In this document: one piece after another, positions 1 through 64,000 of the stretch
Numbering within the stretch: the first letter of the stretch is position 1
How the letters are laid out: the number at the start of each line of letters is the position of its first letter
Translations under genes and position numbers: made by a program
NCBI RefSeq assembly: GCF_963921235.1
Contig: NC_086108.1
Coordinates: 45,882,001 to 45,946,000, forward strand
DNA from: Mobula hypostoma
Taxonomy: Eukaryota
Length of the DNA stretch: 64,000 bases
Direction of reading: 5' to 3'
The notes under the pieces: generated by a model
The model's database searches: none
What the model saw: only the letters and a program-made list of their open reading frames with translations
What the model was told of the DNA's origin: nothing

Positions 1-2134
1 TCGCTGATGGGCAATGTGTGTAATTCTCAAATTATATACATGTTTTTCTCTCTGTCCGATCTCTGCAGTCCCCAGGCACTTCTCTATCCTTTCTCAATCC
101 AGACTGTGAGGCATCAAGACATTTAGTATTTTCTATCAGTCGAACAACATTTTGAGATGATTTGCATGATATCAATTCTTCTAACACTACTGCACTGAAA
201 TATTTTTGAAAACCTTATGGAATTGCAGGTTTGGTGGGTTTTTAACATTCAAGTCTTAAACCATGAAACTGTGATAGGTGGCTTGGAAAAGAGAAATAGA
301 TGAAATAATTGCACTTGTGGCTTGCAAGTCTCTTTTAGGTTCCTAATGTAGCTCCTGATTTGAAGGTTTTCTTTTGTTCTTAGGGAGGCTATAGAGTAAT
401 TAAAGTGATTTCTTGTGTCTTGGGAAAACATTTTGGAAAAGAGGGTACGTTAAAAGGTATTATTGAAATTTTCTGGACTCTGAAGGGATTTGTTAAAACG
501 GATCCAGCCAAATTTATTTCCCAATGAAACAGGGCATAGCTACCGGTACAAGTTTTAAAAGTGGAATAGTGGATGAGTTTTACCAAAAGGATAAGAGATT
601 TGTGAAATCAGTTGCTAGGAAGTTGTCAGAATGTGAATGGTGACATGATATTTGCATGTACTGTACTTCTATGAATGGATTAGTTTGATTTTAGTGGAAC
701 GTGAAACCACAATCAACCAAATAATGGCTAATAAATAGTGACTAGTAAAAAATATTTTTTGTTTAATTTGTTACCTTCTCTTCAGCAATCTGTGTGTTTA
801 TTTTTATTCAGCCCCATGCTCGCTGCCTTATGTTTGTTATCACATGATGCACTAGTAGGGTGGATTCTGATGATAACCAAGTTGCCCAGGTGACACAGTG
901 GCAACTGGAAAGCCTCCATGTAGCTGGGGTCTGCATAGTATAGCAATACAATAACGGGTAGCTAAGAAACATGCTTTTGAATCTGACCTTGCTGCAGAAA
1001 GTTTAAGCACGAGGTTGTGAGGCTTCCATAGTGCCATTTGTTCCACTGTAGTCAAGCTTTCTGGCCTCCAATTTAACTCGTATTAGACATAGTTCACGCA
1101 CAGTTATTGAAGGCTTGAAATGGGAAATGTGATTTGCTTGGGGGGGGGTGGGAGGTGGAGTTCTCATTGTAATGTAGCACTACATTCACACCGAGCTAAA
1201 AGATGCGTCCTCTTTTTATTTCCTTGACCCGTTTGAGTTTCATGCATTATTTCATTTGAATAGCAAGTATTCAAATGAACTTCTTTTGCCTCTCATAGAC
1301 CCTGCTTTCTGCCGGCCCCAAAGCCTGTCTGCAGTTCAAGGCCAAATGTGGCTCTTGTATGCTGCAACTTGCTCTCAACAAGCTCAACGTACAACTGGAA
1401 TGAAATCAATGACCTTCCTAGTGAGACTATACTTTATTTTAGCAATGTAATAACCTGTAAACGCTGTTCATTTTCTTAAGAAAGGTTCCTTTCCCACTGA
1501 TATTTCTCCTGCTGTAATATTTGTAAAGCGGACCGAGGTTTAAAGCTCTTTGTGCTCAGTTACAATATGCTAATACATATTACTGTATTTGCAGTTTCCT
1601 ACTTTTCCTGAGTGGGTTTTGGGAAATCATGGTGTAAAATATTGCCAAACAAATCAAGGAAAAAGTTGAGAGATGGGAGTGGAGGGAGAGACTCACAGTT
1701 TGAGCTGTGGTATGTGCTGAGTCAGCAGAGAGTGCAGTTGTTAATACTGAAACCCCTACAACTGAAACAGACACGTTTATTGTGCCTCATCACTGGCCAT
1801 ATTTTTCTGGTTGTCAGCTATAATGCACAGCACAGTATATCCATACCCTTGTGCAAGATTCAGGGGCAACTAAAGAAAGGGGCTGGACAAGTAACCTTCC
1901 TGTTTATAAATGAAATAGTAGAACAGCTTTGTTATTGGTTGAAGTTAGCAGCAGGTCACCGAGTTTCATGAGAACTTGCCACACCCTTTAAAAGAAAACT
2001 GAAGTGAAAATTCCCTCTTCCCATCAGCAGCTGTGAAAATGCTGTTATCCCACAGCTTTAGCTTAAAAGATGGGTTCTGAAAGTGTCTGGTTCTGCAGCA
2101 TTAGCGACAATATGAAATCACAAAGCGTCAAAGG

Positions 2135-2365
2135 TGTTGTAATATGAGCATAATTAAAAGTAAGTTAATACTAATTAGGATATCATGGTTGGGGTCTACT
2201 TCCGTTTGTTGTTCTAACGGTGGCCCTCCTTTACATAGTGTTCCCGCCATGCCGTATGGGTTGTGAAACCTTCTGTACATACATAACATTTTGAAGTTCG
2301 AGATAAAGTTGTTTCTGTGGCATGAAGTCGTCGAGTGTGCCTTTTTCAAAGTAGAAGTTACCACA
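2135..2365 (+). repeat. 5' LTR (231 bp)
   Basis: TGTTGTAA...TTACCACA; direct repeat of 6589-6816. Confidence 0.93.
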
Positions 2366-2371
2366 TATTTT

Positions 2372-2382
2372 TGGTGACGAGG
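2372..2382 (+). promoter_or_regulatory. Primer binding site, probably tRNA-Ser(GCU)
   Basis: TGGTGACGAGG just after the 5' LTR; one transition away from TGGCGACGAGG, the complement of the tRNA-Ser(GCU) 3' end as recalled. Confidence 0.7.
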
Positions 2383-2440
2383 TGAACTGGTTTTGTGAAC
2401 GTATCAGCACATTTTTTGAACGGGAGTTTTCGTGTTCAAT

Positions 2441-5400
2441 ATGGCTACGTTTGGAACTATCTGTGAATTCCTGGAAGAAGCCGAGGACTGGCTGGAGTAT
2501 GAGGAAAGGTTGGGACACTTTTTCTGTGCTAATGGAATTACGGAGGAGGCTAAGAAGCACTCTATTCTCCTGAGTGTGGGGGGGGTAAAGACTTACAAGC
2601 TAATAGGGAATTTAGCTGCATCGCAGAAACCGGGGGAAGTTCCATTTGATGAACTAGTGAAAATTGTGGGGAACCGTTTTAATCTGAAACCTTCTGTGAT
2701 AGTCCAACGGTGTAAGTTTCACAGCAGTTTCAGGAAGCCAGGTCAGTCTGTGGCCAATTTTGTGGCCGAGCTTCGGCAACTGTCGGAGCATTGAGATTTC
2801 GGAGCGGTGTTGGAAGACGTGCTCTGTGATCAATTGGTATGAGGCATTAATAATGCCGACATACAACGCCGCCTGTTAGGGGAAACCCCACTGCTGACTT
2901 TCAAGAAAGCCTTAGAGATTGCCCAAGGCATGGAGATGGCTGCTAATAATATTAAGGATATCGGGTCGCAGTCAGCGGCAGTGCACCAAGTCAGGAGGGA
3001 GACTGGTAAAACAGGCAAATTGGGTGGAATGTTTCCGATTTGTACCATGCAAATGATTGCAAATTTAAAGACTCTGTCTGCCATGCTTGTAGCAAAAAGG
3101 GACATTTAGCTAGAAAATGCAGAAGTTCAAAGGGTAAAGTTAAGCCTGGGCAGGGGAAAGCCCAACAGGCTCAGGCAGCCACACACCATCTAGAAGATGC
3201 AGATGAAGAGACAGCGTGTGCCTACAACATGTTTGGAGTGGAAACGGATGAGGAACCACCTGAACCATATTATGCCACAGTCACTGTCAGGGGAAAGGAC
3301 GTTAAGTTTGAGATTGATTCAGGAGCTACTGCATCAGTCATTAGTGAGGAGACCTACAGGAGGACATAGGGGTCCAACCTGCCTCCCATTAGACCGTCAA
3401 AGCTCAAACTTAGGACCTATATGGGGCAGCCCGTACTTCATTTAGGGGTGTTAAATGTGGACATTTCAGCAGGGGGTCAGAAGGCTGAAGCCAGGCTAGT
3501 GATAGCTCAGGGCAGAGGGCCCACTCTTTTGGGTCGCGATTGGCTTTGCAAAATCCGGCTAAACTGGCATGAAATTAAGTCTGCACACACAACAGAGGAT
3601 ATTCTGCAGCGGTACAGTGACGTTTTCAGGGACGAGCTGGGAACACTGAAGGGCGTGAGAGTGAAACTTCATGTCAACCCTGAGGCTACACCATGTGTTT
3701 TTAAGCCCAGGTCGTTGCCCTATGCCATGAAAGGCAAAGTCAAGGAGGAGCTGGAACGTTTACAGAGGCTGGGCATTATTGAGCCCGTCCAGTTTTCAAG
3801 GTGGGCGGCTCCCATTGTTTCAGTTTTGAAGGCAGACAAAACGGTGAGGATATGTGGGAATTATAAGTTTACGGTGAATCAGGCCTCTAGGCCGGAGGAG
3901 TACCCATTGCCTCGGGTGGATGACCTGTTTGCAACCCTGTCGGGGGGTAAGCTGTTCACAAAGCTGGACATGAGCCACACCTACCAACAGCTGCTGCTCG
4001 ACGAGGATTCAAAGGAGTACGTCACAATTAATACGCACAAGGGATTATTCAAGTACAATCGCCTGGTGTTTGGAGTGGCATCCAGCCCTGCCATTTTCCA
4101 AAGGACAATGGACACTTTGCTGCAGGGGATTCTGCACGTAGCAGTGTACCTTGATGATAGTTTGATCATGGGAGCTACAAATGCGGAGCATCTGGCTAAC
4201 TTAGAACGGGTGCTGAAGAGGCTCTCAGACGCAGGGCTACGGTTCAAACATGGAAAATGTGTGTTCCTGGCATCGAGTGTGACTTACCTGGGACACAAGA
4301 TCACAGCTGAGGGGCTTTGCCCCGTGGAGGACAAAGTGAGAGCTATTAAGGAAGCCCCAAGCCCCAAGACCGTCACGGAACTCAGATCATTTTTGGGCAT
4401 AGTGAATTATTATGGCAAGTCTCTTCCTGACCTTTCAAGGGTTTTGACCCCCTGTATAAACTGCTTCACAATGACACTAAGTGGCAATGGGGTGGAGAGC
4501 AGAGAAAGCTTTCAAGGAAGTGAAAGAACTCCTCCAGTCAGCGAAGCTGCTTGTTCACTATGACCCAGACAAGGAGATCACCCTGGCATGCGATGCCTCG
4601 CCCTATGGAGTCGGGGCAGTTCTCTCACATGTAATGGAGGACCGTTCAGAGAAGCCTATTGGTTTTGCTTCACGTACCCTGACAGCTGCAGAGAGGAGAT
4701 ATTCACAGCTGGACAAAGAAGGTCTGGCCATTGTTTTTGCAGTCAAACGCTTTCATCAGTACTTTTATGGGAGTGTATTTACAATTTATACGGACCATAA
4801 CCCACTGATGAGCCTGTTCAGTGAGACTAGAGGCATCCCATCGCTAGCCTCAGCCAGGATAAAGCATTGGGCTCTTACTTTGTCAGCCTACTAGTACACT
4901 ATAGTGTACAGAGCGGGTGGGAATAATGCAAATGCTGATGCACTGAGTCGACTACCTTTACCTGAGACACCTGTTACTACATATGTGCCTCCAGAGACTG
5001 TGTTTACATTGGAGAGGTTGTCAGAGACACCTGTAAAGGCGACCCAGATCAAGCAGTGGACAGAGAGGGACCCAGTCCTGTCCCAAGTCGAGACTTTTCT
5101 TTTACAAGGTTGGCCCAGAGTCATGGAAAGAGAGGAACTGAGGCCTTATGCCAAACGCAAGACAGAACTCAGTCCGCAGGATGACTGAATTTTCTGGGGG
5201 GCAAGGGTCATCGTGCCTTCCCCTGGCCGTTCACAGATTATGGAGGAAATTCATGAGGCTCACCCAGGAGTGTCTCGAATGAAAAGCCTTGCAAGATCCT
5301 ACGTTTGGTGGCCAGGAATGGATCAGGATCTGGAGAACAATGTAAAATCATGCATGCAGTGTCAGACTAATCAGAAAATGCCACCACCAGCTCCTTTGCA

Positions 5401-6399
5401 TCCATGGGAGTGGCCAGACCACCTCTGGTCTAGGCTACATTTGGACTTTGCTGGCCCTTTTATGGGGCAGGTGTTTCTTGTAATGGTGGATGCACATTCT
5501 AAATGGATCGAAGCTCACATCATGAACAACATCACTTCCCCTCAACCATAGACAAACTCAGGCAAGTGTTTGCAGTCCACGGGCTATCTGACACTCTGGT
5601 CACAGAAAATGGCCCGACGTTCACTAGTGAACTCTTCAGTGAGTTCATGCGGCAGAATGGCATTCATCACATTCAGACGGCCCCTTTCCACCCAGCCTCC
5701 GATGGTTTGGCTGAGCGGGCAGTTCAGACAGTGAAGGAAGGCCTGAAGTGGATGACAGGGGATTCTCTTAGCATTTGGCTTTCACGTTTCCTGTTTAAAT
5801 ACCGCCTCACGCCACAGACTACGACTGCCTGCACTCCAGCAGAGATGCTGATGGGGCGTAGGCCCAAGTCAAGATTGGACCTGCTGCGCCCGGACATGAA
5901 GGCGAAAGTGGAGAGAAAGCAGGAAAAGCAGAAGGAGGGACATGATCAACATGCGCGAGAGAGGCAGTTAAAACCAGATGACAATGTCTATGTGAGAAAT
6001 AATCAGCAATGGCTGCCTGGGGTTATTCTTAAGCAGAGTGGTCCCGTCTCCTATGTTGTTAAGCTGACTGATGGGCGTGTTTTCCGCAGACATCAGGACC
6101 ATGTGCGTCTGCGTCATGATACCGGCTCAGAGGCAGACAGTTCCATGGAGTTTCCATTTGTGAGACAGACTACGGTGGAAGCATGTCCACCAGTGACCTT
6201 GCCAGAGGGCGAGACGCTGGCAGAGGGGTCGAGGTCCCCTGAGGAGGATGGACATTCTCACGCAGCCACACAGACCCCTCTCATGCCCCCAACACCAGAT
6301 CCACCCAAAACACCCTCACCAGCAGTTCCTGCTGGGTCACTGGGAGTAGCGCGCAGATCACAGCGCACGTGTAAACCTCCTGACAGACTGTATCTTTGA
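2441..6399 (+). pseudogene. Gypsy gag-pol, disrupted by several stops and frameshifts
   Basis: ORF pieces contain a CCHC knuckle (CHACSKKGHLARKC), protease DSG, RT YLDD, RNase H CDAS, integrase HHCC and LHLDFAGP/AERAVQT. In-frame stops end pieces at 2794, 3369, 4894 and 5188; frameshifts near 3040, 4450 and 5545. Confidence 0.92.
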
Positions 6400-6588
6400 T
6401 GGGACAGTTTATTTGGTGTTGTTAGATTGAATGTTGAATCTGTCATGATTTCCAGATGTTTTGTATTGGTAAACTGTTGCTAAGGTACTAGTATAAGTTT
6501 TCAGGGGTATGCAAGTTAATAACACCACTGTTTTTTTTATTTCCTTGTGTTTTACATTTGGGGATGTTGGATTTTAAAGGGGCAGAAG

Positions 6589-6816
6589 GGTTGTAATATG
6601 AGCGTAAAAGTAAGTTAATACTAATTAGGATATCATAGGGGGGGGTCTACTTCTGTTTGTTGTTCTTCTGGTGCCCCTCGTGTACATAGTGTCCCCGCCA
6701 TGCCGTACGGGTTGTGAAACCCTCTATATGTACGTAACGTTTTGAAGTTCGAGATAAAGTTGTTTCTTTGGCATGAAGTTGTCGAGTGTGCCTTTTTCAA
6801 AGTAGAAGTTACCACA
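6589..6816 (+). repeat. 3' LTR (228 bp), preceded by polypurine tract
   Basis: AAAGGGGCAGAAG tract immediately upstream; first base is G instead of T; ends TTACCACA. Confidence 0.92.
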
Positions 6817-7539
6817 AAAGGCACTTAAAATAATAACCCATTTAGAACATTTGTTTAAAATGCCTATTACAAATGTATGCTGGTTGGATACGAAACCATG
6901 GATATTCCTCTAGTAATTTGAGAGGAAAATGTTAGTGTCATGTGAAACCGGGCAGAGAGGTCTTATCACAGCCACTTATGATTGTCCTTCATCTGCTCCT
7001 TCCTTGTCTTTTGTTTTATTTTTTAATTATGGTAATTTTTATGTTCTTATGCTGTACTGCTGCCACAACACAGCAAATTTGACAACATGTCCGTGATAAT
7101 AAGCCTGATTCTAATTTGATTTGTTTTTCACACTGGTGGGGAGGAACTACTGTAGGTGCAACCTGAGCCTGTTGCTAGTCCATTGCCATGTCCCCACTGC
7201 AAGCCTGCCGAGGTCTGCACCAGCTTTGAGAAGAAACGTATACTTAATGGCACTGACTAGTCTAGGCAAAAGGATCAGTTGCAGAGAAAAGCTAGTAATC
7301 GCCTCATGCTTGGAAGGTCTGGATAAAGCTACTGTAAGGGAATTCCCCTCATTCTTGTGAGGGTCCCAGGTGAGGATTTTCAATCAAGTGATGATTCATT
7401 TAGTATGGAAGCGCACTCTTGTGCACAGAGTCCTTCCGTCCTTTAGTGGCATGATGCAGCTCCAGCACTGGCTGGGTTGCAGATTGTGGGGGAGCGTGTA
7501 GCTGGGTTGGATTGAGATTAAGTTGTGGTGAGCAGCAGT

Positions 7540-8585
7540 TTGTGGTGGCATTAGGCCAGGGATGGAACTGAGATGCATTGTGAGTCATTGTGCACGCTGG
7601 CCCAAATGATGCAGACAGAGCAAGGGATAAGTTACTGCAGAGTGAATTTAAGGAGCAGGTGAAGAAGCTAAAAACCAGGACCTCAGGGGAAGTAATCTTT
7701 TGATTGCTTCCAGTGCCAAGTACTAGTGAGAGTAAGGGTAGGAGAGAGTGCCAAATGAGTGTGTGGCTGAAAAATTAGTGTGGGGGATTCAGATGTTTTG
7801 ATCTTTGGGATCGTTTCTGAGGCAGAGGTGACCTGTACAAGTGGGATGGGTGGCTTTAAACTAGGTTGGCAGGCGATTGATCTATAACATCAGGGAAATA
7901 AATGAGAGACTGGAAAGTGATGCAGAAGTCACTGGCAGCCTTGAAAAGATTTGACAAGCAGGGGAATGGCCAGGATTGGGCAATGCTTGACCTAGACTTG
8001 GGTAATAGGCCGGAGCAATTGACTGAGGTGACAGTGGGGGAGCACTTTGGGACCAGGGATCATAGTTTATTTAGTTTTAAAAGAGTTACGGAAAGAGAAA
8101 GAACTGATCCACAAATTGAAGTGTTTCGACAGTATATTGGAGGAGGTTGTTTGTAGCTAAAGGGTCGACAGGCAAGTGAGAGGCTTTTAAAGGTGAGATA
8201 GTGATAGTGAGGAGTAGCGAATCCTGGATTATGAGGGATTTTGTGACCCTGGCCAGGAATAAGGAGGCACGTGTCAGGTGCAGGTATCTGGAATCAAGTG
8301 AATCTCCGGAGTAGTACCAGAGATGCAGAAGTGTACTCGAGGAGGGAAAAGGGGGGCATGAGTTATTTTTGGCAGAGAAGATTAAGGAAGATCCAAAGAG
8401 ATTTTATACGTTAATGGGAAAAGGTAACTTGAGAGAATAAGGCCTCTCAAAGACCGTAGGGAATTCATGTGGAGCTGCAGGAGATATGGGAAGGACCTTA
8501 TTTCTCCTCTGTTTTTAGACATGAATACATTGGAACTAGGAAAAGGTAAGTGAGGTGGTCTTAGAGATGGTTTAGAGGAGGAGCC
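7540..8585 (+). mobile_element. Old, heavily deleted CR1-like LINE fragments (ORF1 esterase-like and endonuclease region)
   Basis: Remnant peptides such as AMLDLDLGNRPEQLTEVTVGEHFGTRDH; boundaries approximate. Confidence 0.6.
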
Positions 8586-9159
8586 CGTCATAACCCTATA
8601 TTTCCACGGTTTCTGGAAAGATTGCCAGGATCCTGGAGAAATACTGGATAAATACCATCCACAAACCCTTGAGGAAGTTCAGATCCTAGTTTATGTGTGT
8701 GGAAGATGACCTGGGGCTCAGGTTGGCTGGTACTTGCATGATTCCATGTGAATGGTGGGGGCAGTGTATATCTCCTTCCAAAAAGTAAACTGCGACATTT
8801 GAAAGCTCTGACTCCATTTGCCTGATTTTTGACTGTTTTAATCTGTTACATTCAAAGTAAATTTATTATCGAAGAAAATATGTCACCATATACAACCCTG
8901 AGATTTATTTTCTTGTGGGTATACACAGTAAATCTAAGAAACACAATAGAGTCAATGAAAGATCGCACCCAACAGGATGAACAAACTAGTACAAAAGACA
9001 ATTGTGTAACTACAAAAGAGAGAAAAGAAAATGATGTTGCTACTACTCTGCACTACGTATCCTGGATAATTGTTATTTCCTGAGAGCCCTGAATGGGCAG
9101 CTTAGGGATCTATTATATCTTTTTGCAATAAATACTAAATTCTTAATTAAGTTGGGAAA

Positions 9160-9968
9160 TGTATGATAATGCATTTTGGTAAACGGAACAGTAGTGTGGA
9201 CTATTATCTAAATGGGGAGAACGTTCAAAAATCAGAGGTGCAGAGGGACTTAGGAACCCTCATGCAAGGCTCCCAGAGGGTTAATTTACAGGTTGAGTCT
9301 GTGGTGAAGAAGGCAAATGCAATGCTGGCATTTATTTCAAGGGGACTAGAATATAAAAGCAAGGAGGTAATGCTGAGGCTTTATAAGACGCTAGTCAGGT
9401 TGCACTTGGAGTTTTGTCAACAGGTTTGGGCACCACATCTCAGAAAGGATATGTTATCATTGGAGACAGTCCAGAGGAGGTTCACGTTAATGATTCAGGA
9501 AATGAAAGGGTTCACATTTGAGGAGTGTTTGGCAGCTTTGGGCCTGTAGGCACTGGAATTTAGAAGAATGTTGGAGGGGATCTCATTGAAACTTACCGAA
9601 TGTTGAAAGGAGTAGAGAGGGTGGATGTGGAGAGGATGTTTCCTGTCGTGGGGGTATCCAGAACTAGAGGGCACAGCCTCAAAACTGAGAGCAGCCTTTT
9701 AGAACAGAAGTAAGGAGGATTTTTTTTTAGCCGGAGAATAGTGAATCTGTGAATGCTCTGCCACAGACTGTGGTGGAGGCCAAGTCCATGGCTATATTTA
9801 AGGCACAATTTGATAGTTTCCTGATTGATCAAGGCATCAAAGGATATGGCGAGAAGACAGGTGTACGGGGTTGAGAGGGAGCCAGGATCAGCCATGGTGG
9901 AATGGCAGAGCAGACTTGATGGGCTGAATGGCCTAATTCTGCTTGTAAGTCTTATGGTCCTATGGTCT
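9160..9968 (+). mobile_element. CR1 LINE 3' fragment
   Basis: MHFGKRN...VQRDLG...LYKTLVRLHLEFCQQVWAPHLRKD...VQRRFT; CR1-type 3' tail with (TATGGTC) repeats. Confidence 0.88.
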
Positions 9969-10537
9969 AATTTAAGTTATCAGTTACAGTCAGGAGCCTT
10001 GAAGCAGGGTTTCACCCTGATTGTGAGTTAACTTTATGCTACATTTAGTCCTTTTGCGAAGTCAGGCAACCCCTTCCTCTCCTCTCAAAAGTGATGTAGA
10101 AAATTGGGGAATGACCATTTTATAAAAAAAGACTTTATGTTTTTTAAAGGGTGTTTTTTAAAAAAAAAAATCTTTACAGTGTTTTAAACACAGCTGGCAT
10201 TGTCTGCAGTGATTGTAAGTACTCTGACTTTGACCTGGGTTAAAGGGAAGTGAAAAGTGCTCTAAGACAGTATTTTCTTTCATCTCCAGCAGCAGTCTTT
10301 TCTTTTGCTGCCCTGGCTGCCATCAAAATGAAGGAAAATGCAGCAGGAAACGCGTGACTTTAGTATGTGTGATCACGACCCCAGTGTCCTCCACTGTTGG
10401 CCCATTTTGAATACCTATGTCAGGATGCTGTTTATTGACTGTAGTTCAACATATACAGGTGTCCCTCGCTTTTCGAACATTCGCTTTACGAAACCTCACT
10501 GTTACGAAAGACCTACATTAGTACCCTGTTTTCGCTT

Positions 10538-11396
10538 TGTTACGGGAATACACATAAAATTAAGGTGTTTGCTGGCCTGGGCTAGCATCAGTGGCATCAG
10601 CAGTTGGTCTGCCACCTGCCCTCAGGGGAAGGAGAGATAAGGAACAATGGAGCAGCGTCTGGAGATGTGTAATGAAGGGATGTGGGAGGAAGAGCTGTCT
10701 GGAGCGGCTCCCCCCTTTGAACCCTGAACTGTTTGAAGTGATGGACAGGCGATACCCCAGCAGGGGGATAAAAAGGGACAGGTTCGCTAAGACAGACACA
10801 CACGCCACCCGAGGTAACGAGACCCTGGAAGCGGTGCGCCTCTCACGAGTGGTGAGAAGTACCGGACAACGCACAGGGTGGAAAGGTACGATCAGCGGGA
10901 ACCCGGTGTGTGTCCGCCCTTGCCTGGGTGCCGGGTTCACTGCAGAGGATCGACCGCATCTGGAGGAGGGGTCACAGTCGGTGACCTCAGGTGACATCAC
11001 CAAGGACCCGCCCAAAAACTGTTTGTGAGCCATCTTGCTGGTCTGTGAGTGAAGCCGTTCTGAATGATGAGTTGTTCCTATTCTATCTCTCTCTTCCCCC
11101 ACGTTGTCCACCGCCATGGCAACGATTACTGCGAACTGAACTACTAAACTGGACTGAACTTTGAGTCATTTTGAAATTGGTCATTTACCCCTAGACAACG
11201 ATAGAGCTTGATTGATGCTGTTATCTTAATTCTGTGCACATGTGTGTTTATCATCACTGAACTGTTGCATTTATTATCCTTTCGATTACTGTGTTGCTTG
11301 TTTCTGTAATAAAACTTTCTTAGTTCTAGTACTCCAGACTCCAACTGAGTGATCCATTTCTGCTGGTTTGGCAACCCAGTTACGGGGTACGTAACA
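10538..11396 (+). mobile_element. Solo LTR (859 bp) nested in the Tigger-like element
   Basis: TGTTACG...CGTAACA perfect 7-bp inverted ends, 4-bp TSD GCTT (10534-10537 / 11397-11400), AATAAA at 11308-11313. Confidence 0.88.
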
Positions 11397-12093
11397 GCTT
11401 TCAGAAGGTGTTTTCACTGTTACGAAAAAAAAGCAGCACACGATAAAAAAATTCAGCGCGTGAAAAAAATCAACACGTGATAAAAGGCAGCGCGCGCCCC
11501 GAGCAGCCCTTTGCAAGATGAGTTCTATAGTGTCGGAAAAGCCTAAAAGAGCTCGTAAGGGTGTTACACAGCGTAAAACTAGACATAATTAAGCATTTCG
11601 ATCATGATGAACGAAGTAAGGACACAGTGAGTTTGGCTTGTGGAAGCTGACGAACATGATGTTGAAGAGGTTTGGCATCCCGTGACTAAGAACTGATAGG
11701 TGAAGAGCTGATGCAATTGGAAGAGGAAAGGATAACAATCGAAACCGAATGCAGTAGCGAAATGAATGAAGCAACTGCGTAAGATTTTGGCTGCAATGAT
11801 AAGTACGACTTTAATTTTGAAAGGGTACGTAGGTTTAGGAGATATTTGCAGGATGGTTTGAGTGCTTACAAAGAACTGTATGACAGAAAAATGCGCGAGG
11901 CTCAGCAGTCAAGCAAGCCTTCCACATCAGCCACAGCAGATGACGAACTTCGACCTTCGACATCGAGGCGGGCAGTCATAGGAGAAGATGAGCTGCCTGC
12001 TCTAATGGAAATAGACAACGAGATGACATCCCGGTGTCCCACCACCCCAACACCCAGGCCGCGGACAGATACTGTACCGATTCGCAGAGAATG

Positions 12094-12325
12094 CAGCAGT
12101 AACTGGGAGGCACACAGCACATCTTTAAGAAAAAAGCCGAAATAAACATGCTAATTAATTAGGTGCCGCCCCACACTTAAATGTCGGCCCAGATCAGAGA
12201 TGATGCAATCGGAAATCGGCACTGATCTGGGCCGACAATTACGTGTCGGGTGGCACCTAATTAATTAGCATATTTATTTTGGCTTTTTTCTTAATGATGT
12301 GCTGGATGCCTCCCGGCTGCCGCTG
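12094..12325. repeat. Inverted repeat, about 104-bp arms with 24-nt spacer
   Basis: 12094-12197 is the near reverse complement of 12222-12325 (e.g. GCTAATTAATTAGGTGCC / GGCACCTAATTAATTAGC; TGTCGGCCCAGATCAG / CTGATCTGGGCCGACA). Confidence 0.9.
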
Positions 12326-12956
12326 GACCCCTGTGTTCTTCAGGGTTCGGTATCTGTCGGCGGCCTGGAAGGTGGGGCCATGGCACCACCCAGCCTGCGA
12401 CGACTCAGCCTAACACACCATCACCAGTCTGCTCGGTTCTGTCCTGATTCCGGTAAGTAATACTACACTGTACATACATTATTTCTACTTTATATCAGCT
12501 GTGTATTTTTATGTGTTATTTGGTATGATTTGGCAGCTTCATAGCTTAAAGGTTACTGGATAGAGTGTTCTTGCCAACAGCGCTTGCGTGAGATTTTCTG
12601 CCGACAGTGCTTGTGTGAGATTTTCGCTACGGAGAACAGTTCAGTAATGATTGTGGAAAAGTATTTCTACTTTATATAGGCTGTGTATTTATCATATCAT
12701 TCCTGCTTTTACTATGCGTTACTGTTATTTTAGGTTTTATGTGTTATTTGGCATGATTTGGTAGGTTATTTTTGGGTCTGCAAACGCTCACAAAATTTTC
12801 CCATATAAATAAATGGTAATGACTTCTTCACTTTACGACATTTCGGCTTACGAACCGTTTCATAGGAACGCTCTGCCTTCGGGTGGTGGGGGGAACCTGT
12901 ACTACCATCATTCCTATAGTACTGATTGAAAAGCTGCAGAATCTAGTCCTCTACCT

Positions 12957-13757
12957 CAGGTGTCCCCAGCCTTTTTTGTTCCGCGGACCGGTTTAATATT
13001 GACAATATTCTTGCGGACCGGCCGACCGGGGGATGGGGGGGGTGGTGGGGGATGCTCAAGTAGGGTTAAGCTCACCTCAACATGTCTTTTACAGTTAGGG
13101 TTGTCAACTTTCTCACTCCTAAACAAGGGACAAAAGTAGCTTTTAAATCCTGGGACAGTTTACCCCATGAAAGACTACCATGACCATGAAGCATTGCATG
13201 GGCACCTGTGTGCGCATGCACGTACGTGCCAATCTTTTCCCCCCACAAATCGGTTTTGCCTTCATCTTCCCGACTACACTGTACATACATTATTTCTACT
13301 TTATATAGACTGTGTATTTATCATATCATTCCTGCTTTTACTATATATTAGTGTTATTTTCGGTTTTATGTGTTATTTGGTATGATTTGGTAGGTTATTT
13401 TTTGGGTCTGGGAATGCTCAAAAATTTTTCCCACATTAATGGTAATTGCTTCTTCGCTTTACGCCATTTCGGCACAAAAGGTTTCATAGGAACGCTCTAC
13501 CTTAGCATGGGAAATAATGGGACAAGGGCAGTCCCGTATAGGACAAACCAATTAAGCCCAATATACGGGATGTCCCAGCAAATACGGGACAGTTGGCAAC
13601 CCTATGTTCAAGTTCAACAATGTGTGACAGGGAATGAGGAAAGGTGCAGCTGACTTGTACCGTTTCATATCGCCAAATCGTATCGTTTCCTAGCGGCCCG
13701 GTAGCACATGCTTTGCGGCCTGGTACCGGTCCGCTGCCCAGTGGTTGGGGACCGCTG
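12957..13757. mobile_element. Non-autonomous hAT (Charlie-like) element
   Basis: TIRs CAGGTGTCCCCAGCC / GGTTGGGGACCGCTG; perfect 8-bp TSD CTCTACCT (12949-12956 / 13758-13765). Confidence 0.9.
13061..13604. mobile_element. hAT (Blackjack-like) element nested in the Charlie-like element
   Basis: TAGGGTT...GTTGGCAACCCTA ends; 8-bp TSD TGCTCAAG / TGTTCAAG (7 of 8 match); second left TIR TAGGGTTGTCAAC at 13096. Confidence 0.72.
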
Positions 13758-15515
13758 CTCTACCTCCCTGTGTAACTGGATTGTTGACTTCCTAACCAGA
13801 AGACCGCAATCTGTGCAAATTGGAAGTAACATCTCCACCTCGCTGGCAATCAACACTGGTGCACCTCAGGGGTGTGTGCTTAGCCCACTGCTTCACTCTC
13901 TCTGTACCTATGACTGTGTGGCTAGGCATAACTCAAATACCATTTATACATTTGCTAATGATGCGTCCATTATTGGCAGAATTTCAGATGCTGTCGAAAG
14001 GGTGTACCAGGAGCGAAATATACCAGTTAGTCAAGTGGTGCTGCAGCAACAACCTTGCATTCAACGTCAGTAAGACAAAAGAGCTGATTGTGGACTTCAG
14101 GAAGGGTAAAACAAGGGAACACAAACCAATCCACGTAGAGTGATCAGAAGTGGAGATAGTGAGCAATTTCAACTTCCTGGGTGTCAGTGTCTCTGAGGGC
14201 CTAACCTGGCTGCAACACATTGATGCAGTTATAAAGAAGACAAGACTGGCTATATTTCAATAGGAGTTTGAGGAAATTTGGTTTGTCAATTAAAACACTT
14301 GAAAACTTCTACAAGTGTACCGTGGAGAGCATTCTGACAGGCTATGTCACTGTCTGGTTGGGGAAGGGGTGGTTGGGGGGAGGCTACTATACGAGATCAA
14401 AATAAGTTGCAGAAACTTATAAAATTAGTCAGGTCCATCATGGGCACCAGCCTCCATAGTATCCAAGATACCTTCAAGGATGGTACCTTAGGAAGGTGGC
14501 ATCCATCATTAAGGATTCCCACCACCCAGGGTATGCCCTCGTCACACTGTTACTTGCGGGAAGGAGGTACAGAAGCCTGAAAACACAGACTCTGCGATTC
14601 GGGAACAACTTCTTCTCCTCTGTCATCCAATTTCTAAATGGACATTGGGCCCATGAACACTACCTTACTACTTTTTTATTTCTATTAACTTATTTTAACT
14701 TAAGTATTATATACATACACACACTGTAATTCAGTTTTTCTCTATATTTATTTATCATGTATTTCATCGTCCTGCTGCCATAAAGTTCACAACTTTCACA
14801 ACATATGCCGGTGATATTAAATCAGAGTCTGTTTTTTTTTAATTTCACCTCTCCAGGACATGCTTGACTGTGATTCTTAAACCAAGAGACTGAGCTGTTG
14901 GGGCACAACGCTCGCTTTGGAACAGCAAAGTTACAGCGTGTTTATCAGTTGAGTAAAATGCAGCTGGCAGTGATCATTCTTCAATCCTGTCAGCCTCTCC
15001 AAAACTGCAGTGACCTACAATGCTGGCCCATTTGGCAGTCATGATAGCTGCAGCCTTAAACCTGTTGCTACTCAATGCAGGTGAGCTAGCTGCAGTGCGG
15101 ACATCGGTAGTGGTGTTAGTACCTTGATGAGCAGTTAAGTGTGTGTGTGTGTAGGGTCCTTTAGTTTGTTAGGCATATAGGTCTGCAGGAAACAGATCAT
15201 TTTACTGTTTTATGACCTGTGATGTGTAGATCAGTGATGTTGCAACAAAATGCAATTACATTGTTAGTTAATGAGGAAACATTTAACACATCTATGCACA
15301 TAAATATATTAGTTTACAATTGGGGGGTGTGTGTGTGTGCGTGCGCGCGAGTTGCTCAGCAATCTTATAAAGGAGAAAACTGTCTTCAACAAGTGCACTC
15401 TCCACCAGTTTATCTCCATCAGGATGTAAGTTAATTATTAAACTTCTGGATGTTTTCACTTACCAAAGTTGCTGGTGAACGCAGCAGGCCAGGCAGCATC
15501 TCTAGGAAGAGGTAC

Positions 15516-15551
15516 AGTCGACGTTTCGGGCCGAGACCCTTCGTCAGGACT
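15516..15551 (-). ncRNA. Minimal type I hammerhead ribozyme motif (PLE-associated), antisense to LRP8
   Basis: Minus strand reads AGUC-CUGACGA-A-GGGU(CUCG)GCCC-GAAA-C-GUC^GACU. Confidence 0.8.
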
Positions 15552-16141
15552 AACTGAAGGAAGAGTGAGTAAGGGATTTGAAAGTGGGAGGGGGAGAGGG
15601 AGATCCAAAATGATAGGAGAAGACAGGAGGGGGAGGGATGGAGCCAAGAGCTGGACAGGTGATAGGCAAAAGGGATATGAGAGGATCATGGGACAGGAGG
15701 TCCGGGAAGAAAGACGGGGGGGGGGGGAACCCAGAGGATGGGCAAGGGGTATATTCAGAGGGACAGAGGGAGAAAAAGGAGAGTGAGAGAAAGAATGTGT
15801 GTATATAAATAAATAACGGACTTCTCTAACTTCCGCTAATGCCCCACCTCCCCCTCGTACCCCAGCCGTTATTTATTTATATACACACATTCTTTCTCTT
15901 TCTCTCTCTTCCTTTTTCCCCCTCTGCCCTCTCACTATACCCCTTGCCCATCCTCTGGGTTTTCCCCCCCTCCCCCTTTCTTTCTCCCTGGGCCTCCTGT
16001 CCCATGATCCTCTCATATCCCTTTTGCCAATCACCTGTCCAGCTCTTGGCTCCATCCCTTCCCCTCCTGTCTTCTCCTATCATTTTGGATCTCTCCCTCC
16101 CCCTCCCACTTTCGAATCTCTTACTCACTCTTCCTTCAGTT

Positions 16142-16177
16142 AGTCCTGACGAAGGGTCTCGGCCTGAAACGTCGACT
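16142..16177 (+). ncRNA. Minimal type I hammerhead ribozyme motif, sense to LRP8
   Basis: AGUC-CUGACGA-A-GGGUCUCGGCCU-GAAA-C-GUC^GACU; predicted cleavage after 16173. Confidence 0.8.
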
Positions 16178-16727
16178 GTACCTCTTCCTAGAGATGCTGC
16201 CTGGCCTGCTGTGTTCACCAGCAACTCTGATGTGTGTTGCTTGAATTTCCAACATCAGCAGAATTCCTCGTGGATGTTTTCACTTCCCTCTTTCTTGTTT
16301 ATTGTTTATGCCTAACTCCAAGAGCCGTACAGCACAAGTGCAGACCCTTTGGCCTGATTTCTTACAACATCTCTGGTGCTCCTTTGCACTTTGTCAATGA
16401 CTGAACATCTCGCATAAGGTAAATATTGGAAGTAAATTTGTGTCAAAACCTTTCATCAGAACTAAAGGAAGCTGATTGACCTTGTAATATTAATTTTCTC
16501 CATATACAGTGCCCTGTCTACTGAGTATTTTAAATAATTTCTTTTCCCAATCTTCATAACCTTCATAAAAAAAGTAACAGTATTTGTCTTTATGTTCATA
16601 GTGTCCTCCAAGCTACGTATTTATTTTGTGTTCAAGTTACACATTTGGCATATCATTAAGTTAAGTCATTCTATGTACACTTGAGGTCTCCAACTGTTTG
16701 CAGGGCTGTTATGCAGAACACAGCCTC

Positions 16728-17520
16728 TCAGTATACAGTGATGGCAGAACCTTCGATTGCACTGCTTCCCCACAATGCCTTTGTGTTAGCTGAGCCCAAC
16801 ATCAGTGCAGCCTTTAGCATGTCCTCCTTCAGCCTGGAACGCACCAGGTAGCAACATTCACCTGTTGTACTGGGGAACCTGCAAGTTTTGGGTTGATCAA
16901 AGTGCATTTTTTTTTTGCTGAGCTGATGATCTTCCAGCAGCACCTGATGTTTGTCTTGGCGTGCACCCCTCAAAGCAGCTCTTGTACCAGAAAGTCTTCT
17001 GTTATGCAGCTGCTGGAGACAAAGCTTGACCTTTGCCAGACCTTCTCTTCAAGGCACAATCTACAAAGAGCTTGATCTCTCCCTGATTGCAGCCATCACG
17101 AAGATGATGTATGAGATTGACTGGGGGAAGGACCTGATGGGGAATGCTTCTCTTGCAGCCAGCACACTGAGAGTACCTTGCGCCTGATGACCAGGGTCTT
17201 GCCTGTCTTCAAGAGGAAGCTCTGTTCCCATTTTCCCTACTTTATTTTGAACTTGTTGATCTCATCCAGCTAGTTTTTATGTTTCACCCAGATCCCTAAC
17301 ATCTTCATATAGTCAGACTTGGCATTGAAAGGAATGGAGGATTGATTGGACCAGTTGCCATAATGCATGGCCTTGTACTTCTTGCAGTGACTCAAGTTGT
17401 TGAGGTAAATCGGTTGCAGATACTAATCTGTAAACTTAATGAGGATCTGAGCAGAAGATGACGACATTGTCCATGTACAAGCTGGCTTTGATCTGAGAAC
17501 TTGCACTTTATCCTTCATGC
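16728..17520 (-). mobile_element. L1/Tx1-like LINE ORF2 3' remnant
   Basis: Minus-strand peptide ECCYLVRSRLKEDMLKAALMLGSANTKALWG resembles the C-terminus of fish Tx1-type ORF2; upstream boundary approximate. Confidence 0.6.
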
Positions 17521-17576
17521 CTGTATCTTTCCTGACAGATTCAACAGACAGTTCTACACAATTCACAATTAAAACA

Positions 17577-18730
17577 TGAATCTTGCAATGCATTGTGCCT
17601 GGTATGGCTCTTTACGAAAACTCTATTAAAATGCAAATCCAGTTTAGAAATATCTGCCAGCAGTAATGTATGCCAGTGTTAGACAGTGACAATGTTGTCC
17701 CTGTCAGTATTGTATCCCAGAGAAATACAGTGAATTACAGACAGACACAGGAATATCCTGCAACCCTGATGAAGAAGCTTGATGAATCTGTTTCCTGCCT
17801 GATAATTTGGACTACTGATGTTTGTGAATAATAGTTTGATGCAATTCCTGATTCCCTTCCCAAAACCTTCGAGGCCAAGTTGGAAAATATACCCATCATT
17901 AGTTCACTACCCCGCCATCTGCCCACCCCTTGTCTTACAATGTTAGATTTAGTGCCTGCAGTACTTTGTGTTACAACATCTCCAAGCATATTTTGAAAAG
18001 CATTTCAGCCTCTGCCTAATGATGATTTTAATCGGAATAGTCTATTCAAAAGTCAACAGGAACAAGGACTCTGAGCCCCTGAAGCAGAGAAACTCTAAAA
18101 ACTGTGTTCTAGGCCATTTCAGAGAATAAAATGACATTGAATCTGCCTGAATTTTTTGAACTAGTTTAATGCTTTGTTCTGGATAAGCGAACTTTTCTGT
18201 TGTGTATTTAATACTTAAGTAATATTTGAGGAATCTTGTATATATGTATTGGTTGGTTAAGCATTCTTTTGTTTAAATGATTCATTGCAGGTTAAATGTA
18301 TGTATATATGAATTGCATACGTCCTCACTAGGTGATATGTGCACACCCCACTTAAACACAAAGTTAGACACACATTTTGGACTCCCATGTCTTCCTTTGA
18401 ATTAGTTTAATGTTTTGAAGTTACAAAGCATAACACGTTCCCATTCCTGAGCTGCATTTCCCAGCTCGATAACAGTAAATCCCTTTAGTTCACTACACCT
18501 GCCTGTCTCAGACACAAGGACAGTCTGGAGGCAGGCTGAGCCCCAAATGGTTACTCAGTGAATCTTGCAATGCATTGTGCTTGGTGTGTCTCTTTACGAA
18601 AGCTCTATTAAAATGCAAATCCAGTTTAGAAATGTTTTCCCAGCAGTAGTGTATCCTAGTGTTAAACATTGACAATGCTGTCTGTCCCTGTCAGTACCAT
18701 ATCCCATAGAAATACAGTGAAATACAGACA
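17577..18730 (+). repeat. Direct repeat pair of about 170 bp (17577-17743 and 18559-18730)
   Basis: Both begin TGAATCTTGCAATGCATTGTGC, share CTCTATTAAAATGCAAATCCAGTTTAGAAAT and end AGAAATACAGTGAA(T/A)TACAGACA. Confidence 0.9.
18198..18435 (+). mobile_element. Solo LTR (238 bp) of a second Gypsy family
   Basis: TGTTGTG...CATAACA ends; homologous to the reverse complement of 61226-61452, which is attached to a PPT and a pol C-terminus. Confidence 0.75.
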
Positions 18731-18841
18731 TTTCCCACCGTTAGTTATAACCTGTTGTTGGAGAGACTAACGTGTACCTGTCAGTACCCTTATACCAGTA
18801 ATGCTGGAGACCCTGCACATATCAATACTGTGCTGCACTGT

Positions 18842-19285
18842 TACACACTCGATGGTATTTTATCAGGTGCCTGCTGTACCTAATAAAGAGGCCACTGGGT
18901 GTATGTTCCTGCAGCAGCCCATCCATTTCAAGACTTGTTGTGTTGTGTGTTCAGAGATGCTGTTCTGTATATCACTGTTGTAACGCACGGGTATTTGAGT
19001 TACCATCGCCTTCCCGTCAGCTTGAACCAGTCTGGCCATTCTCCTCTGACCTCTCTCATTACCGGGGTGTTTTCACCCACAGTACTGCCACTCATGTGAT
19101 TTTTTTTTTTGTTGTTTTTTTCAAACTCACTTCAATCACATTTCTTCCCATCCTGATGTATCACCTGAACAACAACTGAACCTCTTGACCATGTCTGCGT
19201 ACTTTTATGCATTGAGTTGCTGCCACATGATTGGCTGATCAGGTATTTGCATTAATGAGCAGGTGTACCAAATAAAGTGAATGTA
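18842..19285. mobile_element. Degenerate Tc1-like MITE
   Basis: Repeated GTACC(T/A)AATAAAG(A/T)G motifs near both ends and a TACACACTC start; boundaries approximate. Confidence 0.45.
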
Positions 19286-19326
19286 TATTGACAGAACTTG
19301 TCCACTATTAGCATACCTTAATGTGT

Positions 19327-19630
19327 GGGCACGTGGCCAAGTGGTTAAGGCATTGGACTAGCGATCTGAAGGTTGTGAGTTCGATCCCCAGCTGAGGTAG
19401 TGTGTTGTGTCCGTGAACAAGGCACTTAACCACACTGTGCTCTGCGACGACACTGGTGCCGAGCTGTATCGGCCCTTGCCCTTCCCTTGGACAACATCGG
19501 TGTCGTGGAGAGGGGAGACTTGCAGCACGGGCAACTGCCGGTCTTCCATACAACTTTGCCTAGGCCTGCGCCCTGGAGAGTGAAGACTTTCCAGGTGCAG
19601 ATCCACGGTCTCACAAGACTAACGGATGCC
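19327..19630 (+). mobile_element. tRNA-derived SINE
   Basis: Pol III A box TGGCCAAGTGG and B box GAGTTCGATCC in a tRNA-like head, followed by a non-tRNA body and a T-run. Confidence 0.8.
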
Positions 19631-19809
19631 TTTTTTTTTAATGCCATAGAGACAGACTCATATCCATCAGTTTTGTATCCCGGCATTACACAGTGACAAA
19701 TCAGTGGCCACTTGTAGTATACCCCATTATGGGCTAGAGCTAAACCAATAGGTGGAAATGTACCCTATTGTTGTATAGCAACTGACCTGTGATCACCAGA
19801 ACTATGAGC

Positions 19810-20750
19810 AGAAGAGGAAATGCTGGAAGAACACGATGGGTCAAGCAGCCTCTGTGCAGGCAAAGGGATATTCAATGGCTCAGGTTAAGACTCTGCTGTG
19901 GACTGAGTGTGTAGAGGGAAAGACGAGACATTGGCTGATTAGGTGATCGATGGAACCGGAGATATGCCCACCAGTAGAGATCCCCCTGTTGTAGAAACTA
20001 CACACCCATCAGCAATGTGTGTTTTTGAAATTTCAGTTCCATTTCCCATTCCCACACTGTCCTCTGCCTTCTCCACTGCCTCAATGAAGTAGGCTGGAAG
20101 AAGAATACCTTATAATCTACTTTGCTTGCCTGAAATCCACTGGTGTATACATTGAATTTTCCAGCTTCAGGTAATTTATTGCCCCTCTATTCTATTCCTT
20201 TTCCATTCCCACCAGTCCATCAGAGAGGGGTTCTGTCTCTACCTTGGTTCACATTTTTCTGTCCCCATCCCTTCCCGTCTGTCTTTCTCCCACCTGGCTC
20301 CACCTGTCCATCACCCACATATCAATCCAAATGTTTCTCCTCTCTGTGTTTTCTCTTCCCCACCCCCCCATCTACTCATCACCACTGCCTTATCTAGTTC
20401 AACCTATCACGTGCCCTGTGTCTGTATCCTCTGCCTGCCCTCAATCACAGTTCCTAATATTCTCCAAGATTCCTCCCCACCCTTATCCATTTCCACCTAT
20501 CAGCCTCTGTCTGAATTTCCCCAATGACTATGGAGCTCCATTTTGTCTATCATCTGCTCCTCATCTGGTTCCACCATCACCTACCCATCTCTGTCACCCC
20601 TCTCCCTCACATTTAGTTCTGGCTATCTTCCCTCTAACCTTCAGTCTTGATGTAGGCACTCTTCAAGCAATGTCAACTCTTCCTTTGCCTCCACAGGTGA
20701 GTTCAGTTTGTTTGTACCCTTTGCTCGGGATCTCAGCATCTACAGTCTCT
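19810..20750. mobile_element. Old PLE remnants (short - arm, then longer + copy)
   Basis: Degenerate PLE tail motifs (GAAATGCTGGAAGAAC / CTCAGCATCTACAG) and a pyrimidine-rich 3' UTR-like tract. Confidence 0.55.
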
Positions 20751-22643
20751 GAGACAGCAGAACTCTACCTGTTATTCTCCATCCTGTGCTATGTAATGGA
20801 AAGAGATTACCAGGTTACAGAGAAAAAGGTTCAAGGATGTGTTCGAAGTCTCCTGGATAAAATGCAAAATGGCAGTAGCAAGGAGAGAACATGGCTTTGG
20901 ATGCTGGATGCTGCTTTCTTGTGCCAGTGTTCGTTGTAAAGTGACCAAATAGAGAAGGAATATTTGAGAGCTTTATGTTCATGCATTGGCAGCACGCAGA
21001 AGCTCTGTGTAGTTGGGGGAAGAAGTGATCCACCTTATAAACTGTTCTAATACCTGCCACAGGCCACGCTGTGGGAGAGTTTGTGGTTTCCATATTAGCC
21101 TCATCAGCCACTTCAGATCCCACAATGTCAGAGTGGGAGTAAGTCAATGACAGGTCTGATTTGACTAGCACAGTGCAGCTAGATTTGGAGCTTTATATTG
21201 ATGATCTTCAGTTTTTTGCTTTTTTTTTCATATGGCTGATTGGCGGGTGGGTGACCTGTTAGTTTTTTTTGTGTGTGAGGTAGGATTTGGGGGTTTGATG
21301 TTACTGTTACTCTTTGTTTCTGTGAGTGAGGTGGTCGGAGATTGTTATTGTCACTTTTTTTCTGCAGGGGAAGGTTGGGGATTGTTATTGTCCCTGTTTT
21401 TTCCTGCAGGGGAGGGGTAGGGAAGTTGATGCTATTGTCACTTTTTTTTCTACAGGGGAGGGATTGTGGGATTTTGGGGCTTGCAAATTTTGTATCTTTT
21501 TCTTTTTGGTGCTGTGGGTGTTAATTGGTGTTTTTTTTTAACAACTCCCTTGGTCCTCTGTATGTAATGGCTATCTGGAGAAGGCAAGTATACAAGTTGT
21601 ATTGTATTTGACAGTAAAATAAACCTTTGAACCTTTGGAGCTAGAAGTGGATCTTGATGTGGGACCTGGGGTTCTGATATGGTCCCCAGATAACCTGGCC
21701 TCAGAGGAATGTGAGAGGAATCCTGTCTGCAACCATATTCTTCACAGCACTTATCCTAACCCCCGCCTGATGATGCCAGGCTGCACCTCCTTTAAAGAGT
21801 TGTGGCTGTCCGTTGTCTCCAGGAATTGCTGGTGTGGTCGGCTGATGGAAGGGGCTGCTTGCTTGATGAGTGATCAGATATAGCAGACTTGTACTACTTC
21901 AATAGCAAGACACTTATGACTTGTCGCCCACAAGTCAGGCCTCGTATGCTTGCATAAGTAACTGGCAAAGCATTAAGCTGTAACTGACTCTTACTGTGGA
22001 TGGGCCAGCATGGACTATGTAGCCCAAGGATCTTCGACATATCCCTAGATCAGGCTGTCCACCTACTGTTCACCAGTTAGTGTGCTTAGGCCTGTAATCT
22101 TTTGGTATGTGGGTGCAGCTGGTCCCTGTATAGAACTTGATAGTTATCCATAATAGGAACAAATGTTATTGAATTTATTATAAAGTTATCCAGTCCCTTG
22201 TTTTGAGCCAGTGGAAATGTTACCTAGTCTGATTAAGTTTAAGTTAGAGCTCTGGAGGAGAAAAAGTAACTGATTACTGATCTTGCAGTTTATTGGAAAG
22301 TTTTCCTGCTTTGGAATATTGCCCAGACATAAATGCTATTTTTTTTGGAGAAAGTTTGTGCAAAGTGCCAGTAGTTTACAACAATGTTGCAAACTCCATT
22401 GGCTACTTGTACCTATTAAATAAATGTCCATTCATCAGGGAATTCTTCAGAAGCTGTACCTGTCAAACCTGAAACTTGGGCTGATACATGTCCTTTCCCC
22501 CAATGAATATTTAAATGAAGTATCTGCCTGCTTTTTGTGCATATGAAACAGTGGAAAATTTGCCAGAATTTTGGTTTAATGAATGCTCAATTTGGTTTTT
22601 ATTTTCATGGTGCTAACTGTTGGATATTCTGCTTACCAAACAG

Positions 22644-22766
22644 CTAAGAACACTTGTGCCGCAACGCATTTTACCTGTGACAATGGAGAATGCATCTCGG
22701 GGAACTGGCGCTGTGACGGAGAAGAAGAATGTACAGATGGTTCAGATGAGGCAGATAAATTGTGCA
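22644..22766 (+). CDS. LRP8: LRP8 exon, LDLa repeat (LA2 equivalent), 123 nt, phase 1-1
   Basis: cag|CTAAG...TGCA|gtgagt; translates [40 protein letters not shown]. Confidence 0.93.
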
Positions 22767-23769
22767 GTGAGTAACATATTTAAAGAGACTTTTATTGAAT
22801 TATGCCACAATTTGGAAAAAAAAATGACATTGTGTTAAACATCAAGATAGCTGGTTGTCTCTGTGAATTCATGCTCATTTTTTAACTATTAAATAGAGGG
22901 AAGTTTGAGTAAATATCTAGTAGAATTCATTTCTTAATAACACTTGGGTATGGTGGGAGTCAAAGCTTGTGAATATCAGTGTTGCATGTGAGCCAAAACA
23001 ATACATGTCGTGGTATTATGGTTGAAGCTGTTCCTGTCCTTGTCTATTTTCCATCTGTGTACAAGATATAAAATGAGCAGGAAATTCCCAAAATAGCATC
23101 ACTGTTACAGGTCACTGATCCTTAGAAATGTTTTCATCTGTTTCCAGATGTTGGAAATTTGAGACCAGTTTTTGCTTCAGTTCCAATATGATTTGCTGAC
23201 CAGGAGTGCATGCCCTTGCTGCAGTTTTCCTTCTAGCCAGCTGTGCAGGTGTAGTGATGGTTTGAATTATCTTATTCTGTGTAGGGAATCAGCTCTGGGA
23301 CTTCCCTGGTTTATATGGCTCAGCCTGACTCTTGGATGAATATTTTCAGTGTGAATTATGAAGTGGAGCTAAAATTTGTTGATCTTAGTGATCTGTATCG
23401 AGTAATAAGAAACATTGTTGGAGGGTAAGGACAGGTGGTTAAAGAACCTTTTGTCCTGTGGATTTTTTTGTGTAAGGCCCATCCTCTTGTCTGTTTCAGT
23501 GAAAGCGAACATTGTGACTTGGAGTTTGGCCTCAAGGGCATATCATTAGAAGCACTGACAATGTACTGCAGTCTGACAACTGAGGTTCAGATGAACTTGA
23601 GTCCAGAATGTAGTTGCTGTGGGTCGACACTTTCATGTTAGTTCTGATCCTGTGGCAGGATTGTTAATGAGGTGCAGAATGAATAGGGGGATACAAGTGT
23701 AAAGGCAATGATAGAGCTTTGTTTGACCCCAGTCTTCACTGAGGTTCGCTCTATTGTAGACTCGTTGTT

Positions 23770-24100
23770 TACAGCCCAGCATTGTGTGGCTAGGCACAGC
23801 TCAAACGGTATTTATAAATTTGACAATGACACAACTTTTGTTGGTGGGATCTCAAGGAGGCATGCAGGAGGGAGATCGTTCAGGTGGAGTAGTGGTGTTG
23901 CAACAACAGGCTTGCACAGTGTCAGTAGGACCAAGTAGGCCAGTAGGACTTTTTACTTTTACTTATTTAACTTTTATTTAATATATACATCGTAATTTAT
24001 AGTTGTTTTTTATTATTATGTATTGCAATGTACTGCTGCCACAAAACAACAAATTTCACGACATTTGCCAGTGATACTTAACCTGATTCTGATTCTGAAT
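23770..24100 (+). mobile_element. Rex1-like LINE fragment with (CTGATT)n tail
   Basis: CVARHSSNGIYKFDNDTT; tail AACCTGATTCTGATTCTGA. Confidence 0.7.
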
Positions 24101-24279
24101 CGTGTCTTGTGTAGCATTGTAAAGGATGTACAAGACGGAGGAAAATTTCTGTTGGTAGCCTACTTTGAGAAGAATGCTCTACAGTCCCTTGGACTAATCG
24201 AGTGAATGGCTTTAGCAAGGTCAATAAATCTCCTCCCTGTATGTGCGGTGAAGATCGTGTCAGCTGTGCTATGACATGG

Positions 24280-24578
24280 ACATTATCACCTCCCCTTGGA
24301 ACCCCTCCTTCTTCCCTTTAACCCATGGTCCACTCTCCTCTCCCATCAGATTCCTTCTTCTCCTGCCCTTTATCCTTCCCGCCCACCTGGTTTCACGTGT
24401 CACCTTCTAGCTAGTCCTTTTCCCCCTCCTTCTCTGTTTTATTCTGGCATCTTCCCCCTTGCTTTCCAGTCCTGAAGAGGGGCCTCAGCTTGAAATGCTG
24501 TCCTGACCTGCTGAGTTCCTGCAGTAGTTTGTGTGTGTTGCTCTAGATTTCCAGCATCTGGTAAATCTCCTGTGTTCT
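24280..24578 (+). mobile_element. PLE 3' end fragment with degenerate hammerhead
   Basis: AGTCCTGAAGAGGGG...TGAAATGCTG, followed by CCTGCTGAGTTCC...TTTCCAGCATCTG tail. Confidence 0.7.
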
Positions 24579-25489
24579 TAAACCAAGCTGATTGATTGGT
24601 AGAGCAGTACTTTAAAATGGGGAGGAGTGTGTTTGAGAGGCATTTCCTGTGGTCAGCATCAGCCACCCTTTCCTCTCCTTCTTTCAAAGTGATCACGATT
24701 ATGGCACCTCTGAGGACCCCAGCAAAGTTCTCACTTCTCCGTTGTCAAAAGTTGGGTTATGGGTTTGTGAACTTTGCCAGGGATACCATTTGCTCTTGAA
24801 GCCTTGTTGATTTTAAATTGGGATATGGCCGCCTTGGCAATGTGCTGATCAGAGTGATGGTGAGACGGCACTGAATAGGCTGCTGTAGAGCTGAGAGTGC
24901 TCACAGCAAGGATGGAGAGTTCTTTGACTGTTCCTCCCAATGGGTATTGTCGTCCTTGATAAGCTCATCTTTGTTCTTGGTTTTGACTGCAGAGGAGCCT
25001 TGAATGTTTATGCCACGGAGGGCCTTGCTGGCACTGAGTAATCTTCCTTTGGCACGCTGGTGGTCAGTAGCTGAACCTCCTGCACCAGACTCCCAAAATA
25101 AATGCTCTATCCTGAGTGTTATGCAATGAAATTGCCAAATGAATAGAGGAAAAGACTAAAGAATGCATTCAAAACAGTTTCAAAATGCAATGTCTTGTAT
25201 ATCCCTGGCCCATACTTGCTCAACGTAGAGAAGGAGTATTCAGAATGCTATTAGGAAATGCAAGTCATCCATGTGTTTGGACTAAACAAAGGACCTGTGT
25301 AAATGGCAGGAAGAGTGCAACACCTCACCACTTCAACTACCTCCTCCCTCATGTATGGAAGATTGGCATGCTCATCAGACACATTGGGTCTCATACAGCC
25401 TGCGTGGACACATCTATCCTGAGGGATGATCTATGAGGAAGAAGAAGGGGGAGAAGATCATCAACAACAATCGGAGCCAAGAAAGAAAG

Positions 25490-26582
25490 AAGCAGTGGAA
25501 AGGGTGAGCAGTTTCATGTTCCTGGGTGTCAGCATCTCTGAAGATCTATCTAATCCCCAGACTACTGATGCAATTACAAAGAAGGCAACCCAGCTAAATC
25601 CTATATTTCATTAGGAGTTTGAGAAGACTAGCAAATTTCTACAGATGAACTGCAGAAGAGAGCATTCTAACTGGTTGCATCACCGTCTGGTATGGAAGGG
25701 TCACAGAACAGGACTGGAAAAAGCTTCAGAGGCTGCAAACTCAGCCGGCCTCCATCATGGGCACCAGCCTCCCAGCATCAGGGACACCTTCAAAAGGCAA
25801 TGCCTCAAGTTGGTGACATCCATCATTAAGCACCTCCATCACCCAGTAGGTGACCCTTTCTCATTACCTGTCATCAAGGAGGAGATACAGGAGCCTGAAG
25901 ACACACTCTCAAACTTTTAGGAACAGCTTCTTCTGCTCCATCATCAGATTTCTGAATGGACAATGAACCCATATACACAACTTCACTAACGAGAGAAAAT
26001 CTGCAGATGCTGGAAATCCAAGCAACACCCACAAACCGCTGGAGGAACTCAGCAGGCCAGGCAGCATCTATGGAAGAGAGAACAGTCGACATCCTGTCCG
26101 GCTGAAGGGTTTTGGCCTGAAACGAGGACTGTACTCTTTTCCGTAGATGCTGCCTGGCCTGCTGAGTTCCACCAGCATTTTGTGTAGGTTACACAACCTC
26201 GCTGTTTTATTTCTGATTTTTGTTGTCTTTTTCCACCACCTATTTAATTTCTAAAAATATATATCGTATTGTAATTGTATTTTTTATTTTGTATTGCATT
26301 GTACTGGTGCCGCAAAATAACTTATTTCCTGACATACGCCAGTGATATTAAACCTGATTCTGATTCTGAATCTGATCATGTGGCAGTAACTCAATGCAGA
26401 CATGGTTATGAACACTACCTCACTGTGCTTGCTCTCTTTATGCATTGCTCATTTATCTTAATTTTTTAATATACTGTATATTTCTTATTGTAGCTTATAG
26501 TATTTTTTATGTGTTGCATTGTACTGCTGCTGCAAAACAGATTTCCTGACATATGTCAGTGATATTAAACCTGATTCTGATT
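25490..26582 (+). mobile_element. Rex1-like LINE 3' fragment(s) with two tails, interrupted by a palindromic PLE insert
   Basis: AVERVSSFMFLGVSISEDL; GATATTAAACCTGATTCTGATT tails near 26345 and 26562. Confidence 0.75.
25988..26189. mobile_element. 202-bp fold-back PLE-end insertion with 14-bp TSD
   Basis: Minus-strand PLE tail followed by a plus-strand partial copy; flanks TACACAACTTCACT (25974-25987) / TACACAACCTCGCT (26190-26203). Confidence 0.8.
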
Positions 26583-27019
26583 GAGTGGTTAACTGATGAC
26601 TTCGCTGTTGCTGGTAAAGAGCTCTGCTGGAGTACATCCTCAACGCGGCTGTTACAAACACATTGGTTTTCATGGTACTAACCAGTTTGAAAGAACTAAA
26701 TGAGGAAACCCTATTGAAATTAATTTTTCCTTTAATTGATTCTTTTGGAAGGATACGGTTTCACATTTCCATCTCTTTTATCAAGTAATATTTAATCGGG
26801 GATAGGCTGCATAAGGAACTCAGCAAGTTAATCAGCATCTGTGGGAAGAAAAGAATTTTTGACATCTTGGATCAAAACCATGCATCAGAACTGAGGACAC
26901 TTCCTTTCTACCTACAGCTATTGCTTGACTTGTTGAGTATTACCAGCATATTGTTTGTGGCTCCAGATTGCAGCATCTCTATTCCCCAGTAACTCCACAG
27001 ATTTCTGAGAGGGAAAGCT

Positions 27020-27640
27020 AATCTCATTACTTTGATTGAGATTTTGTAGGGTAACTAAAGATTGTTGAAGTCAGGTCAGTAGGCATTGTCTATATGGACT
27101 TCAGTTGGGCTTTGGACAAGGTTTTGCATGATAAGTTGGTCCAGAAGGTTAAGGAACATGACATCCAAGGTGATCTGGCTAATTGGATCCAAAATTAGCT
27201 TGTTGATAGGAGGCAGATGGTAGTGTTAAAGGTTGTGGTTGCACCAGAGAGAATTCAGAGGAGATACACTAGGATGTTTGAGTTGGAGAGAAATGGGGTG
27301 AGATTCGATAGGCTAGGCTTTTTTTCTCAGGACTGAAAGAGGCCAAGAGGAAACATGACAGAAATATATAAAATTATAGAAGGTATAGAGTAGAAAGTCA
27401 GGACCTTTTTCTCATTACAGGTATATCAAAAATAAAAGAAGAAAGACATAATGTGAGAAGAAATAGTTTTAAAGTAGACTTAAGGTGATAAGCTTTTGTT
27501 TGATATCTAGAATTGGCCGTCAGAAGACGTGATGAAATCAGATGCATTTCAGAGATATTTTAGGCAAGCACTTGAATAGGCAAGGCATAGAATGGTACAG
27601 GCCTGATATGTAATATGGGCAGATTAGATCCCTGAATGAA
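27020..27640 (+). mobile_element. Old CR1 LINE remnant
   Basis: Degenerate RT text (GTCTATATGGACTTCAG...GGACAAGGTTTTGCATG; AATTGGATCCAAAATTAGCTT). Confidence 0.6.
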
Positions 27641-28734
27641 CCAGCATGAATCAAGAGTGTACTCTATCAGATCAATTGTGAGAATGTGGAAGGTATGCAT
27701 GCGGCTGTCTGATAGCGTGGTGAATCGATTGGGCCCCCTACGCACGGGGAGTGCTCTCCGTTGGCGCGGACTTTCGAGTGCACATGCTTTTTGTCTCTGC
27801 AGGCCCAGTTTGTTGCTCCCATGATCTAAGTTGCCAGCGTGTACAGTTACTAACATGACTCAGTAAATACCTTTAACTACTGTTTGCTCCACCCTTTCAG
27901 TATGTAATACAGAGGCCTTTTCTGTGCTGTACTTGTCTATGACCCGAAGCTTATATTCTTCTATCTATTCACCTGCCTTGTGGTTATTGCCATGGGCTAT
28001 TGATGAGGGAAGACATCTACATTCTGTCCCATGAAGGCCAGGGACTGCTGAACTTTTAATTTTGATTAGTTACCAAGATTTTGAGTCAGCCTGTCCAGTG
28101 GCACAACACTGTATTAACATAATGCTGGCAGAGAAGAAAGTCACGTGACACTTTGCCAGCCAGTAGAAATCTGTTCGGGCAAAACAATGTCCATGAATTG
28201 ATGGTTGACTACCATATGTATGATACCTTGTTCTGGGTTTAATGATGACTGTCCCTGTATGCTAGCAAATTTATTATGAAGGTGGCAAGTCAGATAGCAG
28301 CTGGAATCTCCAGCCAATCTTACAAACTAGCTCCTACCCAGAACCACACATACAAAGTGCTGGAGGAATTCAGCAGGTCAAATAACATGTTAGGATGTAG
28401 AATGACTTTGGTATGAATGTATGTAGTCCAATTCTCTTCAGACTCCTCAGAAAGTAGAGGCATTGGTGAGCTTTCCTGACTGTGTAGGATGTGTTCGGGA
28501 CCATGAAATGTTATGCATTTGCAGGAGTTTGAAACTTTGGAAAACATCCTCTCCACCCTTTTATTCTCCTCTTATAAACTCAAGTGGCTTTAATGTTCTG
28601 AGCATATCAACCTACTTTGCAGCTGGCTACATTTCATAAGCTATTTGTTGTCTGGTCATCTGTAGCAATGGTGTTTCCTGAAGCTAGCAGTGGTGATAGC
28701 GATGAACTGCCTTGTGGTGATAAATTTGTAGCAC

Positions 28735-29990
28735 ACACTACAAGCTGGAGGAACACAGCAGGTCAGGCAACATCAGGCTGGGACCGTTCATCAGAACAGG
28801 AAAGGAAGGGAGAGTGTTGAAGCTTAAAAAAAGATGAGGGGTGGGGAGGAATAGAAGTGAGCTGGTGATAGGTGAGACTGGACCAGGGAGAAGGTGGGTC
28901 TGTGCGTGGGGGAGGGGGGGAATGATGTGAAAAGCTGGGAGGTGACAGGTGGAAGAGGTAGAGGATAGGTTAGGAGGTGGGGCACCAGAGGGAGGTGATG
29001 GGCAGCTCATGAGAGTGGGGTGGGGGGGGGAGAGGAGAAGGGATGAGAGAATGGGGAATCAAAAGAAAAAAGAGGTGGAAGGAGTGGAGTCATTACCAGA
29101 AGTTGGAAAAATTGATATTCATACTATCAGGTTAGAGGCTACACAGTTGGAATATGAGCTGCTGCCCCTCCAATGTGCATTTGTCCTCATTGTGACAGTG
29201 GAGGAGGCCATGTTGGAATGGAAGTCAAATTAAAATGGATGGCCACCAGGAGATGCTGCCTTTTGTGGCAGACAGAAAAGGTTCTTGACACATCTGCTTC
29301 AGGTCTCACCAATGTCGATGAGGCTACGCTGGGAGCACCAGAAATAATAAATGACCCTGATAGACAGTGGTGCTTCACCTGTGAACCTGATGATGTGCTG
29401 GTTATGGATGCTTGGTGGTGAGGACAATGGTAAGGGTTAAGGGGGGTGGAAATGAAGAAGATACAGGTGAGGACAGCTTCTATAGTGGAGGAAGGGAAAC
29501 CTTGTTTTCTAAAAAAGTGGCATCTCGGGTGTTCTCGAATGGAAAGCCTCATCTTGAGAACACATGTAGAGGAAATAAGAGAAGGGAATAGTCTTCTTAC
29601 AAGTGACAGGTGAGAAGGGGCATAGTCTAGATAACTGAGGGTCAGTGGGTTTGTAAAGGGTGTCCGTAGATAACCTCCAGAGGTAGAGACAGAACACTTA
29701 AGAAAGGGGAGAGAAGAGTAAAAGAGAGGTGTCAGCGATGGACCAAGTAAATTTGAGGGCAGGGCGAAAATTTGAGGCAGCACTGATGAAATGAAAGAGC
29801 TCAGCATGGGTGCAGGAAGCAGCATCAATGCAGTCATCAGAAAGAGTTGGGGAGTGTTATCAGTGTAGGCTTGAAACATGGGCTGTTCCACGTAACCAAT
29901 TGAAGAGGCAGGCATAGTTCAGGCCCAGGCGAGTGCCCATGGCTACACCTTGGGTTTGGACAAAGTGTGAGGAGCCAAAACAGTGATTGC
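28735..29990 (-). mobile_element. Penelope-like retroelement, RT C-half/GIY-YIG/3' UTR remnant
   Basis: Minus strand encodes PLE RT-like GVAMGTRLG...GYVEQPMFQAY; ends in the same tail family as the hammerhead-bearing copies. Confidence 0.8.
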
Positions 29991-29999
29991 TGAGGATAA

Positions 30000-30565
30000 G
30001 TGCCCATTCCTCTACTCTACTGCCACAGGGAAACCAAACTCAGATTGGGGAAAGAACACCTCATATTCCATCTGGGTAGTCTCCAACCTGCTGGTATTAA
30101 CATCAATTTTTCAAACTTCTGGTAAGCACCCCCCCCTCCTTTCTTGTTTTCCCCCTTCTGATGGCCCTCTCACCCCTTCTCCCATCTCCCTTGACCTGCC
30201 CATCACCTCCCTCCAATTCCTCACCCCCTTCCCTTTACTCCACTGTCCTCTCCTATCAGATTCCTTCTTCCTCGGCCTCTTCAACCTATGACCTCTGAGC
30301 TCCTCAGATCGTCCCCCTTTTCCCCAGCCGCCCAGCTTCCCCCTCAGCTGGCCTCGCCTATCGCCTGCCAGCTTGCAGTCCTCTACTTCCTCCCACCTCC
30401 TTATTCTGGTTTCTACCCACTTCCTTTCCAGTCCTGATGAAAGGTCTTAGCCTGAAGCATCGACTCTTTATTCCTCTCCTTAGATGCTGCTTGCCCTGCT
30501 GAGCTCCTCCATTATTTTGTGTGTGGCGCTCACGAATTCCAGCATCTTCGGAATCTTTTGTATCT
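30000..30565 (+). mobile_element. PLE 3' end (inverted partner of 28735-29990), degenerate hammerhead at 30430-30465
   Basis: CACCTCATATTCCATCTGGGTAGTCTCCAACCTG (HLIFHLGSLQP); AGTCCTGATGAAAGGTCTTAGCCTGAAGCATCGACT. Confidence 0.8.
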
Positions 30566-31745
30566 AGAATCTACCCAGGAAGTATGAGGGTGGGGCATAG
30601 GGTGCTATATTGTTATTTTACTCTCAATACCTTCATTATGTCTTTTTAGACAGAGAATTCTTAAATTGAATTGTAAACATAGTGGCAATTTAACTTTATT
30701 TGATAATGTATTGCAGTAGTAAATAAGCTGAATGCATTTATCCTGATATCAGGCAGTTTATGTGCATTTTCTGACGAATGGGTTCATGAATAAAATAATC
30801 TAATCAAGCCCACTATTGAGATCAATTGATTCCGGTTTCCCTGCTGATTTGTTTATTATTCATTTGTCTGCTGTTTTATGAAAAAAACGATCAAGGAGTT
30901 TTCAAGTTGGGATCTTCTTTTGGTCTTTTTCGCACCACATACCCGTACTGTACCCATTGCTTTTAGGGCATGGTCGTACTGGGTATGGTTACCTCCTCCA
31001 TCTTTAAAGGCCCACCATTGTTTAAAACGTCTGGATGCAGTCAGTGATTTTTCACTGTGAAAATCTATACAATTCTTTTTTATATATAAAGTGTCTGCAC
31101 CATTTGGGGCTCATCACATGAATCTGTTGTTTAGAACCATTTTAAATCCAAATTTACAAATGGATGCTTCATCGTTTGGTTTCTGGTAAACTGCTCTGTG
31201 GCATAATTAATAAACTGGCTGTTTGCTAATGACAAAAATGGAAACATTTTAAAGAACAATTTCAGATCAAGTTTAAAAGAAGTCTATACAATGGTTTCTT
31301 GCAACTTCATGGAATAATTTGTAGCAGATGTTACCATGCATCTATCTACCCTTAATCATCTGCAGCAAAAACAAAGAGAAAGTGCTTGTTCTTGCCCTTA
31401 AAACATCTACTTTTGCTGAAGTCGAAGTTCAGTTCTCTGATTTGTTCTTTCTTGGGACCTCAAAGCTGAAAACTCGATTTGCTATCTTTCTCCTTGAGAC
31501 TTTTGATCTCGGGCTTGGTACTCCCACTCACTGGCTTCCAAATTGACCTCGCCTTCTGTTCTGGTTCAGTCCTGCTTCCTTCCTTCCTTCCTAAGCCTTC
31601 TTTCACTGCATGTACATTGCAGTGTGTCATGCTGTGTAAGTGACCGGGGTTGATGTGAGCCCCAAAGGTTTCAAAGAGGCTTGATTGAAATTCCGCATTC
31701 ATGAAGCAAACGCACTCAGACTCTTTTCTTTCCCGTGTGGTGCAG

Positions 31746-31868
31746 ATAAAGTTACGTGCCCACCGGACACATTTGGCTGTTCCAGAAACAGATGTATCCC
31801 ACTTTCGTGGCAGTGTGACGGTCAGAAGGACTGTGGAAATGGAACCGACGAGTTGCATTGTGCAGATG
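31746..31868 (+). CDS. LRP8: LRP8 exon, LA3, 123 nt
   Basis: tgcag|ATAAA...GATG|gtgagt; [41 protein letters not shown]. Confidence 0.92.
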
Positions 31869-33923
31869 GTGAGTGTGTGAATTTCCTTTGGGGGATTTAG
31901 GTACAGCTCAAGCTCTAAACTTAATCCTAGCTTGGACAACCCCCCAAATGTGACTTTGAGTGAGCCAGAGCTGTAAATGTTAAAGGCCTTTGTTCAGCAC
32001 AAATAAACATTCAGGTGGAGACCTCCTTGGAAGCTTTTTCTCCTGGGAGAATTACCTTCTAGAATCTTTCTGAACTCAGAATACATCAAGGTTTTATGCT
32101 CTTAAAGAAGACAGGTAACAACAGGTGATTGTGTAAATTTCAGTAATTACAACTTCACTATCTTGGGTACATACTGATTGTTCCATTAAATTGTATATTT
32201 ACAAAGGGAATAAGTCTGAAGTAATGCCACCATTGTACAACTTTGAGATGAAAGGTATTCACGTGAATGGTCCCAAGAGGTTCTGAGGGCAAACACACAA
32301 AATTAGTGTTGTATGGTTTAACACTCTGGGTACACAAGTATCCTGATTATTAATTGATGGAGAAAATATGCAGATTACCATATTTGTTGCACCAATTGTC
32401 AAATAACTAGTGCGAAGCCTTATCTTGTTCACAATGCTGTGAAATTGTTTTGTTGAAAATGTCCGATGTAGGCCAGTTAACATAGTTCCATTATTTCGTG
32501 TTTAGCAAATGTGTACGAGAATGTCTTGAGCAGCCTCCAGCTAGGAATTCATAGCCAGCTCTCTCCAGGCAGTGCTGCTTTTTCATGCTATTGTGCTTTT
32601 GATTTTAAAGCTAATTACTGCTTGTAGCTCACATTTTGTAATAGCTAAATAAAATTGGTTCTCATTTGTATTAATGGCCGCCATCTCCATAACTCCTAAA
32701 GGATACCTCCCACCTAACAATCCCAAACAGAGAAGGTGAGTGTGTGACCATCTTTCGGGTGAGTTTTGGGTATGGCTCCAGCTGTAACCTTAACCTTTGC
32801 CATCTGGTTTCCCCCAAGGTTCAGCAAGAGAAGTGAACTATCACCCTGCGTAGCTCTGACTGATATACATCTCAAGTTTCCATGTTCCATCGCAGGGTGG
32901 TGCTGTGAAACCCATCTTGGCAGAGAGCATTGCAGCTTAGCTAGGAGATGCCAGAGAGGGCATTAAAAGCCATGGTTCTTCCTTCTGATCACTATCACTG
33001 ACCAGCTGGAAAATAAAAATATATCGATATCTGCTGGTGGGATTTGTTTTGGCTGGGGATGTCTTTTGACAAGCAAGCATCAGGCTCTGATGTAAATATC
33101 ACCAGCCGGAGCTGCTGCTTTTCTAAAGGCAAGCATCTATTTTTAAATGACAATTGCTGCAAATAATGTCTCTGGCCTCTGTGAAGCCTTTCCTAACAAC
33201 TGAACACATACTGACTTTGTCCAAGGCTGAACAGATGGCCGATCAGTTTGTTGCAGTTCCTACAGTTGTCACGGTTTTACCTTGGAGATCACGTTTCTTG
33301 AGCAAAAGCAGGATGCTAGCGCTCACAGGGGAAAGCCAGCTCATTTTGAAACCCCCCCCACACATGTTGATGACGCCAAACTTCACTTTTGAATTGTCCT
33401 CTGAAGGAGTAATTTGTAAAATTAATTAGCTTTGATTAATTGACTGCTCTGTGAACGTGTCATTTTAAAGTTCCCACACAATTTCTGTCTTTGACATTGT
33501 GGATTTCCTGGCGGACTTAACCAGCATAGGCTGGACGTTAGTAAACTGAATTGAGATGCAGGTGCTCATGTGGAGTGATGTTGGCCAACTGCAGCTGGGC
33601 ACCGTAATTGGATTTGGCTGTCCCCAGGGAGAGGGGTGATTCCCTACCGGTAACTCTGCTGGAGAGTGCACATGCAATGAGTAAGGGATTATGTTCGGGT
33701 GTAACGGTCCATCTGCTGAATAACCTGCCAATGCTCTGTTCCAACTTTCACCTGCGCTTGCAACTGCTGGGCCCGATATTCAGCATCAGTCAGTGCATTC
33801 AGACATGGTAAAGAGATGTTTGAAGCCTGGGTTGATGAAAAGAGGGAAATAATTGTTTTTTTTTAATTGAGTGCAAGATTTTATCAATTCGTTTGTAATA
33901 GTGGCTCTTCCCACATTCCACAG

Positions 33924-34301
33924 ATAAGAAGACCTGCTCGGCCAATGAATTCTTATGTGATAATGATAAGTGCATCACCATGCTGTTTGTTTGCGATGGG
34001 GACGACGACTGTGGTGATGGCACAGAGGAGCGAGACTGCTCTCCACCTTCCTGTGGAGCCCACGAGTTCCAGTGCAACAGCTCCATCTGCATCCCCGAGC
34101 TGTGGGCCTGCGATGGCGACGTGGACTGTCCCGACGGCTCGGACGAGAGCGTGGAGAGTTGCGGCCATTCAGCGACTCCGAAGCCGACGGGCGCTTGCTC
34201 AGCCAGCGAGTTTCGGTGCACAAACGGCGAGTGCATCCACTTCAACTGGAAATGTGACGGAAACGTAGACTGCAAGGACAGATCAGATGAAACTGGCTGT
34301 C
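33924..34301 (+). CDS. LRP8: LRP8 exon, LA4-LA6, 378 nt
   Basis: cacag|ATAAG...TGTC|gtaagt; three 6-Cys LDLa repeats with a linker ([10 protein letters not shown]...[11 protein letters not shown]). Confidence 0.95.
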
Positions 34302-35729
34302 GTAAGTTCTCTTATCTCTAAGTTTATCAGACTGGGAGTGTGTCATTTCAGGGTGTTCTCTGTGGCGTGCATGTAGTGAGGCACTTAATTCATGTGTAGC
34401 AGGTTCAGAGACTATGATCTCTTCCGCTCTGTGCTAAGTTAACTGACTACAGTTTAAATTGACAACGCGCTGAAATAACCAGCTGTAATTAAAAAGTATT
34501 ACACGTAAAGGCAAATAGAATTTTTAAGCATTTCTCACCTCAACCCCCAAAGAAAACCTGGAATGCTTACTGAATCTGGTTCTTTAGGTGTCAGGTGCAC
34601 TGCATTAGATTATCCAGTTAGCTGGTGTGTGTGTGTGTGTGTTTGTTTGTTTATTGGCAGGATACACTCTCAGAGCATTAGCAAACAGAATATGACAGCA
34701 GTCCATGTAAGGATATATCAGCAAAATAGAAATAAAGCTCAGTGAGAGATAGATTTTATGGAGCGTTTTAAAGGAGTAGAAAGAGATTGAGAAACTCAGG
34801 GAAGTAATTCCAGAGTTGAAGAGCCTGCAGGCATGGACGAGCAGTTAAAATATGCAGGAATTAGCATTGGAGAAGTTCAAGGAGACCTTAAAAACTGGGT
34901 CTTAAAATCTGAAAGATGCTGGATTTACAGGCAACAGTGAGCATTGGTTTGATGAGTGAACAGGATTTGTGCCAATTAGGATATAGACAACGCGATGAAT
35001 TTATGGAGCGTAAAATAAAACTTGGAGAACCATGGAGAATATCAGGCAGCTGTACCATCAGGTCCAAAGTGTCTATGATGCTGACTTGTAGAATGCCTCG
35101 TGTTAATTCGGACCTCTGTCTCTGAGTTTCTGGCTGAATTTGCTCTCACTATTCTCCACAGAATTTGGAGGCTTGACTCCCAGGAAGTACATACACAAAG
35201 TATTTTTAGTAGAAAAGGACAACAGTTACCTCACAAAAGTAAATGCAAGATCTGACCAAAGTAGGAATATCCATTAATCCCACAGTGCAACTCATTCGGG
35301 GTGGTGGAATGCAATGATGGTAACAAGAGACCATTGAACCCCTCAAGCCTGTTCTGCACGCCTGATAGCAACAGTGCCATTTACAAATAACGATAGGCAT
35401 GACAGGTACTGTGACGGATTTTTGAGCCTACAGTTTTGTCAATAACCAGTCAGACTTTTGGGTTTGCAGGCTGATATACCTTTATCTCTGGGAAGTTCCA
35501 TGGTTGAGAAAGAAAATGAGGTAAAAGGATAGAATGGTACTTTCCCTGACCTTGGAATATCTTTTGACACTTAAGACCCTCTTCAAGTTTAGCTGTCTGC
35601 CTGTGTGTTCAGTTTTATCCTGGTGGCTTTTGAAACATTAAGATTTTTTGATGTTTTAATAATCTTTCTCCTGAATAACAATAAAAGTGGGAACATTTAA
35701 AAACAAAGCATGTCTTTTTTTTCTTAAAG

Positions 35730-35852
35730 CAAAGGTAACTTGCCAGCCCGATGAATTCCAGTGTGGCGATGGGAGTTGCATTCATGGCTCCAAGCAGTGT
35801 AACCAGGTCTTTGACTGTCCAGACCGCATCGATGAGCTAGACTGCAAAACTG
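35730..35852 (+). CDS. LRP8: LRP8 exon, LA7, 123 nt
   Basis: ttaaag|CAAAG...ACTG|gttagt; [41 protein letters not shown] (not in the ORF track, read by hand). Confidence 0.92.
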
Positions 35853-35938
35853 GTTAGTGCTGTTTACTGAGTGACGTGTTTCCAAGTAAGTGATGGCGGC
35901 CCTTGAGATCTAATAATGTTGTTCTTGGTGTCAAACAG

Positions 35939-36061
35939 TGAGCCCCTGTAAAGGACATTCAAAGTTTCTGTGTGGAAGTGGAGAGTGCATTGATTCAAAG
36001 AAAGTCTGTGACTCTCACAAGGACTGCAAAGACTGGTCAGATGAACCACTTAAAGAATGTG
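35939..36061 (+). CDS. LRP8: LRP8 exon, LA8, 123 nt
   Basis: aacag|TGAGC...TGTG|gtaaga; [41 protein letters not shown]. Confidence 0.92.
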
Positions 36062-37454
36062 GTAAGATGGATTCAGTGTGGCAGGTGCTTTCTATCAGCA
36101 TTACAACTCCCACGTATTCTCCTTCCTGTTTTCCAAGCAAGCAGTAGTGATGAGGGAGTGGAATGTTTCAGGAGAGTAGGCTAGGGCTGAAGTGAAGATT
36201 CCTTTGTGTTTCTTGGTATTGCTGTTTTGTTTCAATCTAACAATCCCTTTCTGCCTTGTCCTTTGAATTCTGTGATAATTGAAATGAAGCACAGAGTCTT
36301 ATTGCCTCTCGGTATTTGCATTGTGAGAAGTGTAGTACTGTTTACAAGGTCAGAACTACTTCTGAAGTAGAGTCATTGATGCAAGGAATAAGTCACCGGT
36401 ATGCACATCATGAGGTCTCTCAAACAGCCCTGGGATAGCAGTCAGGTGGAAATTGTGTATGGTTAAAATGCTCGACAAGATGAGGAGGAAAAATCCACTC
36501 TTTCTCTCAAACCGATAGACATCTAATGTAGGAGCTTTCATTGTACATGCACTGTTCTGAATTAGAGGTGAGATTTCTACCCAGGGATCGAGGCTGGCAC
36601 AGAGCTTGAACTGAATAGAACTTTTGCTGCAGACCACAGACTGCACTGGACAGATCAGAGGATGGATGATTTTCAGTTTATGCTTTCCCAGTTATTCATC
36701 CAGTTAAAGGCACCTGTCATTCCTATTAGGAATTTTATAAAACAAACAAATTACTTTTTATACGAATCACTTATAATATCTCATCCAACCCTTTATCTCA
36801 GATAGCTGTTAACTTGTTTTTCTGACTGCTATTCAATCCAGAAACCTGCTCATCCAATATGAGTTGTGTTTCTATCTACTGAGGCCTAATGTCTGGAATC
36901 TTCACCGCCTCTCCAACTCTATCTTTCTTTCGTACCTACAAATGCCATTTAAAATGTACCCATTTCACGAAGCTTTTGGTTATCTTCCTTAATATCCTGT
37001 AGCTCAGTAGTTCTGTATACTTGAAAACAATCACAAACCATCTTCGGATTTGTTTTTGCAGTGTTGAGGTGTCTAATGGAGGTGATTCATGCACTGATTA
37101 AGTCATTTTCTCAAAAATAGAACATTTTAATTAGGCCTCAACATGTCCTGAGTAATTATTAATTTATAACTGATGTTTACAAAACTTAGTAACTGTCTAA
37201 ACTCCACTTCTATCCCCCATTTCCCACCGCCCCCCCCCCAACCCCACTGTTGATTTTGTGATTGAAGAATTGTAATGTTTAACATTTTGGTGAATACCCT
37301 TTTAAGTTCATTGTTAGTGCCCTGTTGGCTATGTTTAGTGTATGTGGATTTACTCAACCGCTCCATTGCATAGATCTGGAAAAACAGTCAGCCGTTCCTC
37401 ACTGATGCTCTGTAATTTATTCCGTCAATGTGTTGATTTTTGTTTTGGTGCCAG

Positions 37455-37574
37455 GATTGAATGAGTGCCTGACCAACAATGGTGGCTGCTCCCACACGTG
37501 TAGAGACTTGAAGGTCGGATATGAATGTGAATGCCCAGCCGGATACACACTGCTAGACTCAAAGACATGTGGAG
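37455..37574 (+). CDS. LRP8: LRP8 exon, EGF-A, 120 nt
   Basis: ccag|GATTG...GGAG|gtaatt; [40 protein letters not shown]. Confidence 0.94.
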
Positions 37575-37722
37575 GTAATTAAAATGCAAGGCAGATCCTC
37601 CCCTCAGTCATTTTCGAACAAAGAGCAGACTGAAACGAAGCACACGTTTCAATAATCAGCACTGTTGCACAAATGGCATAGAATTCAGCCAGTTGATTGA
37701 CTAGTTGAAATGGTTCTTTCAG

Positions 37723-37848
37723 ATATAAATGAATGCGAAGATCTAGACCGATGCAGCCAGATCTGCACTAACATTAAAGGAGGGTACAAGTGCACCTGCT
37801 TCCAAGGTTATGAGATGGATCCAATGACCGAGAGTTGTAAAGCAGTGG
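37723..37848 (+). CDS. LRP8: LRP8 exon, EGF-B (Ca-binding), 126 nt
   Basis: ttcag|ATATA...GTGG|gtaagg; [42 protein letters not shown]. Confidence 0.94.
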
Positions 37849-38149
37849 GTAAGGCAGTCTGCTTCATTTTTGTCCTCTACGAAAGGAGATGACTGCTGGG
37901 AAAATTTCTGCTGGTAATTTGCGCATGATCTCAGGTGGTAGGTGGTTTTGAGCACAAATTCCTTTCATCAGTCTTTTCTCCTAGATATTAACATGATCTG
38001 TGAAACCTTTTTAATCACTGACGCCACTGCATTGGCCGGTGAGGTGGAGGTAGAGGTGTGACTCTCAGCAGTCTGCTGCTCAACGTAGAGTTGATTTATA
38101 CAGAGTACAGTTAAAGCAAGGAAGAAACTGACAGCACCGAAATGGCACC

Positions 38150-39000
38150 TTCGGAAACTGAGCTTCAGGAAGGTAGCTTCTGTGCAGAGGTGAGACGGAG
38201 GGTGATGGGTGCTGGGTGGAATCAGATGAGATGATGGACAGGTGGAGGAGGGGAGGGTAGAGATAGAGGGTGACGATGAGGGAGGGATGATGAGCAAATG
38301 GAACCAGATAAAGAGGGAGAAGGGATAGGAAAGGTGAACCAAGGGAGAAGAAGCTCGGGATAAGTATGTGGGTGATGGACATGCTGGGGGGGAGGGGGTG
38401 GAGAGCAGATGGTGTGATGTTTCTTGGTCATGATGAGGAAGTGGAGGGATGAAGAAAGGAACAAAGGAAAAAGGAAACTGGAGTGGACTGGAAGGAGCGG
38501 GGAACAGAGCACAAGGGAGTCGGATTTACTGAAATTAGAAAATTCACTGTTCACACCATCTGGTTGTAAGCTACCCAAGTGGAATACAAGGTGCTGTTCT
38601 TCCAGCCTGTTTAGCCTCATTGTGACAGTGGGGAAGGCGAAAGGGCTGAGGCAATGGGAAAGCCGGGTCGGGTGGGGGGGTTTGGGGGGAGGTTGAATTA
38701 CATGCAACCCATTGGCATCATCATTGAAAGTTTTGAAATTTGAAGATTTTTTACTGTCCCCTACCTCGTTCCACCTTCCCATTAGCCTTCCCTTACCTGG
38801 TACCAACAATCACCTACCAGCCTCTGTCTCATCACTCCTCTGATTTCTATACACGGGCTATATTCCCTCCACGGGCTCAGTCCTAATACACTCAACTCAA
38901 AGTGTCAATCATTCCTTTGCAGAAGCTGCTTGATCTACTGAGTTCTTCCAACATTTATTTCTTGCCTCAAATTCCAGCATATGCAGTCTCTTGAGTGTCC
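38150..39000. mobile_element. Old inverted PLE pair (- arm about 38150-38700, + arm about 38720-39000)
   Basis: Minus strand LEEQHLVFHLGSLQPDGVNSEFSNF (PLE endonuclease C-terminus); + arm ends in TTCCAGCATATGCAG. Confidence 0.7.
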
Positions 39001-39494
39001 AGACCTCTCCAGAATACTGTGGTAACTGAAAGACGGTTGCAAATTAAATGCAAGGATAAAATCAGTCTCACTTACAACAGTGAGTTACTGAACTAGACTG
39101 GGGTGATCCCCAATCACTTCTATTCCAAGGAGGGATTCGAGCCAATTTGTGCAGCCTCTGGTATACTGATGCATATTGGGATCAGGAAGTGCTGCATGCC
39201 TCCAAGCCAGGTGATGGCAGTGCTTACCACGAATCAAATGCTGAGCTCCAACCACTAATTCTCATTGCTGATGTGCTCCCCATTCTTGTCCAGTGTTCTG
39301 CGGTTATATCCAGTCAAAACTTCTAAAATTAAACACTTTAAAATCCCAGTTTTCCTTTTGCCTCTGCCCGTTTGTATATTCAGCATTTACACTAGGAGTG
39401 AAGGTTCAGTGCAGCCAATGGCATTGTATATTTTTGTACCACAGTTAATCCTTATCCTTATCTCTCATCTTAAGACTTCCCTGACACCTACTTA

Positions 39495-40015
39495 GATAAC
39501 AAGACCATTAGACATTGGAGCAAAATTAGGCCATTCAGCCCATCACATCTTCTCTGCCACTCCATCATGGCTGATTTAACATCCCTCTCAACCCCATTCT
39601 CCTCTCTTCTTCCTGTAACCTTTGACGTCCTTTCTCAGACAAGGGCCCCAAAACTGCACACAATACTCCAAATGCATTCTGACCAATAAAGCCTCAGTAT
39701 TACATCCTTTCTTTTTTCCTCAAAATGAACGCTAGCATTACATTTGCCTTCCTTACCACTGACTCAACCCAGACTCCCAAATCCCTTTGCACCTCTGATT
39801 TCTGAATTTTCTGCCTGTTTAGAAAATGGTCTGTGCCTATATTCCTTCTACCAGAGTGCATGACCATACGCTTCCCTAGGTTATATTCCATCTGCCACTT
39901 CTTTTCCCGTTTGCCTAATCTGTCTAATTCCTTCTGCACACTCCGTTTCCTCAAAACTCCTGCCCCTCCACCTATCTTTGTATCACCTGCAAACTTGGCC
40001 ACAAAACCATCAGTG
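39495..40015 (-). mobile_element. CR1 LINE fragment
   Basis: AKFAGDTKIGG...KWQMEYN...VQRDLGV on the minus strand plus a CR1 tail. Confidence 0.82.
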
Positions 40016-41394
40016 CCAGCGATTTTAATTCTACATTGGCAGATTCAAGACATTAACTTGACAAGTTATTTTGTATCACTTACTGAAGTAAAGTGAGTGC
40101 CATTTGATGAAGCAACCTTGGTTAGGGGAATTGATTACATATATGATCAAAGAGATGGTTTTGCTGAGCGTTTGATATGAAAATAGTATACAGTGGATTC
40201 CAAGCTATTAAATTATTGATCGATGACTCTACAGTTTTAAGATGTGGCAGGGGGAGTGGAGAATGCAATGAAGGCCAGAAAGGGGAAAACCACAGGTCAC
40301 ACACTGAATTTATGATTGGAGAAATGTGTAATCTTCAGTAAGCAGTCTGTGTTCAATTTCTTTTGTAGTTTCATTGCAAATAAATCTGTAGTTGCAGTAA
40401 GACCTGAATAACATTTGGGTTTGGGCAAGTGAATAGCAAGACTCTGGTCTGACCTTCAACTCATGAGATCTGAAATAGGGAGCTAAAGAAGTTAGAAAAT
40501 CTGGGCATGGTAAACTTGTTACAGGGTAGGATGATCTTGAGTTTGTGGTGAGCAGGTCATGGGTGAAGAGAGTAAGGCAATTTTGCAGTCTCTTGTGCGT
40601 TAAAAAGGCCAGTTGGGAACAATGTGCCTACTTTGAACAGACTAGAATTCGCCAGTTATTATTTCATCTATCCAGTCTTGTCTCAACTTAAAAAGGATTT
40701 TACTTTTAAAAATTTAATCTTGTTTTCAAATTCCTTTCTGACCCCCTCCCTCCCTAGCCTTGAAAAGATGTATGCACCTCTGGAAAGGAGAACACAGCCC
40801 CAAGATCTAAATTCTTAAATTCACTCCTTAAACCTGATTCCTTCCCACTGATTCTAACTAAAAAGGAATTTTATTTTATTTTGATATCTGAGATTTGGAA
40901 ACTTAACAGAATGTTGAATTTTGAGTTGTCCTTACTGTAATGCTACTGTGACACTGTAATTTCCTTTGGGATCAATAAAGTGTCTATCTAATGTAAATAT
41001 TTTGTACATATTTCCACTTTCTCTTGTCCTATAAACAGAACTTACCTTCAGGAGTATGTGTTTTTCTATTCACTGCCTCCTTTCGATACCTAGGTCTTCT
41101 GATCGCCCACTAAAACCTGGTGTGGTGCTATGTAATTAGATTTTCCTCATAAAGAATGCGGCGACCAGTCACACAAGATCAGACCAGCATTACACAGGTG
41201 TTAATTGAACAATTTCATCCTTCAGGAAACATCTTATGACTTGTTTTCTTTTACCAGGTTATTACTTGTTTGAGCTCTGGCTTCCTTGTGGTTTAGTTAC
41301 AAATTTTGTTTCATAATGTGGCTGTGAAACAAGTGGGACTTATTTTTTATTTGTCAGTCTGGGCATCACTGGCAAGAACAGCATTTATTGCCTT

Positions 41395-41660
41395 TCACCA
41401 ATAGATTTCCCGGCTCCTTACTTCATCTCTCCCCCCCCACCTCCCCACCTCCCACTTCCCGGTTTCACCTGTCACCTGCTACCTTGTACTTCTTCCTCCC
41501 CTTCTTACTTTGACTCATCTATTTTCTACAGTTCTGATGAAGGGTCTTGGCCTGAAATGCCGACTGTACTTTTTTCCATAGATGCTGCCTGGCCTGCTGA
41601 GTTACTCCAGCATTTTGTGTGTGTTGCTCGGATTTCCAGCATCCGCAGATTTTCTCTTGT
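41395..41660 (+). mobile_element. PLE 3' end with degenerate hammerhead (41530-41565)
   Basis: AGTTCTGATGAAGGGTCTTGGCCTGAAATGCCGACT...TTTCCAGCATCCGCAG. Confidence 0.8.
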
Positions 41661-43327
41661 GTATTACCCATCCTTGACTGACCGTGAGAAAGTGTTGAGC
41701 CAGTGCCTTGAGCTACTTCTCCTGATGAAGGTGTCCCCACAGTCCGCGTGGATGGAGCTCCAAGATTTAGACTCAGTGACAGTGAGGAAATGACATTATA
41801 GTTCCAAGTCAAGATGGAGTGTGCTAGGATACAAAACTACAGGGGTTAGAGGTCAGAATTTTGAGAGGTGTTGTTGGAATAGCCTGATGAGTAACAGTGT
41901 ACTTTGAACACACTGTAAGTTAGTGTGGGACGAAATAAATGTTTAGGATGATTAATGGGGTGCCAATCCACTGAACTGCTTTGTCCCAGATAGTGTTAAG
42001 CATCTTGAGACTTGTTTGCACTAATTTATCGGACTCCTGACTTGTGCTATGTATAGCAGATGGTGGTGAGCTCTCGTGGTGTCAGCGTACAAGTCATTTT
42101 CTGCCAGATATCCAGCCTTGGAAATTTTTCCAGCAGCCATAACTCTCATGTGGTATATCCAGCTATGTTTCCGATCGGTGATAATCCTCAGTATATTGAT
42201 GGTGTATGTGATGATGATGATGATAATGACTAATGATTGTAATATGGTAATGAAAAACAAACAGAATGTGAGGAGAATGAGCCCATGTTTATAATAGTCA
42301 GTTAATGGAAAACCTGTTTAAGCTCTTTTAGATTATGGCAGATCACTGTCATTTTTTAAGAAAAGTCTTGCTCCTGCCTTTGGTGTTGACTACAGTCACC
42401 AGACACTTGTCTAATGTTTCCATGGTGACTGGAAGTCTGGGCCACTGGCAGAGCTCGCTGTTGAGCTGAGTGACCACAAGTATTTGATGAAAGTGGGAGT
42501 ACTGCAAAAACTACCATTTGACATGCTTCTGGTGAGTAATAGGGTCTGCTAGGAGATCACACTGGACAAGAATAAGTACAGAGCTATTACTGTAGATATC
42601 ATTTTGTGGATATTGAGATTTTTTTCACTATTTTCACTAATTTTAAGTTTGATATTTGATGCACCTAATAAAGATCTTTGCACTAAAGTGCTAAGCGACT
42701 CCAATCGTGTTGTCTTGGTAAAGTTAAAGGTCATAACCCATGTTTTTAACATATGATGGCGGCAGTGGGACGGCCAGTCACAAAGGGATGTGTTTTAGTG
42801 GTGATGGTGTCTCATCAGTAATGTATCCTGTATTTTGATGGGATGCATTTAAAAGGAATGCCATTTTTGCAAAGACATTCTGTGGAAAATGACCCTTTAT
42901 TTGCATGGGGCTCAATAAAAGGAGTGGTATTTCTTGCAAATGGTATAATTTTAATGCCCCAGCTGCTTGTGTGCTGCTCAGTTTTGAAAAGGGAGGCAGA
43001 AGAGAGAAAGAGCAACTAGTGTCTTTCTGAAGCAAAATAGAAATTGCTGGAAGAACTCCGTGGGTCAAGCAGCATCTGTGGAGGCAAGAGGGTACCAGGC
43101 AGGTTGAGGCCATGTATCTGTGATGGACACTGTTCTACTCTAAAACCCTAATTTCCAGCTCAGAATGTACTCTTGCAGCATTTCACAGGGGTCCAACAAC
43201 TTGTTTGTTAGTAAAGTACTTGCAGTGCATGTTATGTTGCCTGTGGCATATGGCAATATAAACAGAGCTGACAATTGTGGTTTATTTTCTCTCAGTTCCT
43301 CAAGTAAATTTCTCATTCTCTTGATAG

Positions 43328-43499
43328 GTCAAAGCCCTTCTGTTCTCTTCACAAACAGCCATGATATCAGAATGATTAATTTGTTGAAGAAAGAATACAC
43401 TCGTCTTGTCTCCACATTAAAGAATGCAGTCTCCCTAGATGTGGATGTTGAAGAAAATAAAATATATTGGATCGACCTGTACTACAAAGTGATCTATAG
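43328..43499 (+). CDS. LRP8: LRP8 exon, beta-propeller part 1, 172 nt
   Basis: gatag|GTCAA...TATAG|gtaaat; GQSPSVLFTNSHDIRMINLLKKEY...KIYWIDLYYKVIY. Confidence 0.93.
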
Positions 43500-43610
43500 G
43501 TAAATGACTTCTTTTTTTATATAATGATTGTCAGAATCTGAATCGAAGTTTAGTATCACCGGCATATGTGATGAAATTTCTTGTTTTGCCACATCCGTAT
43601 ATTGCAATAT

Positions 43611-44083
43611 TGGATGTCAGGTCACTGGTCTGAGTGCTACTGGTACCATGTAACCCAGTACTACCTGTTGCATGGTTGGGTGGTCGGCGACTAAACCGGT
43701 TCCCCCACCAGGCTTGCCTGGTGAGGAGGGTGGCTAAACACCCTGCAGGACGAGAAACAAGACCTGTCAAAGGGCGGATGAACCCTCTCGGAGGGTCAAC
43801 GGCCATTGAGCAAACACGTGCCGTGAAGCGCGGAAAGGGCATCCCTTGCATCAAAGCTTGGTCTGGCCACTCACTGCAACAGAACTTCCCCCAGCCATCT
43901 TGGACCCCACCATGCTGCTGGATCCGGGAGGGGATGTGGAGAGGGTGGGTCTGGACCTGTGCAACCCCCTACTTACCTAAAATCTATTCACGCACACGCT
44001 GTTCCTTTCTGAGAGTGGGGTCAACCCCACTAACTGACTGAAAGGAACCATCATCATCCTATGGGATGGATAGCCAGAGAGAG
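43611..44083 (+). mobile_element. 473-bp SINE-like retroposon with 12-bp TSD
   Basis: Flanked by ATATTGCAATAT (43599-43610 / 44084-44095); ends in (CAT)n and (AG)n simple repeats. Confidence 0.75.
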
Positions 44084-44148
44084 ATATTGCAATATGTAAT
44101 AATAAAACACTGTACATTGCATAAAGATGTGTGTATGTATATATATAA

Positions 44149-44690
44149 TCTGAGGTCCCCTAATCTGAGGAAAGACATTCTTGCCATAGAGGGAGTACAA
44201 AGAAGGTTCACCAGATTGATTCCTGGGATGGCAGGACTTTCATATGATGAAAGACTGGACTGACTAGGCTTATACTCACTGGAATTTAGAAGATTGAGGG
44301 GAGATCTTATTGAAACGTATAAATTCCTAAAGGGATTGGACAGGCTAGATGCAGGAAGATTGTTCCCGATGTTGGGGAAGTCTAGAACGAAGTGTCACAG
44401 TTTAAGGATAAAGGGGAAACCTTTTAGGACCGAGATGAGGAAAAACTTCTTCACACAGAGGGTGGTGAATCTGTGGAATTCTCTGCCACAGGAAACAGTT
44501 GAGGCCAGTTCATTGGCTATATTTAAGAGGGAGTTAGATATGGCCCTTGTGGCTAAAGGGATCAGGAGGTATGGAGGGAAGGCTGGTACAGGGTTCTGAG
44601 TTGGATGATTAGCCATGATCATACTGAATGGCGGTGCAGGCTCGAAGGGCTGAATGGTCTATTCCTGCACCTATTTTCTGTGTTTCTATA
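44149..44690 (+). mobile_element. CR1 LINE 3' end, relatively well preserved
   Basis: LRKDILAIEGVQRRFTRLIPGMAGLSY...RGDLIETYK...FFTQRVVNLWNSLP; tail CCTATTTTCTGTGTTTCTA. Confidence 0.9.
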
Positions 44691-46859
44691 AATATAAAAT
44701 AAATTATATAGTGCAAAAAGAGAGCAAAAAAAAGTGAGGTACATAGTGTGTTCATGGGTTCATTGTCCATTCAGAAATTTGATGGTGGAGGGGAAGAAGC
44801 TGTTCCTGAAACATTGAGTGTGTGGCTCTGTACTTACTCCTTGATGGTCACAAGGAGAAGAGGGGATGTCCTCGATGATGGATGCCACCTTTTGAAAGTA
44901 TCCTCGACGCTGGAGAGGCCAATGCCCATTATGGAGCTGGCTGAGTTTACAACTATCTGCAGCCTTTTCCGATCGTGCAGTGCCCCACCCACCACCCACC
45001 ACCCCCCAGACCAGATGGTGGTGCGGCCAGTTAGAATCTCTCCTCGGTACATCTGCAGAAATTTGCGAGCGTCGCCGATGACATGCCAGGTCATCACAAG
45101 CCTATAATGAAATATAGCTGCTGTTGTGCCTTCATTGTAATTGCATCAATATGTTGGGCCCAGGATAGATCTTCAGAGATGTTGACACCCTGGAACTTGA
45201 AACTGCTCACCCTTTCCGCTGCTGATTCCTTGATGAGGACTGGTGTGTGTTCTTTGGATTTTGCTTTCCTGAAGTCCACAATCAATTCCTTGGACTTACT
45301 GACATTGAGTTCAAGGCTGTTGTTGCAACACCACTCAACCGACTGATGTATCTCGCTCTGGTCCTGTATATCATATTCAGAACATAGAGAAATATTTTGC
45401 AGCATTGTGTGCATGCATTATTAGGCTAGTGATGCAACCTGTTAAACTGCTGGATAAAGCTACCTTATCTCTTGGGTACTTTCAACATATTTTTCCACCT
45501 AGACAAGTCATTGTATTCTACTTGACTGTTCCATTAAAGTGAAGTACGTTCTCTTGTGTCAGGTAGACATTACATCCCAGTATTATTTTAAAAGGGAAAT
45601 TTTGCTTTGTAACCTGGGAATTTTGTTGTATACGTTAGCTGTTGTATTTTTTACATTCTGAATCTTTAGCTGCAAAACATGTTCTGAAAGAGGCATTAAA
45701 GGTGTTTAATGTCTACCAGGTTGTATCTGGGAAAGGGATTTCCCTTTACTGATTTGGAATTCTATTTTATACCTTAACTGCCAAGTTAACAGTGAGATTG
45801 ATTCTCATTTTACACTGATCCTAAGTGATATGGTGCCTTAAATATTTTAATTATTCTTTCCATTTGGGGACTGGAGGGCTGATGATAATGCGCGATACGC
45901 TATGTCATGTGGGTATAGTAGGCTGCAAAGGAATAATTCTGACTTTTATATTCTGTATCTTGAATGATCTACTCAACATGCATCACTGAAATTCTTGTTC
46001 CTCTCCATGCCTTGTGGCGCATCGGGTGGCAACCTTACTGTTTCTTTAGCACTTTGTCTTGTTTTTTTTTAACGAGGCTGAGTTGCTAGATCGAAGCTCA
46101 ACCCAGCAGAGGTGAAAAGTGAGAAAGTAGCCAGCCAGATTCGAACCTGGGGAACATTTGCCTCAAAGTCTAGTGTGAGTGCCAGTACACCACCAGCTGG
46201 CTAGACATAGAAAGACTGGGATGAAATTACAGAGAATAATATTAACACCATCTCTTAGATTGTCAGTATGTTTTAAGGTATAAAAACAGAAGACAGTAGG
46301 TTAAGGGGAGAGGGGAAAGATTTAAAGGGAACCCTAGTGGTATGTTTTTCACAGAGGGCTTAGGGTATATGGCATTAGGAGCCAGAGAAAGTGATAGTGG
46401 CAGGTACAATTACGACACTTAGAAGACATTTGGACGGTACATGGAAATGCAGGCATCTGGGACTAACTCAGGAATACACCTTGGTCAGCACGGACAAATT
46501 GGGCCAAGGGACCTTTTTCAATGCCAACAGTTTCAATATTTCAGTGTATTTGATAAATATTGTGCAAAAATCGTGACGTTACTTCATAAGATGGTAGTCA
46601 GCAGCCATAAGTGATTTCCATCAGAGTGAATAGATAGTATGCAGGTGAAGCAGGAATTTCAATCTGTTGTCCCAAATATCTTATGTCCATTATCATTAAC
46701 CTCTCACTCATAACTACATTCCCAGTCTCTGAAATTATTCAACGTCATTGGTCACATATTTAAAATCAGTTCAGAAATAGAGCATAAATACTCCAATTCC
46801 CCTTTGCCTTACATTGGACAACACTAAGTGAAGCTTTTGTTACCCGATCTGTTTTGCAG

Positions 46860-47087
46860 TGCACCTTTGGATAAAGGTAGTGATTCTGGCCAACATATCC
46901 GTCTGATTGACCAAGACCTCCAAATTCCTGAATGCCTAGCAATAGACTGGATTCACAAAAATATATATTGGACAGACTCTGGCTCCAGCTCTATCTCTGT
47001 GGCCACCACAGATGGAACCAAAAGGAAGACGCTTATCAATACCGAGCTTGAGAATCCCCGAGCCATCGCAGTTGACCCAGTTCGAGG
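46860..47087 (+). CDS. LRP8: LRP8 exon, beta-propeller part 2, 228 nt
   Basis: tgcag|TGCAC...CGAGG|gtaagt; APLDKGSD...[16 protein letters not shown]...[11 protein letters not shown]. Confidence 0.95.
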
Positions 47088-47171
47088 GTAAGTAATGGTA
47101 AAGCTGTTAATTCCATCTTTATCTTACCACTGTTCTTGTTCTCTCATACCTTTTGACTCTTGTTTAATCAG

Positions 47172-47290
47172 GTTCATGTATTGGTCTGACTGGGGCAGCC
47201 CTGCAAAGATCGAGAAAGCTGGACTAAATGGGGTTGATCGTCAGTCTCTAGTCAAGGAGAATATTGAATGGCCAAATGGAATCACATTAG
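47172..47290 (+). CDS. LRP8: LRP8 exon, beta-propeller part 3, 119 nt
   Basis: atcag|GTTCA...TTAG|gtaggt; [39 protein letters not shown]. Confidence 0.95.
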
Positions 47291-47699
47291 GTAGGTGGTA
47301 CCACAGCAATATTTTACATTTTGGTGAAATTATGGGGATAAGGCAGGAACTGGATACTGCTAGTAGATGATCAGCCATGATCACAGGGAATGGCCTACTC
47401 CTGCACCTATTGTCTATTGAAAAGCAAAGATAAGTCTCAACAATTCATAATCTACATTGAATGAGTTTTCACATGACCCAAAAATTAAGGATGCAAATAG
47501 GTTCAAGAGGATGTAGACAAAATAGATGATTGTACGATTTCTATCATGTTGCGCGATTCAGGAACATTGTAGAAAATTCAGTGGAGAGAAATTAAAAATG
47601 TTGAATTGAAAAATGTTCATAGGGACTTGGATATTCTTGTACACAATTTACTGAAAATAAATGTACAGCCACAGCAAGTGGTTAGGATGACAAATAGTA

Positions 47700-49160
47700 T
47701 AAGACCATAAGACATAGGAGCAGAATTAGGCTATTTGGCCCATTGAGTTTGCTCCACCATTCAATCATGGTTGGTCCTTTTTTTTTCTCATCCTCAGCCC
47801 TATTTCCTGGCCTTCTCCCCGTAACCTTTGATGCCATGTCCAATCAAGAACCAATCAATCTTTGCTTTAAATACGCCCAACGACCTGGCCTCCACAGCTG
47901 TATGTGGCAACAAATTCCACAGATTCACCACCCTCTGGCTAAAGAAATTTCTCCGCGCCTCTGTTTTGAATGGACGCCTTTCTATCCTGAGGTTATGCCC
48001 TCTTGTCCTAGACTCTCCCACCATGGGAAACACCCTTTCCACATCTACTCTGTCTAGGCCTTTCAACATTCGAAAGGTTTCAGTGAGATCCCCCCTCATC
48101 CTTCTGAATTCCAGCGAGTACAGACCCAGAGCCATCAAATGTTCCTCAAATGAAAACCCTTTCATTCCTGGAATCATCCTTGTGAACCCCCTCTGGACCC
48201 TCTCCAATGCCAGCACATCAGCACAAGATGAGGAGCCCAAAACTGTCCACAATACTCTAGGTGAGGCCTTACCAGTGCCTGATGAAGCCTCAGCATCGCA
48301 TCCCTGCTCTTGTATTCTAGGCCTCTTGAAATGAATGCTAACATTGCATTTGCCTTCCTCAACACTGACTCAACCTACAAGTTAACCTTCAGGGTGTTCT
48401 GCACAAGGTCCTCCAAGTCCTTTTGCATCCTGGATTTTTGGATTTTCTTCCCGTTTAGAAAATGGTCCACATACTTATTTCTACTACTGAAGTGCATGTC
48501 CATGCATTTTCTAACATTGTATTTCATTTGCCACTTTCTTGCCTATTCTCCTAATCTGTCTCAGTCCTTCTGCAGCCTTCCTGTTTCCTCAGCACTACCT
48601 GCCTCTCCGCCATTAATCATATTATCTGCAAACCTGGCAACAAAGCCATCTATTTCATCATTTAAATCATTGATATACAGCATAAAAAGAAGCGGTCCCA
48701 ACACCGACCCCTGCAGAACACCTCTAGTCACTGGCAGTGAACCAGACACGGATCCTTTTATTCCCACTCGCTGCCTCCTTCCAATCAGCTAATGCTTTAA
48801 CCATGTTAGTAACTTTCCTGTAATACCATGGGCTCTTAACTTGGTAAGCAGCCTCATGTGTAGCACCTTGTCAGAGGCCTTCTGAGAGTCCAAATATACG
48901 ACATACTGCATCCCCTTTATCTATCCTACTTGTAATCTTCTCAAAGAAATTCAACCGGTTCAACAGGCAGGATTTTCCCTGAAGGAAACCATGCTGACTT
49001 TGTACCATCTTGTCCTGTGTCACCAAGTATTTCATCACCTCATCCTTAACAATTGACTCGAACATCTTCCCAACCACTGAGGTCAGGTTAGCTGGTCTAT
49101 AATTTCCTTTCCGCTGCCTTCCTCCTTTCTAGGAGTGGAGTGACATTTGCAATTTTCCTT
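47700..49160 (-). mobile_element. CR1 LINE, RT and 3' end
   Basis: Minus strand SQHGFLQGKSCL, QGSVLGPLLFMLYINDL...FAD, LVRPHLEYC, FSQRVVNLWN. Confidence 0.92.
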
Positions 49161-49911
49161 AAGCTCCCTAATTGCCTCCGGTTCATCACATAACACCCAA
49201 TCCAGTTTAACTGATCCTAGTATGGTATACTTCACTGCAAAATGATTGAGTAGAAAATTAAGTATGTCTCTGCACTTCAGTAGGATGTTGGTAAGAGATA
49301 CCTGGAAGCTTTGTGCAGCTTTGAAGAAATATATAGGTATAATAAATAGAGTGATTCAGAGATTCTCCATACTATATCCTGGGATGGTTGGCCTGCATGT
49401 GAGGAGAGATTGAGTAGACTAGGCCTCTGTTCAAAAAATGAAATGACTGCATAGAAATGTACAAAATTCTGAGAGAGCTTATCGGGATAAATACAGGAAG
49501 GGTGTTTACACTAGCTAAGGAGCTTTGAACTGTTACATCTCAAAATAAAGGGCAGGCCGATTAAGACTGAAACAAGGAGGAACTGTTGTCCACCTAAAAG
49601 GTTAGTTAATATTTAGGACTGTCCATGCAGACTTGTGCAGAGCTCAGTCATTAAATTCAAAATAGTAAACAATAGATTCCTAGACTTGTAAAAACTAACA
49701 AAGTTAGATTCGTAGATAATCTGAAGAAACTTGAGACATACTGAATTGTGTACATAGTGGGCATTTAATCTGAGGTTATCTATTCTATATCAAAAGCTGG
49801 GTAATATTTTTTCCAATATTCGTTATTAAATTTCGGATTGAAAATAGCTCTAAGTGCTGTCGAAAGGAGCTGAGAAATCTGTAGTAACTGGAGGATGGTA
49901 TCTACTTGTAG

Positions 49912-50051
49912 ATTTACTGAACCAACGGTTGTATTGGGTTGACTCCAAACTGCACCAGCTGTCCAGCGTTGACCTGAATGGTGGCAACAGAAAAACATTG
50001 CTGTTCTCAGAAGAATACTTGACTCACCCATCTGCACTTGCTGTGTTTGAG
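49912..50051 (+). CDS. LRP8: LRP8 exon, beta-propeller part 4, 140 nt
   Basis: tgtag|ATTTA...TTTGAG|gtaaaa; [31 protein letters not shown]...LAVFE. Confidence 0.95.
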
Positions 50052-50324
50052 GTAAAACTTGTACCTTCTGTGTCATTTTAATCTCGTAGCTAGCATCAAA
50101 GCCGAAAGATCACTAGTTTATTTTCTTTAATCTTCATTCAATACCAAAGCACAGTATTTTTGAATTGGACTTTGCTTATATGTTGTCAGTTTCTTTAGGC
50201 CTTACCGGGTTTAAATATAATTACAGCTCACACAGATTTGCTGTAATTCTGATCAGCAGGACTTTAGCCAACGGAAGTAATGGACTTTATTCAGTCTTGT
50301 CTGATTGCCCCACTGGCAATCAAC

Positions 50325-51170
50325 ACTGGTGCACCTCAAGGATGTGTGCCCAGCACACTGCCCTACTCTCTCTACTCGTGAGTGTGTGGCCTGGCCCAGC
50401 TCAGTGCCATCTATCCATTTACTGATGGCACAACTATTACCAGAATTTCAAATGGTGACAAGGAAGGAGGTGTTCAGGAGTGAGGTGGATCACCTAGTTG
50501 AGTGGTGCCACAACAACAACTTTGCATTTAACATCAGTAAGAACAAGGAATTGCTTGAGGCCTTTAGGAAAGGGAAGCCTAGGGAGCTCACACCAGTCCT
50601 TATCGAGGGATCAGCAGTGGAAAGGGTGAACCGTTTCAAATTTTTGGATGTCCAGATCTCTGAAGATCAATCCGGGATGAACATATTGATGCAATTATTA
50701 AGAAGGAATGACGCGTCTATATTTCATTCGAAGTTTGAGGAAACTTACTATGTCATCAAAGACTCTAGCAAATTTCTACAAATGTACAGTACAGAGCATT
50801 CTAACTGGTTGTATCATTGTCTGGTATGGAGTGGCCAGTGCACAGGATTAGAAAAAGCTGCAGAAAGTTGCAAACTCACCAGGCTCTATCATGGGCACGA
50901 GCCTTTCCAGCATCAGGGACATCTTCAAAAGGCGATGCCTCAGAAAGGTAGTGTCCATCATTAAGGACCCCATCACCCAGGACGTGCCTTCTTCTCATTG
51001 CTACCATCGAGGAGGGAGAGGAGACTGAAGAGAGACACTCGATGTTTAAGGAACAGTTTCTTCCCTTCTGCCATTAGATTTCTGAATGGACAATGAGCCC
51101 ATGAACACTGCCTCAGTATTTGTTTTTCTTTTCACGTCATATGCCAGTAATATCAATCCTGATTCCAGAT
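50325..51170 (+). mobile_element. Rex1-like LINE 3' fragment
   Basis: LVEWCHNNNFAFNISKNKELLEAFRKGK...AVERVNRFKFL; tail AATATCAATCCTGATT. Confidence 0.8.
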
Positions 51171-51907
51171 TTTAGTTTCTCTGTCCATCTTTTCCTATCT
51201 GTAAGATAATGACTGGCTGAGGATTTCAGTAAGGTTTCAGAATTTCATTAGTATTGTTGAGAGTTTCACAGTGTAGCCAAATCCTCTCCTCTGCTGTTTG
51301 GAGGGGTACAGTTTGAAGCAAGTGACACTTGATAGGTTGACAGGTTTTCCTGCTTGGTTCCTATTTCTTCCTATCTTCGATTCAAAGACAGTTTTTAAGA
51401 GCCACAATGTCTTGGGTTTTTACTTTGGTTACTATATTGGCTGTTTTAATTTTGCATCATGATCTGGTGATGTGGTTTTCTGATTCTAGAACAATATTTT
51501 TATTTGTGCTGTTTTTGCATATCTCAAAATAATAGCAGTTCATAACCGGGATCAACATTGAAACAATTCTAATTTAAAGTTATGCTTGGCGCAGCATTTG
51601 AATTGCATTTGAAATGCGAATGCAAGATGTAACTGCTGCAGTTGGTGGCCCGAAGATCACAAGGATTCTGCACGGTTTGATCTTTCAACCTTTCAGATCA
51701 ATGTAGTGGAAGGTGTTAATATTAAAGAGAGAGAATAAACTACAGCCACTAGTTATTAGTGAGGGAACGCACCTCAGCATTGCAGATGACTGGAGCAACA
51801 TTGTACGAGATCCAAGAAAAACGTGCCAATATTGAAACGTGTTTGATGTTTCGTTCCCATGCTCACTTATTTTGACTGCTTTTTACTACATCACCTTTCT
51901 GTTACAG

Positions 51908-52049
51908 GACAAGATTTACTGGACTGACAATGAGCATGACTCTATCTACTGTGCAAATAGACTGAATGGGGAAGATATTATGTTACTTGCAAATAACCTG
52001 AACAATGTACACGACGTTGTCATTCTTCATGAACTAAAACAACCCAAAG
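51908..52049 (+). CDS. LRP8: LRP8 exon, beta-propeller part 5, 142 nt
   Basis: tacag|GACAAG...AAAG|gtaact; DKIYWTDNEHDSIYCANRLNGEDIMLLANNLNNVHDVVILHELKQPK. Confidence 0.95.
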
Positions 52050-52435
52050 GTAACTCCAGTCAGAATCTGCTTCATCAAAATGTTATGCAGGCAGCCACCA
52101 CATTGTGATGTTGTGTTCCCAGAAAACACTCTGTTTCTTGACTTCCTGCAACACAAAATCTCATCATCTGCACAAATCAAGAAATATGAGTTGAAACACC
52201 AATCTCTGTTAATTAATTTCCCCTCTGGTTTCTCCTTCAACATATATTTCATAAGAGCAAATTTTTATTCCATTTCCCAGACTTCCTGGTATTTCCAAAT
52301 TTTGTGAATTGCATAAGGGTTAATTTCAGTAACTGAAACTGCTGCATTGTGGTGGTTGCCTATACAATCTTATGGAGCATCTTTTTTCCAAATTTTGTCT
52401 TTTTTTAACCTCAACATCTTTCTATGCTTAACCAG

Positions 52436-52588
52436 CTGTAAACTTCTGTGTACATGGCAGTACAACTAAGGGAGGGTGCCAGTATCTGTGTTTGCCTGCT
52501 CCCCAAATCAGCAACCACTCTCCAAAGTACACGTGTGCCTGCCCTGACGATATGGAACTTGGGCACGATATGAGAAAGTGTTACAGAG
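52436..52588 (+). CDS. LRP8: LRP8 exon, EGF-C, 153 nt
   Basis: accag|CTGTA...AGAG|gtatgt; [51 protein letters not shown]. Confidence 0.94.
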
Positions 52589-53519
52589 GTATGTGTATCT
52601 TTTCTGCTCATTTTAATTATGCTTTTTTTTCAGCTTTTAAGAATGGAGTGCCTTCACAGGCTAAAGCCCTTCAGGATTCTTTAGGTTTATTAAAGGGTTT
52701 GAATAAGGTACTCACTAATAAATGCAATAAAGAATTCATAAACAGCTTTAGGAAGGAGATGTCGAGGGGACCCACACTGGCCCTCATCGAGGGGTCAGCA
52801 GTGGAAAGGGTGAGTACTTTTAAGTTCTTGGTTGTCAGCATCTCTGAGGATCTATCCTGGGCCCAACATACATGTAATTCCCTGGTTAAAATTGTATTTC
52901 TACCACTATGCTGTTAGGCATTTTATTTTGGCAGTTTTCTGCAAACAAGAGTGTGCTCTGTTAGTTAAGCTTCATAGACTACTGTTTTGGCTTCAGCTGA
53001 GATGAGGAGCCATTTGCTCAACTTGGGAATGTTGTGTCAGCCAATTCCGTTTCTCTTGGTAACATGTTGTAACATTCTCCCAGTGGGATGGTATGGATCA
53101 TTCGAGAGAGCTGAACGGCAACAGGTTGCTGAAGGACAGCAGTCTGGTTTTGGTCTTTTGGGATGGGAGGTGTTGGAAGAGGAGGTGTGGAGCGGAGCAC
53201 AAGGGAAGATGCTTGCGGAATGCCACTCGAAGGAGAGTCCCCGTTGTCAGGAGTGCTTTGCGCAGACGAATGGTTCCCAGTAAGGAGTGCCAATACTCCT
53301 GAATTAGCCAGTTTGTTGGAATTGGTCTTCGAGGAAAGTTCGAACTGTGGCTGGTGTCCTGCTGGCAGAACATGGGGTCAGTGCATGAGTAATCAAAGCA
53401 AAGTACCTGACTGCTCCAGAAATGAGCTCCAATGTTTATGTGCACGTTTAGTCTGGTTTACCTGTGCTGGGTCCTTGACATTTTCTTGCCCATTAACTGT
53501 TAAAGTTGAAATATCTGTA

Positions 53520-53940
53520 AGTATTCTTCAGAAAAAATCTTCAGAAGTTGTAAACTCAACCAGCTCCATCTTGGGCACTAGCTTCCTCACCATCAATGAC
53601 ATCTTCAAAAGATGAGGCCTCAGAAGGCAGTATTCACCTTAAAGACCCTCATCACTCTGGAAATGTCTGCATCTCATTATTACCGTTAGAGGGGAGGTAC
53701 GGAATCCTGAAGAGACACACTCAACATTTTAGGAACAGCTTCTTCCCTGCTGCCATCAGATTTCTGAATGGATATCAAATCCATGAACACCTCCTTACTT
53801 TTTTTGCACTCTTTTTGCACTAATTTAACTTTTAAAATATATTTCTTATTATAATTTACAGTGTATTTATATATTGTACTTACTGCTGCAAAGCAACAAA
53901 TTTCATGACCTTTCAATAATAGTAAACCTGTATCTGATTA
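53520..53940 (+). mobile_element. Rex1-like LINE 3' end (related short piece at 52750-52870)
   Basis: HFRNSFFPAAIRFLN and the typical tail. Confidence 0.7.
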
Positions 53941-54228
53941 ATTAAGGAATGGTTAGAACTTTGCCACAGGGAAGGTTAAGGCACCTTGCACCTTCCCATT
54001 TAAGAGAAAGCTTGAAACCAGCAATCAGGAGGTTGTATGAATAAAGGGCTAGATGAAGAGTAACAGAAAATGATTTGTGCAAATCACTGACCTGTTTGCA
54101 TTGTTATACATTCTATATAATTCATATTGCTTGCAAACCCGACTTGCCTTGTGTAGTTGCTTTGAGCTGTTTACATTGAAGTTGAGGTTTCACAGTCTAT
54201 AGTTCTGTCTACCTTTATTTTATAATAG

Positions 54229-54438
54229 TTGGAGGGCTTCCCTCAGTGACCAGCAACAAGTCAACTCCAAAATCCGACGCGCCTTTCTCCAGTGTCTGGG
54301 GTCCTGCAGATACAACTACAATGCCTGGTGCAGTGGTTCTGAACAGTGTCACAGGAGGCCCTCAGTGGCCTTTTCCTTTTGAGGCAAACAGCACTGACGC
54401 AGACAGCTTGATCCGCAGTAACAGGTCCTCACCGTTAT
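54229..54438 (+). CDS. LRP8: LRP8 exon, O-linked sugar (Ser/Thr/Pro-rich) domain, 210 nt (alternative in-frame acceptor at 54247)
   Basis: aatag|TTGGA...TTAT|gtaagt; phase 1-1; S/T/P-rich (VGGLPSVTSNKSTPKS...NSTDADSLIRSNRSSPL); lies between EGF-C and TM exons as expected. Confidence 0.8.
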
Positions 54439-55158
54439 GTAAGTCCTATTGGTATAAATCTCTTCCGATTTGCTGCTCATATCATACACCGAGGTGAAGC
54501 TTGCAACTTGATTTCATACTCCATTCAACTTGGCCACCTGCTTTCTGCTTGTGCAAAGAAGGGGCTGAGGATTGACATCAGCACATTCCATTTTGGTGGT
54601 CTGCTTAATCATGTAGGAAATCATTTGAAGTAATAACATCTAGTGTGGGTGTGAGGCAGGCCTGATTTTTAGCATCTATTCCTTCTCAAATCCACTATTT
54701 TGTTCTTTTAATGGGAAACTGAATTTCTCGTCTCCCCTCCCCTCCCCTCCACATGTGACTTTTATTTCTTCAGATAATCTGCCATTTCCGCTCCCATACC
54801 TTGGAGCTGGTACAAGTCATCCCTCTCAATTTCCCTGTCATGTTCCAGACTGAGCTTTTAAGATCAAAGCTTGATGTTGCCTCACCACTACTCGATTTGC
54901 TTCCACTCTCGCTCTTGACAGCTTTTCCAGCACTTTCCAAAAATATTGCAAAACTAAAGCAGTGTCTGCACTTGCATAGGCCTTGCAATTGTTCCTTCTG
55001 CACTAGTGTTCATGTACCAACATTCAAATACCCGTTGGCATAGACCTTTTCTCTGCCCAAAACACGGACCTTTTATTCCTCTCCTTAGATGCTGCCTGAC
55101 CTGCTGAGTTCCTCCAGCACTTTGTGTGTGCTAACCTTTTTTTCCCTTTTCTCACCAG

Positions 55159-55227
55159 CAGCCAACCAGGGAAAAGACAAGAAGTCAACTTCAACCAATG
55201 CTATTGTGGGAATTGTCACTCCTATAG
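55159..55227 (+). CDS. LRP8: LRP8 exon, juxtamembrane region and first half of TM helix, 69 nt
   Basis: Long pyrimidine tract, then caccag|CAGCC...ATAG|gtgggt; SANQGKDKKSTSTNAIVGIVTPI. Confidence 0.88.
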   Translation, partial: QPTREKTRSQLQPMLLWELSLL

Positions 55228-55630
55228 GTGGGTAATTATGATGTACTGCTTCTTGTTTGTTGAATGATCTCTTTCTTGTCTTGCTGAAGAGGAATACAGA
55301 TTTTAACTTGGTGCACCTAATGTGTCTGTCAGACGCCACTAGGTAGAGGCAAAATGAAGCCTTATATGTGCCCTATTTCACAGATAACCTTGCAACAACT
55401 GCCATCAAATTCAGGTCACAAAGATAAAAGACTTGTCACCAGCTCCCTGTATCATCGAGTCCCTATGATGGAGCAGGAAGTATTCTTTCCCTGAAAACTG
55501 AGAATTCCTGTGTAGTGCTAAATGCAGCCATATCAGCTGAGCTACAGCAGTCTGTGGAGGATTAAAAGATTGTGACCATTTTTGTATTCCTTTCTACATC
55601 TCCACGGGAATGATAGTACTTCATGTCAAG

Positions 55631-55737
55631 CATTTCGCTTCGCCGGCACATATACTAAAGTTGGAACTATACAGAGAAGGTTAGCATGGCCCCTGCATAA
55701 AGATGACGTGCAGATTTGTGAAGCATTCCATATTTTT
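55631..55737 (+). pseudogene. RNU6: U6 snRNA pseudogene
   Basis: Colinear with U6 (TCGCTTCG..GCACATATACTAAA.TTGGAAC.ATACAGAGAAG.TTAGCATGGCCCCTGC...TTCCATATTTTT); about 13 substitutions by hand count and the first 4 nt do not match; no TATA box at the expected upstream position. Confidence 0.9.
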
Positions 55738-55761
55738 CATTTACCTTATGAATTACAGGAA

Positions 55762-56010
55762 GCACGGTTAGTGCAGTGGTTAGCGTCGGCAGTAAGATGG
55801 GGATTGGATTCCCACCACTGTAAGGAGTTTGTACATTCCCCCTGCTGCTGCCTGGGTTTCTTTCGGGTGTTCCAGTTTCAAAGGCGTATGGGTTAGTGTT
55901 ATTACGATGTAGACGTGCTTTGCTGGCGCTGTAAGCGACATTTCTGAACAGCCCAGCACAATTCTTGCCTATTTGATTTGATGCAAATGACATATATGTG
56001 ACAGATAATC
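55762..56010 (+). mobile_element. Degenerate V-SINE/HE1-like SINE
   Basis: A-box-like TAGTGCAGTGG, then V-domain-like GGAGTTTGTACATTCCCC...TGGGTTTCTTTCGGGTGTTCCAGTTTC. Confidence 0.6.
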
Positions 56011-58123
56011 TTCATTCTTCACACTAATCTGCGCTCTGTCATGCTCTTGGTGATACTTCAGCTGAATGGAAGATGGAATGGCTCATCGAGTAACTGAGGA
56101 GTTGTCTTGTGATTTGAACAAGATGCCCTATACTCAAAGATGGTTTCACTGAATCAGGAAATTCTAAGCACAATTGACAAGAGTGATGACGCAAAGATGT
56201 TTCCCTTGGTAGTCAATCTAGGCTAGGGTTACAGATCTTTGAAGTTCTCTGTTCCAGAGATATATGGATGCTGAGTAATTGAATATTTCAAAGATTGAGA
56301 TAACTTTCTAAACAAGAGAATTGTGGGTTTCAGGGAGCAGGTAGAAAAATGGGGCTGAGACCATACATCTGATCAGTTTTAATATAGAATGGTGGAGCAA
56401 ATCTCAAGGGCCTTCTACCCTGCTCCTGGTGCTTATGTGACAGTTAATTAGCTGTGCCTAAACAGTAACTGTTAGAAGAGACTTGTTTGACAACCAGTGC
56501 CTTGAAAAGATTCAGAAACCCATATAATCCCAATTAATTTGTGCTGATAATATTGGCCAAGGATAATTTTACTTTTGCCTTCTGTTCATGCCAGATTATC
56601 TGCCTCTTTTGTGATGTTATGAGGTACTGATCAAAAAAGTCAAAGTATCAAAATCAAGGGTCTTGATTGCATAAATATAGAGATGGATAACCCAAACATA
56701 GTGAATTTAAGCTCATGACTAATAATTTTAGTGGGGAACTATGGGAAGGGGTGGAAATGCAAGTGTGGTTAAAATGTGGAACTACGTGGATAATGTTGGC
56801 AAATTACACAAATTCATTTGTGGTGAAGCCAGATTGCACAACAGAGAATGGAACATATGACAGTGGGATTAGCTAAAGTGGTAATGGGAGCAGAGACATG
56901 TGGAACAAAATGTAGCCGTTTGGTCAAGTGGCTAGATTTGGTGCTGTTAATTTAATGCACATTCTTTCTATGGATTATTTTTCTGATCAAATAAAAACAT
57001 TCAGATGAATAGAATCAGAAATGCATGCGGGGCATAATGAATGCAAACCTTTGACACATAACTTTACAGCAGGTACTTAAAAGAAGTAGAAGTGTCAGCT
57101 AATGTAATATCAAGTGATGGATGGCAGTGATAATATTTTTGGATATATGATGCCTTGATACTTCAAAATATCGGGACGTCCTGGTAAAATTAACAAACTA
57201 CATTATGTGCAAGTGTTCAAAAATCAAAAATACCAGAATCCATCTTGATATTTTCTCCATATATAGCTGCCCGTAATGGGGGGGAAAAGATCGAACGTGA
57301 TGTCATATTGAACTATGGTGTGATCACCAGGTGCAAATGATGCATGGGAGGCATCAACATTAAACCATCAGTTTTACAACCTGAGGTCACTCCATTCCTT
57401 TTTAGTGTCAACACTTCTTCCTTAATTTTCAATTTCGCTGAAGTTCCTACTGGAATTAAACAGAACCCATTTTAAGTTTTAGATTAGAGGTTGTGACCCA
57501 CTGACATTTAATGACTTGCATGGATATAACAGTTAAACCAAGGAAGAAGGTATAGACTTGCTTGAAGGTGCCACAGTTTTTTATTAAATAAAACTACATC
57601 TGAAGAATCCTTATGGTTATAACTAGCTCTTTCCCACACCAGCTACCCACCTCCCCTTCTCTCCTTACCCCGGCTGGACTCCTTTTCTGATTGTGTATCA
57701 ATGCTGGATCCCATCCATGATCAAAGTGAGATCACAGAAATGAGAGGGTAGTGGCCTACCAGTCTGATTAACTATTTTGTAAAAAGTTGATTGTACTTTC
57801 AATTAGTCTGAGTAGATGTATTGAGCCAATCATTTATATTAATCAGTGACACATTTAAGCTTTGAATTTTGTTCTCATCATTGGCTGATCAATTCTATAT
57901 GTAGTGCTTCAAGGTTTCAAAGGTACATTTAATGTCAGAGAAATTTATACAATATGCATCCTGAAATGCTTTTTCTTCACAAACATCCACGAAAACAGAG
58001 GGGTGCCCCCAAAGACTGAATGACAGTTTAAATGTTAGAACCCCAAAGTTCACCCCCCCAATCCTCTCCCTCCTGCACGTAAGGGGCAGCAAGCTACGAT
58101 CCTTAATAAGAAACGATTGCCTA

Positions 58124-58163
58124 ATGTTTCTGACGAAGGGTCTCGGCCCGAAACGTCGAATGT
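58124..58163 (+). ncRNA. Hammerhead ribozyme motif at a 5'-truncated PLE end, sense to LRP8
   Basis: AUGUUU-CUGACGA-A-GGGU(CUCG)GCCC-GAAA-C-GUC^GAAUGU; predicted cleavage after 58157. Confidence 0.7.
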
Positions 58164-58220
58164 ACCTCTTCCTAGAGATGCTGCCTCGCCTGCTGTGTTC
58201 ACCAGCAACTTTGATGTGTG
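58132..58220 (+). mobile_element. 89-bp PLE end insertion with about 15-bp imperfect TSD
   Basis: Flanks TTGCCTAATGTTTCT (58117-58131) / TTGCTTAATCTTTCT (58221-58235); body near-identical to 16148-16236. Confidence 0.75.
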
Positions 58221-58298
58221 TTGCTTAATCTTTCTTCTGTGTTTTGACTGATAAACTGTACTGATCAACTAAATTGTAATTTCTATCGCTCTTTTCAG

Positions 58299-58471
58299 TG
58301 ATCATTAGTTTGGTTTGCCTGGGAGGCTTTCTGATATGGAGGAACTGGAGAAAGAAGAACACTAAAAGTATGAACTTTGACAATCCAGTCTATAGAAAAA
58401 CAACAGAAGAGGAAGAAATAGAGGAGACCCAAATTGGAAGGAATGGGCAGATTGGCCACGTGTACCCTGCA
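58299..58471 (+). CDS. LRP8: LRP8 exon, TM end and cytoplasmic FDNPVY (NPxY) motif, 173 nt
   Basis: ttcag|TGATC...GCA|gtaagt; [58 protein letters not shown]. Confidence 0.96.
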
Positions 58472-60747
58472 GTAAGTTTTCCCCACCTCTTAAACATCTG
58501 GCCATACTGCACCAAACAGACTAGATCTGCTGTTGGACTGCAAAACACTCAGGAAACTAGTTGCATATTTCTTCTTAGTAGAGGCCTACTCATGAAACAT
58601 CTAAACACAGACACTTCAAACATGTTTCAATCTGAAATCCAAGACTGTGCTTTGTATGATAAACATGTATCTAATGTTTTACTACTTTAAGTTTGAATTT
58701 TATTATCCTTCCCAAAGTCATTTAATAGGTTGCCAGCTAGAATGCTCAGTAATTGCTTACGTTCCTCTCTGCAGAATGGCATCTTCTGCAAATGTTCTAA
58801 GGAACTCCTATGTTCATTTCAGATGAAGCAAACTCTCTTCTTGATTCCTTCTTAATGCAGCTTTGTATTTTGAGGTTTAACAGCTGTGGTCTGAAACCTG
58901 AGTGCAACTTTGCTGGATTTAGCTGGATTTTGCTGAACTTTGCTGACATTGGTTCTGATCTTGGGCAAGAATGTGTTCAATGTGGTTGGCAGTGCCAAGT
59001 TCTGGAAAGAAGTAATACTGTGTCTGCCCGAGGTGAGGAAGGTCCCTTTGGTGCTGACAGATACTGAGGGTGAATAAGGCTCTTTGAATGACGCAGAGTG
59101 AAAGTGAAAGAGCACCAATTAGTGCCCAGTATCTGGAAGAAGGCAAGCAGTAAATATAAAATCAAAATGCTGCTATTAATTCTACTGAGTTTTACAAGAA
59201 GGTAAGATAGTGAGACAAATGAGGCCATGCTGGGATACCTAGTGAGTTATACATACACATTTTCTTTAACTAAAAAATCACCAGAGATAGCAGTTTTCTT
59301 GCCATTTTCCTCACCATTTTAAATAGAAAATATACAATGGCCCAGTCTTTGATAAAAAGTCTTTGAAAAATTTGGGGGTATTGCAAAGATGTAACTCTGG
59401 CTTTCTCACTTAGTTAGGTTGATCTGTGTGCTTTTTCTAGTTCATTAATATTAGCTGTTTAGCTTTCTGCCTGCTCGGTCTTCGAAGCAGCTTTATAGAT
59501 CAGTCTGTCTTTTGGTTGCCTGCAGCAACCAATGTAAGTAAAATAGTCTTTGTTTTGATGAAGTCTCTACATTACAGAAGCAAGTGTACCGGGAGATAAC
59601 TCCATTGTAATAGCTGTATAGAAGCATATGTAATATCCCAAACTTTGACTAAGTTCCCCACCTGCCCCATAGCAGCTGGGGAATTTAAATACAAGGAATT
59701 ACACACATATTGAATTTAAAAAAATAACCTTGGTATCAACTATCCAGAAACTGACAGTTGTTATCAACTATAACACCCTTCAGGGAAAGGTATCGGTCAT
59801 CCAGACATGCCTCCTGCCACACCAGTGTGATTAAATATGAACTGACCTCAGAAATGGCCCAGCAGAGGCAGCTGGAGATGGAGAGTTTGCAGTTTTCTCA
59901 CTGTGCAAATACTTTTTTAAAAAACCTAATTGCACTTACTAGCCCACAGCTTTATTACAAGACCTGCCGTAGCATTCTTATTGATAGTTTGCCTAAAAGA
60001 AGGAGCAGCAATCTGTAAGGGCAAGCCTTCGAGTGAATATGAAAGTAACTACTGTGCTAAACTTAAGGCCACCATGTGCTTCTCACAGTGTATCAACGGA
60101 ATAAGTTTATCTGTATTTCTGCATAGAAAAGAGATATTCAATACCATTATAGCATAGGATCTTTACACCATAATCTTCAAGAAGATTAAATCTTTGATTT
60201 AAACATACCAGGCCCAATTTCAAAATTTCCATATGATGGAAAATATGCAGAGTTTACAAAACTTACAAAAGTTATGTAAAGAAAAGCTTGGTGATCAGAT
60301 TAGTGCTGTAGGTGGATACTCAAGGTTCAGTGTTGAGAAGAAAGAGGTGAGGAGAGACCACATAAGCTAACTATTGTTGTTGTAAAGAAGTATGAAGAGA
60401 GAATTATTAAGGCCAAGTTAGTAAAGCATATAGAGTGCTGGGTTTCATAAATAGAGAAAGGCACAGTTGTTTGTTAAACCTCTAGTAATCTAATGCTAGG
60501 AAGTATATGAAGATTAAGTAGAGGGTACAGTTGACTTTCAGTGATGAGGAATTGGAATTATTTGGACAAGCTAGGGTTATTCTCCTTATGGCACAAAGAT
60601 AGAAAATTTGAAGAGAAGTTGAAAAATGAGGATGGGTTTATATGCAGTAAATAAAGCACAGTTTTGTGATTGAAGGGCCAAAAACTAGACAGCATAAATT
60701 TAGGTTATTTGACAAAAGAGCCAGAGATGTCATGAGAAGTCTTAACT

Positions 60748-60980
60748 CACAATAAATGTAACCATATAACAATTACAGCACAGAAACAGGCCATCTTGGC
60801 CCTTCTAGTCCGTGCTGAACTCTTACTCTCACCTAGTCCCACCGACCTACAGTTAGCCCATAACCCTCCATTCCTTTCCTTTCCTGTCCATATAGCTATC
60901 CAATTTAACTTTAAATGACAATATCGAACCTGCCTCAACCACTTCTGCTGGAAGCTCGTTCCACACAGCTACACTCTCTG
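60748..60980 (-). mobile_element. CR1 3' end fragment
   Basis: CCTGCCTCAACCACTTCTGCTGGAAGCTCGTTCCACA and an (AACCATAT)-type tail. Confidence 0.7.
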
Positions 60981-61225
60981 AGTGCGGTGTTTTCAGGCAA
61001 AAAGCAAAGAGTGAAATGAACTGAATTGCCCTTTGATGAAACTAGAGTGGACTTGGCTGCACAACCTCATTGATAACCTATTACTACGGCAACTATGATT
61101 TTGCTCAACTTTTCCCAGGAAGCATAGGTTTCTTTTTCTTTCCTGTTTCTCCCTGTGGTGTCAGAACCACATCATGGACTGTACGTTGCCTTCTGCAGTC
61201 ATCAAACAAGATCTTCAGTCCTAAA

Positions 61226-61760
61226 TGTTATGTTTTGTAAATCCAAAACATAAAGCTAATCAAAAGAAAGAGAGGGAAAAAGTGTGCGCTTTATTTTTAC
61301 TTCTAGTGAAGCACGCTCATATGACCTGGTGGCACAGAGACGTATGCCATTTATGTACTTTTACATATAACCCGTAATGAATTATGTAAACAACAAAGAA
61401 TGCTTAATCAAACAATATATTTACAATATTACTCAATACTAAATGCTCTTCACTCCTCCCTGATTAGCTATATAAAGTCTAACTCAATATAGAATACATC
61501 TCAACAGTATACACAGTATACTATATAATGTTATATATTATATAATGTATAACTATTATATAGTATATAATAGCAAATTTTTAATTGCCCCATTCAGGCC
61601 TAAAGATTTAATTGCTGTGGAAAATTTTTTACTCTTGTGGGAAACTGTCTTTCCTGAAAAGGCCGGGGGTCACGCTGCTTGGTGGATGAGACTTTGCCGC
61701 CTCCATGGTGGTTGTAGGAATTGACTCTGGATCTGCAGGAATTAGTTTTGACACCTCTGG
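61226..61760 (-). mobile_element. 5'-truncated Gypsy element: pol C-terminus, PPT (61453-61460) and 3' LTR (61226-61452)
   Basis: Minus-strand ORF ends ERQFPTRVKNFPQQLNL*, like RRSQRTCKPPDRLYL* of the element at 2135; GGGAGGAG|TG junction; LTR homologous to 18198-18435. Confidence 0.75.
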
Positions 61761-61829
61761 ACACCTTTCTTCTGGGCGTGTCGACTTGTGAACAGTGCAT
61801 GGCGATCTGCTGGTCCATTACAGGCCACC

Positions 61830-62215
61830 AGACAAAGCTTCAAGCCAATGCTTTTGTTTTGACTATGCTGCCTGGATGACCAGCGTGCAACTCCTCCAAC
61901 ACTGTAGCTCATTATGGCCGAAGGGGAGGCTATGGACCAACATGTCGGAATGGGAATGGGGATTGAAATTAAAATGGAGCCACCAGGAAATCCTGTTTTT
62001 TGCAGATAGAGTGAAGGTGCTCAACGCAGCAGTGCCCAATCTACGTTGGGTCTCACCAATGTAGGGTAGCCTGCATCGGGAGCACTGGATACAGTGGCAG
62101 CCCCAACAGATTCACAAGTGAAGTGTTTCCTCACCTGGAAGGACAGTTTGGGGTCCTGAATGAAGGAGCAGGAGGAGGTGAATGGACAAGTGTAGCTCTT
62201 CTGCTTGTGGGGATC
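61830..62215 (-). mobile_element. PLE GIY-YIG endonuclease remnant
   Basis: Minus strand YTCPFTSS...PKLSFQVRKHFTCES and YIGETQRRLG-like text. Confidence 0.72.
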
Positions 62216-62282
62216 AGTCCTACACACTTCCTTGGCTCTGCACTGTTTTCTTTTCATTTCAGCTTAATTTAAATTCCCTTTA

Positions 62283-63720
62283 GAAACATAGAAAACCTAC
62301 AGCACAATACAGGCCCTTCGGCCCACAAAGCTGTGCTGAACATGACCTTACCCTAGAAATTACCTAGCGTTACCCAAAGCCCTCTATTTTTCTGAGCTCC
62401 ATGTACCTGTCCAGGAGTCTCCTAAAAGACCCTATTGTATCTGCCTCCACCACAGTCGCCGGCAGCCCATTCCACGCACTCACCACTCTCTGCGTTTTTT
62501 AAACAAAAAATTTACCCCTGACATCTCCTCTGTACCTACTTCCAAGCACCTTAAAACTGTGCGCTCTCAACGCCAGCCATTTCAGCCCTGGGAAAAAGCC
62601 TCTGACTATCCACATGATCAATGTCTCTCATCATTTTATACACCTCTATCAGGTAATCTCCCATCATCTGTCACTCCAAGGAAAAAAGGCTGAGTTCACT
62701 CAACCTATTCTCATAAGGCATGCTCCCCAATTCAGGCAACATCCTTGTAAATCTCCTCTGCACCCTTTCTATGGCTTCCACATCCTTCCTGTAGTGAGGC
62801 AACCAGAACTGAGCACAGTACTCCAAGTGGGGTCTGACCAGGGTCCTATATAGCTGCAACATTACCTCTTGGCTCCTAAACTCAATCCCACGATTGATGA
62901 AGGCCAATGCACCGTATGCTTTCTTAACTACAGAGTTAACCTGTGCAAACACGAGGAAATCTGCAGATGCTGGAATTTCAAGCAACACATATAAAAGTTG
63001 CTGGTGAATGCAGCAGGCCAGGCAGCATCTCTAGGAAGAGGTACAGTCGACGTTTCGGGCCGAGACCCTTCATCAGGAAACGTTGATTGTACCTCTTCCT
63101 AGGGATGCTGCCTGGCCTGCTGTGTTCACCAGCAACTTTTATGTGTGTTGAGTTAACCTGTGCAGCAGCTTTGAGTGTCCTATGGACTCAGACCCCAAGA
63201 TCCCTCTGATCCGCCACACTGCCAAGAGTCTTACCATTAATACTATATTCTGCCATCATATTTGACCTACCAAAATGCACCACCTCACACTTATCTGGGT
63301 TGAACTCCATCTGCCACTTCCTAGCCTAGTTCTGCATCCTATCAATGTCCCGCTGTAACCTCTGACAACCCTCCACACTATACACAAAACCTCCAACCTT
63401 TGTGTCATCAGCAAATTTGCTAACCCATCCCTCCACGTCTTCATCCAGGTCATTTATAAAAATCACCAAGATTAGGGGTCGCAGAAGAGATCCCTGAGGC
63501 ACACCACTGGTCACCGACCTCCATGCAGAATATGATCCGTCTACAACCACACTTTGCCTTCTGTGGGCAAGCCAGTTCTGGATCCACAAAGCAATGTCTC
63601 CTTGGATCCCATGCCTCCTTACTTTTTTAATAAGTCTTGCATGGGGTACCTTATGAAAAGCCTTGCGGAAATCCATATAGGCTTTACCTTCATCAATGTG
63701 TTTAGTCACATCCTCAAAAC
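62283..63720 (-). mobile_element. CR1 LINE RT and 3' end, interrupted by a palindromic PLE insert
   Basis: YMDFRKAFHKVPH...WIQNWL...SGVPQGS...FINDLD...KFADDTK; LYRTLVRPHLEYCAQFW; tail (TAGAAACA) at 62281. Confidence 0.93.
62948..63149. mobile_element. 202-bp fold-back PLE-end insertion with perfect 15-bp TSD; hammerhead core on - strand at 63046-63077
   Basis: GAGTTAACCTGTGCA at 62933-62947 and 63150-63164; minus strand reads CUGAUGA-A-GGGUCUCGGCCC-GAAA-C-GUC^GACU. Confidence 0.88.
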
Positions 63721-64000
63721 TTTTCATTTTATTTTCTCTACAAAGGGAAAACTGTATATCCCCATTTTGTATAATATCTAATAAATGGATGTTTTTCTTT
63801 AAATCTGAGCTACGAGCCAGATTTTCTATTTTCTTGTTATAAGCTATTAACTTCTGAGAAAAATGGAGAAGGAAGTGGTACCCTCTGGTTGCTAGCCTCA
63901 CAGTGTAACTCAGAACTGTGTCCCCTGAAAATACTGGGAATACGCCACGTGACACTCTGAGCCTGAGGCTCCATTCAGTAAGATATTCGCTTTAATGTTC

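Follow-up and report, generated by a model that had tools for sequence, protein, structure and literature searches.

Hammerhead Motifs in Penelope-Like Elements and Their Relatives

Minimal hammerhead ribozymes (min-HHRs) have been described in the pseudo-LTRs (pLTRs) of metazoan Penelope-like elements (PLEs), among them the fish elements Xena, Poseidon, and Neptune, and the layout of ORF and motif reported below is already on record there (Cervera and De la Pena, 2014; PMC4209133). In the part of that paper that deals with activity, the published minimal motifs are inactive as monomers and of low activity as tandem dimers or trimers. No cartilaginous fish is named in the portions of the article available to us, and two of its supplement files hold no entry for shark, skate, Callorhinchus, Leucoraja, or Squalus; our literature search found no report of a hammerhead motif of this type in elasmobranchs, which does not prove its absence. 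The Poseidon element PAc of Anolis is, like the element described here, a vertebrate PLE with a pLTR hammerhead and a tail (Frangieh et al., 2024; PMC11167929). The PAc ORF start overlaps stem II, whereas in the window the motif was found downstream of the ORF stop only, and PAc cleavage has been demonstrated in vitro, whereas the present motif is known from sequence alone. According to the experiments of that study, ribozyme mutants of the anole element had no effect on in vitro insertion and 0 RNA-seq reads ended at the cut, results that weaken a role in processing; the in vivo role of Penelope hammerheads is called unclear in the relevant section of a survey of PLEs (Craig et al., 2021; PMC8557442).

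Here, a 64,000-nt stretch of the Mobula hypostoma genome (the window; GCF_963921235.1, contig NC_086108.1:45,882,001-45,946,000, forward strand) was analyzed. With a probability of roughly 0.8, its recurring hammerhead motif comes from an abundant elasmobranch Penelope-like retrotransposon, in whose pseudo-LTR it forms a minimal type I hammerhead, and the LRP8 copies were dead on arrival and most likely leave the pre-mRNA uncut. The kind of system is already known; the present case carries a familiar ribozyme–retroelement pairing over to a ray-like fish, and little is thereby said about LRP8.

The Recurring Repeat End Is a Minimal Type I Hammerhead Motif

Both strands were searched with a minimal type I descriptor (CTGANGA, an optional extra base, helix II of at least 3 bp, GAAA, paired 15.2-16.2, and a U-H triplet). 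Four matches were found, with C3 at 16146(+), 58130(+), 15547(−), and 63076(−); the mean over 300 dinucleotide shuffles was 0.02 matches per window, or 0.003 when helix I of at least 4 pairs was also demanded. Being copies of a single repeat, the four sites are not independent. An initial annotation had read this repeat end as a minimal hammerhead with four intact copies. The motif assignment and the positions of the four cores were borne out, as were the predicted cut sites at 16173/16174 and 58157/58158, and all four cores are intact; the motif as a whole is not intact in every copy. The CUGANGA and GAAA boxes and the U-H cleavage triplet, an unpaired A between 9 and 10.1, and the palindrome ACGU at 15.2-16.2 without loop 3 are present in 4/4 cores. 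As in the metazoan PLE motifs, the architecture is type I with a short helix I, and the four hallmark features named in the motif description of PMC4209133 are all present, the G10.1-C11.1 pair closing helix II in three of the four copies only. Helix II is 4 bp long, unlike that of the Schistosoma families (7–8 bp, from the same description). Over 12 aligned copies in the window, the 10.1-11.1 pair is G-U in five, G-C in three, A-U in one, unpaired in two, and a gap in one.

The copies differ in helix I, which spans ∼4–5 bp in the family and in two of the four. The best preserved is 15516-15551(−), antisense to LRP8 and the only copy that agrees letter for letter with the motif originally written out; it has a helix I of 4 bp plus one wobble, G10.1-C11.1, and a loopless helix III. 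The LRP8-sense copy at 16142-16177(+) is the other with a family-type helix I and carries G10.1-U11.1 in place of G-C. In 58130(+), helix I comprises six pairs, three of which are G-U wobbles and two of which are supplied by the target-site duplication, the family helix I having been lost. In 63046(−), helix I has only 2 pairs because the copy abuts an inversion junction. The decayed copies noted earlier near 24468, 26100, 30430, and 41530 are present and none matches the descriptor; additional remnants were found at 28795(−), 26893(−), 19904(−), and 55051(+). Rfam at gathering threshold returned no hammerhead family in the 64 kb, a U6 copy being the sole match, and none at E up to 10 in 15400-16400; miRNA-like Rfam matches in that interval were rejected as reflecting a long hairpin only.

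The Parent Retroelement

The hammerhead cores are located downstream of a Penelope-like ORF with reverse transcriptase (RT) and GIY-YIG domains, ∼320 nt from its stop. The last codons and stop of this ORF, at 15820-15840(+), were located by tblastn with P0010, residues 364-394 of which match 15819-15911 at 77%; P0010 covers RT and GIY-YIG and continues into the sequence with which the arm at 15820 opens. Of 185 candidates, 17 were homologous to the decayed ORF; these proteins come from rays, sharks, and corals and match RVT_1 and GIY-YIG weakly. In P0008 and P0010, RT, a Cys linker CX2-5CxxC, and GIY-YIG at the C terminus are all present, the Pfam matches being weak and one above the cut-off. 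Remnants matching these two proteins lie at 29096-30119, 38468-38608, and 61872-62218, and the position of the motif downstream of the ORF end at 15820 and of the remnants at 29096-30119 is that of a terminal repeat. The order of RT, Cys linker, and C-terminal GIY-YIG is that of EN+ PLEs of the Neptune/Nematis type, as are 5′ truncation, inverted 5′ copies, and an optional tail (corresponding sections of PMC8557442). No intact element copy was found in the window, and the element may be of either the Neptune or the Nematis type. Judged by its sequence, the element is an abundant elasmobranch Penelope-like retrotransposon with RT, Cys linker, and C-terminal GIY-YIG.

The family is abundant in run X9 (presumed RNA), from which 2501 contigs aligned to the window; the summed contig depth in X5 was 16.5 million, compared with 41.8 for unique flank, and such depths are not copy numbers. 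A frame read through a stop, P0001, had no Pfam match of its own, and an out-of-frame ORF at 29190-29918 had none among 3450 candidates and no Pfam family. Comparison of P0008 with viral loci gave six pattern matches and 0 confirmed relatives, and the tail pattern had 0 matches in viral contigs. In metagenome contigs, the tail pattern occurred at 114 loci, none clearly extending past the seed (best E 0.003), and these were taken as chance.

Insertions in the Window

All 13 arms in the window are 5′ truncated, and their 3′ ends are variable. The insertion at 15447-16285 consists of two inverted arms (inverted repeat I1, 271 nt, 93%), which carry the 15516 and 16142 motifs, respectively; target-site duplications of 15 bp bound the insertion at 15447-15461 and 16271-16285, and its plus arm starts at the ORF end. 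The other inverted pairs are a short pair of older-subfamily ends at 25994-26186, joined inside the hammerhead with a broken core, an old decayed pair at 26814-26977, a decayed insertion at 28713-30554, and a young insertion at 62933-63164. The insertion at 28713-30554 retains, in its minus arm, RT, thumb, and GIY-YIG remnants (29096-30030), a pyrimidine tract, and the hammerhead remnant at 28795, and, in its plus arm, a GIY-YIG end (30012-30119) and a broken hammerhead at 30434. The young insertion at 62933-63164 (inverted repeat I21) has 15-bp duplications; its minus arm holds the core at 63046-63076, and its plus arm begins at the GAAA box. Single plus-strand ends are a decayed end of the older subfamily in which the core is followed by a deletion (24384-24566), an older-subfamily end that retains CUGANGA and GAAA and has a mutated cleavage triplet and helix III (41357-41655), a short old end starting in helix II (55051-55129), and a young 5′-truncated insertion (58126-58220; core 58130-58157) flanked by 9-bp duplications with one mismatch (58117-58125 and 58221-58229), ∼140 nt upstream of exon 58297-58471.

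Mostly solitary truncated copies, with some opposite-strand pairs 100–700 bp apart, are also the pattern given for metazoan PLE min-HHRs in the genomic account of PMC4209133. Non-LTR retrozymes likewise carry type I hammerheads from Penelope pLTRs, and one chondrichthyan has been reported (parts of PMC7229834 and bioRxiv 10.64898/2026.07.22.740005). Unlike them, the window holds no head-to-tail array, tandem unit, or adjacent same-strand copies, only solitary or inverted ones. Joints of tail to motif are present elsewhere in organisms B and D.

The features observed directly are the sequence, the distance from the ORF stop, the 5′ truncation, the inverted arms, and the target-site duplications. 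On the basis of the literature, two motifs in tandem element transcripts would be held together by pairing of the ACGU palindromes and would exchange helix I strands, and the resulting double hammerhead would cut weakly after GUC and free the element RNA from a precursor made by read-through. The LRP8 copies would have been dead on arrival at insertion and would still keep the motif because they are young. The even division of the intact cores, two sense and two antisense to LRP8, fits inert copies. A young and very abundant family of this kind could address the in vivo role through intron strand bias and the distribution of 5′ ends.

Host Gene and Orthologous Sites

The host gene at 22610-58471(+) is of LRP8 type, with LDL-A, EGF, YWTD, and transmembrane/NPxY exons. 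Its earlier naming as LRP8 holds as far as an LDL-receptor-family gene on the plus strand is concerned. Among single-propeller receptors, LRP8 was the best match for one YWTD exon (95 bits over one stretch, against 80–86 for LDLR and 78 for VLDLR); the cytoplasmic exon matched LDLR chains only. The tail of that exon is presumably LRP8-type. Upstream of 22610, the window yielded no LDL-A exon, and neither the first nor the last exons were located. The placement of all copies in introns was likewise retained in part: the copies at 15.5–16.3 kb are intronic only if the first exons precede the window, and 63046 would be intronic only if the last exon follows it.

Hammerhead motifs also lie in the introns of other vertebrate genes, namely RECK, CTCL, and DTNB of amniotes, where they are conserved at orthologous sites across classes (sections of PMC6155905). 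By contrast, the 58130 insertion is absent in relatives ∼5–6% diverged, and the window motifs lack the helix III stem of the amniote ones. The orthologous site is empty in organisms D and E, two of the three other organisms compared (48/1059 and 68/1051 flanking positions differ, respectively), with the joint 58116-58221 seen in X12 and X15; the 58130 copy is thus not conserved across species at its orthologous site, unlike a domesticated intronic hammerhead. Within the family, the core is better conserved than the segments next to it and less well than the distal tail: in eight old copies, the 11 core bases match the consensus at 60/77 positions (78%), above the upstream tract (65/119) and the spacer after helix I (47/78) but below the distal tail (158/185). 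Covariation over the 12 window copies showed no excess (124/500 shuffles reached the score and 338/500 the count of two-sided changes), decayed copies giving little power. With core conservation below that of the distal tail and covariation at shuffle level, selection for catalysis is not demonstrated in the window.

Predicted Behavior of the Sense Copies in LRP8 Pre-mRNA

The initial annotation had proposed that LRP8 introns could be cut once the two sense copies, 16142 and 58130, dimerize, whether in cis or, with family RNAs, in trans. In its favor, each core is intact and has the sense orientation of LRP8, the abundance of the family in X9 means that trans partners may exist, and a 58130 homodimer could make six wobble-rich helix I pairs. 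However, 16142 is predicted to lie in a hairpin: the two arms of its insertion share 361 inter-arm base pairs, and in LRP8-sense RNA the motif is predicted to be fully paired (probabilities 0.997–1.0) to the antisense arm 600 nt upstream, which is transcribed first; keeping it unpaired carries a predicted penalty of 81.6 kcal/mol. For its part, 58130 has no family helix I, so that a heterodimer with 16142 would have only 2 bp of helix I per core (2+2), as it would with any family-type partner in either direction, and its helix II has a probability of 0.000 in local context. The heterodimer is predicted to lie ∼20 kcal/mol above the monomers, against 10–12 for homodimers, in nearest-neighbor energies that leave out Mg-dependent core contacts and proteins. 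A distance of 41,984 nt also separates the copies, two of the three other organisms compared lack the 58130 insertion, a spliced 2773-nt contig of the gene, containing exon 58297-58471, is present in X9, and even engineered dimers are weakly active (activity data in PMC4209133). The proposal is unsupported, and we consider such cutting highly improbable. If true, trans-dimer cleavage of host pre-mRNA would be a new route by which transposons affect genes, and the LRP8 locus argues against it. Most likely, the LRP8 copies are inert passengers that do not cut the pre-mRNA, since two are antisense, one is predicted to be locked into a hairpin by the antisense arm of its own insertion, and the fourth no longer has the family helix I.

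5′ Ends and a Candidate Splice Acceptor

Arm 5′ ends fall 15–34 nt before the cut in 7/13 cases and at the cut in 0/13, so that insertions defined by ribozyme cleavage were rejected. The fold might alternatively be retained mainly for a non-catalytic job, either as part of a retained intron that toggles the motif and takes its AG acceptor from the first two bases of helix I, or as a hairpin at which RT stops or switches template, or both. The distribution of 5′ ends would fit, as would a pyrimidine tract (0.77–0.83) ending in YAG ahead of the core in five of the 10 copies displayed and a GTAA at the ORF stop in three of four ORF ends; the Drosophila virilis Penelope intron terminates at helix I (PMC4209133), and the anole element dispenses with ribozyme activity in vitro (PMC11167929). 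Against it, the window holds no spliced retrocopy (the single match is an unspliced copy), the same AG is needed for helix I, the ORF end of the young subfamily lacks the GT, the nhmmer starts of old copies may mirror lost similarity, and young copies retain every catalytic base. We regard this explanation as unlikely, and the minimal hammerhead of a Penelope-like pLTR is preferred.

A more specific proposal, speculative and only slightly less doubtful, is that the pyrimidine tract of ∼320 nt from ORF stop to hammerhead is a retained spliceosomal intron with that acceptor, whose splicing would switch the ribozyme, and that the 5′ edge of the motif is a hot spot of truncation and inversion giving ∼100–130-nt hammerhead-plus-tail units. 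If this were so, sense copies would influence host genes by supplying cryptic acceptors and forming long dsRNA instead of by cutting, and a family of such great size would permit a genome-wide test of in vivo activity. The 5′ ends cluster within the motif, and the candidate splice acceptor overlaps helix I.

Minimal hammerhead motifs of a Penelope-like element

The motif positions given in the initial annotation were right. A minimal type I descriptor, run on the 64 kb in both orientations, recovered four sites (C3 at 16146+, 58130+, 15547- and 63076-) against a mean of 0.02 matches over 300 dinucleotide shuffles. The sites are copies of a single repeat and share CUGANGA, GAAA, one extra A, a 4-bp helix II, the loopless ACGU and a GUC triplet. 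The claim of four intact cores holds for these shared boxes, but only 15516-15551 (-) is a complete motif; 16142 (+) has G10.1-U11.1, helix I of 58130 (+) is rich in wobbles with target DNA supplying part of it, and helix I of 63046 (-) is down to 2 pairs. All four decayed copies proposed earlier were found, together with four further remnants in the window. The Rfam search returned, at its thresholds, no family matching the motif. Folded alone, the best copy was predicted to form a rod with the core paired to the cleavage-site strand.

According to the accessible part of Cervera and De la Pena (PMC4209133), an extra base after position 9, G10.1-C11.1 and a palindromic 15.2-16.2 are features of the minimal hammerhead, which is carried by the fish elements Xena, Poseidon and Neptune; the same text describes opposite-strand motif pairs 100-700 bp apart. 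These features and the order ORF stop, tract, motif support the Penelope-like identity assigned earlier. A literature search for the motif in elasmobranchs found no paper, and two of the three supplement files of PMC4209133 contained no elasmobranch names; the available portion of a preprint reports retrozymes in one chondrichthyan (bioRxiv 10.64898/2026.07.22.740005).

The broken frame at 29482-29979 (-), with stops read as X, retrieved 17 proteins out of 185 candidates, the named ones being from rays, whale shark and a coral. Domain scanning of seven of the 17 showed weak RVT_1 in four and weak GIY-YIG in three, with both in one. Searched back on the window, the proteins located remnants of the RT, thumb and GIY-YIG regions in three segments (29096-30119, 38468-38608 and 61872-62218), and the retrieved protein P0010 runs past the GIY-YIG end into the sequence opening both arms of an inverted insertion (15717-15911). 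The element is ordered as ORF stop, a pyrimidine-rich tract of ~320 nt, hammerhead and a tail of ~70-96 nt. The CX4CxxC linker is present in proteins P0008 and P0010, and a linker of this type is described as a Neptune/Nematis mark in the part of PMC8557442 consulted. The ribozyme class had been identified correctly and is a known one; it occurs here in a Penelope-like family, both young and abundant, of a ray-like fish.

At 38150-38608 (-) and 61872-62218 (-) there are further remnants of GIY-YIG and linker in which no hammerhead could be recognised. Penelope-like ORF sequence also lies inside the annotated ray proteins P0002, P0005 and P0010, two of which are named as host genes and one of which reads through into the pyrimidine tract; these are likely annotation artefacts or exonised copies.

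Host gene

LDL-A, EGF, YWTD and NPxY exons on the + strand from 22610 to 58471 bear out an LDL-receptor-type gene. One YWTD exon scored highest with LRP8 among single-propeller receptors; the tail exon matched only LDLR chains in the PDB and presumably resembles LRP8. Neither an LDL-A exon upstream of 22610 nor the last exon was found within the window, and hence the intronic position claimed for the copies at 15.5-16.3 kb and 63 kb is only likely. In sequencing run X9 (RNA by our guess), a 2773-nt contig contains an exact match to exon 58297-58471 and departs from the genome at both ends, as would a spliced mRNA. A U6 snRNA copy at 55632-55737 (+; 88 bits, several substitutions) probably represents a pseudogene lying within an LRP8 intron.

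Proposed activity in the host transcript

The initial annotation proposed that two sense copies could dimerise in cis or trans and cut LRP8 introns. The 15516 (-) and 16142 (+) copies belong to a single insertion as its two arms, flanked by a 15-bp duplication at 15447 and 16271, and 62933-63164 is a second inverted insertion, also with a 15-bp duplication; inverted 5'-truncated copies are standard for Penelope-like elements (PMC8557442, in part). The former arms differ at 18/271 positions. Folding of + strand 15440-16290 predicted 361 pairs between them, with all bases of 16136-16183 paired to the antisense arm (probability 0.997-1.0), helices I and II of the 16142 motif at probability 0, and a cost of 81.6 kcal/mol for keeping the motif unpaired. 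Because transcription reaches the antisense arm before the motif, the hairpin would be expected to form while the motif is still emerging. The predicted 361-bp intronic RNA hairpin (15457-16236) may itself be a candidate dsRNA editing substrate.

The insertion that carries the 58130 copy is 95 nt long and flanked by 9-bp duplications that differ at one position. The site was compared in 4 of 24 listed sequencing runs. Contigs of two other organisms, D and E, lack 104 bases here (joint 58116-58221), and in their unique flanks 48/1059 and 68/1051 positions, respectively, depart from the window sequence; this marks the insertion as recent and non-conserved, unlike the amniote intronic hammerheads, conserved at orthologous sites in the available text of PMC6155905. 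In organism B, the flank differs at 12/1096, and the site appears filled, as no skip joint was seen and the contig extends 16 bases into the insert. In either direction, the helix I strands of 58130 form 2 bp with their counterparts in 16142 or 15547, and helix II of 58130 has a predicted probability of 0.000 in local context. The modelled active 16142/58130 heterodimer lies 20 kcal/mol above two monomers versus 10-12 for homodimers, energies that omit Mg-dependent core contacts and are therefore meaningful only as a ranking.

Among eight old copies, the 11 core bases matched the consensus at 60/77, exceeding the spacer after helix I (47/78) and the upstream tract (65/119, a value depressed where truncated copies contribute non-homologous flanks) but falling below the distal tail (158/185); the excess core conservation expected in the initial annotation did not come out cleanly. 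Covariation in 12 copies showed no excess over shuffles, with little power in neutrally decaying copies. Both results count, at low power, against a catalytic reading. We consider the LRP8 copies to be most likely inert, with a probability of roughly 0.8, and cutting of LRP8 pre-mRNA by them to be very improbable, given the predicted pairing of the 16142 motif with its antisense arm, the loss of the family helix I at 58130 and the empty 58130 site in D and E.

In the accessible literature, minimal hammerheads are inactive as monomers and of low activity as dimers or trimers (PMC4209133); one of nine dimers tested cleaved, and Xenopus copies, 42-44% of them in introns, are depleted there once normalised (bioRxiv 10.64898/2026.07.22.740005). 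The hammerhead of an anole element cleaves in vitro, with insertion not needing cleavage and zero RNA-seq reads terminating at the cut (PMC11167929, portions available).

Element ends, tandem joints and a putative intron

Seven of 13 arms start 15-34 nt upstream of the predicted cut, and no arm starts at the cut itself; 5' ends or inversion junctions inside the hammerhead lie at 26094-26106, 26890, 55051, 58126 and 63070-63081. Inversion junctions, or an end defined by a duplication, account for five or six of these seven, and the remaining starts may mark the point at which similarity has been lost. In organisms B and D, 6/12 of the joints listed, a set biased to short joints, consist of a tail joined to a new copy whose start lies 3-7 nt before the core. 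Runs X5 and X12, compared with 58130-58226, contained head-to-tail tail/motif joints with short tandem units of ~35-110 nt. For dimer cleavage, such natural units elsewhere in related genomes are more promising than the copies in LRP8.

The pyrimidine tract ends in YAG ahead of the core in 5/10 copies shown (16140-16143, 24469, 30431 and 41531 among the positions), and GTAA occurs at the stop in 3/4 ORF ends, the older ones near 29090(-), 30120(+) and 38520(-). This arrangement, which looks like a retained intron, recalls the D. virilis Penelope intron ending at helix I (PMC4209133, in part). Helix I requires the very AG of the putative acceptor. A spliced copy of the element was sought and none was found. 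Judged from sequence, sense copies could act as cryptic acceptors in LRP8.

Other repeats

A broken LTR retrotransposon at 2191-6816 (+) has protease/RT/RNase H/integrase-like frames and a 175-nt terminal direct repeat (90%). Fragments with RT-like frames at 9151-9976, 14011-14834, 25483-25995, 39492-39938, 44747-45358, 47699-48574, 50478-51125, 52726-53807 and 63259-63991 represent at least two other repeat families, probably LINEs.
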